From a virus (lineage: Duplodnaviria > Heunggongvirae > Uroviricota > Caudoviricetes): a stretch of DNA of 64,000 nucleotides. Under the pieces are notes generated by a model. The model saw nothing but the letters and a program-made list of their open reading frames with translations. It ran no database searches and was not told where the DNA came from. Of the stretch, positions 1 through 64,000 are shown piece by piece (within the stretch, counting starts at the first letter, position 1; each line of letters begins with the position of its first letter). Position numbers and translations under genes: made by a program. The stretch lies in IMG/VR virus record IMGVR_UViG_3300022555_000017, positions 1-64,000 of that record. One strand, given 5' to 3'.

Positions 1-66
1 TTGGATGAATAACCCCATGACCATTAATGGTTCGGGGCAAACAATCCATCGGGTTTTTCTCTGCGT

Positions 67-88
67 CCGATAACCGAGCGTAAGTACC
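67..88 (-). repeat. Inverted copy of a ~20-bp motif (GGTASTTACGCTCRGTTAA) that recurs directly at 428-447 and 509-530
   Basis: The reverse complement of 67-88 is ggtacttacgctcggttatcgg, which matches 509-530 at about 20 of 22 positions. Confidence 0.5.
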
Positions 89-103
89 TGTAATCATTGA
101 GCT

Positions 104-145
104 TCTTTGGTAATGAAATTTGCTTCGTTACCAAAGACCTTTTCC
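104..145 (+). terminator. Hairpin with a 10-bp perfect stem (tctttggtaa / ttaccaaaga) followed by a T-rich tract; possible intrinsic terminator
   Basis: The stem and T-rich tail can be read directly from the sequence. Confidence 0.35.
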
Positions 146-273
146 TTTAGCCATCAGAAAATCTCGTAAAAGTTTATATCACTTACAAATGTGTAGTGTA
201 CAATCATACAATCATATGGTATAATCATACAAATATTATAAATAAGAATAAACAATATCAGGAGTTTACAAGA

Positions 274-429
274 ATGGCAAAGAAACCAAAAGTAGTAGAA
301 CAAAAAGACTCGCCCTTGTGTTATACATTGAAGGACACTATAGACCCCACCTTATTATCTAAACTAACACTTGAAGTATCATCTCGACCTAAAAAAATAG
401 TACCCAAAAAAGTTAAAGGATTACAATAG
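274..429 (+). CDS. Small lysine-rich hypothetical protein (51 aa, internal ATG of ORF 196-429)
   Basis: A caggag RBS lies about 8 nt upstream of the ATG at 274, and a tggtataat extended -10-like element sits at 216-224. Confidence 0.3.
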   Translation: MAKKPKVVEQKDSPLCYTLKDTIDPTLLSKLTLEVSSRPKKIVPKKVKGLQ

Positions 430-605
430 GTTACGCTCAGTTAATAGTCATCTTATTATACCACATTTTCAGGATTTTTGTCAAGGATTATTTTCTTCAA
501 TCATATCAGGTAGTTACGCTCGGTTAATGATGATACTCATTCCTATTATATCACATACTTACGAAAAAGTCAAGGATTTTCTTTTTTATTAATCATATCA
601 AGGAT
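428..605 (+). repeat. Two imperfect ~85-bp direct repeats, each starting with GTTACGCTCRGTTAAT and containing TCAAGGATT motifs
   Basis: Copies at 430-445 and 514-529, with tcaaggatt at 481, 570 and 599; no ORF covers the region. Confidence 0.5.
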
Positions 606-672
606 TTACGAAAAATAGGAAAAAACAGAGTGTGTTTTGGCGCTAGCCAAGCTAAACCTTCTATCTAAAATC

Positions 673-699
673 GAACAGTTGTCTTTTTAACAACAGTTC
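673..699 (+). other. Perfect 10-bp stem hairpin (gaacagttgt ... acaacagttc) with a 7-nt loop in a non-coding region
   Basis: Read directly from the sequence. Confidence 0.4.
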
Positions 700-847
700 A
701 TTTGTAAGACAGACAAAGGAAACAATAAAAAGTAAAATAAAAAGACAGCTTTTGGCCCCCTAGCGAGATCAACTTCATATATCGTCAAAATACTCTAAAA
801 TCGTAAGTATCTGATATAATAAGGAAAATCAATAAAAATCTTTCTAC

Positions 848-876
848 TTGACAAATCTTATAAATAATGATATACT
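848..876 (+). promoter_or_regulatory. Sigma70-type promoter, TTGACA-17-TATACT
   Basis: ttgaca at 848-853, a 17-nt spacer, tatact at 871-876; the spacer also contains a tataaata late-promoter-like box. Confidence 0.5.
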
Positions 877-888
877 TATAATAATCAA

Positions 889-976
889 GTGGAGGGAAAG
901 GGTCAAAAGCTACAGCGTAAAATGGGGGCTAAGTGGAGGGAAAGGGTCAAAAGCTACAGCGTAAAATGGGGGCTAA
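889..976 (+). repeat. Perfect 44-bp tandem duplication (2 copies plus 9 bp of a third) spanning the start region of ORF 933-1313
   Basis: gtggagggaaagggtcaaaagctacagcgtaaaatgggggctaa occurs at 889-932 and again at 933-976. Confidence 0.9.
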
Positions 977-1313
977 GTGGAGGGATACCGAAAAGGAAGT
1001 AGTTGATTTAATAGAACAAATAAACAGATATATAAAGATTAAAAAGTATCTTAAAACTGGTTGGCAATGGATAGCCACAGATAAGGTAGGTAATAAACAG
1101 ACATTCCACAATCTAAGTAAGTTCTGTGAAAACAATAACTTACAAATGACTAATCTTATAAGAACACAAGAAGGTATGGAGAGAAAATGGCATAAGGGAT
1201 ATAGAGTGTCAAAGAGAGTATTAGAACAGGATAGTATTGATAAAATGGTTAAAATGTTAGAGAATATGGAAAAGAGATTTAATGAAATAGGCTTAAACTA
1301 CAAGGAGTTATAA
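933..1313 (+). CDS. Hypothetical protein (126 aa from the GTG at 933; alternative ATG start at 966)
   Basis: Long ORF downstream of the promoter at 848; the start codon is ambiguous because of the 44-bp duplication. Confidence 0.45.
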   Translation: MEGKGQKLQRKMGAKWRDTEKEVVDLIEQINRYIKIKKYLKTGWQWIATDKVGNKQTFHNLSKFCENNNLQMTNLIRTQEGMERKWHKGYRVSKRVLEQDSIDKMVKMLENMEKRFNEIGLNYKEL

Positions 1314-1314
1314 T

Positions 1315-1506
1315 ATGACAAAGACGATAGAAGAGATGATAAAAGAGAAGATAGATAAGGCTGTAGATAGTAAGATAGAAAAAATGATTGAAAAGATAGT
1401 GGATAGGATGATAAAAGAGAAGATAGCTAAGTTAATAAATGATGATAAAAATACATTGACTAAAAAGGATGAAGATGATATAATGAAAATGTTGGATGAA
1501 ATATAA
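1315..1506 (+). CDS. Small K/E/I-rich hypothetical protein with a reiterated (KEKI/EKMI) heptad-like pattern
   Basis: ORF tightly coupled to the upstream gene (TAATATGA). Confidence 0.35.
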   Translation: MTKTIEEMIKEKIDKAVDSKIEKMIEKIVDRMIKEKIAKLINDDKNTLTKKDEDDIMKMLDEI

Positions 1507-1519
1507 AGTGATAATGTGC

Positions 1520-1660
1520 GAGTTATCACCTATACAACGAGAGTGATAAGTCGGTATATATCACCCTATTCATGGGGGTTCACAAGGTATATACCTCTGG
1601 GCGCTTACAAGTGTTAAATACATGCATAGAAAATCCCTGCCATCCCCCATGAATAAAGGA
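1520..1660. other. ORF-free stretch with nested inverted repeats; candidate structured RNA or regulatory element
   Basis: attcatggggg (1569-1579) is the perfect complement of cccccatgaat (1644-1654); gttatcac / gtgataa at 1522-1549; palindrome ggtatatacc at 1586-1595. No ORF on either strand between 1507 and 1710. Confidence 0.35.
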
Positions 1661-1710
1661 TAGCAGAGGTCATATTAATAATAATCTAAAATCTATACTC
1701 TGGCATCCTG

Positions 1711-1989
1711 TTATTCATAAGGGATTGCTAGAGTTATCTGTATTAAACACGATTCATCCAGTTCTCGTAAGTCTTGTTTAGTGTCAGGCCCCATAGGTTT
1801 AATATATAACCAACGCACAGGAACATCACCTTTAGAATATACATTATAATACTGACATACTACAAAAGGCCCTTGGCCATGTTCTTTAATAAAGGCAATC
1901 AGGTCTTTATCTTTTACAATCTTTTTTAGAACTTGTACATCCCACGCAAGTATATCACCTGGCTTGTAACTATCTGTTTTAATTAGCAT
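1711..1989 (-). CDS. Hypothetical protein (92 aa)
   Basis: ORF in the minus-strand block, overlapping the next gene by a few codons. Confidence 0.4.
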   Translation of the reverse strand: MLIKTDSYKPGDILAWDVQVLKKIVKDKDLIAFIKEHGQGPFVVCQYYNVYSKGDVPVRWLYIKPMGPDTKQDLRELDESCLIQITLAIPYE

Positions 1990-2266
1990 ATCTTTCTTCT
2001 TCCGCCTTTTCTATTTGTTTTCTTAATAGTTCTATTGCTTCAACTCGACTTACTGGTTTACCTGTCCATTCAGCACTATATTCATCTATTAATTGCCTGT
2101 GATCTCTTTCCTTTTTCTCTTTCTCTTGTAGACCTAACTTAATGATTTCATTCATTATTTCCTCTGCAACCATTTCGTAAGTTGCATCAGTATTTTTTGT
2201 AAGTATCTCATAATCATAATCTTTTAGTTTTTGTGCAATTATTGAAATTAGTTGCTCTTTTTTCAT
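1979..2266 (-). CDS. Hypothetical protein (95 aa)
   Basis: ORF in the minus-strand gene block. Confidence 0.4.
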   Translation of the reverse strand: MKKEQLISIIAQKLKDYDYEILTKNTDATYEMVAEEIMNEIIKLGLQEKEKKERDHRQLIDEYSAEWTGKPVSRVEAIELLRKQIEKAEEERYAN

Positions 2267-2317
2267 GTCTTTACCCCATATTTTATATTATAACACTATT
2301 TTACCACATTTTATTTT

Positions 2318-2578
2318 TTAAATCAAGTGAAAACATAATTTATTTTTGGCCTTGATAAATCTGCGAGCGTTGGCTATGTGGTTTGTGTCGGGTGGTGGAG
2401 ATTTACTCTGCAATCCTGGTTCTGGTGTGGGAAGATATAATTCCACATTCATTTTCACATTCATTTTCACATTCATTTTCACATTCATTTTCACATTCAT
2501 TTTCACATTCATTTTCACATTCATTTTCACATTCATTTTCACATTCATTTTCACATTCATTTTCACATTCATTTTCAC
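2318..2578 (-). CDS. Hypothetical protein with N-terminal (MNVK)x11 encoded by a 12-bp tandem repeat; could equally be non-coding
   Basis: ORF in the same orientation as its neighbours; every repeat unit carries an in-frame ATG. Confidence 0.25.
   Translation of the reverse strand: MKMNVKMNVKMNVKMNVKMNVKMNVKMNVKMNVKMNVKMNVKMNVELYLPTPEPGLQSKSPPPDTNHIANARRFIKAKNKLCFHLI
2445..2578. repeat. 12-bp tandem repeat (cattttcacatt) in about 11 near-perfect copies
   Basis: Read directly from the sequence. Confidence 0.9.
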
Positions 2579-2597
2579 TTATTTTTGCGTCTGCATC

Positions 2598-2822
2598 CTA
2601 TATTCTATCTATGTGTGAGCACCAACCAGGATCATATGATCCTGTGCTTACATAGTAATGATAACATGGTCTTTTCACGTTCCAGTCACAGTTATGTGCA
2701 TTACATGGGCGTTTTATTATCCAATCTTTAAATATATTACTGTGAACATCTTGTAGGCTAAAACCATATTCAGCGTTTTGTATGTTTGTAAGTTTTTCTA
2801 AAAAGTTTGTATCGTCTATCAT
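2598..2822 (-). CDS. Cys-rich small paralog family, member 1 (short, 74 aa)
   Basis: Shares the RPCYHYY...GWC...DR motif with 2819-3112, 3815-4108 and 4105-4398. Confidence 0.5.
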   Translation of the reverse strand: MIDDTNFLEKLTNIQNAEYGFSLQDVHSNIFKDWIIKRPCNAHNCDWNVKRPCYHYYVSTGSYDPGWCSHIDRI

Positions 2823-3112
2823 AATGGTTTCTCAAATTCCTCTAAGATGTTTATTATACATATATTTTTAGGCTTAAATCTTTCTTTAAATCCGCACCAG
2901 CCCTTTGTACTATTAACAGAAAGTCTTATATAATGTTGAAAACATGGTCTACCATTTGCAAATGAGCAATAAGATTTTTCAGGATTTCCACATTCAGATT
3001 TTATAAACCATTCATCATACTCACCTTCATTATTTGTAAATGTATACCCTTCTTTTATCATCTGTTCTAAAGTTTTATAGTTGTCACCCATTTGTTCTTG
3101 TTGGCTTATCAT
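2819..3112 (-). CDS. Cys-rich small paralog family, member 2 (97 aa)
   Basis: GYTF...C...C...RPCFQHYI...KGWCGFKERFKPK; ATGA overlap with both neighbours. Confidence 0.55.
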   Translation of the reverse strand: MISQQEQMGDNYKTLEQMIKEGYTFTNNEGEYDEWFIKSECGNPEKSYCSFANGRPCFQHYIRLSVNSTKGWCGFKERFKPKNICIINILEEFEKPL

Positions 3113-3387
3113 ATTATGCTAAATTCCTTTAAAATAGAATATACATTTATTTCTGGTTTCTTAAATCTATCACTTATTCCACAATAACATGCTGGTTCGC
3201 GTTTTCCATCGACTAATATTTTCCAACCCATGCAATCTGTTTGGTGATGCTGAAGAAAACATCGTGCACTACATGGGCTTTCTATATCTATAGACCAGTT
3301 ATCTTTATCACAATAAGTATATCCGGCATTAATATATTGCGTTAATAATTTAAAGTTATCTTCATATTGCTTTTGAATCATATGCAA
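3109..3387 (-). CDS. Cys-rich small paralog family, member 3 (92 aa, divergent)
   Basis: GYTY...C..C...CMGW...CYCGISDRFKKPE. Confidence 0.5.
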   Translation of the reverse strand: MHMIQKQYEDNFKLLTQYINAGYTYCDKDNWSIDIESPCSARCFLQHHQTDCMGWKILVDGKREPACYCGISDRFKKPEINVYSILKEFSII

Positions 3388-3418
3388 ATTCTTCTATAAC
3401 TATATATTTTTTATTTTT

Positions 3419-3643
3419 TTACACTTTTCCATATTCATACCTTTTAACTTCAGTCCATTTAGCTTTAACTGGTGGATGTAACAAAGTATATATAGCATCT
3501 TCTGCTTCTTTTAGAGTTTCAAAAATATATACATCACCTGATAGTTTTTCATAATTTCGCCAGTCCTCAAAAGTTATTGAATTATCGGAATACTTATATT
3601 GTATCATATATTTTCCTTCTTTTTCTAATATTCTATATGTCAT
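3419..3643 (-). CDS. Small protein, family B; paralog of 4909-5139
   Basis: Shares the RILE..Y.IQ...W......TLKEA.DA....P.K.KWT.V pattern with 4909-5139. Confidence 0.45.
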   Translation of the reverse strand: MTYRILEKEGKYMIQYKYSDNSITFEDWRNYEKLSGDVYIFETLKEAEDAIYTLLHPPVKAKWTEVKRYEYGKV

Positions 3644-3818
3644 TATGGTTTCTAAATGCCTCCAATAGTCTTATTACAAATTGATTTTTATATTCATCTG
3701 TGCCTGTTATAACTACCTGTATTTCTATAACTTTTACTAGTTCATGTGTTGTATTCCATCCATTGCCTATTAGTTTATCATTAATCTCACATTTTAGTTC
3801 TTTTATTGTATTACTCAT
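3633..3818 (-). CDS. Hypothetical protein (61 aa)
   Basis: ORF within the operon-like array, overlapping its neighbours. Confidence 0.35.
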   Translation of the reverse strand: MSNTIKELKCEINDKLIGNGWNTTHELVKVIEIQVVITGTDEYKNQFVIRLLEAFRNHNDI

Positions 3819-4108
3819 AGCTTATTAAACTCTCCTTGTATATCTAAGTCTATTTTAGATTCAGGCTTTTTGAATCTGTCTACATATGCACACCAGCCCA
3901 TATCTCTTTGTACATCATTTATACAGTTATAGTAACATGGTCTGATTCTATTCCAACTACATTCTCTGCCTTTTAAATCACATGAGGCTTTTATAGTCCA
4001 TTCATCTATTTTATAATCATCACAATAATCATCAAGTCTAAATTCATATCCTTCATTGTGTAGTTTTAGAAGTTTTATGTAGTTTGCGTCTTTTATTATT
4101 TCATTCAT
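3815..4108 (-). CDS. Cys-rich small paralog family, member 4 (97 aa)
   Basis: GYEF...C...C...RPCYYNCI...MGWCAYVDRFKKPE. Confidence 0.55.
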   Translation of the reverse strand: MNEIIKDANYIKLLKLHNEGYEFRLDDYCDDYKIDEWTIKASCDLKGRECSWNRIRPCYYNCINDVQRDMGWCAYVDRFKKPESKIDLDIQGEFNKL

Positions 4109-4398
4109 AGTTCTACATTAAACTCCTTTAGTATATTAAAGTCTACATATCCTTTTGGCCTTATAAATCTGTCTTTAAATCCGCACCAACCTTTTACATC
4201 ATCTGTAGGTACAAATATGTAATATTTATAGCATGATCTGCCGTTTGCGAAGGCACATATAGATCCATCATCATTATCACACTCATATTTTATAGACCAT
4301 GATTCTAATATATCTTTATCAGCTGTATTATATTTGAATCCATTAGCCATCATTTGCTTTAATATGTCTAAGTTTTTTATTTGCTCTGGGCTTTTCAT
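4105..4398 (-). CDS. Cys-rich small paralog family, member 5 (97 aa)
   Basis: GFKY...C...C...RSCYKYYI...KGWCGFKDRFIRPK. Confidence 0.55.
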   Translation of the reverse strand: MKSPEQIKNLDILKQMMANGFKYNTADKDILESWSIKYECDNDDGSICAFANGRSCYKYYIFVPTDDVKGWCGFKDRFIRPKGYVDFNILKEFNVEL

Positions 4399-4640
4399 AT
4401 TGTTCTAAACAGTTCCCTTTCTATATTTGAAAATCTTATACAATCGTTAGGCTTGAATCTGTCTGTGAATGAGCACTTGCGATCATCTGTAAATATTTTA
4501 GACATAATCTTATAGTGATAACATTGATCATTGCTTGAGCAATAGCATATTGATTGTCTATCTGTCACATACCATGTCGAATCATCATTAAATGTATAGC
4601 CATCTTTCATCATTTGTTGTAACTTTTCTATGTATGTCAT
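4395..4640 (-). CDS. Cys-rich small paralog family, member 6 (81 aa, divergent)
   Basis: GYTF...CYC...CYHYKI...CSFTDRFKPND. Confidence 0.45.
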   Translation of the reverse strand: MTYIEKLQQMMKDGYTFNDDSTWYVTDRQSICYCSSNDQCYHYKIMSKIFTDDRKCSFTDRFKPNDCIRFSNIERELFRTI

Positions 4641-4642
4641 TT

Positions 4643-4909
4643 CTATAATGTAAACAGTTCCTTATCCAATACTAATGTCTTTATACATTTAGGTTCTTTG
4701 AATGAACTGTGATATGAACATTGTGCTTCACCCCTAGATTCTGGAATGATTGAGTGTCTATAACATTGTGATTCATTACAATGACTAGTTAAACAATATT
4801 TTATTGTTGCTTCTTCATCAATATGCCATGAATCATCACCCATAAACGTATAGCCATCTTTTTTACGTCCATCTAAAATTCTTCTATTAAAATCTTCAGA
4901 TGTTACCAT
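4643..4909 (-). CDS. Cys-rich small paralog family, member 7 (88 aa, divergent)
   Basis: GYTF...C..HC...CYRHSI...CSYHSSFKEPK. Confidence 0.45.
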   Translation of the reverse strand: MVTSEDFNRRILDGRKKDGYTFMGDDSWHIDEEATIKYCLTSHCNESQCYRHSIIPESRGEAQCSYHSSFKEPKCIKTLVLDKELFTL

Positions 4910-5139
4910 TATCTTTCCTCAACAACTGTCCATTTGATGGGTTTATTTCTTTTTATTATCAAGTCTAGTGCGTCTTGTGCTTCTTTAAGATATGCATAAT
5001 ATGTTATATAATATGTTATATAATATGTCGGCTCACCATACATTGCTTTATATGCACCTTCATCAGTCCAGAAAAATAACAAAAATCTTCTTTGTATTTT
5101 ATATCGGTTATCATATTCTAATATACGCCATTTCTTCAT
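4909..5139 (-). CDS. Small protein, family B; paralog of 3419-3643; contains a YYITYYITYY stretch from a 12-bp micro-repeat
   Basis: Protein similarity to 3419-3643; ataatatgttat occurs about 2.7 times at 4997-5029. Confidence 0.45.
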   Translation of the reverse strand: MKKWRILEYDNRYKIQRRFLLFFWTDEGAYKAMYGEPTYYITYYITYYAYLKEAQDALDLIIKRNKPIKWTVVEER

Positions 5140-5214
5140 ATTAAAAATAGTCCTTTCTTATTTTATTAGATATGATTATAACAGAAATGTAGATAAAAGT
5201 CAAGAAGAATATTT

Positions 5215-5595
5215 TTAGTTTAAGATGGTGAATTGATCTAGTATGTCGATATGAAATGATTCAGCTTTTATAACATTTTCATTATATTCATCTAAGAACA
5301 TAGTACATTCTGAAATAAATATATCAGCTTGTTCTTCAGTATCAAAGTTTAGAATGTTTAGTTTGTGTATGTCTAGTTCTATTACATATCTATTATCAGG
5401 TCTGTAAAATCTATGGTCATCTGGCATCACAACATCACATGGTTGAAAAGTTATAGTATTATCTTTGTAGGCCCAACTCCAACTATGTTCTAAGTATGTT
5501 AGGTGTGGGTCAACATCTGTAACTCTAACTTCTACTTGCCACATTTTAAACATGTCCAGATATTCTTTAATGAACTCTATTTGTAATGGTATCAT
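5215..5595 (-). CDS. Hypothetical protein (126 aa)
   Basis: ORF overlapping the upstream gene (ATGA). Confidence 0.45.
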   Translation of the reverse strand: MIPLQIEFIKEYLDMFKMWQVEVRVTDVDPHLTYLEHSWSWAYKDNTITFQPCDVVMPDDHRFYRPDNRYVIELDIHKLNILNFDTEEQADIFISECTMFLDEYNENVIKAESFHIDILDQFTILN

Positions 5596-6227
5596 ATATC
5601 ATCCTTTGTGAATTCATCTAAGATATATAGCATTTTCTCAAGTTCATTAGTTTCTTTAAGTTTACCTAATATACTTTCAAAATCAAAGTTAGACCATTTA
5701 TGATGTTCGATTCTTTCACTTTCTGGAAAGTATCTAGGTGCAAAAAAGCTTGGTATAATATATGGCTCGTTACTTGGATAGTTATTAGTAGGTAAATATT
5801 GTCTTTGCCAGTTTGATATAGGCATTTGGTATTGCATTGCACTTGATGGTGTAGTATAAGTTGCTGCTGCTGTTGATGTAGTTGCATAACTACTCCAGTT
5901 ATATCCTGATGGTATTGTAGTTGATGTATAATTTAATGTGCTCATATTTCTTTCATAATGTAATGCAAGTTCATTTAACCGTTCTTGTAGTATAGTAGAA
6001 TTATCTCTAGTCATATTATGCGATAGTGCAACAAATTTATATGTCAGTTTTTTTGTTAGTTCAAGCATTATTTCATTAGTTAAAGATTTTGTTATATAAT
6101 ATCTGTGCAATATACCTTCATACATTTCAGTAAGGTCATATTCATCATGGCATTTAAGCTTTAACATAGAACTAAATTCATTTATAAATCCAAGTTCATA
6201 TACTGATAAGTTAGACATTTTTAGCAT
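5592..6227 (-). CDS. Hypothetical protein (211 aa) with an S/T/Y-rich low-complexity centre
   Basis: Long ORF in the minus-strand block. Confidence 0.45.
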   Translation of the reverse strand: MLKMSNLSVYELGFINEFSSMLKLKCHDEYDLTEMYEGILHRYYITKSLTNEIMLELTKKLTYKFVALSHNMTRDNSTILQERLNELALHYERNMSTLNYTSTTIPSGYNWSSYATTSTAAATYTTPSSAMQYQMPISNWQRQYLPTNNYPSNEPYIIPSFFAPRYFPESERIEHHKWSNFDFESILGKLKETNELEKMLYILDEFTKDDI

Positions 6228-6418
6228 TTATAAGTATTTATTTCCCCGTTAATCTCTGCAATGTCACGCTCTAAATCTCTCTGAACAAATCTATAAGTTA
6301 CATTAGATATATCTGTAGTTGGTTTAGTTGAGTTAGCTAAAAAGTTAGATATGTTTGTATGTTCAGCAGTTGTATGTTCTAACATTTCATATAACACTTC
6401 AAGTTTAATACATTTCAT
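6221..6418 (-). CDS. Hypothetical protein (65 aa), first gene of the minus-strand block
   Basis: ORF adjacent to the divergent intergenic region 6419-6691. Confidence 0.3.
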   Translation of the reverse strand: MKCIKLEVLYEMLEHTTAEHTNISNFLANSTKPTTDISNVTYRFVQRDLERDIAEINGEINTYKC

Positions 6419-6691
6419 TTACTTATCTCCTATACTTTTTATTTCATTATAACACACACATTTCAAAATGTAAACATAAACACATAGAAGGATTTTATAT
6501 ATGTTAGGGGTGAAAGATAAGTCAATCAAACCATAGTCTAAAGTTCTGTGTCTGTAAGGTAAAATAGTAGTCATTTTATCATATAGAATAAGAGAAATAC
6601 AACAGTTTTTATTAGAAATGTATAGAATCAAAATATACAATTCATATGAAATAGTATAAATAATAATATATAATTTTAAGGAGTATATTAG

Positions 6692-8098
6692 ATGTCACGA
6701 TTGGATAACTATTTGATTGAAAAGATTTCTAAAATAGAGTATAATGATATTCTGAATGATAAGTCTGTTGTAATAGGAGCGGAATTTGAGTTCTATCAGA
6801 CTAGTCATAAAGATATGATTGGTTCTGGCAATAATGATGAAGATTGGGCTGATTTCTATTATTTTACAGAGCAAATGACAAAGTATGAAGCTGATATGGA
6901 AGATTATGAAGAAGCTGAAATGGCGTATGGAAATTATCAAAGTGAATATGATGATTGGGTAGAAGCAGGTAAAACATATGAAGAGCCAGAAGAACCAGAT
7001 GCGCCGAATAAGCCAGAGCCACCCGAAATACCAGAATATGTATTAAATGTTGAGAATACAAGAGAAATAAATAATATGATAGCGAGAGGTTATATACCTG
7101 ATCCTACTTATTATACAAATATGGAAAATGATAACCAAGAAGTAATAAACAGAATTGAATCTGAAGTAGGTGATTTGATAAGTGATACTGATAACTGGGA
7201 GTTTAAAGGCGATTCATCATTAGAAACAGAAGGTATATCAAGTCTTGGTATAGAGATTGCTACATCACCAATGACATTAGCTGAGTTTCTTGATGTAGTA
7301 CCTAAAGTATTTGATTATATAGATTATACTGATGATACTTGTGGATTTCATGTGTCTATTAGTTTTGAAGGCATGAACTTAAAGGATGATTTTGATTCAT
7401 TTAAGATAGCCTTATTCATGGAAGAAGAATATGTATATAAGTATTTTAAGTCCAGAAAGGGCAATCAGTATGCTAAATCAGCATTTAGTGATGTTATTAA
7501 AAAGGGAAACTTCAAGCCTGATATACTAAAAAATCTTATAGATAAGAAGAAGGCTAACAGATCAATAACAAGTAGTCACTACATGGGTATAAACATAGAA
7601 AATATAAGTGAATATGACACAGACAGTAGAGTAGAGTTTAGATACTTAGGCAATAAGGACTATCATAAGAAATGGCCTGAGATTAAGAATATCATTGTAA
7701 GATATGTATACTTTATGAAGTTAGCTTGTGATCCTAACTATAAAAAGAAAGAATACTTAACAAAGATACAGAGAATGATAAACAAGATAGAGTTTGTAAG
7801 ATTAGGCTCATTTATGGATGGTATTAAATCAATAATAGATGGCGGTAAATTTATAGATTGGAAGATAGATCAAATCAATAGTATGCTTGAAGGAGAGGGT
7901 GTAGCAAAAGATTTAGCTGAGAAGTATTTTAGTGATTTTGAATATGATACACTTCAAGATTATAATAGTGAAATGCTAAACGCATATCTTACAAAGGCGT
8001 ATAGAAAAATGCAACAAGATTATAAAATGATTGGTTCATCAATTAAACTAACAAGTCGTGAAAAAACTTTAATAGATGCATATGTACTAGGAGTGTAA
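6692..8098 (+). CDS. Large hypothetical protein, paralog A; possible glutamine-synthetase-like amidoligase fold (inference)
   Basis: taaggag RBS. Motifs VVIGAEFEF, EIATSP, CGFHVSIS and VEFRYLG..KKWPEI are shared with 8103-9377; acidic low-complexity insert. Confidence 0.5.
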   Translation: MSRLDNYLIEKISKIEYNDILNDKSVVIGAEFEFYQTSHKDMIGSGNNDEDWADFYYFTEQMTKYEADMEDYEEAEMAYGNYQSEYDDWVEAGKTYEEPEEPDAPNKPEPPEIPEYVLNVENTREINNMIARGYIPDPTYYTNMENDNQEVINRIESEVGDLISDTDNWEFKGDSSLETEGISSLGIEIATSPMTLAEFLDVVPKVFDYIDYTDDTCGFHVSISFEGMNLKDDFDSFKIALFMEEEYVYKYFKSRKGNQYAKSAFSDVIKKGNFKPDILKNLIDKKKANRSITSSHYMGINIENISEYDTDSRVEFRYLGNKDYHKKWPEIKNIIVRYVYFMKLACDPNYKKKEYLTKIQRMINKIEFVRLGSFMDGIKSIIDGGKFIDWKIDQINSMLEGEGVAKDLAEKYFSDFEYDTLQDYNSEMLNAYLTKAYRKMQQDYKMIGSSIKLTSREKTLIDAYVLGV

Positions 8099-8102
8099 GA
8101 TA

Positions 8103-9377
8103 ATGATACTATTAGAAAAGATAAGTAAGCAAGAGTTTGATGACGCACTTAAAAATCCAAGAATACGCATCGGAACGGAGTTTGAATTCATGGTGCCGTC
8201 ATTTATAGAAGCAAATGATGAAAAAATCAAATCAACTGAGAGTAGACAAGAACTTGAAGGTGAACTATCACAATATGATGAGGACTTAAATGTATGGGCT
8301 GAAGCTGGAGAAGTAGGGCCACCGCCAAAAATACCGCAAATGATTAAAGACCTTGATCCAACCCTGCAAGATGGTGATGAAATAGATGCTGAAGATTTTG
8401 AAGAGTTCTTTGCAGGTGCTAAACAAGACAAGGATGCATTATTTAAATCTCTAGTTAAAAACAATCTTAAAATGGATGAGTTCATGCCATCCAGCCAGTA
8501 TTGGGTTACAACAAACGAAAAGGGTAAGAAGGCAGATAAATGGGTGGTAAAGCCTGATGGTAGCCTTGGTATAGGTGGAGTTGAAGTTGTTACACCAGTA
8601 ATGCCATTGGCTGATTTCATGGATATAGTACCTAAGTTCTTTAGTCACATTGATAAGTATGGTGATACAAATGATTATTGTGGATTTCATATTGGCCTAA
8701 GTATAGATGGTATTGGTGATTTGTCTAAAGTGTTGGATGTTATCAAGTTAGCCCTATTTACTGATGAGGGATATATCTATAAGGCATTTAAGGAAAGAGA
8801 ATATAATAAGTATGCCAAGTCTGTACATTCAGCAATCAAATCAGGTGAAATAGTTGGTGGTGCATTAGAGCAGGTAATAGACATTGGTAAAGTGCAGAAA
8901 GAATACTCAAATGATCACATGATGGCCATTAATATAGAGCACTTAACAAACTATGGTAAGAATAAGAATAAATATATAGAGTTCAGATACTTAGGAGCAG
9001 GTAAGTATCATCAGAAATGGCCAGAGATAAGACGAATACTTGCAATGTATTCATACGCCTTGAGTATGGCTTGTGACCCTGAGTATAGAAAGAAAGAATA
9101 CTTGTTGAGATTGAATAGAGTTATAAACAAAGTTGAGTTATTTACAAATCTATATAACTATGTTATAATGAACAATGATGTAGGAAGGTCAGAGAAGGAA
9201 ATTGCTGATTTATTACGAATAGATATAAATAAAGATGAGTACTTAAAAAAGGCTAAGACACTAGCCAAATTTGTGAATCTATCTCCTATGGACATTGCTG
9301 ATATGTTAGAGAATAATGCCAATATGAATAAACAAACAGGTGAAGAGATAATGAATCTATACAAGGAGATAAGATAA
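8103..9377 (+). CDS. Large hypothetical protein, paralog B of 6692-8098; same amidoligase-like motifs
   Basis: IRIGTEFEF, EVVTPV, CGFHIGLS, IEFRYLG..QKWPEI, MACDPEYRKKEYL. Confidence 0.5.
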   Translation: MILLEKISKQEFDDALKNPRIRIGTEFEFMVPSFIEANDEKIKSTESRQELEGELSQYDEDLNVWAEAGEVGPPPKIPQMIKDLDPTLQDGDEIDAEDFEEFFAGAKQDKDALFKSLVKNNLKMDEFMPSSQYWVTTNEKGKKADKWVVKPDGSLGIGGVEVVTPVMPLADFMDIVPKFFSHIDKYGDTNDYCGFHIGLSIDGIGDLSKVLDVIKLALFTDEGYIYKAFKEREYNKYAKSVHSAIKSGEIVGGALEQVIDIGKVQKEYSNDHMMAINIEHLTNYGKNKNKYIEFRYLGAGKYHQKWPEIRRILAMYSYALSMACDPEYRKKEYLLRLNRVINKVELFTNLYNYVIMNNDVGRSEKEIADLLRIDINKDEYLKKAKTLAKFVNLSPMDIADMLENNANMNKQTGEEIMNLYKEIR

Positions 9378-9571
9378 TGTCAAGACTAAATAAATATATA
9401 AATGAAGAAAAGGAAAAAATATCTAAAGATGTTTCTGATGATGATAAGAAGATTGTTATAAAGATACAGAATGAAGTAGAGAATGAGAATGAAGATGAGA
9501 AATCTGGTTCAGGTGATACTGGATCATTAGAAAAGAAGATAGACAAAATACTAAAAATATTGGAGAAATAA
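9377..9571 (+). CDS. Small acidic/lysine-rich hypothetical protein
   Basis: ATGTCA overlap with the upstream stop. Confidence 0.35.
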   Translation: MSRLNKYINEEKEKISKDVSDDDKKIVIKIQNEVENENEDEKSGSGDTGSLEKKIDKILKILEK

Positions 9572-9718
9572 GATTATGCCATTATGTGCTAGATGTAGAG
9601 ATTTCTATTAAAACATAGGAAAGAAATAACATCTGATGATATAGAGAAGATGTTAGCTAAACAACAACACGGTAAGTTTCTAGCAGCAATATGGAAACTA
9701 GCAAAACTATAGGAGTAT

Positions 9719-10600
9719 ATGATAGAACTTAAATATAGTTTAAATGATATTAAGGAATATGTTGAAAGTTTTAGATATAAACTTTTATCTACTGAATATA
9801 TCGGTATTATGTCAAAATTAAAATTAAAATGCCCTGAAGGCCACATATTTGAAACAAGATATAATAATTTTAAAAACATTAATAGTAGATGCCCTGAATG
9901 TAAGGGTAATAGAAAACATACATTAGAAAAAGTTAAAGAACATATTGAAAGTTTTGATTATAAACTATTATCAACAGAATATAGAAATGCCGATACAAAA
10001 CTTGAATTAAAATGTCCTTCTGGCCATATTTTTGATATAAAGTATCGTAGCTTTCAACAAGGGCAAAGATGTATGGAATGCTCAGGTAAAAGAAAACATA
10101 CATTAGATGAAGTTAAAGAATATATTGGGGTGTATGATTATAAAGTTTTATCTACTGAATATATTAATTCATATACAAAATTAAAGTTGCAATGCCCTGA
10201 AGGTCATATATTTAATATGATGTATCGTAATTTTCAACAAGGAGTTAGATGTCCTGAATGTTGTAATAAAAAAGGATGGTCTAAACCAGAAAAGGAAATA
10301 GCAAAATATGTTAAAACAATATATTCCGACAAAGTTATAGAAAATGATAGAACACAAATTAAAAACTATTGGACAAGTGCAGGTTTAGAATTAGATATAT
10401 GGCTACCTGAAGTAAAAAAAGCAATAGAGTTTAATGGTTCTTATTGGCATTCAAATAACAAAACAAAATGGTATGATGAAATGAAGAAAAGGCAGTGTAT
10501 GAAAAATGAAATTGATTTATTAGTTATAAATGAACAAGATTGGTATGATGATAAAATGTGCCAACTAAATAAAATAAATGTTTTTATAGGAGAAATGTAA
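9719..10600 (+). CDS. Zn-ribbon-repeat (x3) plus Vsr/DUF559-like nuclease family protein; putative homing endonuclease
   Basis: Three ~45-aa repeats (Y(I/V)ESF.YKLLSTEY...L.CP.GH.F...FQQG.RC.EC) and a C-terminal PEKEIA...ENDRTQ...LELDIWLPE...AIEFNGSYWH...QDWYDDK domain. Confidence 0.7.
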   Translation: MIELKYSLNDIKEYVESFRYKLLSTEYIGIMSKLKLKCPEGHIFETRYNNFKNINSRCPECKGNRKHTLEKVKEHIESFDYKLLSTEYRNADTKLELKCPSGHIFDIKYRSFQQGQRCMECSGKRKHTLDEVKEYIGVYDYKVLSTEYINSYTKLKLQCPEGHIFNMMYRNFQQGVRCPECCNKKGWSKPEKEIAKYVKTIYSDKVIENDRTQIKNYWTSAGLELDIWLPEVKKAIEFNGSYWHSNNKTKWYDEMKKRQCMKNEIDLLVINEQDWYDDKMCQLNKINVFIGEM

Positions 10601-10601
10601 A

Positions 10602-10859
10602 ATGAGTAGATGCGTGAAATGCCATGAACTAATGCCACCAGAATTAACTATGGAAATAGAAAATGATAAAAAAATGTGTATTTTTTGTAAGAGAGATACC
10701 AATGAGATTATAAATAATGGCATAAAGATTACAAGGACAGAAACGATTAAAGAATATAAAATGTTTTTAGATGAATTAAGAGGGCGTGCTGATTTACTGC
10801 GTGACTATGAATCAGGTAAGATAGACTTAAAGAACATATCAAGGATCATAAAACCATAA
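10602..10859 (+). CDS. Small zinc-ribbon protein (CVKCH...CIFCKRD)
   Basis: Two Cys pairs; TAAAATG coupling to the upstream gene. Confidence 0.4.
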   Translation: MSRCVKCHELMPPELTMEIENDKKMCIFCKRDTNEIINNGIKITRTETIKEYKMFLDELRGRADLLRDYESGKIDLKNISRIIKP

Positions 10860-11009
10860 AGGAGAAGAATAATGATAGCTAACGAAGATAACATTAAAAT
10901 GATTGAGTTTTTACAAGCCGGTATATGTGATCTTGTGGAAACTAGTAAAGACCTAACTGATAAGATAGCACGATTACAAAATATCCTACTTGACCTTATA
11001 AAATATAAC

Positions 11010-11038
11010 TTGACAAATAGGTAAAAATGTAGTATCAT
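11010..11038 (+). promoter_or_regulatory. Sigma70-type promoter, TTGACA-17-TATCAT
   Basis: ttgaca at 11010-11015, 17-nt spacer, tatcat at 11033-11038; aaaggag RBS follows. Confidence 0.45.
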
Positions 11039-11065
11039 TAAAATAAAAAGGAGTGTATTTATATT

Positions 11066-11251
11066 ATGATGATATGTGTTGATGATTTTGAGATTATTCG
11101 TTTAAAGGTTATAAGTCTTAGACATGAGCTAGAAACACTGGAAGAAAGATTAAATGAGTTGAAGATGGAGCATTTAGAATCATATAATGATCTGATTGAT
11201 GATGATAATATATATGATATTGCAGTCGAGGATTGGGAAGGAAGGTATTAA
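11066..11251 (+). CDS. Hypothetical protein (61 aa)
   Basis: Promoter plus RBS immediately upstream. Confidence 0.4.
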   Translation: MMICVDDFEIIRLKVISLRHELETLEERLNELKMEHLESYNDLIDDDNIYDIAVEDWEGRY

Positions 11252-11254
11252 GCA

Positions 11255-11767
11255 ATGGAAAATGTTATTTTATTAAATGGTGACTTTACAATTTTGGGTT
11301 TCATAGGTTGGAAGAAAGCCATTAAGTTGATTGTAAAGAAGAGAGTTGAAGTCATTAGTTATTCTGAGCGTATTATTCATAATTTTGAAAATACTATTAG
11401 AATGGCGATTCCTGCGGTTTTGCGATTACTTAAAGTAGTTCGTAAGCTATTTGGTGTTAGAGTGCCATTAAGCAAAAGAAATGTTCTGATACGCGATGGC
11501 CATAAGTGTGCATACTGCGGTAAGGTAAATAAGAAAGGTATGACCATTGATCATGTATTGCCAAAATCAAAGGGTGGCAAAACATCATTTGATAACTTGG
11601 TAACTGCTTGTGTGCATTGTAACAACAAGAAGGACAACAAAACTTGCAAAGAAGCAGGAATATATCCAAAATTTAAGCCTTTCACACCAACTATAAATCA
11701 ATTCCTACAAATTCAATTAGAAGGTAATGGAATAGTTAAAACATTAAAAAATTTAGGTATTTTATAA
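11255..11767 (+). CDS. HNH endonuclease (free-standing)
   Basis: CAYCGK...DHVLPKSKGG...NLVTACVHCNNKK HNH motif. Confidence 0.75.
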   Translation: MENVILLNGDFTILGFIGWKKAIKLIVKKRVEVISYSERIIHNFENTIRMAIPAVLRLLKVVRKLFGVRVPLSKRNVLIRDGHKCAYCGKVNKKGMTIDHVLPKSKGGKTSFDNLVTACVHCNNKKDNKTCKEAGIYPKFKPFTPTINQFLQIQLEGNGIVKTLKNLGIL

Positions 11768-11769
11768 TA

Positions 11770-12285
11770 ATGCCTAAAAGGCTAGATTATATAGATGCTA
11801 AAGAATATATTGAGAATTTTAGTTATAAATTATTATCTACTGAATATATTAATGCTCTTTCTAAATTAAAATTACAATGCCCTGAAGGCCATACATTTAA
11901 AATGCATTATAGTCACTTTAAAAGAGGTATACGATGCCCTGAATGTGCATCAGCATTAAAATGGTCTAAGCCAGAAAAGGAAATAGCTGAATATATTAAA
12001 AAACATTATATAGGTGAAGTAATTGAAAATGATAGAACACAAATAACAAACCATAAAACTGGTAAGAACCTTGAACTTGATGTATGGCTACCAGAGTTGT
12101 CTAAAGCCATTGAATATAACGGACTTCATTGGCATAATAATGATAAAGTAAAGTGTCGTGATAATATAAAAAGAAAGCAATGTGTTGAAAAGAAAATAGA
12201 GTTACTTATAATAGAAGATAAAGATTGGTATGATGATAAAGTATGTTGTCTAAATAAAATAAATGAACTAATAGGTATTTTATAG
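11770..12285 (+). CDS. Zn-ribbon-repeat (x1) plus Vsr/DUF559-like nuclease family protein
   Basis: A single N-terminal repeat plus the conserved C-terminal nuclease domain. Confidence 0.7.
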   Translation: MPKRLDYIDAKEYIENFSYKLLSTEYINALSKLKLQCPEGHTFKMHYSHFKRGIRCPECASALKWSKPEKEIAEYIKKHYIGEVIENDRTQITNHKTGKNLELDVWLPELSKAIEYNGLHWHNNDKVKCRDNIKRKQCVEKKIELLIIEDKDWYDDKVCCLNKINELIGIL

Positions 12286-12699
12286 ATGAAAAAGATAAGC
12301 AGCATAACTGACAAGTTTTTTACATGGATTGCCGATAACTTAGGTACAGATATTGTTATAGTTTTATTTACACTAATAGCTATTGTACCACTATTTTATC
12401 AAACACCTAGAAATATTCTTGAATGGCAACAGTGGACTTCACAAACTGCTATACAATTAATAGCATTAGCTATTCTAGCCAAAGTATCTAAAATAGAAGG
12501 TGGTAAACAGAGTAAACTAATACAAGAAACACATGATATAACTATGAATGAAATTGGTGTAATGAAAGAAACACATGATACCGAATTAAAAGAAATAGTT
12601 ATGCTAAAGGATATGCATAAAACTTTAATAGAAGAAATGAAATTGTTAAAAGATGAACATAAAGTTATGAATAAGATTTTGAAGGCTGTTTGTAAATAA
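12286..12699 (+). CDS. Membrane protein (2 predicted TM helices) with a repeated ETHD(T/I)...E(I/M)...K C-terminal motif
   Basis: Hydrophobic stretches IVIVLFTLIAIVPLF and AIQLIALAILAKV. Confidence 0.45.
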   Translation: MKKISSITDKFFTWIADNLGTDIVIVLFTLIAIVPLFYQTPRNILEWQQWTSQTAIQLIALAILAKVSKIEGGKQSKLIQETHDITMNEIGVMKETHDTELKEIVMLKDMHKTLIEEMKLLKDEHKVMNKILKAVCK

Positions 12700-12774
12700 A
12701 ATATAATAAAAATATAGAAAAATAAGAGGATAGTTATTAATTTAACTATCCTTTTTGTTTACAAGTAACTGGTT

Positions 12775-13668
12775 ATGTGGTATAAATATAGGATGAGTAA
12801 AAAATATACAATAGAAGAAATAAAACTATACATTGAAAGTTTTGGATATACATTATTATCTACTGAATATAATAAAGCACTTTCTAAATTAGACCTTCAA
12901 TGTCCTGAAGGTCATTTATTTAAAATGAGATATAATAATTTTAAGAATCAAAGTCAACGATGCTCTATTTGTTTTGGTACACCTAAGAAAACAATAGAAG
13001 AAGTTAGAAATTATATTGAAAGTTTTAATTATAACCTTCTTTCTACTGTGTATATAAATAATAAAGAAAAATTAGTATTGCAATGCCCTGAAGGTCATAT
13101 AATAAAAATACGATTGGATAGTTTTAGTCATGGAACTAGATGTTCAATATGTTCTGGTAATGATAAAAATTCTATTGAAAAAATTAAAAAGCATATAGAA
13201 AGTTTTGATTATAAACTATTATCAACAGAGTATATAAATAATAAATCAAAAATAAAATTACAATGTAGTAAAAATCATACATATCAAGCTTCTTATCATA
13301 GATTTCAACAAGGTGATAGATGCCCTTTATGTGCAAATAGTGAAGGTAAATCAAAACCCGAAAAAGAAATTGTTGAACATATTAAAATAAATTACTATAA
13401 AGATATAATAGAAAATGATAGAACACAAGTTAAAAACTTTTGGTCTAATCGTAATTTGGAGCTGGATATATTTTTACCTGATATATCTAAAGCAATAGAA
13501 TTTAATGGTATATATTGGCATAAAAATAATAATGTAAAATGGAAAGATGAAATGAAAAGAAAACAATGTATTCAAAAAGGTATTGAGTTATTAGTTATAC
13601 AAGAGCAAGATTGGTATAATGATAAGTTATGTTGTTTAAATAAAATAAATGAGTTAATAGGTGCTTAA
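12775..13668 (+). CDS. Zn-ribbon-repeat (x3) plus Vsr/DUF559-like nuclease family protein (probable start ATG 12793)
   Basis: Family motifs; stop overlaps the next gene start (TAATGAATGA). Confidence 0.7.
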   Translation: MWYKYRMSKKYTIEEIKLYIESFGYTLLSTEYNKALSKLDLQCPEGHLFKMRYNNFKNQSQRCSICFGTPKKTIEEVRNYIESFNYNLLSTVYINNKEKLVLQCPEGHIIKIRLDSFSHGTRCSICSGNDKNSIEKIKKHIESFDYKLLSTEYINNKSKIKLQCSKNHTYQASYHRFQQGDRCPLCANSEGKSKPEKEIVEHIKINYYKDIIENDRTQVKNFWSNRNLELDIFLPDISKAIEFNGIYWHKNNNVKWKDEMKRKQCIQKGIELLVIQEQDWYNDKLCCLNKINELIGA

Positions 13669-14801
13669 TGAATGAATTACAAGTTGTTGAAAGAGGTATT
13701 TTTAATTTATTTTCGTTTTTAGGTGATAATAGTGGATGCGGACATATAAGAGTTATATTTCCTTACTTATATATACCACATTTGAGAGCTGAAGGATATA
13801 AGTTTGGTGCACAGTACTCTAGTTATTTTATTGATGATCTTAATTTTTACAAACAATTCACACTAGTACAGTTTCAAAGGTCAGCAACAAAAGATCAGTT
13901 GAACATGATTAAGCATTTCAAAAATCAGGTTCAGAAGTTTCATAAAATTGCTATAGTTTATGAAATAGATGATTTACTTACGGAAATTCCAGAATGGAAT
14001 TTTGCTTGTGCCTATTACAAAGAAAATCTTAAACACATTGAAGAAATGATGCAGATAGTTGATGGCATAACAGTATCAACAGAATATCTTAAAAATATAT
14101 ATACAAAATATAATTCAAAGATTGCCGTTGTTCCTAATCGTTTATGTAAGATGCTATGGGGTGAGATTGAGCCAGCACATGAACGAAGAGAGCCTAATAA
14201 GAAAATTCGTATTGGGTATCACGGTTCCGGTAATCATTTCTGTGATAGTAGGAGTAAAGAGTATAAAGATGGTATTCGCGGTGGTGATTTCAATGATAAA
14301 CTATTAAACTATATAAGAAAAACAGTCGATGATGTGCAGTGGGTATTTTCTGGTGCTATACCACCTGAGTTAAATGATGTTAGAGATAAGATAGAGTATC
14401 ATAACTGGGTAAATGTTTTAGAGTTTCCAAGTAAGGTTAAGTCACATAAACTTGATATATGCTTAGCACCATTAATAGATAACATATTCAATAGGAGCAA
14501 AAGCAATATAAAGTTATTAGAATCAGTAGCACTAGGTATACCAATAGTTTGTTCTGATCTTGAGTCATATAAGGAATCGTATCTTAAAACAAATGACGAT
14601 GATGAGTTTATAGGATATATTGAGAAATTGGTTGCTGATCAGGATTTTAGAAGGTTGACATTTGAGAAAAACTATGATACAATAGGTTTACAAGATAAGT
14701 TATGGTGGGAAGGTAGAGACAGAAATTATAGTAATGTCTATAAGTATGTTGATTCTTATCTATCATTATTTGGCAAGAGGTTAAAAGATGGCATTTATTG
14801 A
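13668..14801 (+). CDS. Putative GT-B fold glycosyltransferase (GT4-like)
   Basis: C-terminal LESVALGIPIVCSD resembles the E..G.PVV.S signature of GT-B glycosyltransferases; otherwise unassigned. Confidence 0.4.
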   Translation: MNELQVVERGIFNLFSFLGDNSGCGHIRVIFPYLYIPHLRAEGYKFGAQYSSYFIDDLNFYKQFTLVQFQRSATKDQLNMIKHFKNQVQKFHKIAIVYEIDDLLTEIPEWNFACAYYKENLKHIEEMMQIVDGITVSTEYLKNIYTKYNSKIAVVPNRLCKMLWGEIEPAHERREPNKKIRIGYHGSGNHFCDSRSKEYKDGIRGGDFNDKLLNYIRKTVDDVQWVFSGAIPPELNDVRDKIEYHNWVNVLEFPSKVKSHKLDICLAPLIDNIFNRSKSNIKLLESVALGIPIVCSDLESYKESYLKTNDDDEFIGYIEKLVADQDFRRLTFEKNYDTIGLQDKLWWEGRDRNYSNVYKYVDSYLSLFGKRLKDGIY

Positions 14802-15006
14802 AATAGTAAAAGGTAAAAAGTATATAGGAAGATTTAAGGCCTCTAGCATACTAACACAGTTTAGTGTTGTTGGTATATCAAAGACAAAGAAATATGTTCA
14901 ACTAAGAGGTATAAATAATTCTGGTGATTCTTATTTTAAGTGGGAAGATGTGGACAATTTAACTATATTAGATGAAATTGATGAATGTGAGGAAATGGAT
15001 GATTAG
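14788..15006 (+). CDS. Hypothetical protein (72 aa)
   Basis: ORF overlapping its neighbours. Confidence 0.35.
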   Translation: MAFIEIVKGKKYIGRFKASSILTQFSVVGISKTKKYVQLRGINNSGDSYFKWEDVDNLTILDEIDECEEMDD

Positions 15007-15604
15007 TATAGAAGATATATACGTTAAGTTTAGAAAGGCGCAGAGTGTTTATAGTAATAGACCATATAAGATACCAAAAGATATATCAGCATTCCTTGAG
15101 AAGAGATTGACCGAAGTAAATCTGAAGAATATGCAGAAACTAGCAGATGCATTGAATACAAACTATAGAAATGTAGATGTTGATAGGTATTTAGAATATG
15201 GTTTTGAATTGTTTGGTAAGAATTTTTCATATATAAAATTCCTTGATCCTAGATTGATAAACTTTTACATTATGAAGGATAAGAACTTTAAGAGAGATAT
15301 GGAGTTGACCATCGCTAACATAGATAAATCTATTGCATTTGTAAAAGATTTTATGTCAGTAGGTGCAGCATCTATTTACCTGAGATATGGACAGTTGAGG
15401 GATGGCTATGATAGCATTGCTATTCATCATTTCATTAAAGGTAAGATTGATAGATATTTTCTAACATGGCTTATCTTTAAGAACTATCTGGTACTTTTAG
15501 ATGGCGATAGAGAACTTATACCATTAATAACTGAGCAGTATCGAAACTACATTTTTGAACTGAAAAAGATGGGCCTACTTGATGATATAGACAGGAGAAC
15601 ATAA
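14972..15604 (+). CDS. Hypothetical protein (210 aa)
   Basis: ORF. Confidence 0.45.
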   Translation: MKLMNVRKWMISIEDIYVKFRKAQSVYSNRPYKIPKDISAFLEKRLTEVNLKNMQKLADALNTNYRNVDVDRYLEYGFELFGKNFSYIKFLDPRLINFYIMKDKNFKRDMELTIANIDKSIAFVKDFMSVGAASIYLRYGQLRDGYDSIAIHHFIKGKIDRYFLTWLIFKNYLVLLDGDRELIPLITEQYRNYIFELKKMGLLDDIDRRT

Positions 15605-15960
15605 TGATATATACATCGCATTATAGATCGCCTAAACTTAGAAAGGATATGAATCTGATTGCTATATCATATCTTCAACCACCTGACATCATGGCTAAGT
15701 TTGATATTGGTATATATAAACCTTTATGCCCAACTAAAAAACTAGTTATGGACTATAAACATGGATTACTTACTGTACCTGAATATACAACATTATACTA
15801 TGAACAAGTATTAGAAAAGTTAGACCCTTATATTGTATGCCTAGCATTAAATGGCAATGCTGTATTGTTGTGTTGGGAAAAACCTTTTGAGTTTTGTCAT
15901 AGACATCTTGTGGCTGAGTGGTTAAATAATAATCTGAATTGTGGAGTGAGAGAACTATGA
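15604..15960 (+). CDS. Hypothetical protein (118 aa)
   Basis: ATAATGA coupling to the upstream gene. Confidence 0.45.
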   Translation: MIYTSHYRSPKLRKDMNLIAISYLQPPDIMAKFDIGIYKPLCPTKKLVMDYKHGLLTVPEYTTLYYEQVLEKLDPYIVCLALNGNAVLLCWEKPFEFCHRHLVAEWLNNNLNCGVREL

Positions 15961-16098
15961 AATATAATAGGCGAAATGACAAATTGTGGAAAAACCCTGA
16001 ATTGGCTAAACAAATCCTTTATGGACTTGAAACAGAGGAAGAAAAGAAAAAGCGTAAGAAGAAGTATGAAGAAGAAAACTTGAATGAGGTAAAAAACG

Positions 16099-16362
16099 AT
16101 GGTTGAATGGTATATGAAGAAACCTGTTAAAATACAAGCAATACAATATGATGGTGAAAACTACCACGAATGTTCATTATTTTGTGATAAATTTATTTCC
16201 CTTGATTATGATACAAAAGAAATAAGGATTAAAACATTGGAAGGTGAGCATATTTGTAGTTTAGGTGATTTTATCATTAAGGGTATAAAGGATGAATTTT
16301 ATCCCTGTAAACCAGATATATTTCACTTGACTTATTCATTAGTTAGTGATATAATAGAATAA
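16099..16362 (+). CDS. Hypothetical protein (87 aa)
   Basis: ORF. Confidence 0.4.
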   Translation: MVEWYMKKPVKIQAIQYDGENYHECSLFCDKFISLDYDTKEIRIKTLEGEHICSLGDFIIKGIKDEFYPCKPDIFHLTYSLVSDIIE

Positions 16363-16382
16363 AAATAGAAAGGATGATATAA

Positions 16383-17255
16383 ATGATTGCATTATATTGC
16401 CATAATGATATGGACGGCAAATGCTCTGGTGCTATTGCATATAGAGAACTTAGTAAGCAATACGGTATAAATGAAATACTAATGTATGTTGTTGATTATG
16501 GAGATAAATTACCTACATTTAAGGCTGAAGATAGCTTAAAGGCTGTATACATAATGGATTTTAGTTTTGAACCTGAATATATGGATTATCTGATTTCATT
16601 AGTAGGTAGAGATAATGTTATATGGATTGATCATCATATTTCAGCTATTAAAAAGTTAAATGATTATAGAGATTTGAATGGACTTAGAAGTATTATTATG
16701 TCTGGTTGTATGTTGACATTTAGATATTTTTATCCAGATAAGTTTGCTCCTATGGTTATAGAGCTGGTTGAAGATTTTGATCTGTACATTTATAGATACG
16801 GTGATTTAACTAAAGGGTTTCAAGAATGGTCTAACTATAATGATACTGAGCCAACTAATATTATTTGGGATCGGTTGCTTACATCTAACTTTGACCAACT
16901 AGAAGAACTATCACAAGAAGGTCTAAGATTTAGAGAAATTAGATTATGGAAGTTAGAGAAGGACATTGAAAGATTAGCATATATTGATGAGATTGATGGC
17001 CATAAGTGTTTGAAGATGAACCTTACACAACTGGATAGTATTTCAGATGCAGGTGATTTTGTTATAAATATATTAGGGTATGATTTATTTTGGGCATATT
17101 CTGATTTTGTAATCAATGGTAAGTTACGAAGGACAAATCAGTTACGAAGTCATGTAATTGATGTATCTAAACTTGCAGATAAATTTGGCGGGGGTGGGCA
17201 CGCTCGTGCAGCAGGGTTTCTGTCTGATATAGGAGAAAGGAAAGGTGAATGTTGA
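16383..17255 (+). CDS. DHH/DHHA1 family phosphoesterase (NrnA/RecJ-like)
   Basis: CHNDMDGKCSGA (H.D.DG..S), IWIDHH (DHH) and GGGGHARAAGF (DHHA1 GGGH motif). Confidence 0.65.
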   Translation: MIALYCHNDMDGKCSGAIAYRELSKQYGINEILMYVVDYGDKLPTFKAEDSLKAVYIMDFSFEPEYMDYLISLVGRDNVIWIDHHISAIKKLNDYRDLNGLRSIIMSGCMLTFRYFYPDKFAPMVIELVEDFDLYIYRYGDLTKGFQEWSNYNDTEPTNIIWDRLLTSNFDQLEELSQEGLRFREIRLWKLEKDIERLAYIDEIDGHKCLKMNLTQLDSISDAGDFVINILGYDLFWAYSDFVINGKLRRTNQLRSHVIDVSKLADKFGGGGHARAAGFLSDIGERKGEC

Positions 17256-17823
17256 GGATAAAATAGACAAAATATTAGTTGAAGCATCACTATCAAGGAT
17301 ATGGCAGCACATTGAGAAAGGCAATTCTTTAGGTGTTATTACTGCTTTTCGGTCGAATGATCCAGACAATCTTAAAAAAAATAAAAAACTACAATCTGAA
17401 ATAAATGTAGCTGGATTTGGGTATTTTCCAATGAATGGTGTATACATAGAAGATTTTGGTAGTGATGAGCCAAAAAAGGTTGAAGAGAGTTCATTCTTTG
17501 TTATTAGTACACATCCAGAAAAATTAAGAGATTTTCTTATTAAAATGGGTAAGAAATATGAACAGGACAGCGTATTGTTTATGGATAATTCGGTAGAAGA
17601 TAAAGTTGCTGTTCTGATAGGTACAAAAGCTGATGCATGGCCTGGTTTGGGTGTTGTTCATACATTAGGCAAATGGCATCCTAATAAGATAAGAGATTTT
17701 TATTCCAAGTTAAAGGGAAGTAAATCATTTGTATTTGAAGATATAGATATAAATATGGATTTACCTACTGGTTTAATGGCTAGATCAGTAAAAAATAAAA
17801 TTGATTCTCAAGGTTTACAATAG
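17245..17823 (+). CDS. Hypothetical protein (192 aa), translationally coupled to the DHH phosphoesterase
   Basis: ORF overlapping the upstream stop. Confidence 0.45.
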   Translation: MNVEDKIDKILVEASLSRIWQHIEKGNSLGVITAFRSNDPDNLKKNKKLQSEINVAGFGYFPMNGVYIEDFGSDEPKKVEESSFFVISTHPEKLRDFLIKMGKKYEQDSVLFMDNSVEDKVAVLIGTKADAWPGLGVVHTLGKWHPNKIRDFYSKLKGSKSFVFEDIDINMDLPTGLMARSVKNKIDSQGLQ

Positions 17824-17847
17824 ATATAGAGTGTAGTATAATAAAGT

Positions 17848-18735
17848 ATGAAAAAATTAAATTATATTGATGTTAAAAATAATATAGAAAATTTTGGATA
17901 TAAGTTATTATCTGAAAAATATATAAATGCTTTGACTAAACTAGAAATGCAATGTCCTGAAGGTCACGATTTTGAGATAAAATATAATAATTTTCAACAA
18001 GGTCAAAGATGCTCTATTTGTTTTGGTACGCCTAAGAAAATATTAAATGAAATTAAAGAGTATATAGAAAGTTTTAATTATAAATTACTTTCTACTGAAT
18101 ATAAAGATAATAGAACTAAACTAGAATTACAATGTTCTGAAGGCCATATATTTAAAATGGCATATGGTAGTTTTAAAAATCAAAATTATAGATGCCCGGA
18201 ATGTGCTGGTAATAGAAAATTTATAATAGAAGATATTAAAGAATATATTGAAAGTTTTGACTATAAACTTTTATCAACTGAATATGTAAATATATTTTCC
18301 AAGTTAAAAATACAATGTTTAAAAGGTCATATATACGCTGTAACGTATAATAATTTTAAGAATCATAATAGAAGATGCCCAGAATGTTCAAATAGTAAAA
18401 TGTTTTCTAAACCAGAAAAGGAAATTGCTGAATATGTTAAAGAGAATTATACTGGTGATGTTGTAGAAAATGACAGAACACAAATAGTAAATTATTGGAC
18501 AGGTGTTGGATTAGAACTTGATGTTTGGATGCCAGAAGCAAGAAAAGCAATAGAATTTAATGGTTCTTATTGGCATAATAATGAAAATGCTAAATGGCAT
18601 GATGAAATAAAAAAGAAACAATGCATACAAAAGAAAATAGATTTATTAGTTATACAAGAGCAGGATTGGTATAATGATAAGGTATGTTGTTTAAATAAAA
18701 TAAATAATTTAGTTTACAATACGGTTGGAATATAG
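17848..18735 (+). CDS. Zn-ribbon-repeat (x3) plus Vsr/DUF559-like nuclease family protein
   Basis: Family motifs. Confidence 0.7.
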   Translation: MKKLNYIDVKNNIENFGYKLLSEKYINALTKLEMQCPEGHDFEIKYNNFQQGQRCSICFGTPKKILNEIKEYIESFNYKLLSTEYKDNRTKLELQCSEGHIFKMAYGSFKNQNYRCPECAGNRKFIIEDIKEYIESFDYKLLSTEYVNIFSKLKIQCLKGHIYAVTYNNFKNHNRRCPECSNSKMFSKPEKEIAEYVKENYTGDVVENDRTQIVNYWTGVGLELDVWMPEARKAIEFNGSYWHNNENAKWHDEIKKKQCIQKKIDLLVIQEQDWYNDKVCCLNKINNLVYNTVGI

Positions 18736-18785
18736 TATAATAAATTAAAAGATAAAAAATAAAATTATGTAGAAGGAGATTAAAT

Positions 18786-19703
18786 ATGTGCGCTTCAAAA
18801 TGGGTAGACAAGAATTTATTTGAGAATTTTGCAACAGAAAAGGAACAAGAAAAAGATAGGAGTGCTAATAAGCGATCAGATGTCGTGTGGCAAACTCCTG
18901 AAGCCGGAACTGAAGATAAACCCAAAATCTACGAAGGTCGTTTCCTACCAGATTTGAGAGGTAAATTCACTAAATCATATTTCTATCATATGTTTCAGAT
19001 GGGAGATAAGTGGCAGTTTGTCCTTTGTCCCAAGACATATGATTTTGATAACTTCTGCCCTTTCTGTTCATTGGTAAATAAACTATACATGGGTAGTAAA
19101 GCTGACAAAGACATTGCTCCCAAATATAAAAGAAAGGCAAGGAATGTATCTAATTGGTTTGTTGTTGATGATCCGAGAGATGCTGCAATTCAAGATGAAA
19201 CAAAGAAATCTACTGGTAAAGTAAAGTTGTATGAATACCCTGATAAGGTAGATGCTAAACTTAAAACTGAAATCCTTGATAAGAAAGAAGGATTGAGAGA
19301 GGCTATCTTTGATCCGTCCTCAGAAGGTCATAACTTTATTTTGAGAATAAAGCAGACAAAGAAAGATGCAAAAGGCAAGGCATATCCAGATTATGCAGAA
19401 TCAGCATTTTCTCGTAAGTCCTCAGCATTAGGTACTGATGCTGAAATTAAGAAAATTATGGAAAGCCGTTTTTCCATTGAGGATTACATTAAGACTCTTG
19501 AAATCAAACAGGAAGATATGATTAGGATTTTGAAGTCTGAAATGTTATGGGAACTGGTCAATGATGATGCTAACAAGTATTGGTCGGTAGATAGAGAAAA
19601 AGTGCCTGAATCAGTTGAAGAATCTGATGTACCTGATTTTAATGATGACATTGGTGAAGAAGAAACTGATGCTGATATTATGGCAAAGTTAGAAACAATA
19701 TAA
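18786..19703 (+). CDS. T4 gp32-like single-stranded DNA-binding protein
   Basis: RFLPDLRGKF, GDKWQFVLCPKT...DNFCPFC align to T4 gp32 (IRFLPS..NGKWYIETCSST..DSPVQVC); acidic C-terminal tail. Confidence 0.7.
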   Translation: MCASKWVDKNLFENFATEKEQEKDRSANKRSDVVWQTPEAGTEDKPKIYEGRFLPDLRGKFTKSYFYHMFQMGDKWQFVLCPKTYDFDNFCPFCSLVNKLYMGSKADKDIAPKYKRKARNVSNWFVVDDPRDAAIQDETKKSTGKVKLYEYPDKVDAKLKTEILDKKEGLREAIFDPSSEGHNFILRIKQTKKDAKGKAYPDYAESAFSRKSSALGTDAEIKKIMESRFSIEDYIKTLEIKQEDMIRILKSEMLWELVNDDANKYWSVDREKVPESVEESDVPDFNDDIGEEETDADIMAKLETI

Positions 19704-19730
19704 AAAAAGTAGAAAAGGAGAAAGAAAGTA

Positions 19731-20664
19731 ATGGCAAGTGGTAAAGTAAAGTGGTTTAATGACAGTAAGGGTTAATAAAGAATAAGATAAATAATCAAAG
19801 CATGAAATGGCAAAATAAATATAATATTGATATTGAAGAAGTACATACTAAAAACATGGAAGGATATAGTTTAACAGACTTATCTTCCATGTTTAATGTA
19901 CCTAAAACAACATTGAATAGATATTTAAAGAAAGCAGGATATAGAATACTAATGAATAGGAAGATTTTACCATATTCATATTATATCACAGTAACTGAAA
20001 AGGAAATTGATTACAATTATAAGAGAAATAATACTGGACGGTGGAAAAGAAATTTGATATTTCATTACGGCCATAAATGTATTATTTGTGAATATGATAA
20101 AATTGTTGAAGCACATCATATTAAACCTCTTTCAGATGGTGGTAAAACAAGTGTTGAAAATGGTATTTTATTATGCCCGAATTGTCATGCAGAAGTTCAT
20201 GCTGGATTATTAAACTTAACCGAGGCCCTTATAAAATTGGGTGAATTGCTGGAACATTCTTTAGAGAACAATCAGCAGCCAAGTCATGAAAGTAGGTATA
20301 TACCGAGAGTCATGGAAGGTTCAACGACTAATTCCCGAGCGAAAGCAGTAATGGAAACAAGAGCGCCCAAATCTCGTAGTAATAGAATAGGAAAAGATAT
20401 GTATATTTTAAATAATCCTTCCTTACGAGATATGATATAGTCTGATCTGCATATAAAAAATAAGTTGCAGAGTTATGGGATAAAGAGCCCATAAGATAAC
20501 AAATGTTCGGCTTCATTGAGAAGGCAGATGGTGGTGATGTGTTTGTTCATTTCAGTTCAATTCAAGGTGATGGATTCAAGTCACTTCAAGAAGGTGCGAG
20601 TGTAAGTTTTGATATTGAACAGGGTGCTAAAGGCCCATCAGCAGTTAATGTAAGAACTATCTAA
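19731..20664 (+). CDS. cspA: Cold-shock protein CspA-like, interrupted: exon 1 19731-19772 ([14 protein letters not shown]), exon 2 20506-20664 ([16 protein letters not shown]...); spliced product 66 aa
   Basis: Both halves are canonical CSD sequence (KWFN..KGFGFI, VFVHFS). aaaaggag RBS before 19731. Exon 1 ends in T and the intervening sequence ends in G, as in group I introns. Confidence 0.6.
19773..20505 (+). mobile_element. Putative group I intron (~733 nt) within cspA carrying an HNH homing endonuclease ORF
   Basis: In-frame stop immediately after exon 1, U at the 5' splice site, G at the 3' end, internal HNH ORF. Intron core structure (P3-P9) not verified. Confidence 0.5.
19802..20440 (+). 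CDS. HNH endonuclease (intron-encoded)
   Basis: CIICEY...[34 protein letters not shown] motif. Confidence 0.75.
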   Translation: MKWQNKYNIDIEEVHTKNMEGYSLTDLSSMFNVPKTTLNRYLKKAGYRILMNRKILPYSYYITVTEKEIDYNYKRNNTGRWKRNLIFHYGHKCIICEYDKIVEAHHIKPLSDGGKTSVENGILLCPNCHAEVHAGLLNLTEALIKLGELLEHSLENNQQPSHESRYIPRVMEGSTTNSRAKAVMETRAPKSRSNRIGKDMYILNNPSLRDMI

Positions 20665-20679
20665 GAAAGGAAGAAAGAT

Positions 20680-20898
20680 ATGAAAAAGATTTTTGAAAGA
20701 TTCCGTAACTGGTTAAACAAGTATATTAATCTTAAATTCATAACTATTACAGCTAAAATTATTATCGTTGGTTTATTATTGAGTACGGGATATTCATTAC
20801 TAAACACCGATAGTAATTTAGGTGTAGGAGTAGGAATAAGTATATTGGTTTTGGTATTGGCATGGATCGTTGCTAAAATATCTAACATCGTATTTTAA
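20680..20898 (+). CDS. Small membrane protein (2 TM helices)
   Basis: Hydrophobic segments; RBS gaaaggaag. Confidence 0.45.
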   Translation: MKKIFERFRNWLNKYINLKFITITAKIIIVGLLLSTGYSLLNTDSNLGVGVGISILVLVLAWIVAKISNIVF

Positions 20899-20913
20899 GA
20901 AAAGGAGAATAAA

Positions 20914-21777
20914 ATGTTTAAGAAACTGTTAGGTGGTATTGTTGGTGGTTTGTTACTTTTTAGTTTAGTTGGCTGTGGTTGTCAAAAAATTGAGCCAGGT
21001 CATGTTGGTATTCAAGTTAATAATCTTGGTTCAGATCGTGGTGTTCAAAGTTATACAATGAAAACAGGTCTTGTATTTTATATGCCTATTATGTCTACTA
21101 TTTTTGAATACCCAACATATATGCAAACTGCTAGTTGGACACACGACAAAAATGAAGGTAGTGAAAATAATGAAGAAATTACTTTCAATACTAAAGAAGG
21201 GTTGGTTGTAAGTGGTGATGTTTCTTTGGGTTATCAACTTATTGCATCAAAGGTTCCTAATTTTTATGTAACATTCAGGTCTGATGATCTTAATGGTTTT
21301 ACACATGGATTTTTGAGAAATATTGCAAGAGATGCCTTCAATGAAGTTGGTGCTAAATATTCTGTAGAAGATGTATATGGTGCCAAAAAAGAAGATTTCC
21401 TAAAAGAAGTAAAGGCATATGTAAATAGTCAAGTAGTTAAATTCGGTGTACAAATTGAACAGTTTGGTTTCATTGGGGCATTGAGGATTCCTGCTGGTGT
21501 AAAAGGTGCATTAGATGCTAAGATTCAGGCAACACAGGATGCTATCAGAGCAGAGAATCAGGTAAGACAGGCAAAAGCTGAAGCTGAAAAGAGAATTGCT
21601 GAAGCTGTAGGTATTTCAAAGGCAAATGAATTGATTACAACTTCCATTACAGATAAGTTAATTGAATGGAGAAGGTTGGAAGTTACTCAGCAAGCTGTCG
21701 CAAAATGGAATGGTGCAAGACCAATGGTTGAAGGTAATGGTTCTGGTCTATTATTAAATATTAATCCTAACAAGTAA
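20914..21777 (+). CDS. SPFH/band-7 (prohibitin/stomatin-like) domain lipoprotein
   Basis: Signal peptide with lipobox LVGC; SPFH-like core followed by a coiled-coil AENQVRQAKAEAEKRIAEA tail. Confidence 0.55.
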   Translation: MFKKLLGGIVGGLLLFSLVGCGCQKIEPGHVGIQVNNLGSDRGVQSYTMKTGLVFYMPIMSTIFEYPTYMQTASWTHDKNEGSENNEEITFNTKEGLVVSGDVSLGYQLIASKVPNFYVTFRSDDLNGFTHGFLRNIARDAFNEVGAKYSVEDVYGAKKEDFLKEVKAYVNSQVVKFGVQIEQFGFIGALRIPAGVKGALDAKIQATQDAIRAENQVRQAKAEAEKRIAEAVGISKANELITTSITDKLIEWRRLEVTQQAVAKWNGARPMVEGNGSGLLLNINPNK

Positions 21778-21804
21778 TTTAACGAAATATTATAGACAGA
21801 CTAA

Positions 21805-21832
21805 AGGGATACAAATCGTGTCCCTTTTTTCT
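21805..21832 (+). terminator. Rho-independent terminator
   Basis: agggatac-aaatc-gtgtccc stem-loop followed by tttttt. Confidence 0.6.
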
Positions 21833-22017
21833 TGCGCCTTATAGTGACAAAATGTTAAACTCATTGAATGGGTCATTAAATCTACATTACACAAATGAAC
21901 TTTATTTGATGTAAATATATTATAGTTCCTTATTATATATGATAAAACTTTTATTTTTGATTTTTAGTCTTTTGGTATGATAATCGTATATACAATGGTA
22001 AGAGATTAAAAAACTAA

Positions 22018-22311
22018 ATGAGTGGAGGATTTACAATGAAAAAGACATTAGGAACAATCGTAACAGGTTTAGCAATCGTAGGTATGACAGCTGGGGCGGC
22101 AATAGCAGGTTCAGTACTAACAGATAATTCGGTATTTCCGTATTTTCAGTTTGGTTGTTTAGTGCTAGGTGGATTGATTATAACAAGTTTAAAGGCAAAG
22201 TATTCAAAGATTTATATGGGTGAAGCAATTGGTAGTTTCGCAATGTATGCAGTATTAGTTGCATTGTTTACTAACCCTGTCATTGATGCAGTTAAAACTC
22301 TTTTGAGTTAG
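22018..22311 (+). CDS. Small membrane protein (3 TM helices)
   Basis: Hydrophobic profile. Confidence 0.45.
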   Translation: MSGGFTMKKTLGTIVTGLAIVGMTAGAAIAGSVLTDNSVFPYFQFGCLVLGGLIITSLKAKYSKIYMGEAIGSFAMYAVLVALFTNPVIDAVKTLLS

Positions 22312-22320
22312 GAGGTTGTT

Positions 22321-22530
22321 ATGTTAAACTATACTAAACTATTGTCTATGTGTGAATGGAGTGCATGGGGATTTACCATACCAGTATCTAGTATATTATT
22401 CGCATATACAGGATATAAAATAGATACATTTTTTAGTATAGAACCAACTTTTATGTTAGGATTTCTTTTTCTTGCAATATGTTTATGTTTAGGTAAATTG
22501 TTTAAAAATGTACAATTACAAATAAAATAA
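22321..22530 (+). CDS. Small membrane protein (2 TM helices)
   Basis: Hydrophobic profile; RBS ggagg. Confidence 0.45.
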   Translation: MLNYTKLLSMCEWSAWGFTIPVSSILFAYTGYKIDTFFSIEPTFMLGFLFLAICLCLGKLFKNVQLQIK

Positions 22531-22554
22531 ATGACTTCATATAATCTGTAAGAT

Positions 22555-22592
22555 ACCCTATAAAGTGTATTATACCTTTATAGGGTATTTTC
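22555..22592 (+). terminator. Rho-independent terminator
   Basis: taccctataaag ... ctttatagggta 12-bp perfect stem followed by tttt. Confidence 0.65.
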
Positions 22593-22657
22593 CTGCTTAA
22601 AATATAAATGATATAAATATAATGTATGAGTATTAAATATATTTTAAGAGGTGCGAT

Positions 22658-22924
22658 ATGAGATTAGAACAATATATAAAAGAGGCTGAAGGTAAAGAGG
22701 AACTTAAAAAATGGGGTCAGACTTTCGGCAAGCATCATGGTGTTGGCCCTACAGAGCATGGCTTTTTTGATATATGTGTAGAACATATGAAGGGAAAAAT
22801 TGATAACCCTGAAGCCTTTTGTGCGAGGGTAAAAGATTCTGCTTACGGGAGTACGATGTGGAGGGGCAAAGATAAATCCAAAAAGGAAATAGAAAAAGAT
22901 GTAAAGGAGCATCCCTTAAAATAA
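22658..22924 (+). CDS. Hypothetical protein (88 aa)
   Basis: RBS agaggtg. Confidence 0.4.
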   Translation: MRLEQYIKEAEGKEELKKWGQTFGKHHGVGPTEHGFFDICVEHMKGKIDNPEAFCARVKDSAYGSTMWRGKDKSKKEIEKDVKEHPLK

Positions 22925-22926
22925 TA

Positions 22927-23805
22927 ATGAATAAAAAATATACTATAGAAAATATTAAAAAAATAATGTTAGATTTTAGTTATGAACTATTATCTAATGA
23001 ATATAAAAATAATACATCAAAACTTAAAATAAAATGTGATAACAACCATATTTTTATTACTGATATGAAGCATTTTAAAAGAGGTCATAAATGCCCTGAA
23101 TGTTCTAAAAATAAAAAACACACTATTGAAAATATTAAAGAATATATAGAAAGTCTTAACTATAAACTTTTATCATCAGAATACATTAATACTCTTACAA
23201 AATTAACATTACAATGCCCTGAAGGCCATATTTATTTATCCACATATAGTAATTTTCAACAAGGAAAAAGATGTCCTGTTTGTTTTGGAACACCTAAGAA
23301 AACATTAGAAAATGTTAGTAAATATATTGAAATGTTTGGATATAAAGTTCTATCAACTGAATATATAACTAATAATACAAAATTAAAATTATCATGCCCC
23401 AATAATCATACTTTTAAGATGAGTTATAGTAGTTTTCATACAGGACAAAGATGCCCATTATGCTCTTATATAAATAGTGGTTCAATACCTGAAAAGGAAA
23501 TAGCTGAGTATACTAAAGCAATATATTCTGGTGAAGTTATAGAAAATGATAGAACACAAGTTAAAAACTATTTTACAAACTATCCATTGGAACTAGACAT
23601 ATATATACCAAAATCATCTAAAGCAATTGAATTTAACGGAAAATATTGGCATAATAATGACTATATAAAGTGGAAAGATGAAATGAAACGAAAACAATGT
23701 ATGAAAAGAGGAATTGATTTATTAGTGATAGATGAAAAGGAATGGTGTAAAAATAAGGATCAGATTTTTAAAAATATTAAGATATTTTTAAAGGAGATTA
23801 GATAA
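22927..23805 (+). CDS. Zn-ribbon-repeat (x3) plus Vsr/DUF559-like nuclease family protein
   Basis: Family motifs. Confidence 0.7.
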   Translation: MNKKYTIENIKKIMLDFSYELLSNEYKNNTSKLKIKCDNNHIFITDMKHFKRGHKCPECSKNKKHTIENIKEYIESLNYKLLSSEYINTLTKLTLQCPEGHIYLSTYSNFQQGKRCPVCFGTPKKTLENVSKYIEMFGYKVLSTEYITNNTKLKLSCPNNHTFKMSYSSFHTGQRCPLCSYINSGSIPEKEIAEYTKAIYSGEVIENDRTQVKNYFTNYPLELDIYIPKSSKAIEFNGKYWHNNDYIKWKDEMKRKQCMKRGIDLLVIDEKEWCKNKDQIFKNIKIFLKEIR

Positions 23806-23961
23806 ATGAAACTTAAAGACTACTTAGAAGCATCCAAAGCCGTGGATGAGAATGCTAAGAAATATATCTTTTCATGTAAGGCTTGTGAGTATGTTAAAAA
23901 ATGTAAGTTCAAAGTAATGACAGATACAATACCAGAAGATTGTCCAATGAAAAGAGGATAA

Positions 23962-24933
23962 ATGAGATTAGATAACTTTGTAAATGAAAGAGCACCTGTT
24001 ACTGATAGCATATTTGATGAAGAAATCAAAAATAATGATGAAGCATTAAAGATGCGCTTTGAAATGATTATACTGAAACTAAGAAGAGAGTGTTCTGAAA
24101 TCATAAGAGAATATAAAAAAAATAAGGCATATTTATATAGAGGTTACAACTCAAATCAGTTATATCTTACTAAAACACCAAGAATTGATAGGCGACCAAT
24201 GGATATGCCTAAAGAGGTACATGATTTATTTGATAATGCATTTAAAAAAGAATTTGGTTGGAAGGTTAGAAGCGAAGGTGCATTTGTAACTACACAGCAT
24301 CGTAAAGCTAATGGATATGGCGATGTTTATTTATTTTTTCCTGTGAATAGTTATAAGTATGTTTATAGTCCAACTGTTCATGATTTATTTGTAGATTATA
24401 TGCAAAATGGCATACTTAGAATGACAAATGACGATTATAGAAATGGGAAAATCGGTGAAGAATACTATGATAAATACAGGGAACATTATAATAAAAATGG
24501 TTACTGGACTACAAAAAATATAGAATTTAATACAAAGTTTTTTGAAGATTTTCATGGTAGTGGCGCAGACTTTAAGGCTATAGTAGATCATATGAAAGAG
24601 TTATATGGTAAGAAGATTGTATATAATATAGTAAACCAGATACTTTTCATGACTTATATAGATGGCGATAGTAAAAAGAAAATAAATTTTGATTGGACAC
24701 CTAATGTTAAAGAAGATGATTATTTCAATATGAGGGTAGAGGAAATAGATAAGCAAATTGATGGCGAAATAGATAAATATATGAATGGATATAAAGATTA
24801 TGGCTTATTTAATAACATACATAGTTTAGATAATCAAGAGATAAGCTTTAAGTGTGATAAGTTTTATATAGTTAGATTAGAAGAAATCATAGAACAATAT
24901 AAAGATTTGGATAATTTTATCAAGGAACTATAG
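23962..24933 (+). CDS. Hypothetical protein (323 aa)
   Basis: Long ORF. Confidence 0.5.
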   Translation: MRLDNFVNERAPVTDSIFDEEIKNNDEALKMRFEMIILKLRRECSEIIREYKKNKAYLYRGYNSNQLYLTKTPRIDRRPMDMPKEVHDLFDNAFKKEFGWKVRSEGAFVTTQHRKANGYGDVYLFFPVNSYKYVYSPTVHDLFVDYMQNGILRMTNDDYRNGKIGEEYYDKYREHYNKNGYWTTKNIEFNTKFFEDFHGSGADFKAIVDHMKELYGKKIVYNIVNQILFMTYIDGDSKKKINFDWTPNVKEDDYFNMRVEEIDKQIDGEIDKYMNGYKDYGLFNNIHSLDNQEISFKCDKFYIVRLEEIIEQYKDLDNFIKEL

Positions 24934-24935
24934 AC

Positions 24936-24964
24936 TTGACAAATCAGTATGTTTGTGGTATAAT
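24936..24964 (+). promoter_or_regulatory. Sigma70 consensus promoter, TTGACA-17-TGgTATAAT
   Basis: ttgaca at 24936-24941, 17-nt spacer ending in tgg, tataat at 24959-24964; aaaggag RBS follows. Confidence 0.6.
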
Positions 24965-24987
24965 AACATATTAAAGGAGTAGTGATT

Positions 24988-25224
24988 ATGAAAATTGAAG
25001 AAAAAATAGATAGGTATTTAAAGATGCTTGATGAAGAAGTAGGTGACGATCCTAGTGATAAAGAAATAGAAGCTATACAAAAACAAATAGAAATTTTAAC
25101 TAAAAGTAAAGAAAATATAGATGATCCTAAACGAAAAGCTGATGTGAATAAAAAAATAGCTAATTTGAAATATAAAATAGCAGATATAAAAGATAGAAAA
25201 GTCGAAGATAAAGAAGAAAAATAG
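24988..25224 (+). CDS. Small K/E-rich hypothetical protein
   Basis: Consensus promoter plus RBS upstream. Confidence 0.45.
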   Translation: MKIEEKIDRYLKMLDEEVGDDPSDKEIEAIQKQIEILTKSKENIDDPKRKADVNKKIANLKYKIADIKDRKVEDKEEK

Positions 25225-25472
25225 AGAGGATGCATCAATGACAAAACTACAAGAGTATTTAATTGAAATGCCTAGCATTGGTAGTAAATCTTCAGGTGAC
25301 GGATTGCAAAAAGAAGATAAAAGTAAGCTAGATAAAGTTGGAAAACAAATTGCAAAAGAATTAGAAGTAATGTTCAAAAAAAGAAATTAATAAGATAGAA
25401 GATGATATAGAAGATACAAAATATCATTATTTATTTTCCGCCACTATAAAACAGGCAGATATAAGTTATAAA

Positions 25473-25709
25473 ATGATAGAAGATAAAATTAATGAATATC
25501 TAACTGAAATGCCTAGTGTTGGTAGTAAATCTAGTGCATCAATAAAAAAAGAAACTAGAGATGCATTAGATAAAGTTGGAATGTTAAAAGGTAAAGAGTT
25601 AGAAAAAACTATTAAAAAAGAAATCTCTAAAATAGATGGGTATACTGAAAGACAAAAATATAGTTATTTATTTTCGGTAATCTTTGATAATACTTCGCAA
25701 TGGCTATAA
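25473..25709 (+). CDS. Small hypothetical protein; N-terminus paralogous to a ~50-aa ORF at 25238-25390
   Basis: INEYLTEMPSVGSKSSAS... versus LQEYLIEMPSIGSKSSGD... Confidence 0.4.
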   Translation: MIEDKINEYLTEMPSVGSKSSASIKKETRDALDKVGMLKGKELEKTIKKEISKIDGYTERQKYSYLFSVIFDNTSQWL

Positions 25710-25894
25710 TAGATGAATATAACTTTTATATAACAGAATACCCTGATATAGCTGAACTAGTAAATGAATTAGAAGATGCTTTAAAGTCTAATATAATAGA
25801 AACAGAAACTTCAGCTGTATTATATAGTGAATATAAAAAACTAAAAGAGATTGTTATAAAAATAAAAGAACTAGAGGAACTAATTTGTTTATGA
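25700..25894 (+). CDS. Hypothetical protein (64 aa)
   Basis: ORF overlapping its neighbours. Confidence 0.35.
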   Translation: MAIIDEYNFYITEYPDIAELVNELEDALKSNIIETETSAVLYSEYKKLKEIVIKIKELEELICL

Positions 25895-26703
25895 AAAGGT
25901 TATACATACAACACAGAACTACATTTGAATCAGAACATAAAATTATACACCCATATCCATTTAGAGAACTGAAAATAAAATTGGATATAAACTCACCTTC
26001 TCAACAGTATATGTATCGTTCATATTTATTAGATGAGCCATATGAAAAAGAAACTATAGATATTTTAACAAAGTATTTAACTAAAGAAGATATATTCATT
26101 GATATTGGTGCCCATATAGGTTATTTTACTATTCTAGGTGCATATTTAGCTGATAAAGTATATTCATTTGAACCTGATACGGATAATTATACACATCTTA
26201 TAGAAAATTGTGTATTAAATAAATTGCCAAATGTTAAAATTAATCAGTCAGTTGTAAGTGATCGCAATGGAAAGGCAACTTTTTATACAAATATAGATAA
26301 TGATGGTGGCCATGCTTTATGGAATCCAGGCTTACATGAATTTAATTATCTATGTAGAGAAAAGCAACTGGTAAAAACTATTACACAAGGAACATTAGAT
26401 ACATTTATATCTTTTCTAAATATAGTTAAGAATAAAGTTAAAGTTATAAAGATGGATACTGAAGGTGCTGAAGTTTTAATATTGAGAGGTATGAAAGATA
26501 TACTACAAAGTGAGTATCTAAAATTAGTTGTATGTGAATATAATTTATTTGGTATGCACAGACTAAGAACAGATGGCGATGAAATGTTTAATATAATGAC
26601 ATTTAATGGATTTAAACCGTATGATGAAAATATGAAACTTATAACACCAGAAAATAGTAAAGATAGAGAAAGAACAGAGAATATATTTTTTATAAGGGGA
26701 TAA
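25885..26703 (+). CDS. FkbM-family SAM-dependent methyltransferase
   Basis: IDIGAHIGYFT motif I-like segment and overall FkbM-like arrangement. Confidence 0.55.
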   Translation: MFMKRLYIQHRTTFESEHKIIHPYPFRELKIKLDINSPSQQYMYRSYLLDEPYEKETIDILTKYLTKEDIFIDIGAHIGYFTILGAYLADKVYSFEPDTDNYTHLIENCVLNKLPNVKINQSVVSDRNGKATFYTNIDNDGGHALWNPGLHEFNYLCREKQLVKTITQGTLDTFISFLNIVKNKVKVIKMDTEGAEVLILRGMKDILQSEYLKLVVCEYNLFGMHRLRTDGDEMFNIMTFNGFKPYDENMKLITPENSKDRERTENIFFIRG

Positions 26704-26712
26704 AGATAGGGT

Positions 26713-27768
26713 GTGGATAAAATAAAAGTGTTATTTATTTGTAAAAAAAGAGTGTCTAACTATGGTGTTAGTTATGGGCTTCTTAATTCTGCAACATTTG
26801 TTACTGAAATGCTAAATCATAAAGGAATAGATGCCAAAATAGTCGTGGTTGATGATAATAATGATATAGACAGAGAGGTTTATCAATATAAACCAACTCA
26901 TGTAATAGTTGAGGCATTATGGGTTATACCAGAAAAATTTGAAATCTTAAAAGCATTACATCCTAATGTTAAATGGATTGTTAGAATACATAGTAAGACA
27001 GCATTTTTAGCAGGAGAATCTATTGCGATTGATTGGATAAAAAAATACCTTGATTATAATGTAGAAGTTTCTTTTAATAATGAAGGAACTTGCAAAACAT
27101 TTAATCATTTATTTAAAAGAAACTTTGTATATTTACCTAATGTTTATCCTATTTGTGATGAAAATGAGTATAAAAACTATCCAAGTTCTGATTATATACA
27201 TATTGGCTGTTTTGGAGCATTGAGACTTCTAAAGAATCAATTACAACAAGCTCAAGCAGCTATTCTATTTGCTAGAAGAATTAAGAAAACACTTATTTTT
27301 CATATAAATGCAAGTGATATAGAGGATGCACAAAGCTCCATATTAAAAAATATTGAAGCGTTATTCTTGCATACTGGTAATATTTTAATTAAACATAAGT
27401 GGATGAAGCATGATGAGTTTGTAACTTTAATAAGACAAATGGATATAGGTCTTCAGGTTAGTTTATCAGAATCTTTTAACATTGTTTCAGCAGACTTTAT
27501 TTCTAATAGTATACCGATTGTAGTTTCAGAAAATATAGATTGGCTTCCTAAACAATTTCAAGCTGAACTAAATGTTGAGTCAATTGTAGAAAGGCTAGAA
27601 TATGTATGGAATTGGCGATATAATCCTTCGTTAATCAAATTTGCAGAAAGATGCTTAAATAGGTATTCAGAAAAATCAAGTAATGTATGGATTGAATATT
27701 TTTATAATGATATTAAACTAAGTTGGTGGCAAAAATTAATAAAAATAATAAAAAACTTATTTAGATAG
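26713..27768 (+). CDS. Hypothetical protein (351 aa), possibly a glycosyltransferase-like enzyme
   Basis: Long ORF; no firm motif. Confidence 0.45.
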   Translation: MDKIKVLFICKKRVSNYGVSYGLLNSATFVTEMLNHKGIDAKIVVVDDNNDIDREVYQYKPTHVIVEALWVIPEKFEILKALHPNVKWIVRIHSKTAFLAGESIAIDWIKKYLDYNVEVSFNNEGTCKTFNHLFKRNFVYLPNVYPICDENEYKNYPSSDYIHIGCFGALRLLKNQLQQAQAAILFARRIKKTLIFHINASDIEDAQSSILKNIEALFLHTGNILIKHKWMKHDEFVTLIRQMDIGLQVSLSESFNIVSADFISNSIPIVVSENIDWLPKQFQAELNVESIVERLEYVWNWRYNPSLIKFAERCLNRYSEKSSNVWIEYFYNDIKLSWWQKLIKIIKNLFR

Positions 27769-27785
27769 AAAGGAAATAATTTGTT

Positions 27786-28064
27786 ATGAGAGATTGTCCA
27801 AAATGCCAAGGTAGAGGGTGGTATCAATTCAATGGTGATGATCCAATGCTACTTACTTTATGCGAAATATGTCATCATGTAGGAAAATATAACGATTTTA
27901 TGTATGGAATATGCGGTAAATGTCATGGACAAGGTGAAATGGTTACTATAAATCAAAAAGGTATGAGGCAACAACAGAAATTAGTTAAATGTGGTAGTTG
28001 TAATGGTAAAGGACTAATTGAACTTCCTAAAAAATTGGAGACTAATGAAAATATCTTATGGTAA
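27786..28064 (+). CDS. DnaJ-type zinc-finger (CxxCxGxG x4) small protein
   Basis: CPKCQGRG, CEICHHVG, CGKCHGQG, CGSCNGKG. Confidence 0.55.
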   Translation: MRDCPKCQGRGWYQFNGDDPMLLTLCEICHHVGKYNDFMYGICGKCHGQGEMVTINQKGMRQQQKLVKCGSCNGKGLIELPKKLETNENILW

Positions 28065-28573
28065 ATGGAAAAAGTAAAGGTTCATCCTTTGAGAGAGATA
28101 CCTGCAAGTTTTTGACAAAATATTTTACAGGGAACGATAAGCCTTACGTCTTTTGGCGCAGTCCGTCAAGTGGTGCAATAGGAATAAGTAGTCCAAATGC
28201 TTCAGGTGATATAATAGCATTAGATGAAAAATATATGTGGTTCACAGACAAGTTTAATTTAGAGTTGAAAACTGGATATGCTGATGCTGATTTCCATAAA
28301 CATTTCAAAGATAACAAGAATAACACAATAGAAGATTTTTGGATACAATGTCAGAAGGATGCCAAATTAAAGAATAAGTATGGTATTCTTATCTTTAGAA
28401 AGAAAGGGTATCAAACCATCATAGGTATACAAGAAGATATATTTTTACAGTTAAAAACTTTTCCAACTAAATATATGTTAGTGAGTTTCTTGGAAATGCC
28501 TAAAATTGTATTTTTTGATTTTAATAAGTTTTTTGAAATTGTTAAACCTGAGCATTTACAAGCAATAAAATAA
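28058..28573 (+). CDS. Hjc-like Holliday junction resolvase (PD-(D/E)XK)
   Basis: KGSSFERDTCKFL...WRSPSSG...GDIIALDEK...LELKTG parallels archaeal Hjc (KGSAVER...RAPASGS...DIIAL...IEMK). Confidence 0.5.
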   Translation: MVNGKSKGSSFERDTCKFLTKYFTGNDKPYVFWRSPSSGAIGISSPNASGDIIALDEKYMWFTDKFNLELKTGYADADFHKHFKDNKNNTIEDFWIQCQKDAKLKNKYGILIFRKKGYQTIIGIQEDIFLQLKTFPTKYMLVSFLEMPKIVFFDFNKFFEIVKPEHLQAIK

Positions 28574-28588
28574 TGGAATGAGAATTAG

Positions 28589-28816
28589 ATGTCTAAAAAA
28601 TTAGAATGTAATGATGTTTGGCTACCAGAACTAAATAAAGCAATTGAGTTTAACGGCAGATATTGGCATAATAATGACATTTCAAGGTGGTACGATGAAA
28701 TGAAGGGAAGGCAATGTATTAAAAAAGGTATTGACTTATTAGTTATACAAGAACAAGATTGGTATAATGATAAACCACACTGCCTTAACAAAATAAATAA
28801 ACTTATAGGTGCATAA
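28589..28816 (+). pseudogene. Truncated remnant (75 aa) of the Zn-ribbon/Vsr-like nuclease family: C-terminal domain only
   Basis: Retains ...WLPELNKAIEFNGRYWHNND...IDLLVIQEQDWYNDK but lacks the Zn-ribbon repeats and the PEKEIA/ENDRTQ N-terminal part of the nuclease domain. Confidence 0.55.
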
Positions 28817-29253
28817 TGACTATAAATGAAAAGATTGATAAACTTATAGAAAAGTATTTAGGGTTATATCATTCTGGTGTTGAGGTTTTTACAAATCCTA
28901 CTATATTAGATATAAAAGAAATGAAAAAATGGTCTGAAATTAGATTTCTTATTAATGTAGATACAGATACTTGTTATGTATGGGACTCTCAAAGAGCTAT
29001 ACACCAAGAAATATTTAACAGTTTATTAAGTAAGCATGAGTTTACAGGTGATAGGGCTAATAGTTTTGCAGAGGTATATAATAGACCTGATATTATAGCA
29101 GGTTATGCTAAGTTAGAAGGTAATAAAATGGCTGTTAGATTTGCTTATGGTAATGATGTTGATCCTGATAGTGTAAAGTCTGATGTTAAAAAGTTATTTA
29201 AAAATCCTAATGAACTGTTTGCAAATGCAGCAACACCTGATGAATATAGGTAA
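28816..29253 (+). CDS. Hypothetical protein (145 aa)
   Basis: ATAATGA coupling to the upstream gene. Confidence 0.45.
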   Translation: MTINEKIDKLIEKYLGLYHSGVEVFTNPTILDIKEMKKWSEIRFLINVDTDTCYVWDSQRAIHQEIFNSLLSKHEFTGDRANSFAEVYNRPDIIAGYAKLEGNKMAVRFAYGNDVDPDSVKSDVKKLFKNPNELFANAATPDEYR

Positions 29254-29346
29254 AGGAGGATATTATGAAAAAACTGAAAAAGTTATGGGAGAAGTTTGTA
29301 ACAAAAATAAAAGCATTGATAGGAAAAATCAAAGGAGTGTAATATA

Positions 29347-29661
29347 ATGGGTGAGTTTACGAATGGTGAGAGTCCAACAACCGAGTTGGAACTACAAAGG
29401 ATTGATGTAGGTAATGATGTACCAGATGGTTTTGAAACTGATGTTGAAGGGTTGAAAGCAAACGGGCAGAAGGATGGCACACCTATTTTTGATGTGCCTA
29501 AAGATCAGTTCTATAATAACATGAAGGCTGATAGAAAAAGATTGAGGTTTGATAGTGATGCACCAGTTTCTCAATATCTAAGAGGAACTAAATATAGAAA
29601 ACCATTTTATATTAGTACAACAGATAGTGATGGACAAAAATTCTTGCGTAAAGTAAAATAA
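29347..29661 (+). CDS. Hypothetical protein (104 aa)
   Basis: ORF. Confidence 0.4.
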   Translation: MGEFTNGESPTTELELQRIDVGNDVPDGFETDVEGLKANGQKDGTPIFDVPKDQFYNNMKADRKRLRFDSDAPVSQYLRGTKYRKPFYISTTDSDGQKFLRKVK

Positions 29662-29663
29662 AA

Positions 29664-30542
29664 ATGATTGGTAAAAAATTAAATTATATAGAAGTTAAAC
29701 AATATATTGAAAGTTTTGATTATAAACTTTTATCAACAAATTATATAAATGCTTTAACAAAATTAGAATTACAATGTCCGAAAGATCATATATATTTTGG
29801 TGTATATGGTAATTTTCAACAAGGTATTAGATGCCCGGAATGCTCAGGTCTAAAAAGGAAAACTTTAAGAGGCGTAAAAGAATATATTGAAAGTTTTGGG
29901 TATGAATTATTATCCACTGAATATAAAAATAGTAAAGAAAAATTAGAATTACAATGTCCTAAAAAACATATATTTAAAATGAGTTATGTTTGTTTTCAAA
30001 GAGGGCAAAGATGCCCCGAATGCGATAAATCTAAAAAACTTACATTAAATAAAGTTAAACAATATATAGAAAATTTTGAATATAAACTTTTATCAACAGA
30101 GTATGTAAATAGTAAAACTAAATTAGAACTACAATGCCCTGAAAGTCATATTTATAATGTAATATACAATTCATTTCAGCAAGGTCAAAGATGCCCTAGT
30201 TGTGCTTCAGTTAAAGGATGGTCTAAACCTGAAAAGGAAATTGCTGAATATATTAAACAAAACTATATTGGTGAAGTTATGGAAAATGATAGAACACAAG
30301 TAAAGAACTATTGGTCGGGTAAAAATTTAGAATTAGACATATTTTTACCTGAATTAAATAAAGCTGTTGAATATAATGGTGAGTACTGGCATAATAATGA
30401 TAAATCAAGATGGTATGATGAAATGAAAAAGAAGCAATGTAAACAAAAAAATATAAATTTATTGGTTATACAAGAACAAGATTGGTATGATAATAAACCA
30501 TACTGTCTTAACAAAATAAATAACTTCATTGTAAATTTATGA
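29664..30542 (+). CDS. Zn-ribbon-repeat (x3) plus Vsr/DUF559-like nuclease family protein
   Basis: Family motifs; directly followed by another member. Confidence 0.7.
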   Translation: MIGKKLNYIEVKQYIESFDYKLLSTNYINALTKLELQCPKDHIYFGVYGNFQQGIRCPECSGLKRKTLRGVKEYIESFGYELLSTEYKNSKEKLELQCPKKHIFKMSYVCFQRGQRCPECDKSKKLTLNKVKQYIENFEYKLLSTEYVNSKTKLELQCPESHIYNVIYNSFQQGQRCPSCASVKGWSKPEKEIAEYIKQNYIGEVMENDRTQVKNYWSGKNLELDIFLPELNKAVEYNGEYWHNNDKSRWYDEMKKKQCKQKNINLLVIQEQDWYDNKPYCLNKINNFIVNL

Positions 30543-30597
30543 GATTGACTTTTCATCATGGTTGTGGTATAATAAATTAAAAAGTAAGAAAAGGAAT

Positions 30598-31479
30598 ATG
30601 CAAAAATTATCATATAATGAAATTAGAAAATATATAGAAAGTTTTAATTATAAATGGCTATCTGGTGAATATAAAGATAATAAATCCAAATTAAATATTC
30701 AATGCCCAGAAGAGCATATTTACAAGGCATCATATAATAGTTTTCATAGAGGACGCAGATGCCCTAAATGTTTTGGAACTCATAAAAAATCTAATGAAGA
30801 AGTCAAAAGTTATATAGAAAGTTTCAACTATAAACTTCTATCTACTGAATACAAAAATAGTAAAGAAAAATTAGAACTACAATGCCCAAAAGGTCATATT
30901 TATTTTGCAAGTTATGATGATTTTCAACAAGAACATAGATGCCCTGAATGTGCAAATAAAATGAAGGGAGATAGTCAACGATTAGAAATTAATAATGTGA
31001 AAGAATATATAGAGGGTTTTGGATATAAACTTTTATCAACAGAATATAAAAATGTTTTATCTAATTTGAGATTGGAATGTTTAAATGGTCATAAATTTTT
31101 AATGAGATATAATAGTTTTCAACAGGGACAACGATGCCCTAAATGTTCGTATATTGACAAAAGTTCAAAACCTGAAAAAGAAATTGCTAAATATGTTAAA
31201 ACTATTTATTCTGGTAAAATGATTGAAAACGACAGGACACAAGTAAAAAACTATTGGTCTAGTCGTAATTTAGAACTTGATATATTTTTACCTGAATTAT
31301 CTAAAGCAATTGAATTTAATGGTATATATTGGCATTCAAATGATAAAACGATGTGGTGTGATGAAATGAAGAAAAAACAATGCATACAAAAGGGTATTGA
31401 TTTATTTGTAATAGATGAAAAACATTGGCGTGATGATAAGGTATGTTGTTTAAGTAATATAACGAAATTTATAATGTAG
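30598..31479 (+). CDS. Zn-ribbon-repeat (x3) plus Vsr/DUF559-like nuclease family protein (ORF opens at 30562)
   Basis: Family motifs; tandem with 29664-30542. Confidence 0.7.
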   Translation: MQKLSYNEIRKYIESFNYKWLSGEYKDNKSKLNIQCPEEHIYKASYNSFHRGRRCPKCFGTHKKSNEEVKSYIESFNYKLLSTEYKNSKEKLELQCPKGHIYFASYDDFQQEHRCPECANKMKGDSQRLEINNVKEYIEGFGYKLLSTEYKNVLSNLRLECLNGHKFLMRYNSFQQGQRCPKCSYIDKSSKPEKEIAKYVKTIYSGKMIENDRTQVKNYWSSRNLELDIFLPELSKAIEFNGIYWHSNDKTMWCDEMKKKQCIQKGIDLFVIDEKHWRDDKVCCLSNITKFIM

Positions 31480-31495
31480 AAAGGAAATGTGTGTA

Positions 31496-32365
31496 ATGAC
31501 AAAATGCAATCTATTTGATATGAACAATCTGGCGGTTCGCTGTTTCTTTAGCAAGGACATAGAGGCAGATTCTCCCCACCCAAATATCCAACTATGGAAG
31601 TATTTCGTAATAGATTCAGTATACAACTCACTATTTAAGGATAAAACTACTGAAATTGTGCTTGCTGTTGATGATAGAAGGTCATGGAGAAAGAATGTAT
31701 TTCCAAGATATAAAGAAGGGAGAAAGGGTAAAAGAGAAGTAAGTAAAGTAGATTGGAATATTTTTTATACAGAATATGATAGTCTATTAGAAGAGATTAG
31801 AAATAACCTACCATTCAAAGTGATCCATGTAACTGAAGCAGAAGCCGATGATATTATTGGTGTTATTGCTCTATATGGAACAAAAGATAAGTATACTGTT
31901 GTGAGTAATGATGAAGATTACTTACAACTTTCATCTAGCAAAGTAAAAATCTATAATCCAATGAAAATGACATATGTTGAATGCCAAGACACTGAGAAAT
32001 TTATCATAGAAAAGAGCCTATTGGGCCAAAAGAAAGATGATATATTTAATATTAAAACTCCTGTTGATTGGCCTATAGACAAGAGAAAGCCAGGCTTTGG
32101 TGATGCAGCACTAGCTAAAGTTATGGAATACGGTTGGGAAAAGTGGTTAAAAGATAACAAACTTGAAGATAGATATGAACTGAATAGAACTCTTATTGAT
32201 TTTAAGAGAATACCAGTATATCTAAGAACAGGTATCTTAAATTGTTATGATAGTTATGTTTTACCTGATCCCAGTAATTGTTATGGATTTTTCAAGTCTA
32301 ATAATTTTAGAGGATACCTTGAAAATTTTCATAATGTAGAAAATAATCTTTTAAAAATGTATTAG
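31496..32365 (+). CDS. rnh: T4-type RNase H / FEN 5'-3' exonuclease
   Basis: AVDDRRSWRKNVFPRYKEGRKGKRE...VTEAEADDIIGVIA...VSNDEDYLQL aligns to T4 RNase H (CIDNAKSGYWRRDF..YKKNRGKARE..KYEADDHIAVL..SSDGDFTQL). Confidence 0.8.
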   Translation: MTKCNLFDMNNLAVRCFFSKDIEADSPHPNIQLWKYFVIDSVYNSLFKDKTTEIVLAVDDRRSWRKNVFPRYKEGRKGKREVSKVDWNIFYTEYDSLLEEIRNNLPFKVIHVTEAEADDIIGVIALYGTKDKYTVVSNDEDYLQLSSSKVKIYNPMKMTYVECQDTEKFIIEKSLLGQKKDDIFNIKTPVDWPIDKRKPGFGDAALAKVMEYGWEKWLKDNKLEDRYELNRTLIDFKRIPVYLRTGILNCYDSYVLPDPSNCYGFFKSNNFRGYLENFHNVENNLLKMY

Positions 32366-32373
32366 GAGGATAT

Positions 32374-32577
32374 ATGCGTACATTTTTTGTTGTAAATGCA
32401 ATGAACAAGGAGGCATTTGAAAAGGCATTTCAAGCACCTTACGGATTCTCATCATCCACACCATTTACTAGCTATGATCAGGCTGTAGAATATTGTTCTT
32501 GCAAGCCTAAGCAATTCATTGTAGTAAAGGTAGAAAGTGGCGAAGAAGAAGTAGTTTACGAAAATAAGGAAGGATAA
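32374..32577 (+). CDS. Hypothetical protein (67 aa)
   Basis: RBS aggagg. Confidence 0.4.
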   Translation: MRTFFVVNAMNKEAFEKAFQAPYGFSSSTPFTSYDQAVEYCSCKPKQFIVVKVESGEEEVVYENKEG

Positions 32578-32604
32578 GACTAAAATTTATTTTTGGGTCA
32601 AAAG

Positions 32605-32640
32605 TGGCTGTGATCAAAAATCACAGCCATTTCTGTCTTT
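32605..32640 (+). terminator. Rho-independent terminator
   Basis: tggctgtgat-caaaa-atcacagcca perfect 10-bp stem followed by tttctgtcttt. Confidence 0.65.
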
Positions 32641-32675
32641 ATTGATCAAAATAGATTTTAATAAAAATAAAAAAT

Positions 32676-33182
32676 ATGATAAATAAACTTACCAATAAGC
32701 TACCTCTCGCAGGATATGAAATTAGTTTTAATGATGATCCTACGATGAAAACAACGTGCTTGGTTTTATTTGCATCAGGCTGTGTTAGACATTGTAATGG
32801 ATGCCAAAATCCAGAACTGCAAATTATGGATGAAACAAAAATCATATCCATAAATCAAGTTAAAAAAATAATAAAAAGTAAACAAGTACTAATAGATAGC
32901 GTTGCCTTTAGTGGCGGAGATTTTATACCGTTATATAGTGAGCAATTAAAAGAATTAATTTGTTTCTGTAAAAATAATACATTGAAAACCATTATATATA
33001 CTGGTGAAACATACGATAAAATAAACGAATGGTTTAGAGAAAATTCTGATATTATTGTATCAGAGCCTTATGATAGTGACATGAAACAAGGTGGATTTCC
33101 AGCCTCTACAAATCAAAGAGTGTATATAAATGGAAAAGAAGTAGATGTGAAGAAATTACAGATTAATAATATGGGAGTATAG
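32676..33182 (+). CDS. nrdG: Anaerobic ribonucleotide reductase activating protein NrdG (radical SAM)
   Basis: TTCLVLFASGCVRHCNGCQNPEL (CxxxCxxC) matches E. coli NrdG TRCTLFVSGCVHECPGCYNKSTW, plus the FSGGD motif. Confidence 0.8.
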   Translation: MINKLTNKLPLAGYEISFNDDPTMKTTCLVLFASGCVRHCNGCQNPELQIMDETKIISINQVKKIIKSKQVLIDSVAFSGGDFIPLYSEQLKELICFCKNNTLKTIIYTGETYDKINEWFRENSDIIVSEPYDSDMKQGGFPASTNQRVYINGKEVDVKKLQINNMGV

Positions 33183-33878
33183 ATGCCTGCAAAATTAATT
33201 TATACAAATATTAAAAACTATATTGAAGATTTTAATTATAAACTTTTATCAACTGAATATGTAAATAATAAAGAAATATTAAAATTAAAATGCCCTCAGA
33301 ACCATTTATTTAATATGTCTTTTCATACTTTTAAAGATAATGGAAATAGATGCTTTGAATGTAGTGGGAAAAAAAGAAATATATTAAATGTGGTTAAAAA
33401 CTATATTGAAGATTTTAATTATAAACTTTTATCTACCAGTTATATAAAAGCTTTAGATAAATTGAAATTACAATGCCCTAAAGGCCATATATTTGAAATG
33501 CGATATAATGATTTTCAACAAGGCCATAGATGTCCAGAGTGTTCATTGGTATTAGGATGGTCTAAAGCTGAAAAGGAAATTGTTGAATATGTTAAAAGTA
33601 TATATTCTGGTAATATAATAGAAAATGATAGAACGGTATGTAAAAACTATTGGTCTGGAAAAAATCTCGAACTTGATATATATTTACCAGAAATACAAAA
33701 AGCTATTGAATACAATGGGCGACATTGGCATTCATTTGAACAAAAACAATGGTATGATGAAATGAAGAAAAAGCAATGTATTAAAAAAGGTATTAATTTA
33801 TTAGTCATACAAGAGCAAGATTGGTTAGATAATAAGATGTATCAATTAAATAAAATAAATAAACTAGTAGGAGTATAG
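33183..33878 (+). CDS. Zn-ribbon-repeat (x2) plus Vsr/DUF559-like nuclease family protein, inserted exactly between nrdG and nrdD
   Basis: Starts at the nucleotide after the nrdG stop and ends 5 nt before the nrdD start. Confidence 0.7.
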   Translation: MPAKLIYTNIKNYIEDFNYKLLSTEYVNNKEILKLKCPQNHLFNMSFHTFKDNGNRCFECSGKKRNILNVVKNYIEDFNYKLLSTSYIKALDKLKLQCPKGHIFEMRYNDFQQGHRCPECSLVLGWSKAEKEIVEYVKSIYSGNIIENDRTVCKNYWSGKNLELDIYLPEIQKAIEYNGRHWHSFEQKQWYDEMKKKQCIKKGINLLVIQEQDWLDNKMYQLNKINKLVGV

Positions 33879-33883
33879 AACAA

Positions 33884-35818
33884 ATGTTAAATCTTTCAAT
33901 GGATTATGACGAAGGGTTTTCAAACCTATATAACAAGTGGAACAGTAGTGAAAGAGGAAAAAAGTTTCTTGAGTTTATTGGTATATCAAGGGATAAGTTA
34001 GATATAGTATCAATGAGTAAGTTGTATTTCAGTAAGAGTGAAGAAGATAGGACAATAGATGTAAATGCTAATGTTGGAAGGATAACAAGTCCTAACAATT
34101 ATCAAGCAGAAGTATTCAAGGGTGTAACAAAGTTAAATGGTCTTTTTCTTTTGTGGCAACATATGTCAAAAAAGAGAGGGGAAGAAACAGCTAGCAGAGT
34201 AGTATCAGGTATTATATCAGGCGATTATTATTTCCATGATTTAACATCTTCAGGTGTTTTAGTTCCCTATTGTTTTGCTTGGGCATCTAACAATGTTTTA
34301 AGTGAAGGTCGTAAGTATGGACAGTTACAATCTAAGTCACCGAAGAGAAGTGATTCATTCATTGCCGTCTGTATTGAATCTATTTTTGATATGGCACAAG
34401 AACAAATGGGGGCATTAGCTATACCAGATTTTATTGTTAATCTAGCATATTTTTATAAGAAAGAAGGTATTGATCCAGAATCAGAAGAAGGTAAGTATAA
34501 GATAGAGAACGATTTCCAAAGAATAATCCATTCATTAAATCAACAGTATAGAACAAGTAATCAATCAGCATTTACAAACTTTTCATTATTTGATAGAGAA
34601 ATCTTTAGAACAACATTTGCTGATTATTCATATCCAGATGGTACAAGTTGTCTAGACCTAACAGAATATATACAATCAGTTCAAAAGGTTTATATTGAGT
34701 TTGTTGCTAAGAAAGACCCATCAACAAAACTGCCATATAGATTTCCCGTTAATACACTAAACATCTATACAACAGAAGATCGTGAAATAGTTGATCAAAA
34801 GTTCTTTGACGTTGTGTGTAAGAATAATACAGAAGGACTATTTAATATATTCATTAGTAGAGGAAAAGCTAAGTTAGCATCCTGCTGCAGATTATTAAGT
34901 GATCCTATTAAGTTGAGAGAGTTTGCGAGATTTGATTCGTTCGCTAATGCAGGTCTATCACTTGGTAGTGCTAGAGTAGTAACGGTTAATTTTGCTAGAA
35001 TAGGTAAGTTAGCTAAGAATGATAAAGATAAATATTTCTTTCTGTTAAGTGAAAGATTAAATGATGTTAGAATGTTACTGAAATGTCAGAGGCATTTACT
35101 TAAACAGAAGATTGATGAAGGATTTCTAAAGTTCTTTAAGATGGATTGGATGAATATGAAGATGTTCTTTTCAACATTCGGCATGACAGGACTCAATGAA
35201 AGTATGTTGTTCATGGGTATTGACATAAAGACAGATGAAGGTATTGAGTTTGCTAAGGAACTATTCTTCTTCATTGAAAAGAAACTTGATGAGTTCAGTA
35301 GAGAAGATAGTATTGCTTACAACCTTGAGCAAGTTCCAGCAGAAGGTGCGGCATCCATGTTGGCAAGAATGGATAAGTTGTATTTCAATGATGAAGATTA
35401 TCCTTATGAGATATATGCAAATCAGTTTATACCTCTATGGGAGAAGTCAGACATTGTTGAACGAGCTACATTAGATGGCAAGTTAGGTAGTTATATGAGT
35501 GGTGGTAGTATTTGTCACTTGAATATTGGTACTAAAGTAACTGAGAAACAAATGGGTAAGCTAATCAATCTAGCAATCAAGTCAGGTCTTGAGCATTTTG
35601 CGTTGAATCCTAACTATTTGAAATGTGAAAATGATTGTATAACTATTGGAAGTAATAATGTCGAAACTTGTCCTAAATGTGGTGGTGATATTGTTGAAGC
35701 CTATAGTCGTGTCGTTGGCTACTTTACACCTGTAACACAATGGGATAAAACCAGAAGGGCAAAGGATTATGCTAATAGAACATTTAATGATATTGATATA
35801 ATAGAAGGTTTGTGTTAA
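33884..35818 (+). CDS. nrdD: Anaerobic ribonucleoside-triphosphate reductase NrdD (class III RNR), uninterrupted
   Basis: C-terminal CPKCGG...RVVGYFTPV zinc ribbon and glycyl-radical motif; size and overall pattern match T4/E. coli NrdD. Confidence 0.85.
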   Translation: MLNLSMDYDEGFSNLYNKWNSSERGKKFLEFIGISRDKLDIVSMSKLYFSKSEEDRTIDVNANVGRITSPNNYQAEVFKGVTKLNGLFLLWQHMSKKRGEETASRVVSGIISGDYYFHDLTSSGVLVPYCFAWASNNVLSEGRKYGQLQSKSPKRSDSFIAVCIESIFDMAQEQMGALAIPDFIVNLAYFYKKEGIDPESEEGKYKIENDFQRIIHSLNQQYRTSNQSAFTNFSLFDREIFRTTFADYSYPDGTSCLDLTEYIQSVQKVYIEFVAKKDPSTKLPYRFPVNTLNIYTTEDREIVDQKFFDVVCKNNTEGLFNIFISRGKAKLASCCRLLSDPIKLREFARFDSFANAGLSLGSARVVTVNFARIGKLAKNDKDKYFFLLSERLNDVRMLLKCQRHLLKQKIDEGFLKFFKMDWMNMKMFFSTFGMTGLNESMLFMGIDIKTDEGIEFAKELFFFIEKKLDEFSREDSIAYNLEQVPAEGAASMLARMDKLYFNDEDYPYEIYANQFIPLWEKSDIVERATLDGKLGSYMSGGSICHLNIGTKVTEKQMGKLINLAIKSGLEHFALNPNYLKCENDCITIGSNNVETCPKCGGDIVEAYSRVVGYFTPVTQWDKTRRAKDYANRTFNDIDIIEGLC

Positions 35819-35938
35819 AAAAATTAGTATTAAAAGAAGTTAAACAATATATAGAAAAATTTGATTGTGAATTAATTTTAAATGAGAGTGTTTATAAACA
35901 ATTACGAAAAATACATACTTTCATTGAAAACATTTAAC

Positions 35939-35967
35939 TTGATCTTTTACTAAAAATGTAGTATAAT
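35939..35967 (+). promoter_or_regulatory. Sigma70 consensus promoter, TTGATC-17-TATAAT
   Basis: ttgatc at 35939-35944, 17-nt spacer, tataat at 35962-35967; aggag RBS then ATG at 35984. Confidence 0.55.
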
Positions 35968-35983
35968 GTACAAATAGGAGAAT

Positions 35984-36280
35984 ATGTGTATGTATCAAAA
36001 ACAACTATCGGGAACTGAAATCGCAAAGGAATTAGGCATAACAAGACAAGCTGTTTCAAATACATTAAAAAGGGCAATGAAAAAAGTATACATAGGTGTT
36101 CAAGATTTTGAAGAAACCTGGACGCCTTTCCAAGTTGCCTCAGCAATGATTGAGGCATTTGGTATCTCATCACAAGAGGAAGTGAACAAATTTTTTAGAT
36201 TATTTCCTCCTGAAATTAAGGAGCTTATAGAATTAGATGCCGAACACCGAAAAGGAAAAAAAGATAAGGATTTGTATTAA
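35984..36280 (+). CDS. Small sigma-70 region-4-like HTH protein (98 aa)
   Basis: LSGTEIAKELGITRQAVSNTLKRAMKKV resembles the sigma region 4 consensus LSY.EIA..LGIS.GTVKSRLHRARKKL. Confidence 0.5.
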   Translation: MCMYQKQLSGTEIAKELGITRQAVSNTLKRAMKKVYIGVQDFEETWTPFQVASAMIEAFGISSQEEVNKFFRLFPPEIKELIELDAEHRKGKKDKDLY

Positions 36281-36429
36281 TTGTTTTAACTGTAAACAAA
36301 AGGATAAGTTTCTCTATTGTAAAGAAGAATACTTTAATCCAACTATTTATAAGATAGCACAGTTATACACACCACAAGACCATGATTGTATAGACTACAT
36401 ATCTATGGACGATTAGAAAGGATTTAAAA

Positions 36430-37482
36430 ATGTTAAGTTTAGATGTTGTGAATGATTTTATGTATGAGCACTTCTCTAAGGTGACTACATCAAAGAATGG
36501 GTCACATTTTCATGCTCGCTGCATACTTTGTGGCGATTCCAAAACCAATCCAAACAAGAAGAGATTTCACCTAGAATATAATTCTGGGCAATCTGTATAT
36601 CATTGTTTCAATTGTAATGCTTCTGGCTCATTTCTTGAACTATATTCTATACTTAAAAATATTTCAATCAATGAAGCAAAGAAAGAACTATATCAATATA
36701 ATCCAGAAAATTTAATTCAAATCTTATCAACAAGAAAAAAAGAAAAATTTATAAAAGAAATTGAGCATGAAGTATTTAACTATATCTTAGATGATTGTGT
36801 TGGCTTAGATTATAATAATGGTGGCTATATTCAAATGCAGTATAAAAGCAAGTTAAAACAATTTAAAAATGATAGAAAAATTCCTGATAATTTTAAGCTT
36901 TTTATTGCTTATAGAGGCGAATATCAAGGTAGGGTTCTTCTTCCAATTTATGATGGTAATGATATTGTTTATTTTCAAGGTAGACTGCTTGAGAATGATG
37001 ATGATAGTGTAAAGTATAAAAATCCTACTTTACAAAAAGAAAGTATCATTCTAAATAAAGGTAAGTTTGATAGAAATAAATATATTGTGATTACTGAAGG
37101 TATCATTGATGCTCTTCAAATTGGAGATCAAGGGACAAGTTGTTTAGGTGCGACAATTAGTAATGAATTTATTGAGGAACTATTAACTTTTACTGATATG
37201 GGTGTCATTATTGCACTTGACAATGATGAACGAGGTAAAAAGGAAATGGTTAAGTTTATAAAGACTAATAAATACGCCTCCAATGTGAGATATTTTTTAT
37301 TTCCTAATAAATATAACTGTAAAGATTTTGGGGAGCTTGTAAATAAATATTCTGTAGATTCTCTATATGAGATGATTATTGAAAATTCACTTTCAAACTT
37401 TGAAGCTCTCATGAAATTGAAAATGGAGGATAGTGATAATGAAATTAACACAAAAAGGAACGGATTATATAGAAATAAATGA
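36430..37482 (+). CDS. DNA primase (T4 gp61-like: Zn-ribbon plus TOPRIM)
   Basis: HARCILCGDSKTNPNKKRFHL...YHCFNCNASGSF zinc-binding region; ITEGIIDALQ and DNDERG TOPRIM-like motifs. Confidence 0.7.
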   Translation: MLSLDVVNDFMYEHFSKVTTSKNGSHFHARCILCGDSKTNPNKKRFHLEYNSGQSVYHCFNCNASGSFLELYSILKNISINEAKKELYQYNPENLIQILSTRKKEKFIKEIEHEVFNYILDDCVGLDYNNGGYIQMQYKSKLKQFKNDRKIPDNFKLFIAYRGEYQGRVLLPIYDGNDIVYFQGRLLENDDDSVKYKNPTLQKESIILNKGKFDRNKYIVITEGIIDALQIGDQGTSCLGATISNEFIEELLTFTDMGVIIALDNDERGKKEMVKFIKTNKYASNVRYFLFPNKYNCKDFGELVNKYSVDSLYEMIIENSLSNFEALMKLKMEDSDNEINTKRNGLYRNK

Positions 37483-37891
37483 AGAATCATTAGATGATGA
37501 TATAATATTAAAAATACCTAAAATACATTTAATTAAGTTAAACTTTAGAGAACCCACCAAAGAAAAAATAGAAGATGCCATACAGTTATTTTATAATACC
37601 AATAGATTTGTAATAGCTAATAACACGAAAATATATAACGATACATTTAAGAATACGATTAAAAAATATTATGTTGAAAACCAACCAGACCAGAAATTGG
37701 TATCATTCTTTCGCAAAAATAATAAGGTTCTTTTAAACTTCAGTAATGTAAATGAAATTGAATTTAAATTTTTAATTTATTCACTTCTTGATGTATTAAA
37801 AAATGTTGAAGTGGTTCAAATGCCTAAAAAAGTATATCTGCAAAATATCCAATACTTTGAAAATTGGAATGGGAATGTGATAATAAATTAA
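37433..37891 (+). CDS. Hypothetical protein (152 aa)
   Basis: ORF overlapping the end of the primase gene. Confidence 0.4.
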   Translation: MIMKLTQKGTDYIEINEESLDDDIILKIPKIHLIKLNFREPTKEKIEDAIQLFYNTNRFVIANNTKIYNDTFKNTIKKYYVENQPDQKLVSFFRKNNKVLLNFSNVNEIEFKFLIYSLLDVLKNVEVVQMPKKVYLQNIQYFENWNGNVIIN

Positions 37892-38728
37892 ATGAAAATT
37901 CTTGCATTAGGCCCATATATGGGAAATTGGGAAAATGAAATTTGTAATTTTTATCCATACGCTAAATGGTTATGTGAAATTGTAAAATATGATGATGTTT
38001 TTATAGCTACACATTCTAACAGAGTATTTTTATATGATTGGATTAAAAAGAATAATCACTTAAATGTTTTTGAGAATCTAAGTCGTGACGAATTTTCACA
38101 GGTTGGTGCGACGCATAAGAATATATCACAGGAAGATTATACACTTATTTATAAGAAGTTTAAAAATGATGTATCAAGGTATTCAGTAAGTGGCAAGAAA
38201 AATATAGAGGTGTATAACATTCAATATACACCTCAAAATGTATTTTATCCATATCATAATAAGATATATGCTAAAATACAAATTGATTATGAAGAAAATA
38301 AAGAAAATATTGTTTATATACCAGACATTAAAGAAGATAAGAAAATTATAAACGAAATATATAATCAATTAATAAAGAAGTATAAAAATGTTGTTGTAGT
38401 AGGTGATATGAAAACGCATTTAAGCGACCATAATATTATATTAAAACATAGTGATTATTTTCAAAATGGCTATAAGTATATATTAAAAGAAATGATGAAT
38501 GCTAAGGCTGTAATATGCCCATTGGGCCATTGGTCTTTATTATGTAATATTCAAAAGATACCAGTATTTTCTTGGGGTATTCCTTCTGGCTTATATGGTG
38601 GATCAATGTATAACTTAGAGAATAGAAACTGTAAAAACTATAGATATGATATAAGTATGACGCCAGAAAAATTAGTTAGAATGTTTGATTTTTTCTTGGA
38701 AAATATAAAAATTAGGAAGGAGAAGTAA
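37892..38728 (+). CDS. Hypothetical protein (278 aa)
   Basis: ORF. Confidence 0.45.
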   Translation: MKILALGPYMGNWENEICNFYPYAKWLCEIVKYDDVFIATHSNRVFLYDWIKKNNHLNVFENLSRDEFSQVGATHKNISQEDYTLIYKKFKNDVSRYSVSGKKNIEVYNIQYTPQNVFYPYHNKIYAKIQIDYEENKENIVYIPDIKEDKKIINEIYNQLIKKYKNVVVVGDMKTHLSDHNIILKHSDYFQNGYKYILKEMMNAKAVICPLGHWSLLCNIQKIPVFSWGIPSGLYGGSMYNLENRNCKNYRYDISMTPEKLVRMFDFFLENIKIRKEK

Positions 38729-38729
38729 G

Positions 38730-38990
38730 ATGCCTTTATTTGATTACGAATGCCCAAAATGTGGTAATAAGTGTGAACTGTTTATTAATTTAAGTGAAAT
38801 AAATGATGTTGTTCTATGTGCTGAATGTGATGTTGAAATGACACAAAAATTTCCTGATACGATGTCGTTTGAACTTAAATATAATCCTAAGAAAGATAAA
38901 GTTGGTTGGTCTTACGATGGTTATAGTACAACACAAAGATATAGAGAAACTGATAAAATGGCAAAACATAATATATTTCCTATGAGTTAA
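38730..38990 (+). CDS. FmdB-type zinc-ribbon protein
   Basis: MPLFDYECPKCGN...CAECD. Confidence 0.5.
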   Translation: MPLFDYECPKCGNKCELFINLSEINDVVLCAECDVEMTQKFPDTMSFELKYNPKKDKVGWSYDGYSTTQRYRETDKMAKHNIFPMS

Positions 38991-39000
38991 AGAGGTAACA

Positions 39001-39972
39001 ATGAAAAAAATATTTGAAAGTGCCACATTTTCAACTGGAATGGAAGGTGCTATAACTTTAGCTTGGAATGGTGAAGATTTAGGTAAGTATGAAAAGCAGA
39101 AAGAACTTGCCATAAAAACTGTAGAATACTTAAAAGATAAGGGCTTAAAGGGGAAAGCTGAACATTTAACTAGTTATTACCCAACAACAGATTATTGGAA
39201 AGATATATTGAAAGGCTCTAAAACATCATCATCAAAAACAGATATAAAAATAGGAGATGCTAGAATTTCATTAAAAGTCGGCTCAGCTCAACTTATGTCT
39301 GGTGGTAAACAAGAATCAAACGCAACATTATATGCTGTAGCAAGTAAATTAAAACACAAAGAAGCTGTAGATAAAATATCAAATATTATCAATAATTTTG
39401 TTAAAGGTATAGCTGAAGATACAATAGGAAAAGCTAGAAAATATGATGACCTAATTAAAAAAGGTGATGACATACATAAACAGTTAAACGAAGCATTGAC
39501 AAATTTATTTAATAGTGATAATAGTTTTAAGATTGCTTTTTTAAAAGAATCTGTAAGTGGTCAAATAAAATTTGGTGAAGATAATATTGCTTGTGCTAAT
39601 TATATATTATCACTTAAAGATAAACAACCATATTTAAAGTATATTAATGATTCAACTATAAAAAGTATAGCTAGTCGTGTTAGAATAAATACATCCTATA
39701 AAACTGATAGTATGAGAGGAAAAAATATAGGTAAATATAGTTATAGATCAGTTTTAGGAATTTTAGTGGATAAAATTACTGAAGAACTTGAACATACAGA
39801 CCTTAACACATTAAATGAAAGTATGTTAAGTGATTTCTGGCAGAAGATAAAAGACTTTGTTAGTGACCTAATGGGTAAAATAAAAGAATACCTTTCAACA
39901 AGTATAGAAAATGTTTTTAGTTTTTTAGAAATAGAGCCTGTTGTTGAAATGGAGGGAGAGATTGAACTATGA
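39001..39972 (+). CDS. Hypothetical protein (323 aa)
   Basis: ORF. Confidence 0.45.
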   Translation: MKKIFESATFSTGMEGAITLAWNGEDLGKYEKQKELAIKTVEYLKDKGLKGKAEHLTSYYPTTDYWKDILKGSKTSSSKTDIKIGDARISLKVGSAQLMSGGKQESNATLYAVASKLKHKEAVDKISNIINNFVKGIAEDTIGKARKYDDLIKKGDDIHKQLNEALTNLFNSDNSFKIAFLKESVSGQIKFGEDNIACANYILSLKDKQPYLKYINDSTIKSIASRVRINTSYKTDSMRGKNIGKYSYRSVLGILVDKITEELEHTDLNTLNESMLSDFWQKIKDFVSDLMGKIKEYLSTSIENVFSFLEIEPVVEMEGEIEL

Positions 39973-40613
39973 GTATAAATGTTTTAGTACCGATGGACAA
40001 TGAAAAAATTATAGCAAAAATAGAAAGTCAGTTAGAAACGGATGATACTTTAACAGTATTTAATTTACCTGCATATCCTGCTAGAATTATAGATTCCCTT
40101 TTCTCAAAAACAAAAAATGATAGAATATTATTTATTAGCCCATTTACTTTTGTTATTGCTGATAATTTTATAGAAATGTTTAGAAAAAATGATTTACCTT
40201 TTAATATGTATTTAAGAACATGGGGTGAAGAAATAAATGATTTTGTAAAAGGATCAAAAGGAGATTTCAAATTTAGTGATTCCATATGCTTTTATAAAAA
40301 TAAATATCTGAGAAATTTAACCGATTATTCTAATACTTTATGTTTTGATGATATAATGAAATTATTTATCAAAACATCACATCTAAATATTTATGTACCT
40401 GATACAAGAATAGAAACTTGTAAGGTGATTGAAAAACTTGAAGAGCTTGATGCGATTGATGAAACTAAAGAAATAGTACCTGAAGTGGTAGTTGATGAAC
40501 CTGTACTTAAAAAATCTACGGCTAAAGCTAAAAAGGCATCTGTTAAAACAACTGAAAAGAAAACTGAAGAAGTTAATGTAAAGGAGTGCAATTCTAATAG
40601 CTGGATGGACTAA
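39969..40613 (+). CDS. Hypothetical protein (214 aa) with a K/T/E-rich C-terminal tail
   Basis: ORF; ATGA coupling to the upstream gene. Confidence 0.45.
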   Translation: MSINVLVPMDNEKIIAKIESQLETDDTLTVFNLPAYPARIIDSLFSKTKNDRILFISPFTFVIADNFIEMFRKNDLPFNMYLRTWGEEINDFVKGSKGDFKFSDSICFYKNKYLRNLTDYSNTLCFDDIMKLFIKTSHLNIYVPDTRIETCKVIEKLEELDAIDETKEIVPEVVVDEPVLKKSTAKAKKASVKTTEKKTEEVNVKECNSNSWMD

Positions 40614-41341
40614 TGAAAATTGTTATTTTTTCTTGTGGTTATAACTGTTCTAAATATGTTAAAAATCATTTAGATTCTGTAAAAAATCAGACATTTAAAG
40701 ATTATGTACACATTCTCGTAGATGATTGCTCTGTTGATGGGACATTGGATATAATTTGTCAAAATAGAGACAATAATATGTTTATTCATCGTACAGGTAA
40801 AAATCAAAAATGGATTCAAAATGCAATAAATTTTCTTTCAGTATCAGATGATGATATTGTTATTATATTAGACATGGATGATTGGCTTGCTGATATTCAT
40901 GTCTTTGAAGATATTATAAAAGCATATGAAGAAACAAATTGCTGGATGACATACAGTAAATTCTATTATACATCCAAAAAATCAACATCAGATTGGATAC
41001 CACCATATTCAGAACAAACGCTAAAAGATTCATCATTTAGAAAAAGTATATGGTCATTCACGCATCTCAGAACCTTTAAAGGATTTCTCTGGAATAAACT
41101 CAACAAAGAAGATTTAAAAGATAAAAATGGTAAATATTTCAAGTATGCTTATGACCAAGCTATATTCTTTCCTATGCTTGAAATGTCATCACCAGATAAA
41201 ATCCAAAGAATAGATAAAGTTCAGTATATATACAATGATAACAATCCTTTACAAGTAGAAAAGTTGAATCGTAAAGAGCAAGAAGAAATAGCAAAATGTG
41301 TAAGATCAAAAAAACCATATCAAAGGCTTATAAATGGATAG
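40613..41341 (+). CDS. GT2-family glycosyltransferase
   Basis: IVIFSCGYNCSKYVKNHLDSVKNQTFKDYVHILVDDCSVDGT is a canonical GT-A/GT2 N-terminus. Confidence 0.7.
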   Translation: MKIVIFSCGYNCSKYVKNHLDSVKNQTFKDYVHILVDDCSVDGTLDIICQNRDNNMFIHRTGKNQKWIQNAINFLSVSDDDIVIILDMDDWLADIHVFEDIIKAYEETNCWMTYSKFYYTSKKSTSDWIPPYSEQTLKDSSFRKSIWSFTHLRTFKGFLWNKLNKEDLKDKNGKYFKYAYDQAIFFPMLEMSSPDKIQRIDKVQYIYNDNNPLQVEKLNRKEQEEIAKCVRSKKPYQRLING

Positions 41342-42830
41342 AAGAATATTAATAATAAGTAATCTTTATAACTGTGAAAAGTATGTAGAAAAGCATATAA
41401 AAAGTATATTAAAACAATCATATAGTAACTGGAATCTAATTTTAATAAATGATGGCTGTACTGATAATACTGATAGAGCTGTAAGAAACTATATGCCAAA
41501 ACTTCCTAAAATAGAATATGTTGTTAATGAATCTCAAAAGGGAATGGCATTAAATGTCTATAAAAATGTACTTAAATATACATCTGATGAAAATACTGAT
41601 GATATAATTTATATAATGAATGGTGCTGATTGGCTACCGCATGAGAATGTTTTCAAGCAACTAAATGAACTATATGAAAAGGGTTGTTTAGCAACTTGTG
41701 GCGGATCAATGCTAAGCAATAAAAAAAGATATTTCTATAACTATTTCTATGACGATATTATTAATAAAATGTATAGAAAAGATGGAGAATTTTATAGTCC
41801 TGTAACATTTAACGCAATGTTATTTTATAAATTAAAAACTTATGACTTATTTAAAAATGATTATTCATCAATAGGTTGTTACAAAGAAGCTATTGAATAT
41901 TCCATAATTGATATGGTGCCTAAGGAATCAATATCATTTATTAAAAATGAACCAATATATGTTTTTAATGTTGAATATAATAAAAGAGAAAAATGCGATA
42001 AAGTTGCAAGAGAATATTATAAATCTCTATCATTTAATGAAATAAATGTAGAACATGATAATATAGATGAAGAAGAAATACCTGAAGGTGATAATGTGCA
42101 TTTTATAGTATTCGCATCAGGGTATAATTGTGAAAAATGGATTAATAAACATATTGATAGTATATTGAGCCAGACATATAAAAATTTTACATATATTATT
42201 GTTGATGATCAAACAACAGATGGTACATATAAGAAGATTTGCGAATATAAAGATGAAAGAATAAAAGTATATAGACCACTAGTAAATCAAAAATGGTGTA
42301 AAAATGCGTGGGATTATTTAAGGCCAAATATAGTAAATGATGAAGATGTTGTTGTCGTTGTCGATTTAGATGACTGGCTTTCGCATGATACGGTACTAGA
42401 AAAATTAAATAAAATATACAAAAAAGAACATTGTTGGGTAACTTATGGTAGCCATACAAGAGTTAGTACTGAAAGAGCTAGAACTAATCCTGTATCACAA
42501 ATAATTTTAGATAACAAATTATACAGAAACACAGATTGGGAATACTCACATTTAAAAACATTTAAGGCATTTTTATATTTAAATATAGAAGAAAAAGATT
42601 TTAAATCATCTGATGGTGAATGGTTATTACACACATATGATAAAGCATTAATGTTTCCTATACTTGAAATGTCACCAGCGGATAAGATAAAGCATATAAA
42701 AGAGATATTGTATGTTTATAATAATGAAAATCCGCTAAATGTAGGTAAAGTAAACAGAAAAGATGGTAAAAAAACATATGGTGTATGGTTAAGAGAGCAG
42801 CCAGTATATCCAGAACTAGTGAGGGAATAA
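41334..42830 (+). CDS. Tandem double GT2-family glycosyltransferase (two GT-A domains, 498 aa)
   Basis: ILIISNLYNCEKYVEKHIKSILKQSYSNWNLILINDGCTDNT and HFIVFASGYNCEKWINKHIDSILSQTYKNFTYIIVDDQTTDGT. Confidence 0.7.
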   Translation: MDRRILIISNLYNCEKYVEKHIKSILKQSYSNWNLILINDGCTDNTDRAVRNYMPKLPKIEYVVNESQKGMALNVYKNVLKYTSDENTDDIIYIMNGADWLPHENVFKQLNELYEKGCLATCGGSMLSNKKRYFYNYFYDDIINKMYRKDGEFYSPVTFNAMLFYKLKTYDLFKNDYSSIGCYKEAIEYSIIDMVPKESISFIKNEPIYVFNVEYNKREKCDKVAREYYKSLSFNEINVEHDNIDEEEIPEGDNVHFIVFASGYNCEKWINKHIDSILSQTYKNFTYIIVDDQTTDGTYKKICEYKDERIKVYRPLVNQKWCKNAWDYLRPNIVNDEDVVVVVDLDDWLSHDTVLEKLNKIYKKEHCWVTYGSHTRVSTERARTNPVSQIILDNKLYRNTDWEYSHLKTFKAFLYLNIEEKDFKSSDGEWLLHTYDKALMFPILEMSPADKIKHIKEILYVYNNENPLNVGKVNRKDGKKTYGVWLREQPVYPELVRE

Positions 42831-43768
42831 TGAATATACTTGTTGATGGTGGCGAAGGTCATGTTTTAACTCAAAGAATAACGCCATATTTAAATAAAAT
42901 TGGGCATTCTATTGTTAAATATCCCTCTAACTATGATATACATTTAGCTTTCGTTAGATTTTCATACAATTCTAATGTGCCTAGAATAGTTAGGATTGAT
43001 GGTATATATTACGATACAGATATAAATTATAATAATAGAAATTCTGGTATAAGTATGTCGCATTCATCAGCAAAAGGTATTATTTATCAAAGTGACTTTT
43101 CAAGAATGATGTGCGAAAGATATTTGAGCCCTCGTAAAAAAGATACTATATATTCTATAATTCATAATGGTATTGATCCAATGTGGTGCGGGGAATCAGT
43201 AGAACATAAAGCATTTAATATAGTTGTATCTGCAAAATGGAGGCGTCATAAAAGATTATTAGAAACAATTAATATATTTTTAAAATTTAATAAAATCATA
43301 CCAAATTCTAATCTTCTTATATTGGGTAAATTACATGACAATAAAGAAATTAAACATTCCAACATAAAATACTTTGGTCATTTAGATTATATTCAAATGA
43401 AAGATGTATTCAAATATTCTGATGTATCTATGCACTTATCTAAAAAAGATTCATGCCCAAATACCGTTGTTGAAACAATTGGCGCTGGAATACCAACAAT
43501 AACAACAAATTCATGTGGCGGTGCAGTTGAAATGTGTAAACTAACTGAAGGTTGTATTATTGTAGATGGCGATGGTTCATATTTAGATACTGATCCATGT
43601 AGACCATATAGTGATGAATATAATAAACTATCAAAGGAGGTAGAAGATAATTTAATTGAGGCATTATTAAAAATAGAAAAGGATAAACGACGAGTTATAG
43701 TACCAGAACAATTAACAGCTGAATACACAGCAAATAAATATGTCGAGCTTATAAAAAGTTGTATGTAA
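42830..43768 (+). CDS. GT-B fold (GT4-like) glycosyltransferase (ORF opens at 42785)
   Basis: SCPNTVVETIGAGIPTITTNS resembles the GT4 E..(A)G.P(V/T)I signature. Confidence 0.5.
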   Translation: MNILVDGGEGHVLTQRITPYLNKIGHSIVKYPSNYDIHLAFVRFSYNSNVPRIVRIDGIYYDTDINYNNRNSGISMSHSSAKGIIYQSDFSRMMCERYLSPRKKDTIYSIIHNGIDPMWCGESVEHKAFNIVVSAKWRRHKRLLETINIFLKFNKIIPNSNLLILGKLHDNKEIKHSNIKYFGHLDYIQMKDVFKYSDVSMHLSKKDSCPNTVVETIGAGIPTITTNSCGGAVEMCKLTEGCIIVDGDGSYLDTDPCRPYSDEYNKLSKEVEDNLIEALLKIEKDKRRVIVPEQLTAEYTANKYVELIKSCM

Positions 43769-43827
43769 AAAACATATTGACAATTAACCTCAGATATGTT
43801 AGAATAATACATTAAAGGAGGTACTTA

Positions 43828-44334
43828 TTGATCTACTTCGCATCAGATTACCATTTCAATCACTCGCAAATTATAGATTATTGTAAAAGACCATTTAAAG
43901 ATGTAGAAGAAATGAACAATACAATAATAGAAAATCATAATAGAATCGTTAAAGATGATGATATAGTAGTCTTTTTAGGAGATTTTTGTTTTAAAGATGG
44001 TATTGAATACCTAAGTAAAATGAAAGGTCATTTTCAACTAATAAAAGGAAATCACGATAGAAGAAATGGTTTACCTTGTTTGTTTAAAAAAGCAATATTC
44101 ACACAGTACAATTATAAAATAATGGTAGCACATGATCCAGACACAGTATTTCCTGGCTTTGATTTATATTTTGTAGGCCATGTTCACGACCATTGGAAGT
44201 TTAAAAGAGTTATAAGAGATAAAAAGAAAATGGATATGATAAATGTATCAGTAGATGTATGGGATTTTAAGCCAGTATCTATTGATCAACTTGTTAATTT
44301 TTATAGAGAATGTAAAACGAATGGGAGAAAATAA
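43828..44334 (+). CDS. Calcineurin-like metallophosphoesterase (TTG start)
   Basis: DYHFNH, GDFCF, GNHD and GHVHDHW metal-binding motifs; aaaggagg RBS. Confidence 0.65.
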   Translation: MIYFASDYHFNHSQIIDYCKRPFKDVEEMNNTIIENHNRIVKDDDIVVFLGDFCFKDGIEYLSKMKGHFQLIKGNHDRRNGLPCLFKKAIFTQYNYKIMVAHDPDTVFPGFDLYFVGHVHDHWKFKRVIRDKKKMDMINVSVDVWDFKPVSIDQLVNFYRECKTNGRK

Positions 44335-44335
44335 T

Positions 44336-44710
44336 ATGATAGAAGAAATTGTTGATGATGTAGAAATTGTTTTGGGCACTGTAATTGATTTAAAAGGATT
44401 TTCTTTGGGATTTATAAAGAACATTCAAGAGGCATTAAAAGTCAATTCATCCTTTCAGGATTTCCAAGACGATTTTGATAAGGGAATGTATACGGATGAA
44501 ATGGAAGCATACCTTAATGACAATACTAGTGAGTTTAAAGTATGTTATGATGATATAAATGAATCGTTTATATTTTACATTCCCATGAACTCAGAAGATA
44601 TTGAAGATAAAACTATCAGAGAACTAAAAGAAAAATTGATTGGTGATATGGAAATATTTACTTTATTTATATCATATGATGATGTAGATATTTTTGCACT
44701 AGAGGATTAA
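44336..44710 (+). CDS. Hypothetical acidic protein (124 aa)
   Basis: gggag RBS before the ATG at 44336. Confidence 0.4.
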   Translation: MIEEIVDDVEIVLGTVIDLKGFSLGFIKNIQEALKVNSSFQDFQDDFDKGMYTDEMEAYLNDNTSEFKVCYDDINESFIFYIPMNSEDIEDKTIRELKEKLIGDMEIFTLFISYDDVDIFALED

Positions 44711-44711
44711 C

Positions 44712-45677
44712 ATGGATAGATTTATATGGAAAAATGGTGAGATTCTACCTGAATATGAAGCAACAGTGAGTATATATGATTCTGCAATGATGCTTGGCGA
44801 TACAATTTTTACTATGCTCAGAACATTCAATAAAGAATTATACCTCATTGATGAACACCTTGAAAGATTATTTGATAACTTAAAATACGTTAGAATGTCT
44901 ATACCATATGATAAATATGAAATAAAAAATGCACTATATGATGTAATGGATGCCAATAAGTTCAATGATGATGATGAACACAGACTGATGATAAACTGCA
45001 CGCGGGGTTTATTATCACTATATCAAGATGTTGAACACTCTAAAGGCCCTAATGTTATAATTGCCGATTTTCCCTTAAAATGGACGGTAGCAGGAATGGG
45101 AAAGCTATTCGATGAAGGTATCAATATGATAACCCCAAATCAAAGGTCTATCCCTTCTCGTTTGCTTGATGCTAAAGTAAAATGTAGATCAAGATTACAT
45201 TACCTAATGGCTAATATTGAAGTATCACAATATGCAGGTGAAAATAACTGGGCATTATTGTTAGACGAAGATGGATTTGTAGCAGAAGGAACCGGTGATA
45301 ACTTCTTTATTGTTAAAGATAAGATTATATATACACCTGAACCTCGTAATATACTTAGAGGTATTACAAGAAAAAGAATAATGAAAATGGCTCATGTAGT
45401 CGAAAAAAATATTGATATATATGATGTAATGACTGCTGATGAAGCGTTTATTTCAGGTACGCCTTTTGTTGTTCTACCAGTAGTATCATTAAATGGTGTT
45501 AAAATAGGAACAGGTAAAACAAAAGACTATACAGAGTTTTGGTATTTATTATCAAAATGGTGCTGCGAATATGGTGTTAATATTAAAGAGCAAATACAAG
45601 AATGGGATAAAAAATATGTAGAACTACAATCAAGAAAAGGTGCTTCACCATATAAATTTAAGGAGAATAAAATATGA
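44712..45677 (+). CDS. Class IV (BCAT/DAAT-type) PLP aminotransferase
   Basis: FIWKNGEI...EHLERL and LLDEDGFVAEGTGDNFFIVKDKIIYTP align to IlvE (IWFNGE...EHMQRL, MLDVNGYISEGAGENLFEVKDGVLFTP). Confidence 0.75.
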   Translation: MDRFIWKNGEILPEYEATVSIYDSAMMLGDTIFTMLRTFNKELYLIDEHLERLFDNLKYVRMSIPYDKYEIKNALYDVMDANKFNDDDEHRLMINCTRGLLSLYQDVEHSKGPNVIIADFPLKWTVAGMGKLFDEGINMITPNQRSIPSRLLDAKVKCRSRLHYLMANIEVSQYAGENNWALLLDEDGFVAEGTGDNFFIVKDKIIYTPEPRNILRGITRKRIMKMAHVVEKNIDIYDVMTADEAFISGTPFVVLPVVSLNGVKIGTGKTKDYTEFWYLLSKWCCEYGVNIKEQIQEWDKKYVELQSRKGASPYKFKENKI

Positions 45678-46333
45678 AAAATATCTCAGTTGTAATACCC
45701 GCAAGAGGCGGAAGTGTAGGAATACCAAATAAGAATATGATGCTGATAAATAATAGACCATTATTAACATATACTATAGAAAAAGCATTAAATCTAAATG
45801 CTGACAATATTTATGTAAGTACAAATGATGAAGATATAAAAAACTATGTCAATAATAATTATAGAAATATTATTATTGATGATAGACCAGATGAACTAGC
45901 AACAAGTGCATCGACAATGGAAGAACTTATATCGTATATGTTAGGAAAATATAACATGGATATATTAATTCTATTACAACCCACATCACCGCAAATTGAT
46001 GCCGAATATATACATAAAGGTGTTCTTGATGTTTTAAGAGGTTATGATTCAGCACTTAGTATCTATAGAACGGATGAAAATGATGTTTTAATGTGGGATT
46101 TGGATACAAAAATACCTTTAAACTATGATCTAAAAAATCGTGGAAATAGACAGGAAAGAAAAGATAAATATGCTGTTGAAACTGGTGGCTTTTATATTAC
46201 TACTAAAGAACAATTTATAACAAGTAATTGTAGAATAGGTGGTAATATTTCATTCATTGAAATCCCATTTTGGCAATCGTTTGAGATAGATGAAATGATA
46301 GATGCTCTAATGATAGCAAAACTAATGAGGTAA
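45674..46333 (+). CDS. Acylneuraminate cytidylyltransferase family (NeuA/PseF-like CMP-nonulosonic acid synthetase)
   Basis: N-terminal ISVVIPARGGSVGIPNKN is the CTP_transf_3 P-loop-like motif. Confidence 0.6.
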   Translation: MKNISVVIPARGGSVGIPNKNMMLINNRPLLTYTIEKALNLNADNIYVSTNDEDIKNYVNNNYRNIIIDDRPDELATSASTMEELISYMLGKYNMDILILLQPTSPQIDAEYIHKGVLDVLRGYDSALSIYRTDENDVLMWDLDTKIPLNYDLKNRGNRQERKDKYAVETGGFYITTKEQFITSNCRIGGNISFIEIPFWQSFEIDEMIDALMIAKLMR

Positions 46334-46336
46334 AAT

Positions 46337-47134
46337 ATGCTAAATGGTCTTGGATATACGAATGTAGAATTAAGCTCAGTATGTAATAAAAGTTGCTGGA
46401 TGTGTGGAAGGCGTAAAAGAGATAAAGAACAACGTGGCGATGAATATGGATTTATGGAATATGAAACTGCTATAAAAATTGCAAATGAAATACCAGCTGG
46501 AACCATGATTCAGTTGCATAATAATGGTGAAGGTCTTATGCATCCAGAATTTGGTAAGATGTTAAAATTATTTAAACATTGTATAACTAATATTGTATCT
46601 AATGGAAAACTTATACTTAAAAAAGCCGATGAAATAATTGATCATCTTGATATACTTACAATTTCTATCATACAAGGTGATGATGGTGAAGAACAAATAG
46701 ATCAATATACTATATTAAAAAAGTTTTTACTATTAAAAGGTGATAAAAAACCTAATGTTATTTTAAGATTTCTTGGTGATTGTGATGAGAGAACTTATAA
46801 TGATTTTAACTTACTTCATGTAAATAGAGTTTTACATATACCTGATGGAAGTAGAAATTATACTAAAACACCTACCATACCAGAACATGGAGTCTGCACA
46901 GACCTCTTAAATCATCTTGCTATTGATCGTCACGGTGATGTGAGTTGCTGTGTTAGATTTGATCCTAATAGAATGCTTGTATTAGGCAATATAATGTATT
47001 CTTCTTTAGATGAATTATGGAATTGCGAAAAAAGATTAAGTATGATTAAAAAACACATAGAGGGCAAACGATCAGAAGTGCCGTATTGCGGTAATCAATG
47101 CGAGTTCTGGGGCATTGCAACTTCGGGAAAATAA
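46337..47134 (+). CDS. Radical SAM protein with a Cys-rich (SPASM-like) C-terminus
   Basis: CNKSCWMC (CxxxCxxC); C-terminal CC...C...C..C cluster. Confidence 0.55.
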   Translation: MLNGLGYTNVELSSVCNKSCWMCGRRKRDKEQRGDEYGFMEYETAIKIANEIPAGTMIQLHNNGEGLMHPEFGKMLKLFKHCITNIVSNGKLILKKADEIIDHLDILTISIIQGDDGEEQIDQYTILKKFLLLKGDKKPNVILRFLGDCDERTYNDFNLLHVNRVLHIPDGSRNYTKTPTIPEHGVCTDLLNHLAIDRHGDVSCCVRFDPNRMLVLGNIMYSSLDELWNCEKRLSMIKKHIEGKRSEVPYCGNQCEFWGIATSGK

Positions 47135-47887
47135 ATGCATTATAAAATGGCAGATTTTGTAAAATTAAAACAAACTGATACAGTATTTTTAATTGGAAGT
47201 GGATCATCACTAAATGAAATAACAGAGGATCAATGGTCTATAATAAATAGTTATGATAATATGGGTGTAAATAATATATTTTATCACCCATTTTTTATAC
47301 CTAAATCACTTCATTTAGAACTTAAAAAATATGATTGGGGTATTGCAAAAGAAAGACTTGAAGAAAAATGGGAATTGGGTTGGAAAAATGTAAATTATAT
47401 TTTCCCAATCGAAAGATATGCATATATATCAGGTGCTATAGGGCATGAAAAAAAGGCTAAAATTTTTACTTATAGATATGAAAGAAGAGGATTTCATCCT
47501 AAAAAACATCCAGATACAAAAATAGATGCAAATTTTAATCCCGATAAAATTTTATATAAATCATATGATACTAGTGTTTCAACTATTATACAAATGTTAT
47601 ATTTAATGGGGTATAAAAATATAATACTTTGGGGTTTAGATATGAGAGATAGTAAATATTTTTGGACTGATATGGAACCTGAAGTTAGAGGATTAGTTCA
47701 TGATTTATGGAACAAACAAAGAGAAGGAAAAGATAAAAATACACCACATAATGCATCTCATTTACAAGATTATATAACAGATTTTAATGATAAATTTATG
47801 AAGCCAAAAAGAAGAGAGATTTTTGTTGGTCATAAATCAACATTATTATATCCAAAACTACAATATATTGATATAGATAAATTATAA
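47135..47887 (+). CDS. DUF115/MptE-like (Maf-like) domain protein, paralog 1
   Basis: VFLIGSGSSL near the N-terminus resembles the GSGPS motif of DUF115/Maf proteins; paralogous to the next gene. Confidence 0.4.
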   Translation: MHYKMADFVKLKQTDTVFLIGSGSSLNEITEDQWSIINSYDNMGVNNIFYHPFFIPKSLHLELKKYDWGIAKERLEEKWELGWKNVNYIFPIERYAYISGAIGHEKKAKIFTYRYERRGFHPKKHPDTKIDANFNPDKILYKSYDTSVSTIIQMLYLMGYKNIILWGLDMRDSKYFWTDMEPEVRGLVHDLWNKQREGKDKNTPHNASHLQDYITDFNDKFMKPKRREIFVGHKSTLLYPKLQYIDIDKL

Positions 47888-48621
47888 TGCATAATATTAC
47901 AGAACTTCTTAACTATAAAAAAAGTAATATAGCTGTAATTTTAGGCAGTGGATCGTCAATAAATGACATAACAGAACAAGAATGGGAAAAATTAAAAACC
48001 TTTGATCTTTGGGCATTAAATAACTGGGTTTACCATCCTTCAGTAATACCCAATTTTTATCATATAGAAGTTAAACATTATGATGCAGAAATTGTTAAAA
48101 GAAGATTGGAAGAAAAATGGGATAAGTATAAAGATGTTATATATTTAGTGCCTTCTATAAGACAAGATGTAGTAGATGTTATAGGGCATGAAAATGAAGC
48201 TAAAATATTTTATTATGAATATATTAAAAGAAATATATATAAAAATAAAATAAATGCTAATTATAATATAAAAATAAAAGGTATTTTTGTAAGATCATAT
48301 AATACATCATTATCATTATTAATAGATATGTTATATAAATTAAAATATAGATATATTATTTTAGCAGGCGTAGATTTATTGGATTCAAGATATTTTTGGA
48401 CTAATGGCGATCCTAATATATATGGTGAAGTACATCAACAATGGAATAAAGAAATTAGTGGAGGTAAAATTGATGCCCCTCATAAAACTCACCATATTTC
48501 AAATTTCATAATTGATTTTAATAATCAGCATATGAAATCTAAAAAAAGAGAAATATTTTTAATAACTAAAAAATCAAAACTTTATCCAGATTTAAATTGT
48601 ATTAAAATAGAGAATATATGA
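47887..48621 (+). CDS. DUF115/MptE-like (Maf-like) domain protein, paralog 2
   Basis: IAVILGSGSSI...; clearly paralogous to 47135-47887 (EEKW, GHE.EAKIF.Y, YFWT, PKRREIF). Confidence 0.4.
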   Translation: MHNITELLNYKKSNIAVILGSGSSINDITEQEWEKLKTFDLWALNNWVYHPSVIPNFYHIEVKHYDAEIVKRRLEEKWDKYKDVIYLVPSIRQDVVDVIGHENEAKIFYYEYIKRNIYKNKINANYNIKIKGIFVRSYNTSLSLLIDMLYKLKYRYIILAGVDLLDSRYFWTNGDPNIYGEVHQQWNKEISGGKIDAPHKTHHISNFIIDFNNQHMKSKKREIFLITKKSKLYPDLNCIKIENI

Positions 48622-49358
48622 TAGAAAAAAATATAACTATATGCCCCTTATGCCATAGTAAAAGTAATAGAGTAGTGTATAATATAAATTTCACAACATT
48701 ACAATGTAATGATTGTCAATTATATTTTCATAAAAATTATTATACAAAAGAAGAATTATTTAGGTTTTATTCTACAAATTATGGTGTTAGTAGAGGAAAA
48801 AGAGCAAATATAAAAAATCCTGAAAGAATTTTATTTAATGAAAGTAAATATGAATTTTTAAAGGAGAGAAATTGTAGATTAAGATTTATGCCTGTTATAG
48901 ATTCATTTACAGAAAAAAGGAATATACTAGAAATCGGTGCTGATGCAGGTGGCGCTACAAGATATATGATAAAAAGGGGTCATAATGTAGAAGCTGTAGA
49001 ATTATTTAAAGATTATGCTGATAAGCTTACAAAAGAAGGCATTAAAGTTTATAATGATCTATTTGAAAATATTAATTTTAATAAAAAATATGATTTAATT
49101 GTTGCATTAGAAGTGATTGAACACTTTTCAGACCCGTTAAAATGTATAAATAAAATATATAATTTATTAAATACGGATGGTTATTTTATATTTGAAACAC
49201 CTGTAGCAAAAGATGGTTTAGTTGATTCTGCATCATATAGTATAAGACCTTCGCATTATTGTGTATTTAATTCAACTTCTCTAAGTATATTATTAAAAGA
49301 TTTTAAAAATTTACCAAAATTTAATGAAGGCAATGAGGTATATAAAATTAAAAAATGA
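48618..49358 (+). CDS. Class I SAM-dependent methyltransferase with N-terminal Cys4 zinc ribbon
   Basis: CPLCHS...CNDC; LEIGADAGGATRYM (motif I). Confidence 0.55.
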   Translation: MIEKNITICPLCHSKSNRVVYNINFTTLQCNDCQLYFHKNYYTKEELFRFYSTNYGVSRGKRANIKNPERILFNESKYEFLKERNCRLRFMPVIDSFTEKRNILEIGADAGGATRYMIKRGHNVEAVELFKDYADKLTKEGIKVYNDLFENINFNKKYDLIVALEVIEHFSDPLKCINKIYNLLNTDGYFIFETPVAKDGLVDSASYSIRPSHYCVFNSTSLSILLKDFKNLPKFNEGNEVYKIKK

Positions 49359-49663
49359 GTAGATATGAAGATAAAACGATAGAAAAATTATTAGAAGAAC
49401 TTGAAATTGAAGGTGAATTTTTAGATAAAGAGTTAGCAAATATAACAGGAAAAGATAAAATATCACCGGCGGGTGTAGTAAGATCAGTAACAGATGAAGA
49501 AAGAAATACGAAAAAAAGATGGATATGCTCAATTTTAAGAGATATTTATAATCATTCAGATAATGATGATGTAAAAAAATATACAATAGAAGCAGCAATT
49601 CAAGCTAAAAAAATGACAAGAAAATTAGCAGAATATAAAGCAAAGGAATTAAAAAATGAATAA
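49355..49663 (+). CDS. Hypothetical protein (102 aa)
   Basis: ORF, translationally coupled. Confidence 0.4.
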   Translation: MSRYEDKTIEKLLEELEIEGEFLDKELANITGKDKISPAGVVRSVTDEERNTKKRWICSILRDIYNHSDNDDVKKYTIEAAIQAKKMTRKLAEYKAKELKNE

Positions 49664-50228
49664 TATATGTATGTATGGTAGTTATACTGATTATATACCA
49701 TTGCTGAAAGAATATAAAGGTGGTTCTTTTTTAGATGTAGGTGGTAATAATGGTAAAGCAGAAGCATATGCAGAAGGATTTAAATATTTTGTTTTAGAAC
49801 TTTCGCAACCAAAGCATCCACATGAAAATACGATTATAGGGGATATATGTAATTGCCAAGAAATTAAAGATGATTCCTATGATGTAGTATATTCCAATGA
49901 TGTATTTGAGCATCTTTTAGAACCTTGGTCAGCGGCTGAGCACATTATTAGAATATGTAAACCTGGCGGACTAATCATAACAAGTACTGTTTTTTCTTGG
50001 AGATTTCATCCTGTTCCTGTAGATACATTTAGATATACGCATCAAGGACTTGAATATCTTTTTACAAGAACTGGTAAGGTACAAAGTTTAATAAGTAAAT
50101 ATGATATAAGAAAGAGAAGGAAAGATTCAAGAGGTAAAGGTGAATTTGATTTGCCTCCTATTGATGAATTAGGTGGCTGGCGAGAAAATTGGAAAGTACT
50201 ATATGTTTGTAAGAAAAATAAACAATAG
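49656..50228 (+). CDS. Class I SAM-dependent methyltransferase
   Basis: FLDVGGNNGK (motif I), VVYSNDVFEHL, CKPGGLI. Confidence 0.55.
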   Translation: MNNICMYGSYTDYIPLLKEYKGGSFLDVGGNNGKAEAYAEGFKYFVLELSQPKHPHENTIIGDICNCQEIKDDSYDVVYSNDVFEHLLEPWSAAEHIIRICKPGGLIITSTVFSWRFHPVPVDTFRYTHQGLEYLFTRTGKVQSLISKYDIRKRRKDSRGKGEFDLPPIDELGGWRENWKVLYVCKKNKQ

Positions 50229-50237
50229 GAGTAATAT

Positions 50238-51089
50238 ATGAATAATGTGTTATTAGTTGGCGAAATTGGCTTGAATGGAAATGGGGATTTAGAAATAACC
50301 AAAAAACTAATTAATATCTGTCATGCGTTCGGCGTTGACTATGTTAAATTTCAAAAAAGAACATTAGATAAATGTTATACACAAGAAGAACTTAATAAAC
50401 CAAGAGAAAGTCCGTGGGGTACAACAACAAGAGAGCAAAAACAAGGTTTAGAATATAGTAAGGAAGAGTATAATGAAATAGATAAATATTGTAAAATGGT
50501 TGGTATAAAATGGTTTGCATCCGTTTGGGATATAGAATCTGTAAATTTTATTGAAAGTTATGATGTTCCATTTATAAAGATACCATCAGCATTGATCTCA
50601 CACATTGAACTACTGAACTCCGTCAAAAGGTCAGGAATACCTGTTATCATATCAACTGGTATGAGTGAGTGGGAAGAAATTAAAACAGCTATTTCCATTT
50701 TAGGTGATAATCTTAAATATGTTCTACACACAACTTCAAGTTATCCTACCCCTGTTGATGAAATGAATTTAAATAAGATAACAACATTAAAAGATTCAGC
50801 TCCTATTAGTGGTAGCTATAAGATAGGATTTTCAAATCATCACCAAGGAACATTCTTTTGCACAGTTGCAGCAGTTTTGGGTGCTGAGATGATAGAATTT
50901 CATGTAACTTTAGATAGGGCAATGTATGGGTCTGATCAGGCGGCCAGTATTGAGCCAAATGGTATAAGACTTATTGTAGATCACATAAGAGATTTAGATG
51001 TTGCAATGGGTGATGGATATTGGAAAAGGAAAATAGAACCATCAGAAATACCAGTAATAAAAAAATTAAAAAGAAATCTTGACTTTTAA
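50238..51089 (+). CDS. NeuB/PseI-family nonulosonic acid (sialic/pseudaminic/legionaminic) synthase, short form (no obvious SAF domain)
   Basis: N-terminal VGEIGLNGNGDLEITKKLINICHAFGVDYVKFQKR matches the NeuB TIM-barrel N-terminus (IAEIG.NH.G.L..A..LI..A...GADAVKFQ). Confidence 0.6.
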   Translation: MNNVLLVGEIGLNGNGDLEITKKLINICHAFGVDYVKFQKRTLDKCYTQEELNKPRESPWGTTTREQKQGLEYSKEEYNEIDKYCKMVGIKWFASVWDIESVNFIESYDVPFIKIPSALISHIELLNSVKRSGIPVIISTGMSEWEEIKTAISILGDNLKYVLHTTSSYPTPVDEMNLNKITTLKDSAPISGSYKIGFSNHHQGTFFCTVAAVLGAEMIEFHVTLDRAMYGSDQAASIEPNGIRLIVDHIRDLDVAMGDGYWKRKIEPSEIPVIKKLKRNLDF

Positions 51090-51125
51090 ATAAAAATAGA
51101 GTATACTGAGGTTAAATAATAAAGA

Positions 51126-52037
51126 ATGTTAAATAAAAAATATAATTTAAATACAGTTAGAGAGTATATAGAAAGTTTTAGTTATAAACTTTTATCAACT
51201 GAATATAAAGATAACAAATCTAAATTATTATTACAATGTCCTAAAAATCATATAATAAAATTATCACTTCATAATTTTAAAGAAAATAGATGTTCTATAT
51301 GTTCAAATAAAAAACCTGATTTATATGAAATTAGTAACTATGTTGAAAGTTTCAATTATAAAGTTATATCTACAGAATATACAAATAAAAAAAATAAATT
51401 AAAAATACAATGTTCTGAAGGGCATATTTATGAAAGTAGTTATAACAGTTTTAAAAATGGTATTAGATGCCACTTATGTAAAGATAAAAAACTAAAAAAG
51501 GAAAAATTACACACTAATATTTTATATAATAAAAAGAAAACTTTAAAAGAAGTTAAAGAATATATTGAAAGTTTTGGTTATAATCTTTTATTTACAGAAT
51601 ATATAAATGCTAGGTCTAAATTAAAGTTAAAATGCCCTTCTGAGCATATATATAATGTAAAATGGCCAGATTTTAAAAACAATCATAGATGTCCTGAATG
51701 TGCATCGGTTAAGGGATGGTCTAAGCCAGAAAAAGAAATAGCTGAATATGTTAAAACAATATATTTAAATAATATTATAGAAAATGATAGAACACAAATA
51801 AAGAACTATTGGACAAATAAAAATTTAGAACTGGATATTTGGCTACCAGAAATAAGAAAAGCAATAGAGTTTAATGGTTCTTATTGGCATAATAATGATA
51901 AGTCAAGATGGTATGATGAAATAAAAAAGAAACAATGCATACAAAAAGGTATTGATTTATTAGTTATAAATGAACAAGATTGGTATGATGATAAAAAACT
52001 TCAATTGAATAATATTGGAGGATTTATCAATGTTTGA
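51126..52037 (+). CDS. Zn-ribbon-repeat (x3) plus Vsr/DUF559-like nuclease family protein
   Basis: Family motifs; located at the 3' end of the glycan cluster. Confidence 0.7.
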   Translation: MLNKKYNLNTVREYIESFSYKLLSTEYKDNKSKLLLQCPKNHIIKLSLHNFKENRCSICSNKKPDLYEISNYVESFNYKVISTEYTNKKNKLKIQCSEGHIYESSYNSFKNGIRCHLCKDKKLKKEKLHTNILYNKKKTLKEVKEYIESFGYNLLFTEYINARSKLKLKCPSEHIYNVKWPDFKNNHRCPECASVKGWSKPEKEIAEYVKTIYLNNIIENDRTQIKNYWTNKNLELDIWLPEIRKAIEFNGSYWHNNDKSRWYDEIKKKQCIQKGIDLLVINEQDWYDDKKLQLNNIGGFINV

Positions 52038-52260
52038 TGATATTATTATAGACAAAAAGAAAGTATATAAAGAAAGATTAAATGAAAAAATACAAAATAT
52101 TTTAGATAGTTTTAAATTGGAGCCTGATGATTCTAAAACTAGAAGTATTTTATATAATACACTACAACTTTTTTTAGAAGAGGAAAAAAAGAACAAACGA
52201 ATACAAAATTATTTATTAAAAATAACTGAAAAAAATATAAAAATTGAGGTTAATGTCTAA
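52030..52260 (+). CDS. Hypothetical protein (76 aa)
   Basis: ggagg RBS before the ATG at 52030. Confidence 0.4.
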   Translation: MFDDIIIDKKKVYKERLNEKIQNILDSFKLEPDDSKTRSILYNTLQLFLEEEKKNKRIQNYLLKITEKNIKIEVNV

Positions 52261-52496
52261 TGTATGATGATCTGATAATGACTAAAAGACCTCTTGTTGG
52301 CGAAGAATACAATAGAGTATCAAAGGAATTACACCAAGGATGCTATGAATTATTGATAGAGCATTTAGGCGAAGATAAAAAGATTATACAAAATTTATTA
52401 GAAGGGTATATCAATTCAATATTAGAAGATTATGATACAAAATTTATTATTGAATTTGATATAGAAAAGTATAAAATAAACATAATTTTTAAGTAG
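52260..52496 (+). CDS. Hypothetical protein (78 aa)
   Basis: ORF, translationally coupled. Confidence 0.4.
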   Translation: MYDDLIMTKRPLVGEEYNRVSKELHQGCYELLIEHLGEDKKIIQNLLEGYINSILEDYDTKFIIEFDIEKYKINIIFK

Positions 52497-52510
52497 AAAG
52501 GAGAGGTAAA

Positions 52511-52696
52511 ATGTTTGAAGATATTTTTGGGGATTTTGACAGACAAGTAGAAAGAATAACTAACATTGATGATGGCGCTGGGCAGGTTCAAGCAGTTGAT
52601 GATGTTTGGAAAACTGATGTTTGGTCTACTGCTGATGAAGTTAATCCAGATTATGTTTGGGGTAGAGTTAATCCAGATTATGTCTGGCGAAGTTGA
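52511..52696 (+). CDS. Hypothetical protein (61 aa) with a duplicated NPDYVWGRV / NPDYVWRS C-terminus from a 27-bp tandem duplication
   Basis: ggagagg RBS; last plus-strand gene before the convergent junction; overlaps the 3' end of the minus-strand gene. Confidence 0.35.
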   Translation: MFEDIFGDFDRQVERITNIDDGAGQVQAVDDVWKTDVWSTADEVNPDYVWGRVNPDYVWRS

Positions 52697-53343
52697 TCTA
52701 AAATAGGTTCAATAAAATCACGATGTATCAGCTTTTTAGTTGAATAAAATTCTTCATTACTACCAGCTGATATATCGTTTTTTGTGCTCATTGCAATAAA
52801 AGAAGTACTAAAGCATAAACCGCCAATATAACCATGCTTATACAGTTTCAAAACCATTGCCCAGTCCGACATTCGATGTATAGTTTCATCAGTTACAAAT
52901 CCACCAACTTCTTCTACTATTTTAGAATCATACATACTGTTGGATGATATATAATTACCTTTTAATAGTTTCTTTATATCATATTCCATTGGAGGAAATT
53001 TTATATTTACATGGCCAGAATATTCAAATGGGCAATACGAAAATGCTAGATGTGATTTTTTGATTACAGAATGGAGTTTATCAAGCATATTTCTACCCAA
53101 AATTATATCCCTATCAATGATCTGAATATAGTTGGGTAGAAAATTGAATTGTTTTTTAAATTGATCTAAACCTGCTTGAACATTGGTTGCGTGTTTACCT
53201 GAACCTTCATATGAAATCCAAGTGAAATCTATATCGTTCTTCTTTATAGATGTTTTGGTTTCACTACTAATCTTATGCCCTGTAAGTAAAGGCGTAAGCA
53301 CCAGAAGTTCTTTTGATTTACTTTCCTTTAAAACATTTAACAT
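52678..53343 (-). CDS. Hypothetical protein (221 aa), possible glycosyltransferase-like
   Basis: ORF. Confidence 0.45.
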   Translation of the reverse strand: MLNVLKESKSKELLVLTPLLTGHKISSETKTSIKKNDIDFTWISYEGSGKHATNVQAGLDQFKKQFNFLPNYIQIIDRDIILGRNMLDKLHSVIKKSHLAFSYCPFEYSGHVNIKFPPMEYDIKKLLKGNYISSNSMYDSKIVEEVGGFVTDETIHRMSDWAMVLKLYKHGYIGGLCFSTSFIAMSTKNDISAGSNEEFYSTKKLIHRDFIEPILDQLRQT

Positions 53344-53636
53344 TAAAGTAGTGTCGTAACAGGATTTTCAACCTTTACAAGTTCTTCGGATTCTTTCTGA
53401 ACATACCCTGTAAATCTGGCTGAAAATCTCTTCTTATCATCTATCAAATAACTTACATTATACTTCTTCTCATCATGTATAAGCAAATCGCCATAAGAAG
53501 GTAAAAGGCCATTCAAAGATTCAGCAGTAAATGAATACTCACCCGGCTTCAAATACATTACCTTATATTGCCCTTCAACTACATCATTTAACTGAGGTAA
53601 AAATATACTTTCAACAAATCCTTTTTTATTAGACAT
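53343..53636 (-). CDS. Hypothetical protein (97 aa)
   Basis: ORF overlapping its neighbours. Confidence 0.4.
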   Translation of the reverse strand: MSNKKGFVESIFLPQLNDVVEGQYKVMYLKPGEYSFTAESLNGLLPSYGDLLIHDEKKYNVSYLIDDKKRFSARFTGYVQKESEELVKVENPVTTLL

Positions 53637-53937
53637 TATTATCTCCAGACATTCCTTTTACTAATGTATCTAATAGACTATTCATATTAGATGTATTCTT
53701 TTCAATTGATTTACTATACTTCTTATAGCCCATCTCATCAATGGTTTCAGCTTCATCGGATAATCGTACAATTTCAAAGGCCATCAAAACATCTACAATA
53801 CTTGACAATCTTTCATACTCATCTTTCAAATCTTCTTCTTCTTTAATACCATCCCTTGTAATCTCTATTTGTGGCTTGATATTATTAAAATTACCTGTAT
53901 TGATTGTCATACTCCTAGACACAGTTATTTTTAACAT
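53629..53937 (-). CDS. Hypothetical protein (102 aa)
   Basis: ORF. Confidence 0.4.
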   Translation of the reverse strand: MLKITVSRSMTINTGNFNNIKPQIEITRDGIKEEEDLKDEYERLSSIVDVLMAFEIVRLSDEAETIDEMGYKKYSKSIEKNTSNMNSLLDTLVKGMSGDNNV

Positions 53938-53951
53938 ATTATACTCCTTTT

Positions 53952-54365
53952 TTAATAAAATATTTCAGCTAAAATCATTTCAGCCATTTTTAATCTATCC
54001 ATTTGATTTTGAACATTTAATCCTTGTGTATTAACAGCAAACTCTATCATATCAGCAATTTTAATCAGATAGATTTTCTCTAATGCACTATTTTTCAAAA
54101 AACAATCCAACATATACATTTTAGCCAAATCAAAATCTAATACAACTGCTGATGGTACTACTTGTGTAGGAACTGATGGTTGTATTTGCTGGCCAACAGT
54201 ACCTGAAATCGTATGGATTTTTTTTATTGACGGGGATGAAGGCACCGCTTGTGTTTTACTACCATTATAAGGTTTAACAGTAGCGTCTTGCCCTTCACAC
54301 TCACATTCAACTTTATCTATATCACTACATTTGTTTTCTTCATTCATTACCAGATCATCAAACAT
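53952..54365 (-). CDS. Hypothetical protein (137 aa)
   Basis: ORF. Confidence 0.4.
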   Translation of the reverse strand: MFDDLVMNEENKCSDIDKVECECEGQDATVKPYNGSKTQAVPSSPSIKKIHTISGTVGQQIQPSVPTQVVPSAVVLDFDLAKMYMLDCFLKNSALEKIYLIKIADMIEFAVNTQGLNVQNQMDRLKMAEMILAEIFY

Positions 54366-54376
54366 AATTATTCTCC

Positions 54377-55243
54377 TTACATATCACTTAAATAGTTTTT
54401 TATTAGATTAGCTGTATATACAACATCCATTTCAGGGTAATAGTTCTTTATATCCACATAAATCTGATGTATAATACCAACATAACAAAGATCATAACTC
54501 TTTACATTATACCAAACACTAAAATCATTCTCAACAATACTTTCAAATGCGTTATAGTATCTATTCTCTATCGGGATTAAAGGAATACAATTATTCTCTA
54601 ATGCTTTTACAAAATCTGAATGGAGATAACCGCACATATTTTGATTGAATGTATTGATTAAAATAGTAGCTTTCAGATCGCAAAACTCTATAGGTTTCTT
54701 TTTAACACTAAAATCTACATAGTTATTTTCATGCCTTATATCAGCATCATAGTTTACTTCTAATCCGCCATACATTTCAGATACATAATACTTATCAAAG
54801 GCTTGTATTCTATCACTTATAGAACCCTTATAACCCAATGGTGTTCGTTTCCAGTTGCAAAATTGAATGCCATTTAATGTTTTAATCTTCAACCAAAAAG
54901 GTAGATAACGAAATCCTCGCCTATGATTTAAATATGGCTCAAAAAATACAACATTAAACTTCTTCAGCCAGCTATATTCTTTCTCAGTCATTGATGCTTG
55001 ACTATCAAAAATAATTATAGGCTTTTTCGTCCTTGTAAATTCTTCAACAAGTTCCGTTTGTTTTAAGATCAACTTTCCTTTATTAGAGTTCTTTTTATCA
55101 TGCTCTGTTTTAATCCAGTTTAGAAAAATAGCATCACACTCTTCATTTGAATCTGATGCTAATTCCTTCACCTTCATTACTGGGTCTTTATTCAACTCAC
55201 AAATTAAACTACCATCATTAACATTAAAAATCCCAAGTATCAT
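54377..55243 (-). CDS. Hypothetical protein (288 aa)
   Basis: ORF. Confidence 0.45.
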   Translation of the reverse strand: MILGIFNVNDGSLICELNKDPVMKVKELASDSNEECDAIFLNWIKTEHDKKNSNKGKLILKQTELVEEFTRTKKPIIIFDSQASMTEKEYSWLKKFNVVFFEPYLNHRRGFRYLPFWLKIKTLNGIQFCNWKRTPLGYKGSISDRIQAFDKYYVSEMYGGLEVNYDADIRHENNYVDFSVKKKPIEFCDLKATILINTFNQNMCGYLHSDFVKALENNCIPLIPIENRYYNAFESIVENDFSVWYNVKSYDLCYVGIIHQIYVDIKNYYPEMDVVYTANLIKNYLSDM

Positions 55244-55264
55244 TATTTATTAAACCATTTCCTA

Positions 55265-56761
55265 TTATATTCTGGCCCATTTAACAATCAAATCGTTGAC
55301 TTCTGTAAACCAACCATTCTTTTCCTCATGCTCATATTCATAAATAAAATCTATAACATGATCCGAAAAGCCATTTATTAATGTCCAGTTTTTATCATAT
55401 GTTAGACCTGAATCATATGTTGCAATGTTCATAATATAACCCTTACTATTATTAGAAGGTAATGCTCTACCATCTGTTGATTGCTCATCTGTTATAACAA
55501 TCACTCTATCATACTCTTCTTTACTCTTTAAATCGTTCAAAGAAGTTCTTAAAGCTGTTCCCATGTTAGGCTGATTATTAATAATAGAATCAGCTAATTC
55601 AAAACCATGATAGTTATTTCCTACAAGGGCTAATCTATCAGAAAAGGTATATACAACACATTCATCGCACACTTCTCTTAAAAGAATAGCAAGTGCTGTT
55701 GCGGTATCAATCCTTTTTGTTTCAGACTTCCTTGCAGTAGCCCAAGTCATTGAACCAGATACATCAACAAGTAATGCAGTTTTACCAGATAACTTGTTAA
55801 ATGTTCTAACACACTTTAACATCATATCTTCAAGTTCTTTCTTAATATCTACATCTGAAATATTCTTATATGCAGTATAGAATCTGAAAGGGAAAAGTTT
55901 TTCAACATTAGCCTTATGTAAAGCATCTATAATCGTATACTTATCAAGACCAGCTTCTATCATACCTCTTATATTTTTGATCAAAGCCATAGCACCTAAC
56001 TTATTATTCTTAATCAAATCCTCAAAAACATCTTTCTTATTTTCACCGGAAGATAAACGCACTTCCCAAGTATCAGGGATTTCTAATTTAGAATATTCAC
56101 CATAAAATGCCTTGATTGGAAATCCTGCTTTTGTTACTGTTGGAAAGAAATCTTTATTTACCAACTGAGCAAACATCTTTCCTTTTGTCATATTTTCAGG
56201 TTTAGCGTGGCACAAAAATGCCGCATCCCTCAACTGAACAGAGCCAGGGCCACTATCATTCTTATTCCATTTAGCTATCTGATACTCATTGAACTTATTG
56301 AAAGCCTTTGAAATACCTTTCTTTACCTGAGCAGACAAAGAAGAATCTTTATCACTACCAGACCAATATAGTTTTAAGAACTCAATTATTTCATCAGGTC
56401 TTTGAATAATCTGATTTAAAGTATTACTTAAAATAGAAGGGGTATATGTCTTAGTATTACGAGCAAGCTCACGAATTAAAAGCAATGGTATTTTTCTTAA
56501 ATGGAACTTATCTCTAGCTTCTATCGCAAGAGAGGCAACCATATAAGGATCGCATTGTTTAACCAATTCTTTTATTCTATTTGTACAAGATGCGCCTGAT
56601 TCATAAAATGAATTTTCATTTAATAGGCAAGATAATACTGAACGTCTTAACTGAGCTTCTGAACTTAAATTTTCAAACATAACATATTCTCCTTGAGTAA
56701 AGATTTGAGGAACAAATTGCATTGAGTGTTTTTTCATTTTGTAGTTGAAGTAACTCAACAC
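55265..56761 (-). CDS. von Willebrand factor A (vWA) domain protein, possibly CobT-like
   Basis: MIDAS motif LLVDVSGSMTW with downstream T and D residues; large N-terminal extension. Confidence 0.5.
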   Translation of the reverse strand: MLSYFNYKMKKHSMQFVPQIFTQGEYVMFENLSSEAQLRRSVLSCLLNENSFYESGASCTNRIKELVKQCDPYMVASLAIEARDKFHLRKIPLLLIRELARNTKTYTPSILSNTLNQIIQRPDEIIEFLKLYWSGSDKDSSLSAQVKKGISKAFNKFNEYQIAKWNKNDSGPGSVQLRDAAFLCHAKPENMTKGKMFAQLVNKDFFPTVTKAGFPIKAFYGEYSKLEIPDTWEVRLSSGENKKDVFEDLIKNNKLGAMALIKNIRGMIEAGLDKYTIIDALHKANVEKLFPFRFYTAYKNISDVDIKKELEDMMLKCVRTFNKLSGKTALLVDVSGSMTWATARKSETKRIDTATALAILLREVCDECVVYTFSDRLALVGNNYHGFELADSIINNQPNMGTALRTSLNDLKSKEEYDRVIVITDEQSTDGRALPSNNSKGYIMNIATYDSGLTYDKNWTLINGFSDHVIDFIYEYEHEEKNGWFTEVNDLIVKWARI

Positions 56762-56811
56762 TCCGCCATCAAATTATATTAAAATAGGGAACAAACAGAA
56801 TGAGCGTCTTT

Positions 56812-56958
56812 TCATTTCAAGTGAAGTATCTCATTCTAACACCACTATAATCTTTTTTATTAAAGAGGAACAATTAAAAAAGAGATTATCAGGAGTTTCA
56901 CCCGAATCCTTTTATTGTTACATTTTTGATTATTAGTCAAATTTCAAGTGAAGTAACT
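56812..56958. repeat. Direct repeat of atttcaagtgaagtaWctc (two copies about 130 bp apart) in the intergenic region upstream of the vWA gene
   Basis: Copies at 56812-56830 and 56940-56958; candidate regulatory sites. Confidence 0.4.
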
Positions 56959-57007
56959 CTTCTTATACACCATCTTTAACTTTGAATATATTATAACATA
57001 TTACTTT

Positions 57008-57274
57008 TTATTTGTCAATCTTTTCTTTTACTTTTTCTTCTTTTATTTTTTTCTTTCCAAGAGCATTTTCAATAATAAAATCTCTTACTGGAAATGACAA
57101 AGCATCTAAACGGCAGTGTAACCCCTGAGCTATAATATTTATAGGGCCAACTACTGTTGCAATATGCCTTACCGCTTCTGCCAAATCAAATGCAGCAATA
57201 AATGCTGTAAAGCTGTTGAAATTTGGAATCTTTTCGTATTCAATTCTATACACATTAACTGTTTTTCCTGCCAT
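57008..57274 (-). CDS. Hypothetical protein (88 aa)
   Basis: ORF. Confidence 0.4.
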   Translation of the reverse strand: MAGKTVNVYRIEYEKIPNFNSFTAFIAAFDLAEAVRHIATVVGPINIIAQGLHCRLDALSFPVRDFIIENALGKKKIKEEKVKEKIDK

Positions 57275-57343
57275 CTTAAACTCCTATTAAACCTTTTATT
57301 TTATTCAAACAACATAACTTATCATTATACCAATCTTTGTCAT

Positions 57344-57547
57344 TTAGCCTTCTATTATATCTTCATAACAAGGTTCATAAACATATGAATTTTTTTCTTT
57401 ATCAATTTTAGTAATCTTATAATACGATATAAAACCACTAGTTATTGATTCTTCTATTTTATCTAACATACTTTCTGATATAAAAATTTCGCCAATCTCA
57501 ACTTTTTTCGGCTCTGTTTTTAACATTCTAACTTCAGATGATTTCAT
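57344..57547 (-). CDS. Hypothetical protein (67 aa)
   Basis: ORF. Confidence 0.35.
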   Translation of the reverse strand: MKSSEVRMLKTEPKKVEIGEIFISESMLDKIEESITSGFISYYKITKIDKEKNSYVYEPCYEDIIEG

Positions 57548-57681
57548 TATTTCTTTTTTCCTTTTTTCTTTTTACTTTTAGGTGCTACTTGTTGCTCTTT
57601 ATCTTGTTTCTTTTTATTTCCCATAATAGATTTCCTCCTGTAAATATGTTTAATCTATTTATGAGAAAATTAAAATAAATA

Positions 57682-58815
57682 TTATTTCTTTGTTTTTTTC
57701 TTTGTCGTTACAGGATTTTCAGCTAAAGCGACATCTAACTCTTCTGAAGTTTTAACATCAACATTTTCAAGTAACTTCTCTGCTGCTTCCACCATTTCAT
57801 TATGCGTAGAATAACCAGTATTTTTCAACCACTCATCAACTTCTTCTAATAATTCAGGATGATTGGCTAAATTAGCTGTTGCATTATCAAATCCTTGTCC
57901 TAAAACTTCCCCAGTTTTTGTAATCTTAAACCATGCGCCACCTTGAGTTACAATGCCAGCTTCTATCAATAGATCAACAATGCCAGCATATATATCAATA
58001 CCCTTATTATAATCTATTTTAATAATTGCATCCTGATATGGTGGATACATACGATTCTTTATTGTCGTAGCCTTGATAATACTCTCACCTTCATTACTCT
58101 TTTCCTTTTTAAGTGATAAAAGAATACTTGGAAACATTCTCATTGCCTTACCACCGCCAATCTGATCCGGTAATGGAACCTGCCCTGGCCTACTATACAT
58201 ATGACCAGTTATAATACCGATAGAACCAGTTTCGATAATAACATTCAGCATCATTTTTAGCATTGAACGAATTTTCTTCTGTAGCTGACCTTGATCTGCT
58301 TTAGGTTCACCCTTCAAAGCATCAGCCATAACTTTATCTTGATCTAAACCACCAACAGAATCTAATCCTATTATTCCCTTTTGACCTGTTGCTAAAAGCT
58401 TTTCTTTAATCTGTGCCAAAGTTATTTTTACATTATCAACATATGGTGTATAAAAATACTGAGATTTCTTTGTATTTAATCCCCATCTTTTAGCAAAATC
58501 ATTACCACAGCCTAGTTCTGAATCCATAATAAATGGAATATAGCCTTGCTTTTGCCCTTCTAACATACATAAAACCATAAAAGATGATTTCATTGTATGT
58601 TCAGGCCCTACAATACCAACGAGATTTTTATGCGGAATACCCTTATGTAATGAGCCAGATATAATCCTATTCAAATCCAATGCAGGTGTTTTAACCCATT
58701 CAGTGACATTACCAATAGTAGATTCTGATAATGTTGAAATGTGAATACTTGGTAATGCTTTTTGCAATCCGGCTAATATATTATCAAATACTTCCTGATC
58801 TATTTCTTCTGTCAT
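57682..58815 (-). CDS. uvsX: UvsX/RecA-like recombinase
   Basis: SGSLHKGIPHKNLVGIVGPEHTMKSSF...IMDSELG parallels T4 UvsX SGEITGGMQSGLLILAGPSKSFKSNF...FYDSEFG. Confidence 0.65.
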   Translation of the reverse strand: MTEEIDQEVFDNILAGLQKALPSIHISTLSESTIGNVTEWVKTPALDLNRIISGSLHKGIPHKNLVGIVGPEHTMKSSFMVLCMLEGQKQGYIPFIMDSELGCGNDFAKRWGLNTKKSQYFYTPYVDNVKITLAQIKEKLLATGQKGIIGLDSVGGLDQDKVMADALKGEPKADQGQLQKKIRSMLKMMLNVIIETGSIGIITGHMYSRPGQVPLPDQIGGGKAMRMFPSILLSLKKEKSNEGESIIKATTIKNRMYPPYQDAIIKIDYNKGIDIYAGIVDLLIEAGIVTQGGAWFKITKTGEVLGQGFDNATANLANHPELLEEVDEWLKNTGYSTHNEMVEAAEKLLENVDVKTSEELDVALAENPVTTKKKTKK

Positions 58816-58830
58816 TTATATAACCTCTTT

Positions 58831-61020
58831 TTATATTTTAGATAAAACTGAAAATCCCTGCGACTTATTTACCATATAAGCGTTATTAAATTCCAGATCA
58901 TCTATTTCTTGTCTATGTGTTACTATATAAATTTTACTACTATCATCTCTCTGTTTACCTTTAATAATCCTTAGCATTTGTTTCAAACCAGATGAATCTA
59001 TTGATGAATCCAATATTTCATCTAAAACCAATATATCAGGCCATATACCAGCCTGTAAACGAGAAATATCTAAAAAAGCTAACTGCATTGATAAATCTAT
59101 GCTTCTAGCCTCACCACCACTTAAATTACCATAAGAGCAATTAAATATTCCTGGCCCTTCTATCGTTTCATTTAACCAAGCATCTAATATAAGATAAAAG
59201 TTTACACCACTTTCAGCCAGATAATAATTTACCTGTTTATTCAAATAGGGAAGAAATGATGATATAGCATATTGTTTTATATTTTCATCTTTACATATTA
59301 ATTTTAAATAATTTAAATGATCGACTATAAGATTTAAACTTACATTATCCTTCTCTAACTTTTTTATTTCTTTATTATTTTTACTTCTATTATCTTCAAT
59401 ATCAGATAATAATTTTAGTAAATCTCTTTTTCTCTTTGTTTCTTGATCTACTTTCTCTAAAAGGATTCTCTTTTCTATCTCTAAATTATTAATGATTTTT
59501 AAAGATTCTTCAAATGATTCTATATCTATTCTAGTTTCAGTAATCGTAATCTTTATTTCTTGTAATTCCATATCAACTTTTAATCTTTCTTCTTCAACTT
59601 TTAATAGAAAAAATTGTATCTTTTCTACTTCTCTTTCAAGTCTTTCTAAATCATATGATAAGGCATCCTCTGAATAATTCTTTAACTCTAGTTCCAGCTC
59701 AATCTTTTTTATTTTAATTCTATTTAACTCTTTACTTTCAATATTTATCTTCTCTAAGCTTTCTTTATTTTCTTTCAGTAATAATTCTAACACATCTAAT
59801 TTAATTTGTAAATCACTACTACATACCATTCTAATATTGATTTTATTAAATAGTTTATCCTTACAATCATCGGTTATTGCTGTGTTACATAACGGACATT
59901 GATCAGATGCTTCTATTATACTCAAATCACTTCTAAGATTCAGTAAAACGCCTTCATTAACATTAATAGTATCTTTCAAAATAGAATATTCATCCATCAC
60001 ACCTTTAATCTCTGTATCTTTTAACGATATAGTATTACTCAACTCTAAAATTAACTTGTCTATATCTGGATAAGTAGATTCGTAGGAATCATATTCTTTT
60101 TTTAAGGTAGTATACTTTTCATTGATTTTTATTCCCTCCTTGATTAAACTTATCTCTTCCTTCTTATTAGTAATCATATTTTTATATTCTTCTATTTGAC
60201 TATCATATATAGAAATACTCTTACTACATTCAAATTCTTTGTCTAAATATGAAGTTCTTTCAAGTATAGCTTCTTCATATTCTCTTCTCAGTGACACCTT
60301 ATCATATGTCTTTAATTTATTTTCAATCTCTTTTAATGTATCTTCTGATGAACTAATTTTATTAATCATTTCAAGAAGTTCATTACCTTTAATACCTAAA
60401 CTTACATCAACGGATTTATATTGACCCATAGATAAATTATTCATACTTATCTTATCCAAATTTATCTGCAAATACTTATTGCCTTTCTCTACAAGTTTAG
60501 AATACATTTCAAGAGAAAATATCCGTTCAAGAAACTGCCTCTTCTTTCCCGTATCTAACTTTAGTATAGGTGTTAAATTGTTAAGATTAGTATGGATTAG
60601 ATTAATAAAAGATAGAAAATCAAATCCCAATATTTCTTTTTCAAAGAACTTTTGATAATCTCTCGCATCAGACAATAATGGTATTAAAGAACCATTTTCA
60701 TATATTTCTAATTTATCTGGTTTTATTGCTCTTAATATGGAATAATTTTTAGTATCTTTTATAAAATTTAATATGACTTCACAGTTCTTTTTATTTTTCC
60801 AGTTTATTATCTGTTCTTTTTTAACTGGCTTATTTGTTCTACCAAATAAAGCAAATGGTATTGTCTCCATAACAGAACTTTTACCTGAAGCGTTTGATCG
60901 TTTTTTATCATGGTCAAAACCAAATATGGCATTAATACCAGGCTCAAAAATTAAATGTTGAGGCGAATTACCATAACTGAAAAAATTCTTAAAAGTAGTA
61001 TCTTGAAAATCTAATATCAT
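58831..61020 (-). CDS. T4 gp46-like SbcC/Rad50 recombination ATPase
   Basis: N-terminal Walker A FGFDHDKKRSNASGKSS; long coiled-coil with a CPLC zinc hook; C-terminal LSGGEARSIDLSMQLAF...LVLDEILD signature and Walker B. Confidence 0.75.
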   Translation of the reverse strand: MILDFQDTTFKNFFSYGNSPQHLIFEPGINAIFGFDHDKKRSNASGKSSVMETIPFALFGRTNKPVKKEQIINWKNKKNCEVILNFIKDTKNYSILRAIKPDKLEIYENGSLIPLLSDARDYQKFFEKEILGFDFLSFINLIHTNLNNLTPILKLDTGKKRQFLERIFSLEMYSKLVEKGNKYLQINLDKISMNNLSMGQYKSVDVSLGIKGNELLEMINKISSSEDTLKEIENKLKTYDKVSLRREYEEAILERTSYLDKEFECSKSISIYDSQIEEYKNMITNKKEEISLIKEGIKINEKYTTLKKEYDSYESTYPDIDKLILELSNTISLKDTEIKGVMDEYSILKDTINVNEGVLLNLRSDLSIIEASDQCPLCNTAITDDCKDKLFNKINIRMVCSSDLQIKLDVLELLLKENKESLEKINIESKELNRIKIKKIELELELKNYSEDALSYDLERLEREVEKIQFFLLKVEEERLKVDMELQEIKITITETRIDIESFEESLKIINNLEIEKRILLEKVDQETKRKRDLLKLLSDIEDNRSKNNKEIKKLEKDNVSLNLIVDHLNYLKLICKDENIKQYAISSFLPYLNKQVNYYLAESGVNFYLILDAWLNETIEGPGIFNCSYGNLSGGEARSIDLSMQLAFLDISRLQAGIWPDILVLDEILDSSIDSSGLKQMLRIIKGKQRDDSSKIYIVTHRQEIDDLEFNNAYMVNKSQGFSVLSKI

Positions 61021-61253
61021 TAGATAAAATCATCATTATCTATGTCATTATCAATATCATAGCCGAATGATTCATATGCCTCATCAAAGGCTTCATCAAG
61101 TCCGATACATTCCTGAAGAGTATCGCAATCATACTCTTCAAATCCTGTTATAAGAACCTTATACACCTTAACCCTTGTATCAAAATCCTCTATCTCAATT
61201 TTAATACCATATATCACATCTTCCATTAAATTAGAACCAGTAGCCCATCCCAT
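61020..61253 (-). CDS. Small acidic hypothetical protein (77 aa)
   Basis: ORF. Confidence 0.35.
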   Translation of the reverse strand: MGWATGSNLMEDVIYGIKIEIEDFDTRVKVYKVLITGFEEYDCDTLQECIGLDEAFDEAYESFGYDIDNDIDNDDFI

Positions 61254-61256
61254 AGT

Positions 61257-61772
61257 TTATTCCTCCTGATCTCTTATTTGTTCATATATACTTGAAGCTA
61301 AATCAGCTACACGACTTGCCCAGCTAGGATCATCTGTATTCAATGATACTTCCTCATGGAAATCTGAAAAATCATGTGGAATTAATTTATAAGGGTTTTT
61401 AGCATCTAAATCTACATAACAATGTCTTAATTCATGCCTAAGTATTCTAACTCTATCATCCCTTGTAATATTATCCCATGCAATTTTATCAACAGTTAAA
61501 ATATAATCAAAACCTTCTTCTATTCTATCATCAGCAGTTAGTGTTCTTAAAAGATCATTTGTTTTTCTTATCTGAGCTAAAATTACCAGACCTTCTTTTG
61601 TTCTCTTCTTTAAATCAAAAAGGCAACAAATCTGTGCGCTTCTAAGTTCAGGAAAAAAATCTGCTCTCACATCTGTTAATAATGCCTTTAATAAATCCGA
61701 TGCATCTTCAAATCTACTCATTAGTCTGTACCTCACATTCACAATTTTCACCGCAAGTTTCACCACAATCAC
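61257..61772 (-). CDS. Hypothetical protein with an HExxH motif (RHELRH); possible SprT-like metallopeptidase
   Basis: The HELRH motif is the only handle. Confidence 0.35.
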   Translation of the reverse strand: MIVVKLAVKIVNVRYRLMSRFEDASDLLKALLTDVRADFFPELRSAQICCLFDLKKRTKEGLVILAQIRKTNDLLRTLTADDRIEEGFDYILTVDKIAWDNITRDDRVRILRHELRHCYVDLDAKNPYKLIPHDFSDFHEEVSLNTDDPSWASRVADLASSIYEQIRDQEE

Positions 61773-62010
61773 ATTCTTTTTCTGTAAGTTCTTTATTTAA
61801 CTGAATAGGATATACCCAATCAATTCTATTTGGTTTAAATGGCTCATCTACTACAATTTGAATATAAAAATAATTTTCAGATATACAAGCAGCCATAGCC
61901 TTATCTACTGTACTATAAAGACCAACTACAGCCCAAGTTACATTACCGTCTGGCGTAGAACCATATTCACCAACCAAATAAGCCTTCAACTTAAACAAAT
62001 TCTTAAACAT
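61714..62010 (-). CDS. Hypothetical protein (98 aa) with a C-terminal CDCGETCGENCECE cysteine cluster
   Basis: ORF. Confidence 0.35.
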   Translation of the reverse strand: MFKNLFKLKAYLVGEYGSTPDGNVTWAVVGLYSTVDKAMAACISENYFYIQIVVDEPFKPNRIDWVYPIQLNKELTEKECDCGETCGENCECEVQTNE

Positions 62011-62021
62011 TTTTATCTCCT

Positions 62022-62990
62022 TTATTTAATTTTGCTATATACCTTATACCAATCTACAAATTCCTTTATACCATCTTCTATAGAGAACTTAGGTTCATAC
62101 CCTAACTCTCTTTTAACCATTGTTAAATCTGATAATGATTCAACTATCTCACCTTTAGGTAGATCAACATATTCTCTTTTTGCTTCAATACCAGTAGTTT
62201 TTTCTATTATATCAAGTAGTTCTTTTAGCTGAACCATTTCACCACGACCCAAGTTATATAGTTTATAATCTATTGGCCTTTCAAATGCTAACATGAAACC
62301 ATTAATAATGTCATCTATATAAGTAAAGTCCCTATACATATTTCCATTATTATTTATTACCACTTTAGTACCATTATACACTGCTTTAACCCATTTGTAA
62401 ACTACCATATCTGGACGGCCCCAAGGCCCATAAACTGTAAAAAACCTTAGCCCTGTTGTTTTTATACCGAAATTTTTATTAAAAGCGTATGCTTCCATTT
62501 CATTAAATTTCTTTGTTGCGGCGTATGTATTCAATGGGCGTTCCGTACTATCTGTTTCCTTATAAGGCGGCACTAAATCACCATAAACACTACTACTTGA
62601 CGCATATACAAAGTTCTTTACATTATAATTTTTAGCAGCATTGATTATATTTGTAAACCCATAGCAGTTAGTTAAGATATATGGTTCAGGATTTGTTAAA
62701 GAATACTGAACCCCGGCATATGCTGCTAAGTTGCATACATAGTTGGGCTTTTCTTTCTTAAAAATCCAATCTACATTATCTCTTGATGCTATATCCATTT
62801 CATAGTTCTTAAATGATGGATTTTTTACAATCTGTTTAATCCTTTCTCTCTTTAGCATTGCATCATAATATGTATTAAAGTTATCAACACCAACAACTTT
62901 TACACCTAACTTTAATAGTTTCCTACATAAATGAAACCCTATAAAACCAGCTGAACCTGTTACTAAAACTTTATCATCCTTTTCAAACAT
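62022..62990 (-). CDS. NAD-dependent epimerase/dehydratase (SDR family, nucleotide-sugar 4-epimerase-like)
   Basis: VLVTGSAGFIGFHLCRKLL Rossmann motif and YAASKKFNE-type Y..K catalytic dyad (YAATKKFNE). Confidence 0.7.
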   Translation of the reverse strand: MFEKDDKVLVTGSAGFIGFHLCRKLLKLGVKVVGVDNFNTYYDAMLKRERIKQIVKNPSFKNYEMDIASRDNVDWIFKKEKPNYVCNLAAYAGVQYSLTNPEPYILTNCYGFTNIINAAKNYNVKNFVYASSSSVYGDLVPPYKETDSTERPLNTYAATKKFNEMEAYAFNKNFGIKTTGLRFFTVYGPWGRPDMVVYKWVKAVYNGTKVVINNNGNMYRDFTYIDDIINGFMLAFERPIDYKLYNLGRGEMVQLKELLDIIEKTTGIEAKREYVDLPKGEIVESLSDLTMVKRELGYEPKFSIEDGIKEFVDWYKVYSKIK

Positions 62991-62991
62991 A

Positions 62992-63984
62992 TTATTCTCC
63001 TATAATCAACTTATCTATTAGTTTATTCATTACATTCCTTTTTAAGTTCTCAGGAAAGTCTAACTTATCTATGTACTCCAATAAAATCTCTTTATTATCT
63101 TTAACTTGTATATCTTCTAACTTTAAATCTGATGCTATAACATTTATATTACTAAAATCTACTGTCAGTTCCATTGGATTGTGCATCTGTATCTCATCAA
63201 TAAGTTTTTCATTCTCTAACTTGCCATAATCCCTATCAAAAATTAACTTAACAACATTACCAGTTATAGTTGATGGGACTATTTTATTATCTGTAAACAA
63301 CTTAACATACTTAGGTGCGTCATCATATAGTACAAACTCTAACTTATCATTTATTAAAGTATAATAGCCTCTTACAGAACCAACATCATTAAAAGTTAAA
63401 TGATATGGCGCCCCCATATATATTATATTTCCTTTTGTTGAAGGCGTATGAAAATGACCTGTCAATACAAGGTCATAATTTTCTAAATCAGTATACTCTA
63501 AATTAGCTCCCTTAAATGGTGTGCTACCAGCTATGTTAAAACCATTTATTTCAAGATGCCCAAACAGATATTTATACTCACTACTTTTTATATATGCTGG
63601 ATTGTATAACCAAGGAGCTAATAGAGAATCATCCAGTTCTGTTGTTGAATCTATTATTTTAACATTATCAAACAGTTCAAAGAACATTAAACTATGAATC
63701 TTAGAACTATCTTTATAATATATATCATGATTTCCTAATACAATAATCAGCTCTAGTCCGGCATCTTCAATCATATCAAGTATTTCATATGATATAGCTA
63801 AAGTTAAAATGTTTATCTGCTTTCTTGTATCGTGCCAATCGCCTAAATGTAGGATTGTTTTTACATTCTTTCGTACACAAGTATCAATAACATTCTTAAA
63901 AAAGTTGAAGGTAACATTATGCCATATATCAGAAAACTTATGTGACCCTAAATGAGTATCTGTGATTATTACACAATCCCTCAT
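62992..63984 (-). CDS. T4 gp47-like SbcD/Mre11 nuclease
   Basis: Calcineurin-like motifs DTHLG, GDWHD and GNHD; located upstream of gp46 as in T4. Confidence 0.75.
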   Translation of the reverse strand: MRDCVIITDTHLGSHKFSDIWHNVTFNFFKNVIDTCVRKNVKTILHLGDWHDTRKQINILTLAISYEILDMIEDAGLELIIVLGNHDIYYKDSSKIHSLMFFELFDNVKIIDSTTELDDSLLAPWLYNPAYIKSSEYKYLFGHLEINGFNIAGSTPFKGANLEYTDLENYDLVLTGHFHTPSTKGNIIYMGAPYHLTFNDVGSVRGYYTLINDKLEFVLYDDAPKYVKLFTDNKIVPSTITGNVVKLIFDRDYGKLENEKLIDEIQMHNPMELTVDFSNINVIASDLKLEDIQVKDNKEILLEYIDKLDFPENLKRNVMNKLIDKLIIGE

Positions 63985-64000
63985 TTTTTATAATCATCCT

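Follow-up and report, generated by a model that had tools for sequence, protein, structure and literature searches.

Thirteen minus-strand genes in the 64-kb window analyzed here—the whole stretch of 64,000 nucleotides from an uncultured phage record—form a block in which seven copies of a four-cysteine protein family (family A) undergo birth-and-death turnover. What is new here is that otherwise unrelated proteins of this one block end in the same short C-terminal tail. We interpret the locus, with a probability of roughly 0.4, as a hyperplastic early-gene block whose A proteins would be early, metal-stabilized, diversifying binders with a common docking partner.

Architecture of the block

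The source is a distant T4-like, large uncultured freshwater phage. Its identification as a phage in the earlier note agrees with the gene content, the window holding T4-type gp46/gp47, UvsX, a gp32-like SSB, a primase and NrdD/NrdG. No genes for a phage polymerase, clamp, gp55 or gp33 were found in the 64-kb window or its 10-kb extensions, and no structural genes adjoining the array were found. The extensions themselves encode RCC1-repeat proteins, small ORFs, a DUF932 protein and a D12-class (Dam-type) methyltransferase.

The nine small ORFs listed in the earlier note all lie on the minus strand at the positions given below, and they are real genes, with the frame kept by orthologs in diverged relatives and dN/dS values mostly below 1. 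They belong to a block that runs, all on the minus strand, in the order F, E, D, B2, A7, A6, A5, A4, C, B1, A3, A2, A1. Gene F (6221–6418; 65 aa), the first in the block, lacks the tail motif and is 100% conserved in all strains. Gene E (5592–6227; 211 aa), homologs of which are located upstream of the arrays in the relatives L009 and L011, has a Y/T/S/N-rich middle and ends in the common tail (..LYILDEFTKDDI), as does the very acidic product of gene D (5215–5595; 126 aa; pI 4.3; ..HIDILDQFTILN). Gene C (3633–3818; 61 aa) is an additional, unrelated ORF inside the array, beyond those previously listed, and its tail does not match the motif. Downstream, two further minus-strand genes (1979–2266 and 1711–1989) precede a terminator-like hairpin (1635–1668, minus strand) that ends the block.

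Coupling of all consecutive A copies by ATGA overlaps, as originally described, holds at A6/A5, A5/A4, A3/A2 and A2/A1 but not at A7/A6; two further ATGA overlaps, at A4/C and E/D, bring the total in the block to six. The remaining close junctions are a 2-nt gap (A7/A6), a 1-nt overlap (B2/A7), an 11-nt overlap (C/B1) and a 37-nt gap (B1/A3).

Two sigma-70-like promoters with an extended -10 element can be proposed on the minus strand: TTTACA-17-TATAAT with TG at 6446–6474, which matches 11/12 consensus positions and lies upstream of F in the intergenic region 6419–6691, and TTGACT-17-TATAAT with TG at 5175–5203, upstream of B2 and the array. These calls are consensus matches in a genome of 30% G+C, where promoter-like sites are in total no more numerous than in shuffled sequence; the two best sites occupy the block's only upstream intergenic gaps. 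The T4 late promoter TATAAATA is absent upstream of the block and is not enriched anywhere in the window, and no terminator-like hairpins were found between the block genes. From this arrangement we infer early timing, with the block resembling an early operon of the sigma-70 type.

Family A is an old, lineage-specific family of four-cysteine proteins

The window contains exactly seven family A genes, all on the minus strand: A7 (4643–4909; 88 aa), A6 (4395–4640; 81 aa), A5 (4105–4398; 97 aa), A4 (3815–4108; 97 aa), A3 (3109–3381; 90 aa), A2 (2819–3112; 97 aa) and A1 (2598–2822; 74 aa), with A6 having orthologs in L009, L011 and L012. Their paralogy, asserted in the earlier note, is genuine rather than an effect of composition, since leave-one-out profiles recovered each omitted copy at E values of 1e-9 to 1e-22, whereas nothing outside the family in the 64-kb six-frame set did better than 0.03–0.7. 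BLASTP at E < 10 also linked 21/21 pairs, with A1/A3 (E 3.6) and A1/A7 (E 1.8) as the weakest links. The duplications must be old, because the copies are only 20–44% identical to one another. For A3, the most likely start is the ATG at 3381, as called in other assemblies, and not the TTG at 3387. Gene A1 does belong to the family and keeps the four-Cys core, but it is not the intact short member it was taken for, being 3'-truncated by an insertion and devoid of FKxP and tail. The other six of the seven copies are intact, retaining all four cysteines, an invariant Trp, DRFKxP and the tail. G-Y-x-F and the strand holding the Trp are likewise part of the conserved scaffold, around which the loops vary.

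Searches of family A against Pfam-A, PHROGs v4, NCBIfam, PADLOC and PDB sequences returned nothing better than E 0.03, far below curated cut-offs, and the only 13 matches among 1.84e9 representative proteins all come from this phage lineage. No fold match was obtained for the family A model, no similarity to the block DNA was found in 50,697 phage records, and IMG/VR and JGI metagenome contigs yielded no related loci; homologs of family B and gene E outside this lineage were likewise not detected. These searches show family A to be a lineage-specific orphan and, because no library matches exist, the host-takeover or anti-defense reading is a context-based one.

Each A copy contains four to six cysteines, a downward correction of the five to seven counted before, and all seven window copies (7/7) fit the pattern C-x(1-7)-C-x(4-8)-C-x(14-15)-C, exemplified by C39, C44, C49 and C64 of A7. 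In an alignment of 17 members, the relatives show the same pattern with a wider last spacing (10–17); three Cys columns are invariant and the fourth cysteine is always there at a shifting position. Copies without the usual first Cys carry an extra one 2–4 residues after the second, so every copy has at least four. The four candidate metal-ligand positions of a classical zinc ribbon or treble-clef are thus present, whereas its two CxxC (or CxxH) knuckles are absent from the window copies, with one CxxC appearing in few relatives only (P0013 and P0017). The idea of small zinc-binding or disulfide-stabilized proteins has held up in that four conserved cysteines would suit either a metal site or two disulfides. 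Zinc is the most likely ligand; given a Cys spacing without paired CxxC knuckles, two disulfides or another cofactor are possible alternatives.

AF2 modeling of A5 (mean pLDDT 80, five models agreeing) predicted a helix at residues 4–18, followed by four to five strands and a weakly predicted short helix at 89–93. Column entropy in the 17-member alignment is 1.6–1.9 bits in the strands, DRFKxP and the tail, compared with 2.3–3.05 bits in the loops and linker. The A copies are mildly acidic (pI 5.1–6.5) and hydrophilic (GRAVY -0.44 to -0.81), with an N-terminal helix that, judged by eye, is amphipathic and neither a signal peptide nor a membrane span; we propose that they are soluble cytoplasmic proteins of approximately 80–97 aa.

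Interleaved with these copies are B2 (4909–5139, minus strand; 76 aa), in which an internal repeat of 12 nt (YYIT) is present in different numbers depending on the strain, and B1 (3419–3643, minus strand; 74 aa). The two are homologous, as had been claimed (28–31% identity, BLASTP E 3e-4), and a third family member, B3, occurs in relatives (z = 4.7 to B1 and 9.9 to B2). The notion of a repeatedly duplicated A+B cassette survives in part: relatives likewise have A genes intermixed with B genes, but no regular A-B unit recurs and the gene order varies among these genomes.

Unrelated proteins share a C-terminal tail

The tail motif, (I/L)-(I/L)-x-(E/Q)-F followed by 3–5 residues, is found on family A, D, E, a 121-aa family and one B member (B3). 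The C-terminal motif is thus not confined to family A, as had gone unnoticed before: unrelated neighboring proteins end in the same tail. When a tail HMM built from family A tails only was scored against 201 ORF tails, D ranked at E 8e-4 and E at 0.026, with the next match at 0.58; the model also matched G121, an L010 protein, a 79-aa protein of L011, D of L013 and B3. With their tails removed, the bodies of the tail carriers display no mutual similarity (z < 3.3). Codon choice at the conserved residues of the motif (I, L, E and F) varies synonymously, and relatives with IIDQF tails keep the peptide although the GGA triplet seen in the window array tails is missing from theirs. Tail sharing and its conservation at the peptide level are hence both evident, and the sequence pattern suggests a common docking partner for the carriers.

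Turnover and selection in the array

The view of an expanded, fast-diverging array is borne out by variation in copy number, order and broken alleles among relatives: the arrays of L009, L011 and L012–L014 deviate in copy number and gene order, with L012 holding a 5'-truncated (start-less) A copy plus two fragments. Gene A3 is inactivated in some strains, by a TAG nonsense codon together with a 6-nt insertion in L004/L008 and by a +2 frameshift in L012/L014, and has an intact CAG in P0006. Gene A1 is broken in both lineages. In the window it is interrupted by an insertion of ~240 nt, within which lies a perfect 12-bp tandem repeat of 11.2 copies (2444–2578). At this repeat, L017 has one 12-bp unit and three copies of a neighboring 11-mer, and the 197-kb contig behind L018 ends inside it. 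A probable 3' remnant of A1, RRFIKAKNKLCFHLI followed by a stop, lies on the minus strand at about 2318–2365 and aligns with the L012 remnant (..YIDRFIEPKNKCIINILEEFNKL). Rfam returned nothing relevant for the whole window and the A1 insertion, and no stable fold was found in the G+C-rich part of the insertion (z = +1.2). Stop-codon reassignment, considered for the TAG in the A3 alleles and after A1, is not supported, because long ORFs are intact across the window under the standard code.

Differences between strains cluster in loop patches of A4 (three short patches, with P0011 among the variants) and A3, and occur also in D, in the second amidoligase-like gene (8103–9377) and in the B2 repeat; no strain differs in A5, A6, A7, B1, C or F. 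Synonymous sites being saturated between paralogs at 20–44% identity, dN/dS was derived from ortholog pairs. The values, rough because dS is near saturation for several pairs, range overall from 0.16 to 0.96 (0.16–0.29 for A6; 0.4–0.96 for A7 and A3) and show selection on the A orthologs to be purifying to relaxed. With respect to the frameshifts or low coding potential that would have spoken against expression, the frame is kept in orthologs, while the A3 frameshift and nonsense alleles are a feature of some strains and A1 is broken in both lineages. As several A copies are pseudogenes in natural strains, single copies are dispensable and some may be decaying.

Interpretation and comparison with known systems

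In the reading we favor, tandem duplication, divergence and decay would have produced the seven A copies, with a constant scaffold, differing loops and a flexible linker between the core and a short C-terminal tail of hydrophobic-acidic character. Host RNA polymerase would transcribe the genes for the block proteins right after infection; the variable body of each protein may recognize a different host or defense target, and the common tail may dock all carriers on one and the same partner. The pressure behind gain, loss and loop variation would come from an arms race with hosts. A bolder extension, which we consider doubtful as a whole, casts the tail as a family-independent C-terminal 'address tag' that sends an early cohort (A, D, E, the 121-aa family and B3) to one hub; sliding clamp, RNA polymerase, protease and chaperone are all candidates, as is a compartment built by the phage. 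In that case, family A would represent a new metal-stabilized fold of swappable recognition modules, in an arsenal evolving by cassette duplication and tail capture.

The hyperplastic regions of T4-type phages consist of ORFan cassettes shuffled via PeSL elements, each cassette being flanked by an early promoter and a stem-loop terminator (Arbiol et al. 2010, PMC2839356; PMC4122927). The block resembles them in having small, non-essential-looking genes in a T4-like genome, sigma-70-like early promoters, and insertions, deletions, replacements and re-ordering between close relatives. It differs in its ATGA or near overlaps, in having two promoters for thirteen genes with neither stem-loop terminators nor junction structure in between, and in consisting mostly of one paralogous family instead of unrelated ORFans. 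A parallel for the tail is provided by T4 gp43, gp55 and gp33, which bind the sliding clamp through hydrophobic-acidic C-terminal tails preceded by variable linkers (Geiduschek and Kassavetis 2010, PMC2988020). In both cases a single phage encodes unrelated proteins with a very similar short peptide, located 1–5 residues from the C-terminus behind a variable linker. However, the T4 peptide is SLDFL(F/Y) as opposed to (I/L)(I/L)x(E/Q)F, the T4 tails did not match the tail HMM (gp55 at E 68, gp43 not reported), and the carriers here are small early proteins rather than replication or late-transcription factors. Genes 37–60 of the Bacillus phage SPO1 form a host-takeover module of mostly unrelated genes, and poxvirus gene accordions consist of recent, near-identical copies. 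With the former the block shares dense small early genes behind strong host-type promoters, and with the latter, as a virus gene accordion, copy-number change as a route of adaptation; unlike them, the A genes are mutually related and, at 20–44% identity, the copies are old.

An unlikely alternative to a docking function is that the common 3' end is a nucleic-acid feature—an embedded ribosome-binding or coupling element, or a recombination tract of the PeSL kind—in which case no common partner would be needed. The K/E/G/R-E codons in all window array tails hold GGA(G/A), and together with the six ATGA junctions and the gene order shuffled between relatives this would suit such an element, as would a 41-nt piece (A2 5' sequence, including a 23-nt A2 5' segment, plus tail-like codons) copied into gene E of L013. 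Yet GGA lies 12–18 nt upstream of the next ATG, compared with mostly 4–9 nt between the Shine-Dalgarno-like motif and the start in the 50 large window genes tested, and GGA is missing from the tails of D and E, the former being followed by an intergenic gap and the latter having a separate Shine-Dalgarno motif. The GGA-less IIDQF tails and the synonymous variation also argue for a constraint on the peptide, and no conserved RNA structure was detected at 16 gene junctions. An ordinary Shine-Dalgarno role was rejected as the main explanation on the basis of spacing, GGA-less tails and codon variation; some nucleotide-level constraint on the tail is possible, because array-gene tail codons contain GGA(G/A) near the next ATG. 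Ectopic recombination could also have spread the tail without a common function, the transfer into gene E being the one case seen.

Slightly less credible again is the proposal that the carriers are internal proteins, packaged and injected to neutralize defenses on entry, with the tail as a capsid-targeting or scaffold-binding tag. The T4 internal protein locus (IPI, IPII and IPIII) is polymorphic and its products share a capsid-targeting sequence; IPI is an anti-restriction protein, and the N-terminal tag is removed by the prohead protease, which cleaves at (L/I)xE. A T4-like phage with a locus hypervariable among relatives, where unrelated polymorphic small proteins of divergent bodies lie side by side and share a terminal peptide, invites this comparison, but the motif is C-terminal here and the N-termini of the different families are unalike, no late-promoter motif was found upstream of the block, whose intergenic promoters look sigma-70-like, and no structural genes adjoin it. 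Improbable, too, is an array of mostly evolutionary debris, that is, of recent duplicates decaying neutrally without diversified function: the truncated A1, the A3 alleles, the L012 fragments and dN/dS values of up to 0.75–0.96 in some A7 and A3 pairs would be expected of it, but the age of the copies, the six intact genes, the low A6 values and the persistence of orthologous subfamilies in diverged relatives are not. Least of all do we expect small redox or iron-sulfur proteins acting as auxiliary metabolic genes for an anaerobic host. Four conserved cysteines and the encoded anaerobic NrdD/NrdG would accommodate this idea, as would a probable origin in an oxygen-stratified lake (PMC8121793). 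Most copies, however, lack CxxC pairs and none of the rubredoxin, ferredoxin and thioredoxin families shows sequence or fold similarity to them, and one would not expect a metabolic cofactor protein to occur as seven diverging copies whose loops vary and which end in a docking-like tail.

Host-takeover and anti-defense factors of phages come mainly from small early proteins, most of which are orphans. Family A offers a compact candidate for a new fold, with a four-Cys site, natural loop diversity and seven paralogs plus orthologs in relatives, and the locus as a whole documents how genes have arisen, been shuffled and died in nature—one copy having been knocked out independently more than once—and could serve as a model for arsenal turnover. 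The common tail, present on at least four to five unrelated families, could serve as a handle for finding a common partner and, if it is a docking tag, analogous tags elsewhere could group orphan early proteins by pathway.

Organization of the array and its genomic setting

All nine minus-strand ORFs described in the earlier note are present in the ORF list: the seven paralogous four-Cys proteins of family A—A1 (2598-2822), A2 (2819-3112), A3 (3109-3387, probably starting at the ATG at 3381), A4 (3815-4108), A5 (4105-4398), A6 (4395-4640) and A7 (4643-4909)—and the second paralog pair, B1 (3419-3643) and B2 (4909-5139). An unrelated ORF not named there, C (3633-3818), lies among them on the same strand. 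The A copies are real paralogs rather than compositional look-alikes: BLASTP picked up 21 of 21 pairs at E < 10 (the weakest being A1/A3, E 3.6, and A1/A7, E 1.8), and in a six-frame translation of the window a profile of six copies found the omitted seventh at E 1e-9 to 1e-22, with the top unrelated ORF at E 0.03-0.7. The 64 kb window contains seven family A copies in all, alignable over their full length at 20-44% identity, with one Trp and three Cys columns that never vary; each copy has 4-6 cysteines, not the 5-7 first reported. B1 is homologous to B2 (E 3e-4), and a third member, B3, was found in relatives. The proposed ATGA coupling holds at six junctions of the block, which extends into the neighbouring genes D (5215-5595), E (5592-6227) and F (6221-6418): E/D, A6/A5, A5/A4, A4/C, A3/A2 and A2/A1. 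At the remaining junctions the genes overlap by 1 or 11 nt or are 2 or 37 nt apart. Directly beside the block, and transcribed divergently from it, lie two amidoligase-like paralogs in tandem (6692-8098 and 8103-9377, plus strand).

Two near-consensus sigma-70-like sites with extended -10 elements occupy intergenic gaps before F (6474-6446) and before B2 (5203-5175), a third sigma-70-like site lies at 2326-2298, and a terminator-like hairpin (1668-1635) closes the block. Promoter-like sites overall equal the number expected from shuffled sequence, so only their placement is suggestive. Elsewhere, a perfect 44-bp tandem repeat of 2.2 copies (887-985) extends over the start of ORF 933-1313; both strands of this region carry several near-consensus promoters.

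The window has a G+C content of 29-30% and encodes NrdD, NrdG, primase, a gp32-like SSB, UvsX and nuclease subunits resembling gp46 and gp47, besides glycosyltransferases, a Ro60/TROVE protein, the amidoligase-like pair and numerous genes resembling HNH endonucleases. The gp46 homolog shares 26-29% identity with its counterparts in T4-like phages of cyanobacteria and enterobacteria, which makes this a distant T4-like phage. Ro60/TROVE proteins often partner a small non-coding RNA; the one here also carries a vWA domain (55265-56761, minus strand), and no candidate for such an RNA passed the Rfam threshold in the window. A group I intron (20163-20464, plus strand; Rfam RF00028, 60.8 bits, E 6e-13) overlaps an HNH-like ORF (19802-20440) at its end. 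Ten ORFs dispersed over 9719-52037 make up a second paralog family, its proteins mostly of ~290 aa and matching HNH homing-endonuclease PHROGs (e.g., 9719-10600, 12775-13668, 17848-18735, 22927-23805, 29664-30542, 30562-31479 and 51126-52037), with internal 180-bp repeats at 9905-10242 and 29672-30196. Past the right end of the window, contig L016 (1-8390) encodes three 918-974-aa proteins upstream of the gp47-like gene; RCC1/WD40-like repeats occur in two.

Family A is known from one phage lineage

Family A had no match in Pfam, PHROG, NCBIfam, PADLOC or PDB sequences, no DNA match was found among 50,697 phage records, and searches of IMG/VR and the JGI contig collection gave no related sequence. 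Family A proteins numbered 10 in a word-seeded search of 5.8 billion clusters and 13 in an exhaustive profile search over 1.84 billion representatives, every one belonging either to this phage or to relatives represented solely by short contigs from lake metagenomes; by these searches, the family is an orphan and lineage-specific. Contigs of the phage reach 189-197 kb, in assemblies labelled BUCK21-1 and GROS21-1 plus JGI 3300009502; the first label, read from record names only, suggests an origin in the data of Buck et al. 2021 on oxygen-stratified lakes (PMC8121793).

A conserved scaffold with variable loops

An AlphaFold2 model built from a 15-sequence alignment had a mean pLDDT of 80 (five models, all 77-80) and predicted a helix (4-18), four strands (22-24, 35-39, 56-62 and 71-74) and a weakly predicted short helix (89-93). 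The pattern C-x(1-7)-C-x(4-8)-C-x(14-15)-C is present in 7/7 window copies; members without the usual first Cys carry an extra one just past the second, so every member has at least four. In a 17-member alignment, column entropy was 1.5-1.9 bits in the strands, the DRFKxP motif and the C-terminal tail, and 2.3-3.05 bits, with most of the gaps, in the Cys loops, the loop between strands 3 and 4, the insert that follows G-Y-x-F and the linker before the tail.

Turnover among strains and relatives

Array content differs between relatives. L009 carries E, an A7-like gene, P0015, an A3-like and an A6-like gene; L011 carries E, a 79-aa paralog with the E tail, and A3-like, A6-like and A7-like genes; and L012-L014 carry an A fragment, B1, an A copy lacking its start, an A6-like gene, B3, an A3 with a frameshift, A2, an A1 truncated further still and a C-terminal remnant. 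Four A3 alleles differ at a single loop codon: intact; TAG accompanied by a 6-nt insertion (L004/L008); CAG in place of the TAG, with that insertion (P0006); and a +2 frameshift (L012/L014). Over the block, eight strain contigs share > 99% identity, their differences clustering in three short A4 patches, the A3 loop, D, the second amidoligase-like gene (8103-9377) and a B2 repeat; A5, A6, A7, B1, C and F show none. The B2 repeat, an internal 12-nt unit (4996-5028), codes for YYIT units, and B2 is one unit shorter in L006 and L007 (72 vs 76 aa).

The window A1 is interrupted after ..WCSHIDR by a ~240-nt insertion, downstream of which lies its remnant (RRFIKAKNK..). The insertion holds a perfect 12-bp tandem repeat, CACATTCATTTT, in 11.2 copies (2444-2578). 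This repeat is highly unstable: L017 (10946-11215) combines a single unit with three copies of a neighbouring 11-mer, and a 197-kb contig, the one behind L018 (11130-11261), stops within the repeat. The other part of the insertion (2366-2443) is unusually G+C-rich, with no Rfam match and no stable fold.

A C-terminal peptide shared by unrelated proteins

Intact A proteins terminate in N-I-L-K-E-F-N-V-E-L or a variant, the tail Phe being kept in 16 of 17 members. A regex scan, followed by an HMM built from family A tails alone and run against 201 ORF tails, retrieved the same peptide in D (E 8e-4) and the E protein (E 0.026), with the next ORF at E 0.58. It also ends a 121-aa family of the relatives (FIIDKELFTLND, LFILPKELFNIL), D of L013, the L011 79-aa protein and B3 (YIVIEEFTI), at E 0.003-0.09. 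Without their tails, A, B, D, E and the 121-aa family are mutually dissimilar (z < 3.3). Both E (5592-6227) and the L011 79-aa paralog (383-622) have a long low-complexity, Y/T/S/G/N-rich middle before the tail, possibly intrinsically disordered. In gene E of L013, a 41-nt insertion—tail-like codons combined with 23 nt that match the 5' region of A2 exactly (L013 1085-1130 vs window 5940-5950 and 3075-3097; one assembly, chimera possible)—splits the gene into two ATGA-coupled ORFs, the first terminating in NIIGEFMKEI. This event may exemplify how tails spread.

Interpretation of the array

The best-supported reading is that family A would comprise early-expressed, lineage-specific, small metal-stabilised proteins displaying variable loops on a conserved scaffold, with the tail docking on a partner common to A, D, E and other neighbours. 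The tail could alternatively be a nucleic-acid-level junction element: array tails in the window contain GGA(G/A). This motif lies 12-18 nt from the next ATG, against mostly 4-9 nt for SD-like motifs in 50 large window genes tested; the D and E tails and the relatives' IIDQF tails lack GGA; the conserved I, L, E and F residues are encoded by differing synonymous codons; and no conserved RNA structure was found across 16 gene junctions. The constraint therefore acts mainly on the peptide.

A structural Zn(Cys)4 site would be the simplest reading of the cysteines in a cytoplasmic protein, redox proteins being a rival account; family A proteins are hydrophilic (pI 5.1-6.5), their N-terminus looks by eye like an amphipathic helix and not a signal peptide, and their Cys spacing differs from classical CxxC knuckles. 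Another account makes family A and the tail carriers packaged internal proteins; no TATAAATA, the T4 late promoter motif, occurs upstream of the block, and the putative promoters point to early transcription by host RNA polymerase. Neutral decay of the array, to which the broken copies might be ascribed, has to be set beside the frames of A orthologs, preserved in diverged relatives, and dN/dS values of 0.16-0.29 for A6 and 0.40-0.96 for A7 and A3, several pairs having dS near saturation.

For a peptide docking on a common partner, the closest documented precedent is T4 gp43, gp55 and gp33, whose common hydrophobic-acidic C-terminal tails, placed behind variable linkers, dock on the sliding clamp (PMC2988020). 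The T4 tails (SLDFLFG, SLDFLYEAND) gave no match to the family A tail HMM, and the resemblance is one of design, not membership. Clusters of small orphan early genes that differ from one related T4-like phage to another are well known (PMC2839356, PMC4122927); the present array differs in its tandem family of seven copies, for which a four-Cys core is conserved and no fold relative was detected, in tight translational coupling instead of promoter-terminator cassettes, and in a C-terminal peptide common to unrelated families. The duplication, shuffling and loss of copies fit an arms race with hosts, and the genomic context suggests, as the earlier note had proposed, that the array may serve a general host-takeover or anti-defence role.

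Follow-up and report, generated by a model that had tools for sequence, protein, structure and literature searches.

Two adjacent genes of the window (the whole stretch of 64,000 nucleotides analysed here), named A1 and A2, encode predicted amide-bond ligases that are probably packaged in the phage head and injected into the host, a delivery route not previously noted for amidoligases. We infer the packaging, the ejection and the ligase chemistry, and we give an even chance to the complete reading, i.e. that A1 and A2 are ligases which travel in the head and enter the host together with the DNA. The following were counted in favour of packaging: the presence of a homolog (gp196 of phage Atu_ph07) in virions, the recurrence on otherwise unrelated proteins of an N-terminal tag similar to the T4 capsid-targeting sequence (CTS), and a relative whose amidoligase domains are fused to SLT and LysM, which are typical of wall-piercing proteins that are ejected.

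A pair of adjacent paralogs

The initial annotation described two adjacent large ORFs, and both their positions and their sizes are borne out (Table 1). The genes are separated by 4 nt. As had been proposed they are paralogs: BLASTP aligns them over about 385 aa with 34 % identity and an E-value of 4e-63, so that their likeness is far above chance. The motifs that had been listed are all found in the two proteins: VIGAEFEF (A1) and RIGTEFEF (A2) on the first strand, then EIATSP and EVVTPV, CGFHVSIS and CGFHIGLS, VEFRYLG and IEFRYLG, KWPEI in both, and LACDPNY and MACDPEY. One detail had to be corrected: the residue preceding IG in A2 is R, not V or I.

Table 1. Positions of A1, A2 and associated features in the window
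Feature	Position	Strand	Description
TATAAATA	6655..6662	+	T4-type late-promoter -10 consensus; 30 nt 5' of A1 start
Shine-Dalgarno AAGGAG	6679-6684	+	5' of A1
A1, 468 aa	6692..8098	+	Predicted Amidoligase_2 / GS-fold carboxylate-amine ligase, "A1-like" paralog type
A1 residues 1-10, MSRLDNYLIE	6692..6721	+	Putative capsid-targeting-sequence-like propeptide
A1 acidic insert, residues 36-165	6797..7186	+	Net charge -28; contains WVEAG
A2, 424 aa	8103..9377	+	Predicted Amidoligase_2 / GS-fold ligase, "A2-like" paralog type
A2 acidic insert, residues 31-146	8193..8540	+	Net charge -14; contains WAEAG
64-aa ORF	9377..9571	+	Overlaps A2 stop codon; starts MSRLNKYINE (tag); lineage-specific
88-aa ORF	22658..22924	+	Starts MRLEQYIKE (tag); unrelated protein
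323-aa ORF	23962..24933	+	Starts MRLDNFVNE (tag); unrelated protein
50-aa basic ORF	25238..25390	+	Starts MTKLQEYLIE (tag)

The pairing of an A1-like with an A2-like gene is an old tandem duplication. An A1-like gene followed by an A2-like gene is found in four lineages: the window, L007, L003/L004 and the P0034/P0008 contig. In addition P0075 is an apparent fusion of an A1-like and an A2-like protein, with an I-S-E motif at the junction. Because the order is kept and the pair is once apparently fused, joint action of A1 and A2, or two related substrates, is suggested. Besides the relative with SLT and LysM, P0080 combines GGACT/AIG2 with amidoligase domains; these fusions are compatible with the two specificities, or the peptide or cell-wall amidation, that the initial annotation had put forward. 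The three multi-domain proteins (P0075, P0080 and the SLT and LysM relative) could be products of gene-calling read-through.

Family assignment and active site

The proposed assignment to the amidoligase family is supported by the Pfam check, which did recover a profile of the glutamine synthetase (GS)-like type: PF12224 (Amidoligase_2) is the best Pfam match of A1 as well as of A2. With 26.7 bits, A2 passes the gathering cutoff (22 bits). By itself A1 is under this cutoff (17.5 bits), and it is counted in Amidoligase_2 because it is a clear paralog of A2 and has PF12224-bearing homologs. A precomputed PF12224 domain is present in 45 of the 50 database homologs of A2 and, among the matches listed, in 15 of 25 homologs of A1, including the closest one after two near-identical orthologs. 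PHROG 7469 "amidoligase enzyme" matches A1, and the best BFVD matches are phage proteins named "Amidoligase enzyme", one of them from Atu_ph07. PADLOC and NCBIfam gave no match for A1 or A2. No match to cultured phages was obtained by megablast with 20 kb of the window, and tblastn found distant homologs only, in Atu_ph07, RsoM2USA and huge metagenomic phages.

A1 and A2 are predicted from the models to have a GS-like catalytic fold; when the two proteins and the family profile were compared with PDB sequences, nothing meaningful matched. Across 59-65 homologs the E-x-E, E, H and E-x-R residues vary hardly or not at all, and A1 and A2 have the complete set. Invariant positions are G29, E31, E33, D174, E188, G218, H220, S224, D235, K238, F252, R255, E315, R317 and G320 in A1, and G24, E26, E28, D152, E161, S200, K215, F229, R232, E293, R295 and G298 in A2, where H196 is kept in at least 90 % of homologs. 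These residues would correspond to GS-type metal sites. By analogy, the best reading is that A1 and A2 are catalytically intact, predicted ATP-dependent carboxylate-amine ligases. The enzyme family is already known and biochemically uncharacterised: phage and bacterial GS-like amidoligases (Amidoligase_2) were reportedly predicted by Iyer, Abhiman, Burroughs and Aravind in 2009. In the literature searched this widespread phage family is present as genome-annotation mentions only, and we found there no report of ligase activity or of a demonstrated substrate for any Amidoligase_2 protein.

In the large clade to which A1 and A2 belong, the catalytic core is extended in three ways: a T4-type tag precedes it, an acidic helical segment is inserted, and helices are appended at the C-terminus. 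The inserts follow the first strand in both proteins. They had been described as acidic and of low complexity: strongly acidic they are (Table 1), but the second term applies only in part, since the A2 insert is modelled as a confidently folded helical subdomain (block-mean pLDDT 81-98 over residues 31-150). In the A1 model a long helix (residues 49-91) precedes a poorly predicted Pro/Glu-rich linker. The W(V/A)EAG motif, which had been called conserved, is present in the two inserts, but family-wide only the Trp is kept.

A capsid-targeting-like N-terminus

The N-terminal decapeptide of A1 was not noticed in the initial annotation and is new in this analysis. A tag was defined as a segment of about 10 aa with a hydrophobic residue at position 4, an aromatic one at 7, an aliphatic one at 8 and Glu at 10. 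The CTS of T4 is MKTYQEFIAE (PMC8442874); its residues 4 and 7 are needed for targeting, and residues 8 and 10 for processing (PMC9026906). The A1 tag fits at all four positions (Leu4, Tyr7, Leu8 and Glu10) and ends with L-x-E, the motif at which the gp21 prohead protease of T4 cleaves. E10 and K11 of A1 are kept in at least 90 % of homologs. Residues 1-8 of A1 have a pLDDT below 50, and the mean over the first ten residues is 40 for A1 and 62 for A2. The N-terminus of A2, MILLE, is a shortened tag which lacks the full form; A2 orthologs with the full tag exist, e.g. MRLTNYLVEK and MKVRDYLVLEK. Of 125 family representatives, most have the tag, and some of these have a spacer between it and the EKVSK helix that starts the domain.

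The tag pattern was found at the N-terminus of 5 of the 107 window ORFs, for an expected 0.16-0.29 (Poisson P ~1e-5, an optimistic value because the regular expression was written after the sequences were seen). The five are A1 and four others, which are otherwise unrelated (Table 1). Among them, the 64-aa ORF may be a small packaged protein. The L003 ortholog (20829-21137) of the 88-aa ORF starts MRLLEFLTE, a paralog of the 50-aa ORF, located at 25473-25709, starts MIEDKINEYLTE, and the tag recurs on orthologous non-amidoligase families of related contigs. The codons of the tags differ synonymously and the upstream DNA is unrelated; selection therefore acts on the peptide. As a separate matter, the 323-aa ORF and an L003 ORF (7818-8645) were considered as Alt-like ADP-ribosyltransferases because of "YRG ... 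TT" motifs. This was dropped: they have no functional Pfam or PHROGs match, they are barely similar to each other, and only two homologs were found.

A virion homolog in Atu_ph07

The homolog gp196 of Agrobacterium phage Atu_ph07 (AUZ94978.1, UniProt A0A2L0UZM1) is a protein of 500 aa encoded two genes from the portal gene. It matches with 31 % identity over 218 aa (E 7e-16) and a Foldseek E-value of 1.3e-13. Proteomics of purified virions recovered 14 unique peptides of it, which cover 30.2 % of its sequence (PMC6102473, Table S5); its calculated mass of 57.93 kDa agrees with the 57.94 kDa of the proteome table. The homologs of the 323-aa ORF in this phage are gp62 and its paralog array gp58-65, which are virion proteins (PMC6102473). 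The latter start with MRWHQLIE, MKWHQLTE or MRWDQLTE, and gp196 starts with MRWQD...KKLTE. Since gp196 and gp58-65 share an N-terminus proper to Atu_ph07, the tag varies by phage, across unrelated proteins. Against packaging, the proteome evidence comes from one distant homolog: gp196 is the sole proteome-backed relative and its 31 %-identity match spans half the protein. ORF26, the homolog in RsoM2USA, is absent from the listed virion proteins of that phage, in an analysis covering about 10 gel bands only, which therefore speaks neither for nor against packaging.

Gene neighbourhood and alternative readings

A1 and A2 could instead be cytoplasmic enzymes made during infection and never packaged, which would modify a small molecule or an envelope precursor and whose N-terminus would be structural; we consider this rather unlikely. 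Examples of such activities are amidation of peptidoglycan stem peptides and formation of gamma-glutamyl-amines, as proposed for modules of Amidoligase_2 and GATase. For phage amidoligases paired with GATase, published proposals quoted in PMC10580990 include a change of the cell wall that counters superinfection and the synthesis of secondary metabolites. The gene neighbourhood speaks for this alternative and against packaging: A1 and A2 sit among early or replication genes (gp32, DHH, HNH), in the same orientation as gp32, and not in a head module. The late-promoter element upstream of A1 (Table 1) is overlapped by a sigma-70-like site; the scan of the surroundings for sigma-70 promoters and terminators was itself uninformative. 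The element occurs again at 22612-22619, in front of the other group of tagged genes (that of the 88-aa ORF), but it is at chance frequency in the whole window (24 found, 27.6 expected) and is, not being enriched, weak evidence for late transcription. The shortened tag of the window A2 also bears in the same direction, and in this clade the N-terminus may be conserved for structural reasons. Relatives fused to AIG2/GGACT, and to the peptidoglycan-binding or -cleaving SLT and LysM, are in keeping with cytoplasmic enzymes too. On the other side, no GATase or AIG2/GGACT partner was found by Pfam among 46 window proteins or among the genes called in L001-L007. A purely structural role fails to explain a decapeptide that is present on unrelated proteins and varies by lineage; the N-terminal residues of A1 and A2 are moreover predicted to be disordered, and the Atu_ph07 homolog is a well-supported virion protein.

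It is improbable, in our estimate, that A1 and A2 are packaged and act within the assembling head, where they would form isopeptide (Glu/Asp-Lys) links or serve as an acidic scaffold-like core. Cross-linking of core, internal or capsid proteins could take place while the prohead is still permeable to ATP. The prohead core proteins of T4 are acidic, and the acidic helical inserts of A1 and A2 recall them. The acidity of the whole proteins (pI 4.6 for A1 and 5.1 for A2), unlike the basic internal proteins of T4, also counts against the reading of A1 and A2 as packaged, ejected ligases. gp196 (58 kDa) had its highest abundance in gel band 2, beside proteins of 77-137 kDa (PMC6102473), which would fit covalent attachment. 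Anomalous migration of an acidic protein is a trivial explanation of this shift, however, and the known CTS-bearing internal proteins of T4 act after ejection (PMC9026906).

A role in post-replicative hypermodification of DNA bases, e.g. transfer of an amino acid or polyamine onto a modified pyrimidine, appears very improbable. In its favour, viral contigs with genes for thymidine hypermodification also encode Pfam amidoligase and amidotransferase domains (PMC8989533). The surroundings of A1 and A2 include replication and nucleotide genes as well as a conserved protein resembling a glycosyltransferase (13668-14801), and in L007 a ThyX-like gene is directly upstream. Yet none of the defining genes of such pathways (PMC8989533), i.e. 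5-hmdU DNA kinase, aGPT-Pplase and pyrimidine hydroxymethylase, was found among the window proteins scanned, and both the virion packaging of gp196 and the N-terminal tag are at odds with a replication-coupled DNA-modifying enzyme. Finally, chance similarity and inactive structural paralogs are ruled out by the E-values and the invariant catalytic residues.

Proposed route of packaged, ejected ligases

If A1 and A2 are packaged ligases, they would be made late in infection and would enter the prohead core through their N-terminal tag. A gp21-type prohead protease would trim them after L/I-x-E, and they would stay in the filled head until ejected into the host with the DNA. From the presence of gp32, T4 RNase H, a RecA/UvsX-like protein and a DnaG-type primase, the phage would belong to the T4 superfamily. 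T4-related phages have gp21 among their core genes (PMC9026906), and a protease of this type is assumed here because of this membership; the window itself contains no gene for it, a point against packaging. In the host, E-x-E, Glu, His and E-x-R would hold divalent metals which place ATP and the carboxylate, by analogy with GS, gamma-glutamylcysteine ligase and PafA. According to the chemistry of the superfamily, an acyl-phosphate would form and attack by an amine would give the amide. The target would be a host protein side chain, peptide or metabolite, amidated or ligated at the expense of host ATP ahead of any phage gene expression.

Comparison with known systems

A1 and A2 share with PF12224 Amidoligase_2 HMM-level homology, the predicted GS-like fold and residues of the same catalytic type, and many phage members are annotated "Amidoligase enzyme". 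They differ in several respects. The window is without a GATase-like peptidase or AIG2 partner. Canonical phage versions have about 250-400 aa. Only in the clade of A1 and A2 are A1-like and A2-like genes paired in tandem, and this clade also has the tag, 100-130 aa of acidic helical insert behind strand 1, and 80-100 aa of additional helices at the C-terminus. PafA and Dop are the Pup ligase and depupylase. With these and with GS and gamma-glutamylcysteine ligases, A1 and A2 have no detectable sequence similarity at the level of solved structures; the N-terminal beta-grasp domain of GS is absent from them, and no Pup-like partner was found.

The A1 decapeptide has the same functional positions as the CTS-bearing head proteins of T4, and the same L/I-x-E end. 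A tag common to several unrelated small proteins of one genome is also a feature of the T4 IP loci. T4 Alt ADP-ribosylates host RNA polymerase, and A1 and A2 would, like it, be enzymes delivered together with the DNA. In fold and chemistry, however, the T4 proteins are not related to A1 and A2: they are an ADP-ribosyltransferase or small basic proteins, whereas A1 and A2 are acidic, predicted ATP-dependent amide ligases for which packaging and cleavage are proposed. gp196 is a homolog with the same catalytic motifs; it differs by its length, its 490-kb jumbo phage, its location beside the portal gene, its single copy and its own N-terminal consensus (MRWQ...LTE).

Implications

Tentatively, we propose that the clade, which counts thousands of sequence clusters among T4-like and jumbo phages, may be an unrecognised class of virion-delivered amide-bond ligases modifying a host target in the first seconds of infection, with the A1/A2 pair as a two-enzyme or heteromeric unit. 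If the clade is indeed packaged and ejected, the search for its target would narrow to molecules of the uninfected cell at DNA entry, e.g. takeover or anti-defence targets, and the reading would be directly testable by experiment. The known reach of the T4 capsid-targeting mechanism would then include remote, uncultured T4-like phages as well as a new enzyme chemistry. Next to the ADP-ribosylation by Alt, this would be a second chemistry of enzymatic "injected effectors". The family profile matches 7227 clusters at 50 % identity, so that a function, once found, would be of wide relevance.

Family membership and active site

The two adjacent ORFs A1 and A2, lying on the same strand and separated by 4 nt, align by BLASTP over about 385 residues with 34% identity (E 4e-63) and are therefore true paralogs, as the initial annotation had proposed. 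The top Pfam match of both is Amidoligase_2 (PF12224), with 26.7 bits for A2 and 17.5 bits for A1, respectively above and below the gathering score of 22 bits. In PHROGs an unnamed family matches both proteins and phrog_7469 ("amidoligase enzyme") matches A1. Database searches gave dozens of metagenomic homologs of 400-450 aa and remoter ones of 550-740 aa; PF12224 was precomputed for 45 of 50 A2 homologs and, among the matches listed, for 15 of 25 A1 homologs. At 50% identity, the family profile retrieves 7227 clusters when E is allowed up to 1e-3 and 1886 when the limit is 1e-30.

Invariant columns of the homolog alignments are G24, E26, E28, D152, E161, S200, K215, F229, R232, E293, R295 and G298 in A2 numbering, where H196 is nearly invariant, and G29, E31, E33, D174, E188, G218, H220, S224, D235, K238, F252, R255, E315, R317 and G320 with A1 as reference. 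As these residues are retained, both proteins hold the full E-x-E / E / H / E-x-R set, which would be that expected of a metal- and ATP-dependent active site of glutamine synthetase (GS) type. The GS-like amidoligase assignment of the initial annotation is thus supported by the Pfam match and by the catalytic-type residues of both paralogs, and we consider membership of this enzyme family very probable. No related solved structure was detectable by sequence search, and literature searches found no biochemical characterisation of any Amidoligase_2 member. The family and its phage occurrence are already known as predictions, and "Amidoligase enzyme" is a routine automatic annotation; a jumbo-phage survey cites the 2009 amidoligase paper solely for ATP-grasp RNA ligases (PMC7824862).

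All the shared motifs listed in that annotation were found in A1 and A2, except that the residue preceding I-G in A2 is Arg; W(V/A)EAG is present in both, but family-wide the Trp alone is conserved. The inserts after the first strand, described as acidic and of low complexity, are strongly acidic (net charge -28 for A1 residues 36-165, -14 for A2 residues 31-146) but not merely low-complexity, since structure models give a confidently predicted helical subdomain in A2 and, in A1, a long helix followed by a Pro/Glu-rich linker of poor prediction quality. Two large family members combine Amidoligase_2 with other domains: SLT lytic transglycosylase and LysM in P0083, a combination typical of ejected, wall-piercing virion proteins, and a GGACT/AIG2 gamma-glutamyl cyclotransferase in P0080, which points to gamma-glutamyl-amine chemistry. 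Either could be a gene-calling artefact.

Age and genomic setting of the pair

The A1-like/A2-like pair is old. In a neighbour-joining tree one clade holds every A2-like protein, with A1, P0051-53, P0034-36 and the copy from L003 as a basal grade of A1-like proteins. The A1-like gene precedes the A2-like gene in four lineages: the window, contig L007 (P0035 and the next ORF), contigs L003/L004 and a 5.8-kb contig (P0034 and P0008). L001, L005 and L006 retain the A2-like gene alone. A single frameshift interrupts the A1-like copy of L003/L004 at a poly-A run and recurs unchanged in independent assemblies from ENA and JGI; a pseudogene, a homopolymer sequencing error and programmed slippage are all possible explanations. 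The L004 copy has additional "KEWENQV" repeats within its insert. P0075 (914 aa) holds A1-like and A2-like domains in a single ORF, with an I-S-E motif where the second domain begins, and is an apparent fusion or possibly a read-through.

The window has a G+C content of about 29% and a T4-like gene content, including NrdD, a DnaG-type primase, a RecA/UvsX-like protein and several HNH and PD-(D/E)XK nucleases; no close relative was found among cultured phages. Amidoligase synteny is conserved across related metagenomic contigs of 30-240 kb, in the order NAD-dependent DNA ligase (a few kb upstream), amidoligase, Zn-ribbon protein, 170-aa HNH protein, glycosyltransferase-like protein, then DUF488 and DHH proteins and gp32. 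The HNH gene invariably follows closely on the amidoligase and Zn-ribbon genes, even in distant phages; its conservation (46-60% identity between phages) and synteny exceed those of a typical mobile homing endonuclease. In the window, copies of a homing-endonuclease-like gene (about 290 aa) interrupt this order. In the roughly nine scattered paralogs (about 170-300 aa), CapR/zinc-ribbon modules ("YIESFxYKLLSTEY...CPxGH") are repeated at the N-terminus and a REase_MTES_1575/Vsr-like nuclease domain lies at the C-terminus; the paralogs look like a proliferating homing-endonuclease family. The GATase-like peptidase and AIG2/GGACT partners that define canonical Amidoligase_2 neighbourhoods were found neither among the 46 window proteins scanned with Pfam nor among the genes called in the syntenic loci of related contigs.

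Elsewhere the window carries a sugar biosynthesis cluster with two GT2 glycosyltransferases, a class IV aminotransferase, a CMP-type cytidylyltransferase, two methyltransferases, NeuB, a SPASM-domain protein (possibly radical SAM) and, farther along, an NAD-dependent epimerase/dehydratase. A Ro60/TROVE gene adjoins the RecA/UvsX-like gene and a large ORF, and an "MNVK"-repeat ORF lies beside about eight paralogous genes in tandem, whose products (74-97 aa) have a common "GYTF" motif.

Coordinates of features (window unless a contig is named)
Feature	Position	Strand	Detail
A1	6692-8098	+	468 aa; MSRLDNYLIE
A2	8103-9377	+	424 aa; MILLE
ORF overlapping downstream end of pair			64 aa; MSRLNKYINE
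ORF 22658			unrelated; MRLEQYIKE
ORF 23962	23962-24933	+	unrelated, 323 aa; MRLDNFVNE
ORF 25238			unrelated; MTKLQEYLIE
Zn-ribbon protein	10602-10859		~80 aa
HNH protein	11255-11767	+	170 aa
HNH orthologs	L001 11565-12080; L003 11696-12211; L006 9626-10129		
Glycosyltransferase-like protein	13668-14801		~377 aa
gp32	18786-19703		
T4 RNase H	31487-32365		
Scattered nuclease paralogs	9719-10600; 11770-12285; 12775-13668; 17848-18735; 22927-23805; 29664-30542; 30598-31479; 33183-33878; 51126-52037		
Same, fragment	28589-28816		
Frameshifted A1-like gene	L003 8665-10004; L004 4235-5616		
Tagged non-amidoligase orthologs (examples)	L003 7818-8645; L003 20829-21137; L006 16503-17366		
Sugar cluster	37892-51089		resembles nonulosonic-acid pathway
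Sugar cluster	62022-62990	-	
Ro60/TROVE + vWA	55265-56737	-	phage-encoded
Large ORF	58831-61020		
MNVK-repeat ORF and array	2318-2572; 2598-4909	-	
DUF488-N3a	15604-15960		
DHH/DHHA1 phosphoesterase	16383-17255		
SAM-lyase-like	17431-17823		
SPFH/Band 7	20914-21777		
FkbM-type methyltransferase	25891-26703		

An N-terminal tag resembling a capsid-targeting sequence

The capsid-targeting sequence (CTS) of T4 internal proteins is MKTYQEFIAE (PMC8442874); mutants assign targeting to residues 4 and 7 and processing to residues 8 and 10, the prohead protease gp21 cuts after an L/I-x-E motif, and a 7-residue propeptide is removed from the N-terminus of T4 Alt (PMC9026906). The A1 counterparts of the four functional positions are Leu4, Tyr7, Leu8 and Glu10. 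Of the 107 window N-termini, 5 fit this four-position pattern, where between 0.16 (from shuffles) and 0.29 (from internal frequency) would be expected by chance; the Poisson P of about 1e-5 is optimistic because the pattern was set after the sequences had been seen. Looser versions occur at ORFs 23806, 25473 and 28816, and orthologous non-amidoligase proteins of related contigs bear the tag. Most amidoligase homologs carry it (P0063 MKTYKQFLIE, P0054 MTKFKEYIIE, many M[GS][IL][KR][DE][IV]LL.E forms), in strict form 39 of 125 Met-starting family representatives, and at least 90% of homologs retain the Glu found at position 10 of A1. A2 of the window has a truncated form only; its orthologs carry the full tag.

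These observations suggest a discrete peptide signal. The tag-bearing N-termini differ in synonymous codons and follow unrelated upstream DNA, which places the conservation at the peptide level; in several representatives a spacer separates the tag from the EKVSK helix that starts the domain, thus making it a separate module. Model confidence is low for the tag residues. Thirty nt upstream of the A1 start lies TATAAATA, the T4 late-promoter consensus, with AAGGAG at -13 to -8; a second copy precedes ORF 22658 by 39 nt. This is a weak hint of late expression, because the octamer occurs 24 times in the AT-rich window, no more often than the 27.6 expected, and upstream of A1 it is overlapped by a sigma-70-like match.

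A homolog in the Atu_ph07 virion

Agrobacterium jumbo phage Atu_ph07 encodes an amidoligase homolog two genes from the portal gene (AUZ94978.1; E 7e-16, 31% identity over 218 aa). It corresponds to gp196 by mass (57.93 kDa calculated, 57.94 kDa tabulated) and by the gene lengths of flanking annotated genes. ESI-MS/MS of purified virions detected gp196 with 14 unique peptides and 30.2% coverage, compared with 20 peptides and 43% for the portal protein (PMC6102473, Table S5). The homologs of ORF 23962, gp62 and its eight-gene paralog array gp58-65 (assigned by exact molecular weights), are all in the same proteome (PMC6102473, Table S5). Their N-termini read MRWHQLIE, MKWHQLTE, MRWDQLTE or MRLFQLLE, and that of gp196 reads MRWQDISSKKLTE. 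Within each phage, amidoligase and other virion proteins thus appear to have a common N-terminal signature, as expected of a targeting/cleavage signal evolving in step with scaffold and protease. No functional domain was detected in the ORF 23962 product, whose "YRG ... VTT" motifs are faintly reminiscent of ADP-ribosyltransferases. The abundance of gp196 (58 kDa) peaks in gel band 2, with proteins of 77-137 kDa (PMC6102473, Table S5), well above its calculated mass; this may reflect either its acidity or covalent attachment to something.

Possible roles

We hold with moderate confidence that A1 and A2 are active GS-fold carboxylate-amine ligases with T4-type capsid-targeting propeptides, packaged, ejected and modifying a host molecule. 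The packaging step draws on a sequence signal and the proteome of one distant relative; that A1 and A2 are instead ordinary cytoplasmic enzymes, with cell-wall precursors or metabolites as targets, is possible but rather unlikely. A role for the packaged enzymes within the head, such as isopeptide cross-linking, is improbable. Amidoligase domains co-occur elsewhere with DNA hypermodification clusters (PMC8989533), but no defining gene of such clusters was found among the window proteins scanned, and a hypermodification role is very doubtful.

Tag, acidic helical insert, C-terminal extension and conserved A1-like/A2-like pairing set apart a distinct clade within Amidoligase_2. Literature searches found no earlier description of virion delivery for it. 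Under delivery by the virion, the propeptide would bring A1 and A2 into the prohead, where the prohead protease would trim them; they would stay in the head, be ejected along with the DNA and modify a host molecule with host ATP as energy source. The two paralogs may provide two specificities or act as a joint unit.

Follow-up and report, generated by a model that had tools for sequence, protein, structure and literature searches.

The closest described relatives of the genes analysed here are homing endonuclease genes (HEGs) reported in "Presence of group II introns in phage genomes" (NAR 2025; PMC12350094). These HEGs, which include the AR9/PBS1-type "Hef-like" genes, encode several ~60-aa CapR/DUF4379/DUF723-related domains followed by a ~100-aa EDxHD/Vsr-like nuclease, and they reside in group I or group II introns of jumbo-phage RNA polymerase genes, with 3-5 modules each. 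The same combination recurs in the stretch of viral DNA studied here (64,000 nucleotides, positions 1 to 64,000 of IMG/VR record IMGVR_UViG_3300022555_000017; hereafter the window), but in genes of a T4-like phage that are free-standing and intergenic, hold 1-3 modules each and are present in far more copies. The best annotated match was the AR9/PBS1 "Hef-like homing endonuclease" adjoining the RNA polymerase beta' gene (36% identity, 96% coverage). On sequence comparison, the window genes are members of the Hef / EDxHD-Vsr family with a sub-architecture of one to three CapR/DUF4379 modules and a Vsr-like nuclease. This is a known gene family with ~13,000 cluster representatives, and many GenBank phages annotate it as "Hef-like homing endonuclease". 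An earlier note on this DNA had proposed a candidate new endonuclease family that is not one of the classical types; this is corrected here, as the genes fall in the Hef / EDxHD-Vsr family and the CapR-like module and nuclease architecture had already been published.

The U5 Hef reportedly cleaves DNA in a site-specific manner. Like the window genes, U5 Hef and the Hefs of Campylobacter T4-like phages (NCTC12673, CP220 and others) are free-standing HEGs of T4-type phages near ribonucleotide reductase genes; U5 Hef reportedly lies between nrdA and nrdB, whereas one window copy, Hef8, lies between nrdG and nrdD. GenBank notes link the Campylobacter Hefs to U5 Hef at the C-terminus, and Hef1 of the window shares 32-33% identity with Campylobacter phage Hefs over 95-97% of its length. 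The window genes may be placed, indirectly, with the U5 Hef type, the link running via Campylobacter Hef58, the GenBank notes and Taylor (2011). The Campylobacter Hefs are also multi-copy (10-12 nuclease domains per genome), but they are longer (481-607 aa) and the density in the window is about twice as high. At least 16 Hef copies are found in the one ~190-kb phage genome and, judged against about 50,000 GenBank phage records, this uncultured T4-like phage has the highest density of such HEGs so far. The load had previously been called unusual, which holds for the density, about double the highest among sequenced phages, but the difference is one of degree and not of kind. A 10-kb search for near-identical DNA in GenBank phages gave no match, and the phage is therefore regarded as uncultured and without a close sequenced relative. 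Its natural strain variation makes it well suited to work on how these enzymes, which have received little study, select and alter their targets.

The nuclease fold and catalytic residues are shared with I-Bth0305I (PDB 3R3P), the EDxHD prototype with known site-specific DNA cleavage (Taylor 2011), and with E. coli Vsr (1CW0). The gene for I-Bth0305I lies within a group I intron of recA, and the protein has NUMOD/HTH-type N-terminal DNA-binding elements and no zinc modules; Vsr, a nickase of mismatch repair, has a zinc site of its own. Profile and structure comparison give the C-terminal ~100 aa of the window proteins a Vsr-type alpha/beta nuclease fold, and the AF2 model of Hef2 (pLDDT 90.5) matches Vsr-type nucleases. 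The composite catalytic motif E...D...(N/H)...H...D is present and, in a comparison of a nine-copy profile with the PDB, its residues align to the I-Bth0305I core, with a spacing of D-13-N-5-H-9-D here and D196-N208-H213-D222 in I-Bth0305I. The profile was required, as a full-length single-sequence PDB search returned a spurious zinc-ribosomal protein as its sole match. Across the nine full-length copies 36 nuclease positions are invariant, including E69, D104, N117, H122 and D131 (Hef2 numbering), which are 78-97% conserved in 70 homologues. The dN/dS of the nuclease is about 0.25 (a rough value, with dS near saturation) and indicates purifying selection. The earlier reading of the domain as a Vsr-type PD-(D/E)XK nuclease is borne out by profile, fold and catalytic residues, its activity being predicted. 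The alternative label DUF559/Vsr stands for the Vsr-type fold but not for DUF559: PF04480 was not among the Pfam matches, PF18741 (MTES_1575) reached 16-22 bits against a cut-off of 38.2, and the relation to both Pfam families is, on these scores, at superfamily level only. An NCBIfam scan gave no meaningful match. The HNH label of phrog_559 is a misnomer, since no HNH family was among the Pfam matches at E <= 1 and the fold is Vsr-like.

The N-terminal modules resemble those of homing endonucleases, in ICP1 and other phages, that join CapR domains to a T5orf172 nuclease. Zinc-finger modules of this one type are frequently arrayed in tandem there, repeat recombination alters their number, and these HEGs have been proposed to diversify targets rapidly (Netter 2021; Barth 2023). 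The nuclease in those HEGs is T5orf172, of the GIY-YIG superfamily, whereas here it is Vsr-like, and the ligand pattern is CxxC...CxC in CapR and C-x3-H...C-x2-C here (a predicted CHCC set vs CCCC). From profiles and the Hef2 model, the window modules are predicted to be DNA-binding, CapR/DUF4379-type treble-clef zinc modules; PLE CapR itself has been shown to bind DNA in a sequence-specific manner that depends on zinc. The proposal of N-terminal zinc-ribbon recognition units thus survives as to zinc ligands and a DNA-binding type of module, with a treble clef in place of the ribbon, and the repeat period is ~60 aa and not ~45 aa. PF21817 scored 38-45 bits (threshold 24.2) in the three 3-module copies scanned, and PF14311 scored 36-41 bits for Hef1 and Hef5 (threshold 24.5), whereas Hef9 reached only 20.9 bits with it; Hef2, with its single module, missed both thresholds (18.8 and 15.7 bits, respectively). 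The ligands C37, H41, C56 and C59 do not vary across 70 sequences, and in the Hef2 model C37/H41 sit on a hairpin (E32-36/E42-46) while C56/C59 open helix 57-63. A role of the proteins as domesticated regulators in the manner of PLE CapR, with modules that bind promoters and an inactive or vestigial nuclease, is very improbable. The CapR homology family, in which the modules do fall, was founded on an HEG-derived transcriptional repressor, but CapR is without a nuclease domain, and the conservation of the E/D/N/H/D set and the low dN/dS noted above argue against such a loss of function.

Nine full-length copies lie on the plus strand, with 3, 1, 3, 3, 3, 3, 3, 2 and 3 modules (24 in all) from Hef1 to Hef9, each followed by the nuclease. 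Hef1 (9719-10600; 293 aa; translation, Pfam, PHROG, tblastn, HMM scan) has an identical protein (P0001) on 22 contigs. Hef2 (11770-12285; 171 aa; translation, Pfam, AF2 model, fold matches) starts 2 nt after the end of an HNH endonuclease ORF (11255-11767), and Hef3 (12775-13668; 297 aa; translation, tblastn) is directly followed by a glycosyltransferase gene (13668-14801). Hef4 (17848-18735; 295 aa; translation, tblastn) is flanked by an S-AdoMet lyase-like gene and gp32; Hef5 (22927-23805; 292 aa) was recovered by translation, Pfam, PHROG and tblastn. Hef6 (29664-30542; 292 aa; translation, tblastn, HMM scan) stands in tandem with Hef7 (30598-31479; 293 aa; translation, tblastn), downstream of which is a T4-type RNase H gene. 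Hef8 (33183-33878; 231 aa; translation) exactly fills the nrdG-nrdD junction, with gaps of 0 nt and 5 nt. Hef9 (51126-52037; 303 aa; translation, Pfam, tblastn), with a NeuB-like gene upstream, has a linker 14 aa longer in its third module. The tenth member, downstream of a RusA-like gene, is a plus-strand remnant of 75 aa (28589-28816), which retains the C-terminal two-thirds of the nuclease and no modules (HMM positions 218-289, E = 1.7e-39).

All ten members listed in the earlier note translate clearly as paralogues, and tblastn and the HMM scan agree on them, but nine and not ten are full-length. One C-terminal domain as tblastn query matched the nine others (E = 1e-28 to 1e-53), one module matched 24 module copies, and the ten members scored E = 1e-39 to 1e-155 in a six-frame HMM scan. 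The motifs quoted for them (PEKEI, ENDRTQ, LELDI, AIE(F/Y)NG.(Y/H)WH and C-x3-H...C-x2-C) were all found. The scan added two fragments to the list. The first is a short 3' remnant of 22 codons on the minus strand (57279-57362; DKDWYNDKLCCLNKIKGLIGV*, E = 2e-6), downstream of a RecA/UvsX-like gene and 88% identical in nucleotides to the 3' end of a Hef at another locus (L014). The second, marginal and only possibly a decayed 5' module fragment, lies on the plus strand just past the nrdD stop (35797-35934; LKEVKQYIEKFD.EL, E = 0.0025, weak).

The best explanation, to which a probability of roughly 78% is given, is that the window Hefs are free-standing HEGs of the Hef / EDxHD-Vsr family, which would home from Hef-carrying to Hef-less relatives and have probably been spread and retargeted via module recombination. 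The basis for this comprises the domain identities, intact catalytic and zinc-ligand residues in nine copies, purifying selection on the nuclease, precise intergenic placement beside conserved genes of DNA metabolism, empty sites in relatives, decayed copies and exchange between paralogues. By analogy with I-Bth0305I, U5 Hef and T4 seg/mob, in a mixed infection the zinc-module array would bind an extended DNA site within or next to the adjoining conserved gene in a relative that lacks the Hef; the nuclease, probably dimeric like I-Bth0305I, would cut close by, and recombinational repair from the Hef-carrying genome would copy the Hef gene and flanking markers across. Recombination of similar 180-nt module units within or between paralogues could alter module number and the variable residues near the C-x3-H hairpin, and would probably retarget copies, letting at least 16 colonise the ~190-kb genome.

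The suggestion of free-standing-HEG-like genes lodged among T4-type genes is supported by intergenic placement and agrees with empty sites in relatives. The same genome carries gp32, RNase H, gp23, gp13-15, gp18 and gp19. An Rfam scan of the window gave no intron signal at any Hef, and its sole group I intron holds an HNH ORF and no Hef. Insertions are precise at gene junctions, and in two divergent phages an insertion lies at a catalytic-motif codon of polB. The nrdG-nrdD junction is empty in two relatives (L034/L035), both from the metagenome scan; an NrdD search of viral contigs gave no match. The site upstream of gp32, occupied here by Hef4, is without a Hef in the distant relatives L008-L013, in whose 12-kb loci, which keep the GT-orf210-gp32 order, no Hef was detected; the position of Hef3, ahead of the glycosyltransferase gene, is covered by this comparison as well. 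Comparison with genomes lacking the insertions thus yielded empty sites in distant relatives but no presence/absence polymorphism among near-identical strains: in ~20 near-identical strain contigs from several samples, all copies looked at occupy their sites and no Hef-less allele was seen. Any ongoing homing in this population is hence hypothetical, Hef-less sites being confined to relatives that share 44-65% protein identity, among which a single ancient insertion would give the same picture.

This pattern also fits a static, vertically inherited family, produced in one old duplication burst and now immobile, whose differences reflect long-ago lineage-specific gain and ordinary recombination. 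The paralogues are indeed old (mean pS 0.54; 59-75% amino-acid identity), but such a history is considered improbable given the precise junction and polB insertions, the experimental mobility of the family founder in the literature, and the differences between strains. Between strains that match elsewhere, the differences are tracts recently exchanged among paralogues and alleles with different module numbers. Hef8 has two alleles that differ by a 91-bp tract (33251-33341), and Hef7 has a mosaic allele in another strain. Comparison of otherwise identical genomes shows that nearly all change lies in the zinc-module arrays and stems from paralogue exchange. General hypervariability of the modules was rejected, as the excess (16.7 vs 2.4 per kb) comes from Hef7 and Hef8 only, with no strain differences in Hef1-5. 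Two other sources of the alleles were rejected: DGR-like mutagenesis, since the Hef8 tract has 20 substitutions that span all types and are not A-specific, and assembly chimeras, since both Hef8 alleles turn up repeatedly in assemblies made independently from different samples. Repeats of this kind break metagenome assemblies, which is a practical warning.

We know of no recognition code for such modules. Module shuffling in HEGs was proposed earlier for the T5orf172 class, and it is conceivable, though speculative, that the ~60-aa modules form a modular, recombinable code in which each reads a short DNA step via hypervariable residues near the C-x3-H hairpin and exchange of modules or tracts between paralogues retargets the nuclease. 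If so, they would constitute a natural zinc-finger-nuclease toolkit, and at least 16 paralogue/insertion-site pairs together with allele pairs (Hef8 A/B) would be a dataset with which to decipher it.

A further explanation, thought unlikely, is that the copies are kept mainly for the benefit of the phage and not by selfish homing, whether as nucleases that help to outcompete relatives in the same cell (marker exclusion), that counter satellites or other parasites (like ICP1 Odn) or that boost recombination or amplification. It overlaps with the homing explanation because the molecular mechanism is identical. Nine catalytically intact copies under purifying selection and fixed across strains and samples would suit it, as would the co-option of HEGs in ICP1/PLE and T6 SegB known from the literature, but fixation and intact ORFs are equally expected of successful HEGs, the remnants show some copies decaying, and no satellite or competitor target came to light. 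The T4 late promoter motif TATAAATA showed no association with Hef starts. In favour of phage benefit, three Hefs have consensus sigma-70-type promoters of their own, as predicted from sequence: TTTACA-N17-TATAAT upstream of Hef4, the promoter-like TTGACT-N17-TATAAT upstream of Hef7 and TTGACT-N17-TATACT upstream of Hef9.

Nine full-length genes in the window (Hef1 to Hef9, at 9719-10600, 11770-12285, 12775-13668, 17848-18735, 22927-23805, 29664-30542, 30598-31479, 33183-33878 and 51126-52037) encode plainly related proteins of 171-303 aa, and a remnant at 28589-28816 on the plus strand encodes a 75-aa piece of the C-terminal nuclease domain. The earlier note counted ten full-length paralogues; translation of the ten intervals yields ten related members, of which the tenth is this fragment. 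With one C-terminal domain as query, tblastn of the window recovered the other nine members (E = 1e-28 to 1e-53), and a single repeat unit recovered 24 units. Scanning the window in all six frames with an HMM returned these ten members again (E = 1e-39 to 1e-155). The multigene family is confirmed. The scan also added two fragments missing from the earlier list, namely a 3′ Hef end of 22 codons downstream of the RecA/UvsX-like gene (57279-57362, minus strand; E = 2e-6) and a marginal 5′ module fragment just past nrdD (35797-35934; E = 0.0025). From Hef1 to Hef9 the N-terminal zinc-ligand modules number 3, 1, 3, 3, 3, 3, 3, 2 and 3, with a period of ~60 aa rather than the ~45 aa first proposed. 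The nine nuclease domains share 59-75% pairwise identity and 36 invariant positions.

These genes were proposed as a candidate new family, but they are new members of a known family of homing endonuclease genes (HEGs), recognised as Hef-type in GenBank annotation and the literature and also represented in PHROGs. In tblastn searches, 534 of 50,697 GenBank phage records were matched. The best of them cover 95-97% of the protein at 32-36% identity and are annotated as 'Hef-like homing endonuclease' (Bacillus phages AR9 and PBS1) or 'Hef58' (Campylobacter phage NCTC12673); further matches carry the annotation 'group I intron-associated VSR homing endonuclease'. Sandegren et al. (2005), as quoted by others, defined Hef (homing endonuclease-like function) by experiment in the T-even phage U5, in which it takes the place of mobE in the gap separating nrdA from nrdB and cleaves close to its own locus. 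The GenBank record of NCTC12673 notes its own Hef genes as similar to U5 Hef at the C-terminus, and 'bacteriophage Hef type homing endonucleases' have been assigned to the Vsr-like EDxHD family, with I-Bth0305I as prototype (Taylor et al., 2011). Exactly this architecture was described in 2025 as 'three to five ~60aa domains' (CapR, DUF4379, DUF723) followed by a C-terminal ~100aa EDxHD/Vsr domain, with thousands of UniProt matches (PMC12350094). CapR-type modules are also known from the T5orf172 class as HEG DNA-binding units, with tandem repetition and recombination between repeats (Netter, 2021; Barth, 2023). An exhaustive nuclease-domain profile search gave 12,981 cluster representatives at E <= 1e-3, of which 1,764 remain at E <= 1e-10; the nuclease lies at the C-terminus in every case, and the region ahead of it lengthens in ~60-residue steps. 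The PHROGs counterpart, phrog_559 (E = 3e-58), is labelled 'HNH endonuclease', a label rejected here because the HNH motif is absent and the fold is Vsr-like. This mislabel has propagated into several GenBank records, such as '77: HNH endonuclease' in PBS1.

The reading of the C-terminal domain as a Vsr/DUF559-like nuclease holds for its Vsr-like part. A nuclease profile aligned with I-Bth0305I (PDB 3R3P) through the AIE-NG-YWH core (E = 0.0027). Modelling the one-module copy Hef2 with AlphaFold2 from a 70-sequence alignment gave a confident structure (pLDDT 90.5), which had 3R3P as its sole Foldseek match at E <= 1e-3 (TM 0.68 on target). Numbered as in Hef2, the composite catalytic set comprises E69, D104, E115-x-N117-G118, H122 and D131-x-x-K134; it does not vary among the nine copies and shows 78-100% conservation in the 70 homologues, and the spacing D-13-N-5-H-9-D is close to that of D196/N208/H213/D222 in I-Bth0305I. 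In Pfam, the Hef proteins gave no DUF559 match and an MTES_1575 match below threshold only. The nuclease is under purifying selection (median dN/dS about 0.25), and the paralogues are old, with a mean pS of 0.54.

For the modules, the proposed zinc-ribbon fold gives way to a treble clef, as judged from the Hef2 model, which places the C and H ligands on a beta-hairpin knuckle and C-x2-C at a helix N-terminus. The ligands C37, H41, C56 and C59 are invariant across the 70 homologues. Modules of the three-module copies pass the Pfam gathering threshold for CapR (PF21817); that for DUF4379 ('probable treble clef zinc finger') is passed by Hef1 and Hef5 and not by Hef9 (20.9 bits), and Hef2 lies under both cut-offs. 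Hypervariable module positions (27-31, 34, 39-40, 44-49, 52 and 54) are likely to set specificity, because they coincide with the differences between Hef8 alleles.

Hef paralogues exchange sequence. Apart from the Hef genes, the window and the metagenomic contig L018 are identical over ~6.7 kb (window 31,480-38,182), and strain-level variation is limited to Hef7 and Hef8. Within this stretch Hef8 carries 20 substitutions clustered in 91 bp (33251-33341), altering 10 residues around the C-x3-H hairpin in its first module, and in Hef7, where the alignment begins, identity drops to ~68% over the middle modules. Both Hef8 alleles turn up again in assemblies made independently from different samples, and the tract in the window matches Hef paralogues at other loci with 100% identity along 95 nt (L014:2484-2578 and L015:178-272). 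Contigs L014 and L015 are themselves 99.99% identical over 14.5 kb, yet carry two-module and three-module alleles at one site. Many contigs of this phage (ends of L019-L022) terminate inside the tandem Hef6/Hef7 pair (window 30478-31479), indicating that repeated Hef genes break assemblies.

The interpretation of these genes as HEGs, together with the domain-level reading, was right. The phage is uncultured, T4-like and ~29% G+C; the window holds T4-type genes (gp32, RNase H, NrdG/NrdD, primase-like, RecA/UvsX-like and Rad50/Mre11-like), and same-species contigs, 100% identical outside the Hef genes, carry gp23, gp13, gp14, gp15, sheath and tube genes. Every Hef copy is co-oriented with its neighbours and tightly packed; four begin 0-2 nt past the stop codon of the preceding gene and lack an obvious Shine-Dalgarno sequence, and near-consensus TTGACT-N17-TATAAT-type promoters lie upstream of Hef4, Hef7 and Hef9. 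Hef4 precedes gp32, Hef7 precedes RNase H, and Hef8 sits exactly between nrdG and nrdD (nrdG stop, 696-nt Hef8, 5 nt, nrdD ATG). In two metagenomic relatives (NrdD 64-65%, NrdG 42-51% identity) nrdG lies directly next to nrdD, separated by 30 nt in one and 3 nt in the other, and no Hef occurs anywhere in 8.9 kb. More distant relatives (gp32 44% identity) retain the order glycosyltransferase - orf210 - gp32, with no Hef detected in these 12-kb loci, and in the window Hef3 and Hef4 fill these junctions. Both this genome and a 171-kb relative (polymerase 45% identity) have the DNA polymerase B gene interrupted by a Hef gene of 4 or 5 modules. The position is shared, directly ahead of the catalytic (Y)IDTDS motif, and the Hef gene lies between pieces of 519+267 aa (L031:8442-12018) and 619+289 aa (L016:8142-13230). 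In L031 the C-terminal piece seems to begin at a TTG that precedes the called ORF.

By analogy with I-Bth0305I, U5 Hef and T4 seg/mob, the module array would bind an extended site within or next to the neighbouring conserved gene in a co-infecting genome that lacks the Hef; the Vsr-like domain, probably as a dimer, would cut nearby, and recombinational repair would then copy the Hef gene with flanking markers. As decay products, the 75-aa remnant and the 3′ end of 22 codons fit the HEG life cycle. Every examined Hef copy is fixed in about 20 near-identical strain contigs, which counts against ongoing homing.

By the number of nuclease-domain matches in each record, no sequenced phages are richer than the Campylobacter T4-like phages, which have 10-12 in ~132 kb, against 10 in the 64 kb of the window. 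A further 4 and 3 intact copies come from two other 21-kb samples of this genome, giving at least 16 intact copies in ~106 kb of a ~190-197-kb genome. The load called unusual in the earlier note is therefore notable, at about twice the known maximum density, but the difference is one of degree. The interest of these genes lies in this record density and in the clean natural cases of module-tract exchange.

Other mobile elements are also present. A cold-shock protein gene (19732-20664, plus strand) is interrupted inside its KGFGFI motif by a group I intron of about 732 nt (19774-20505; Rfam RF00028, 60.8 bits, core 20163-20464). The intron carries an HNH endonuclease ORF (19802-20440), whose called length differs between strains (194 or 212 aa). 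Exon 1 encodes 14 residues and ends in T, exon 2 is preceded by G, and gene callers give only a 53-54-aa CSD fragment at this locus. A free-standing HNH endonuclease ORF (11255-11767, plus strand; phrog_16726, E = 1.5e-30) ends 2 nt upstream of Hef2, placing two HEGs of different families in tandem. The same lineage has a GIY-YIG/NUMOD3 seg-like gene between gp13 and gp14 (L014:14953-15855), and on contig L016 (1-1284 and 14790-15764) a PhoH gene with a faint LAGLIDADG match, possibly an intein, and a split-in-two UvsW gene with an intein-splicing domain.

Among the remaining genes, a Band_7 (SPFH) gene is missing from one strain and present in the window and other strains (L025:7114-7560 versus window 20914-21777). 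A sugar-gene block (36430-51089 and 62022-62990) encodes GT2/GT1 glycosyltransferases, a NeuB-like sialic/nonulosonic acid synthase and an NAD-dependent epimerase/dehydratase, and amidoligase-like and S-AdoMet lyase-like genes lie at 8103-9377 and 17245-17823. The TROVE (E = 1e-22) and Ro60-type vWA domains of a 498-aa protein (55265-56761, minus strand) point to a Ro60-like protein in a phage; no Y RNA was detected in the window by Rfam at the gathering threshold. The same phage genome also carries a PrkA - DUF444 - SpoVR trio (L014:5930-12444), with a Hef gene between DUF444 and SpoVR. This trio is a conserved bacterial set associated with stress and sporulation, and an unusual cargo for a phage.
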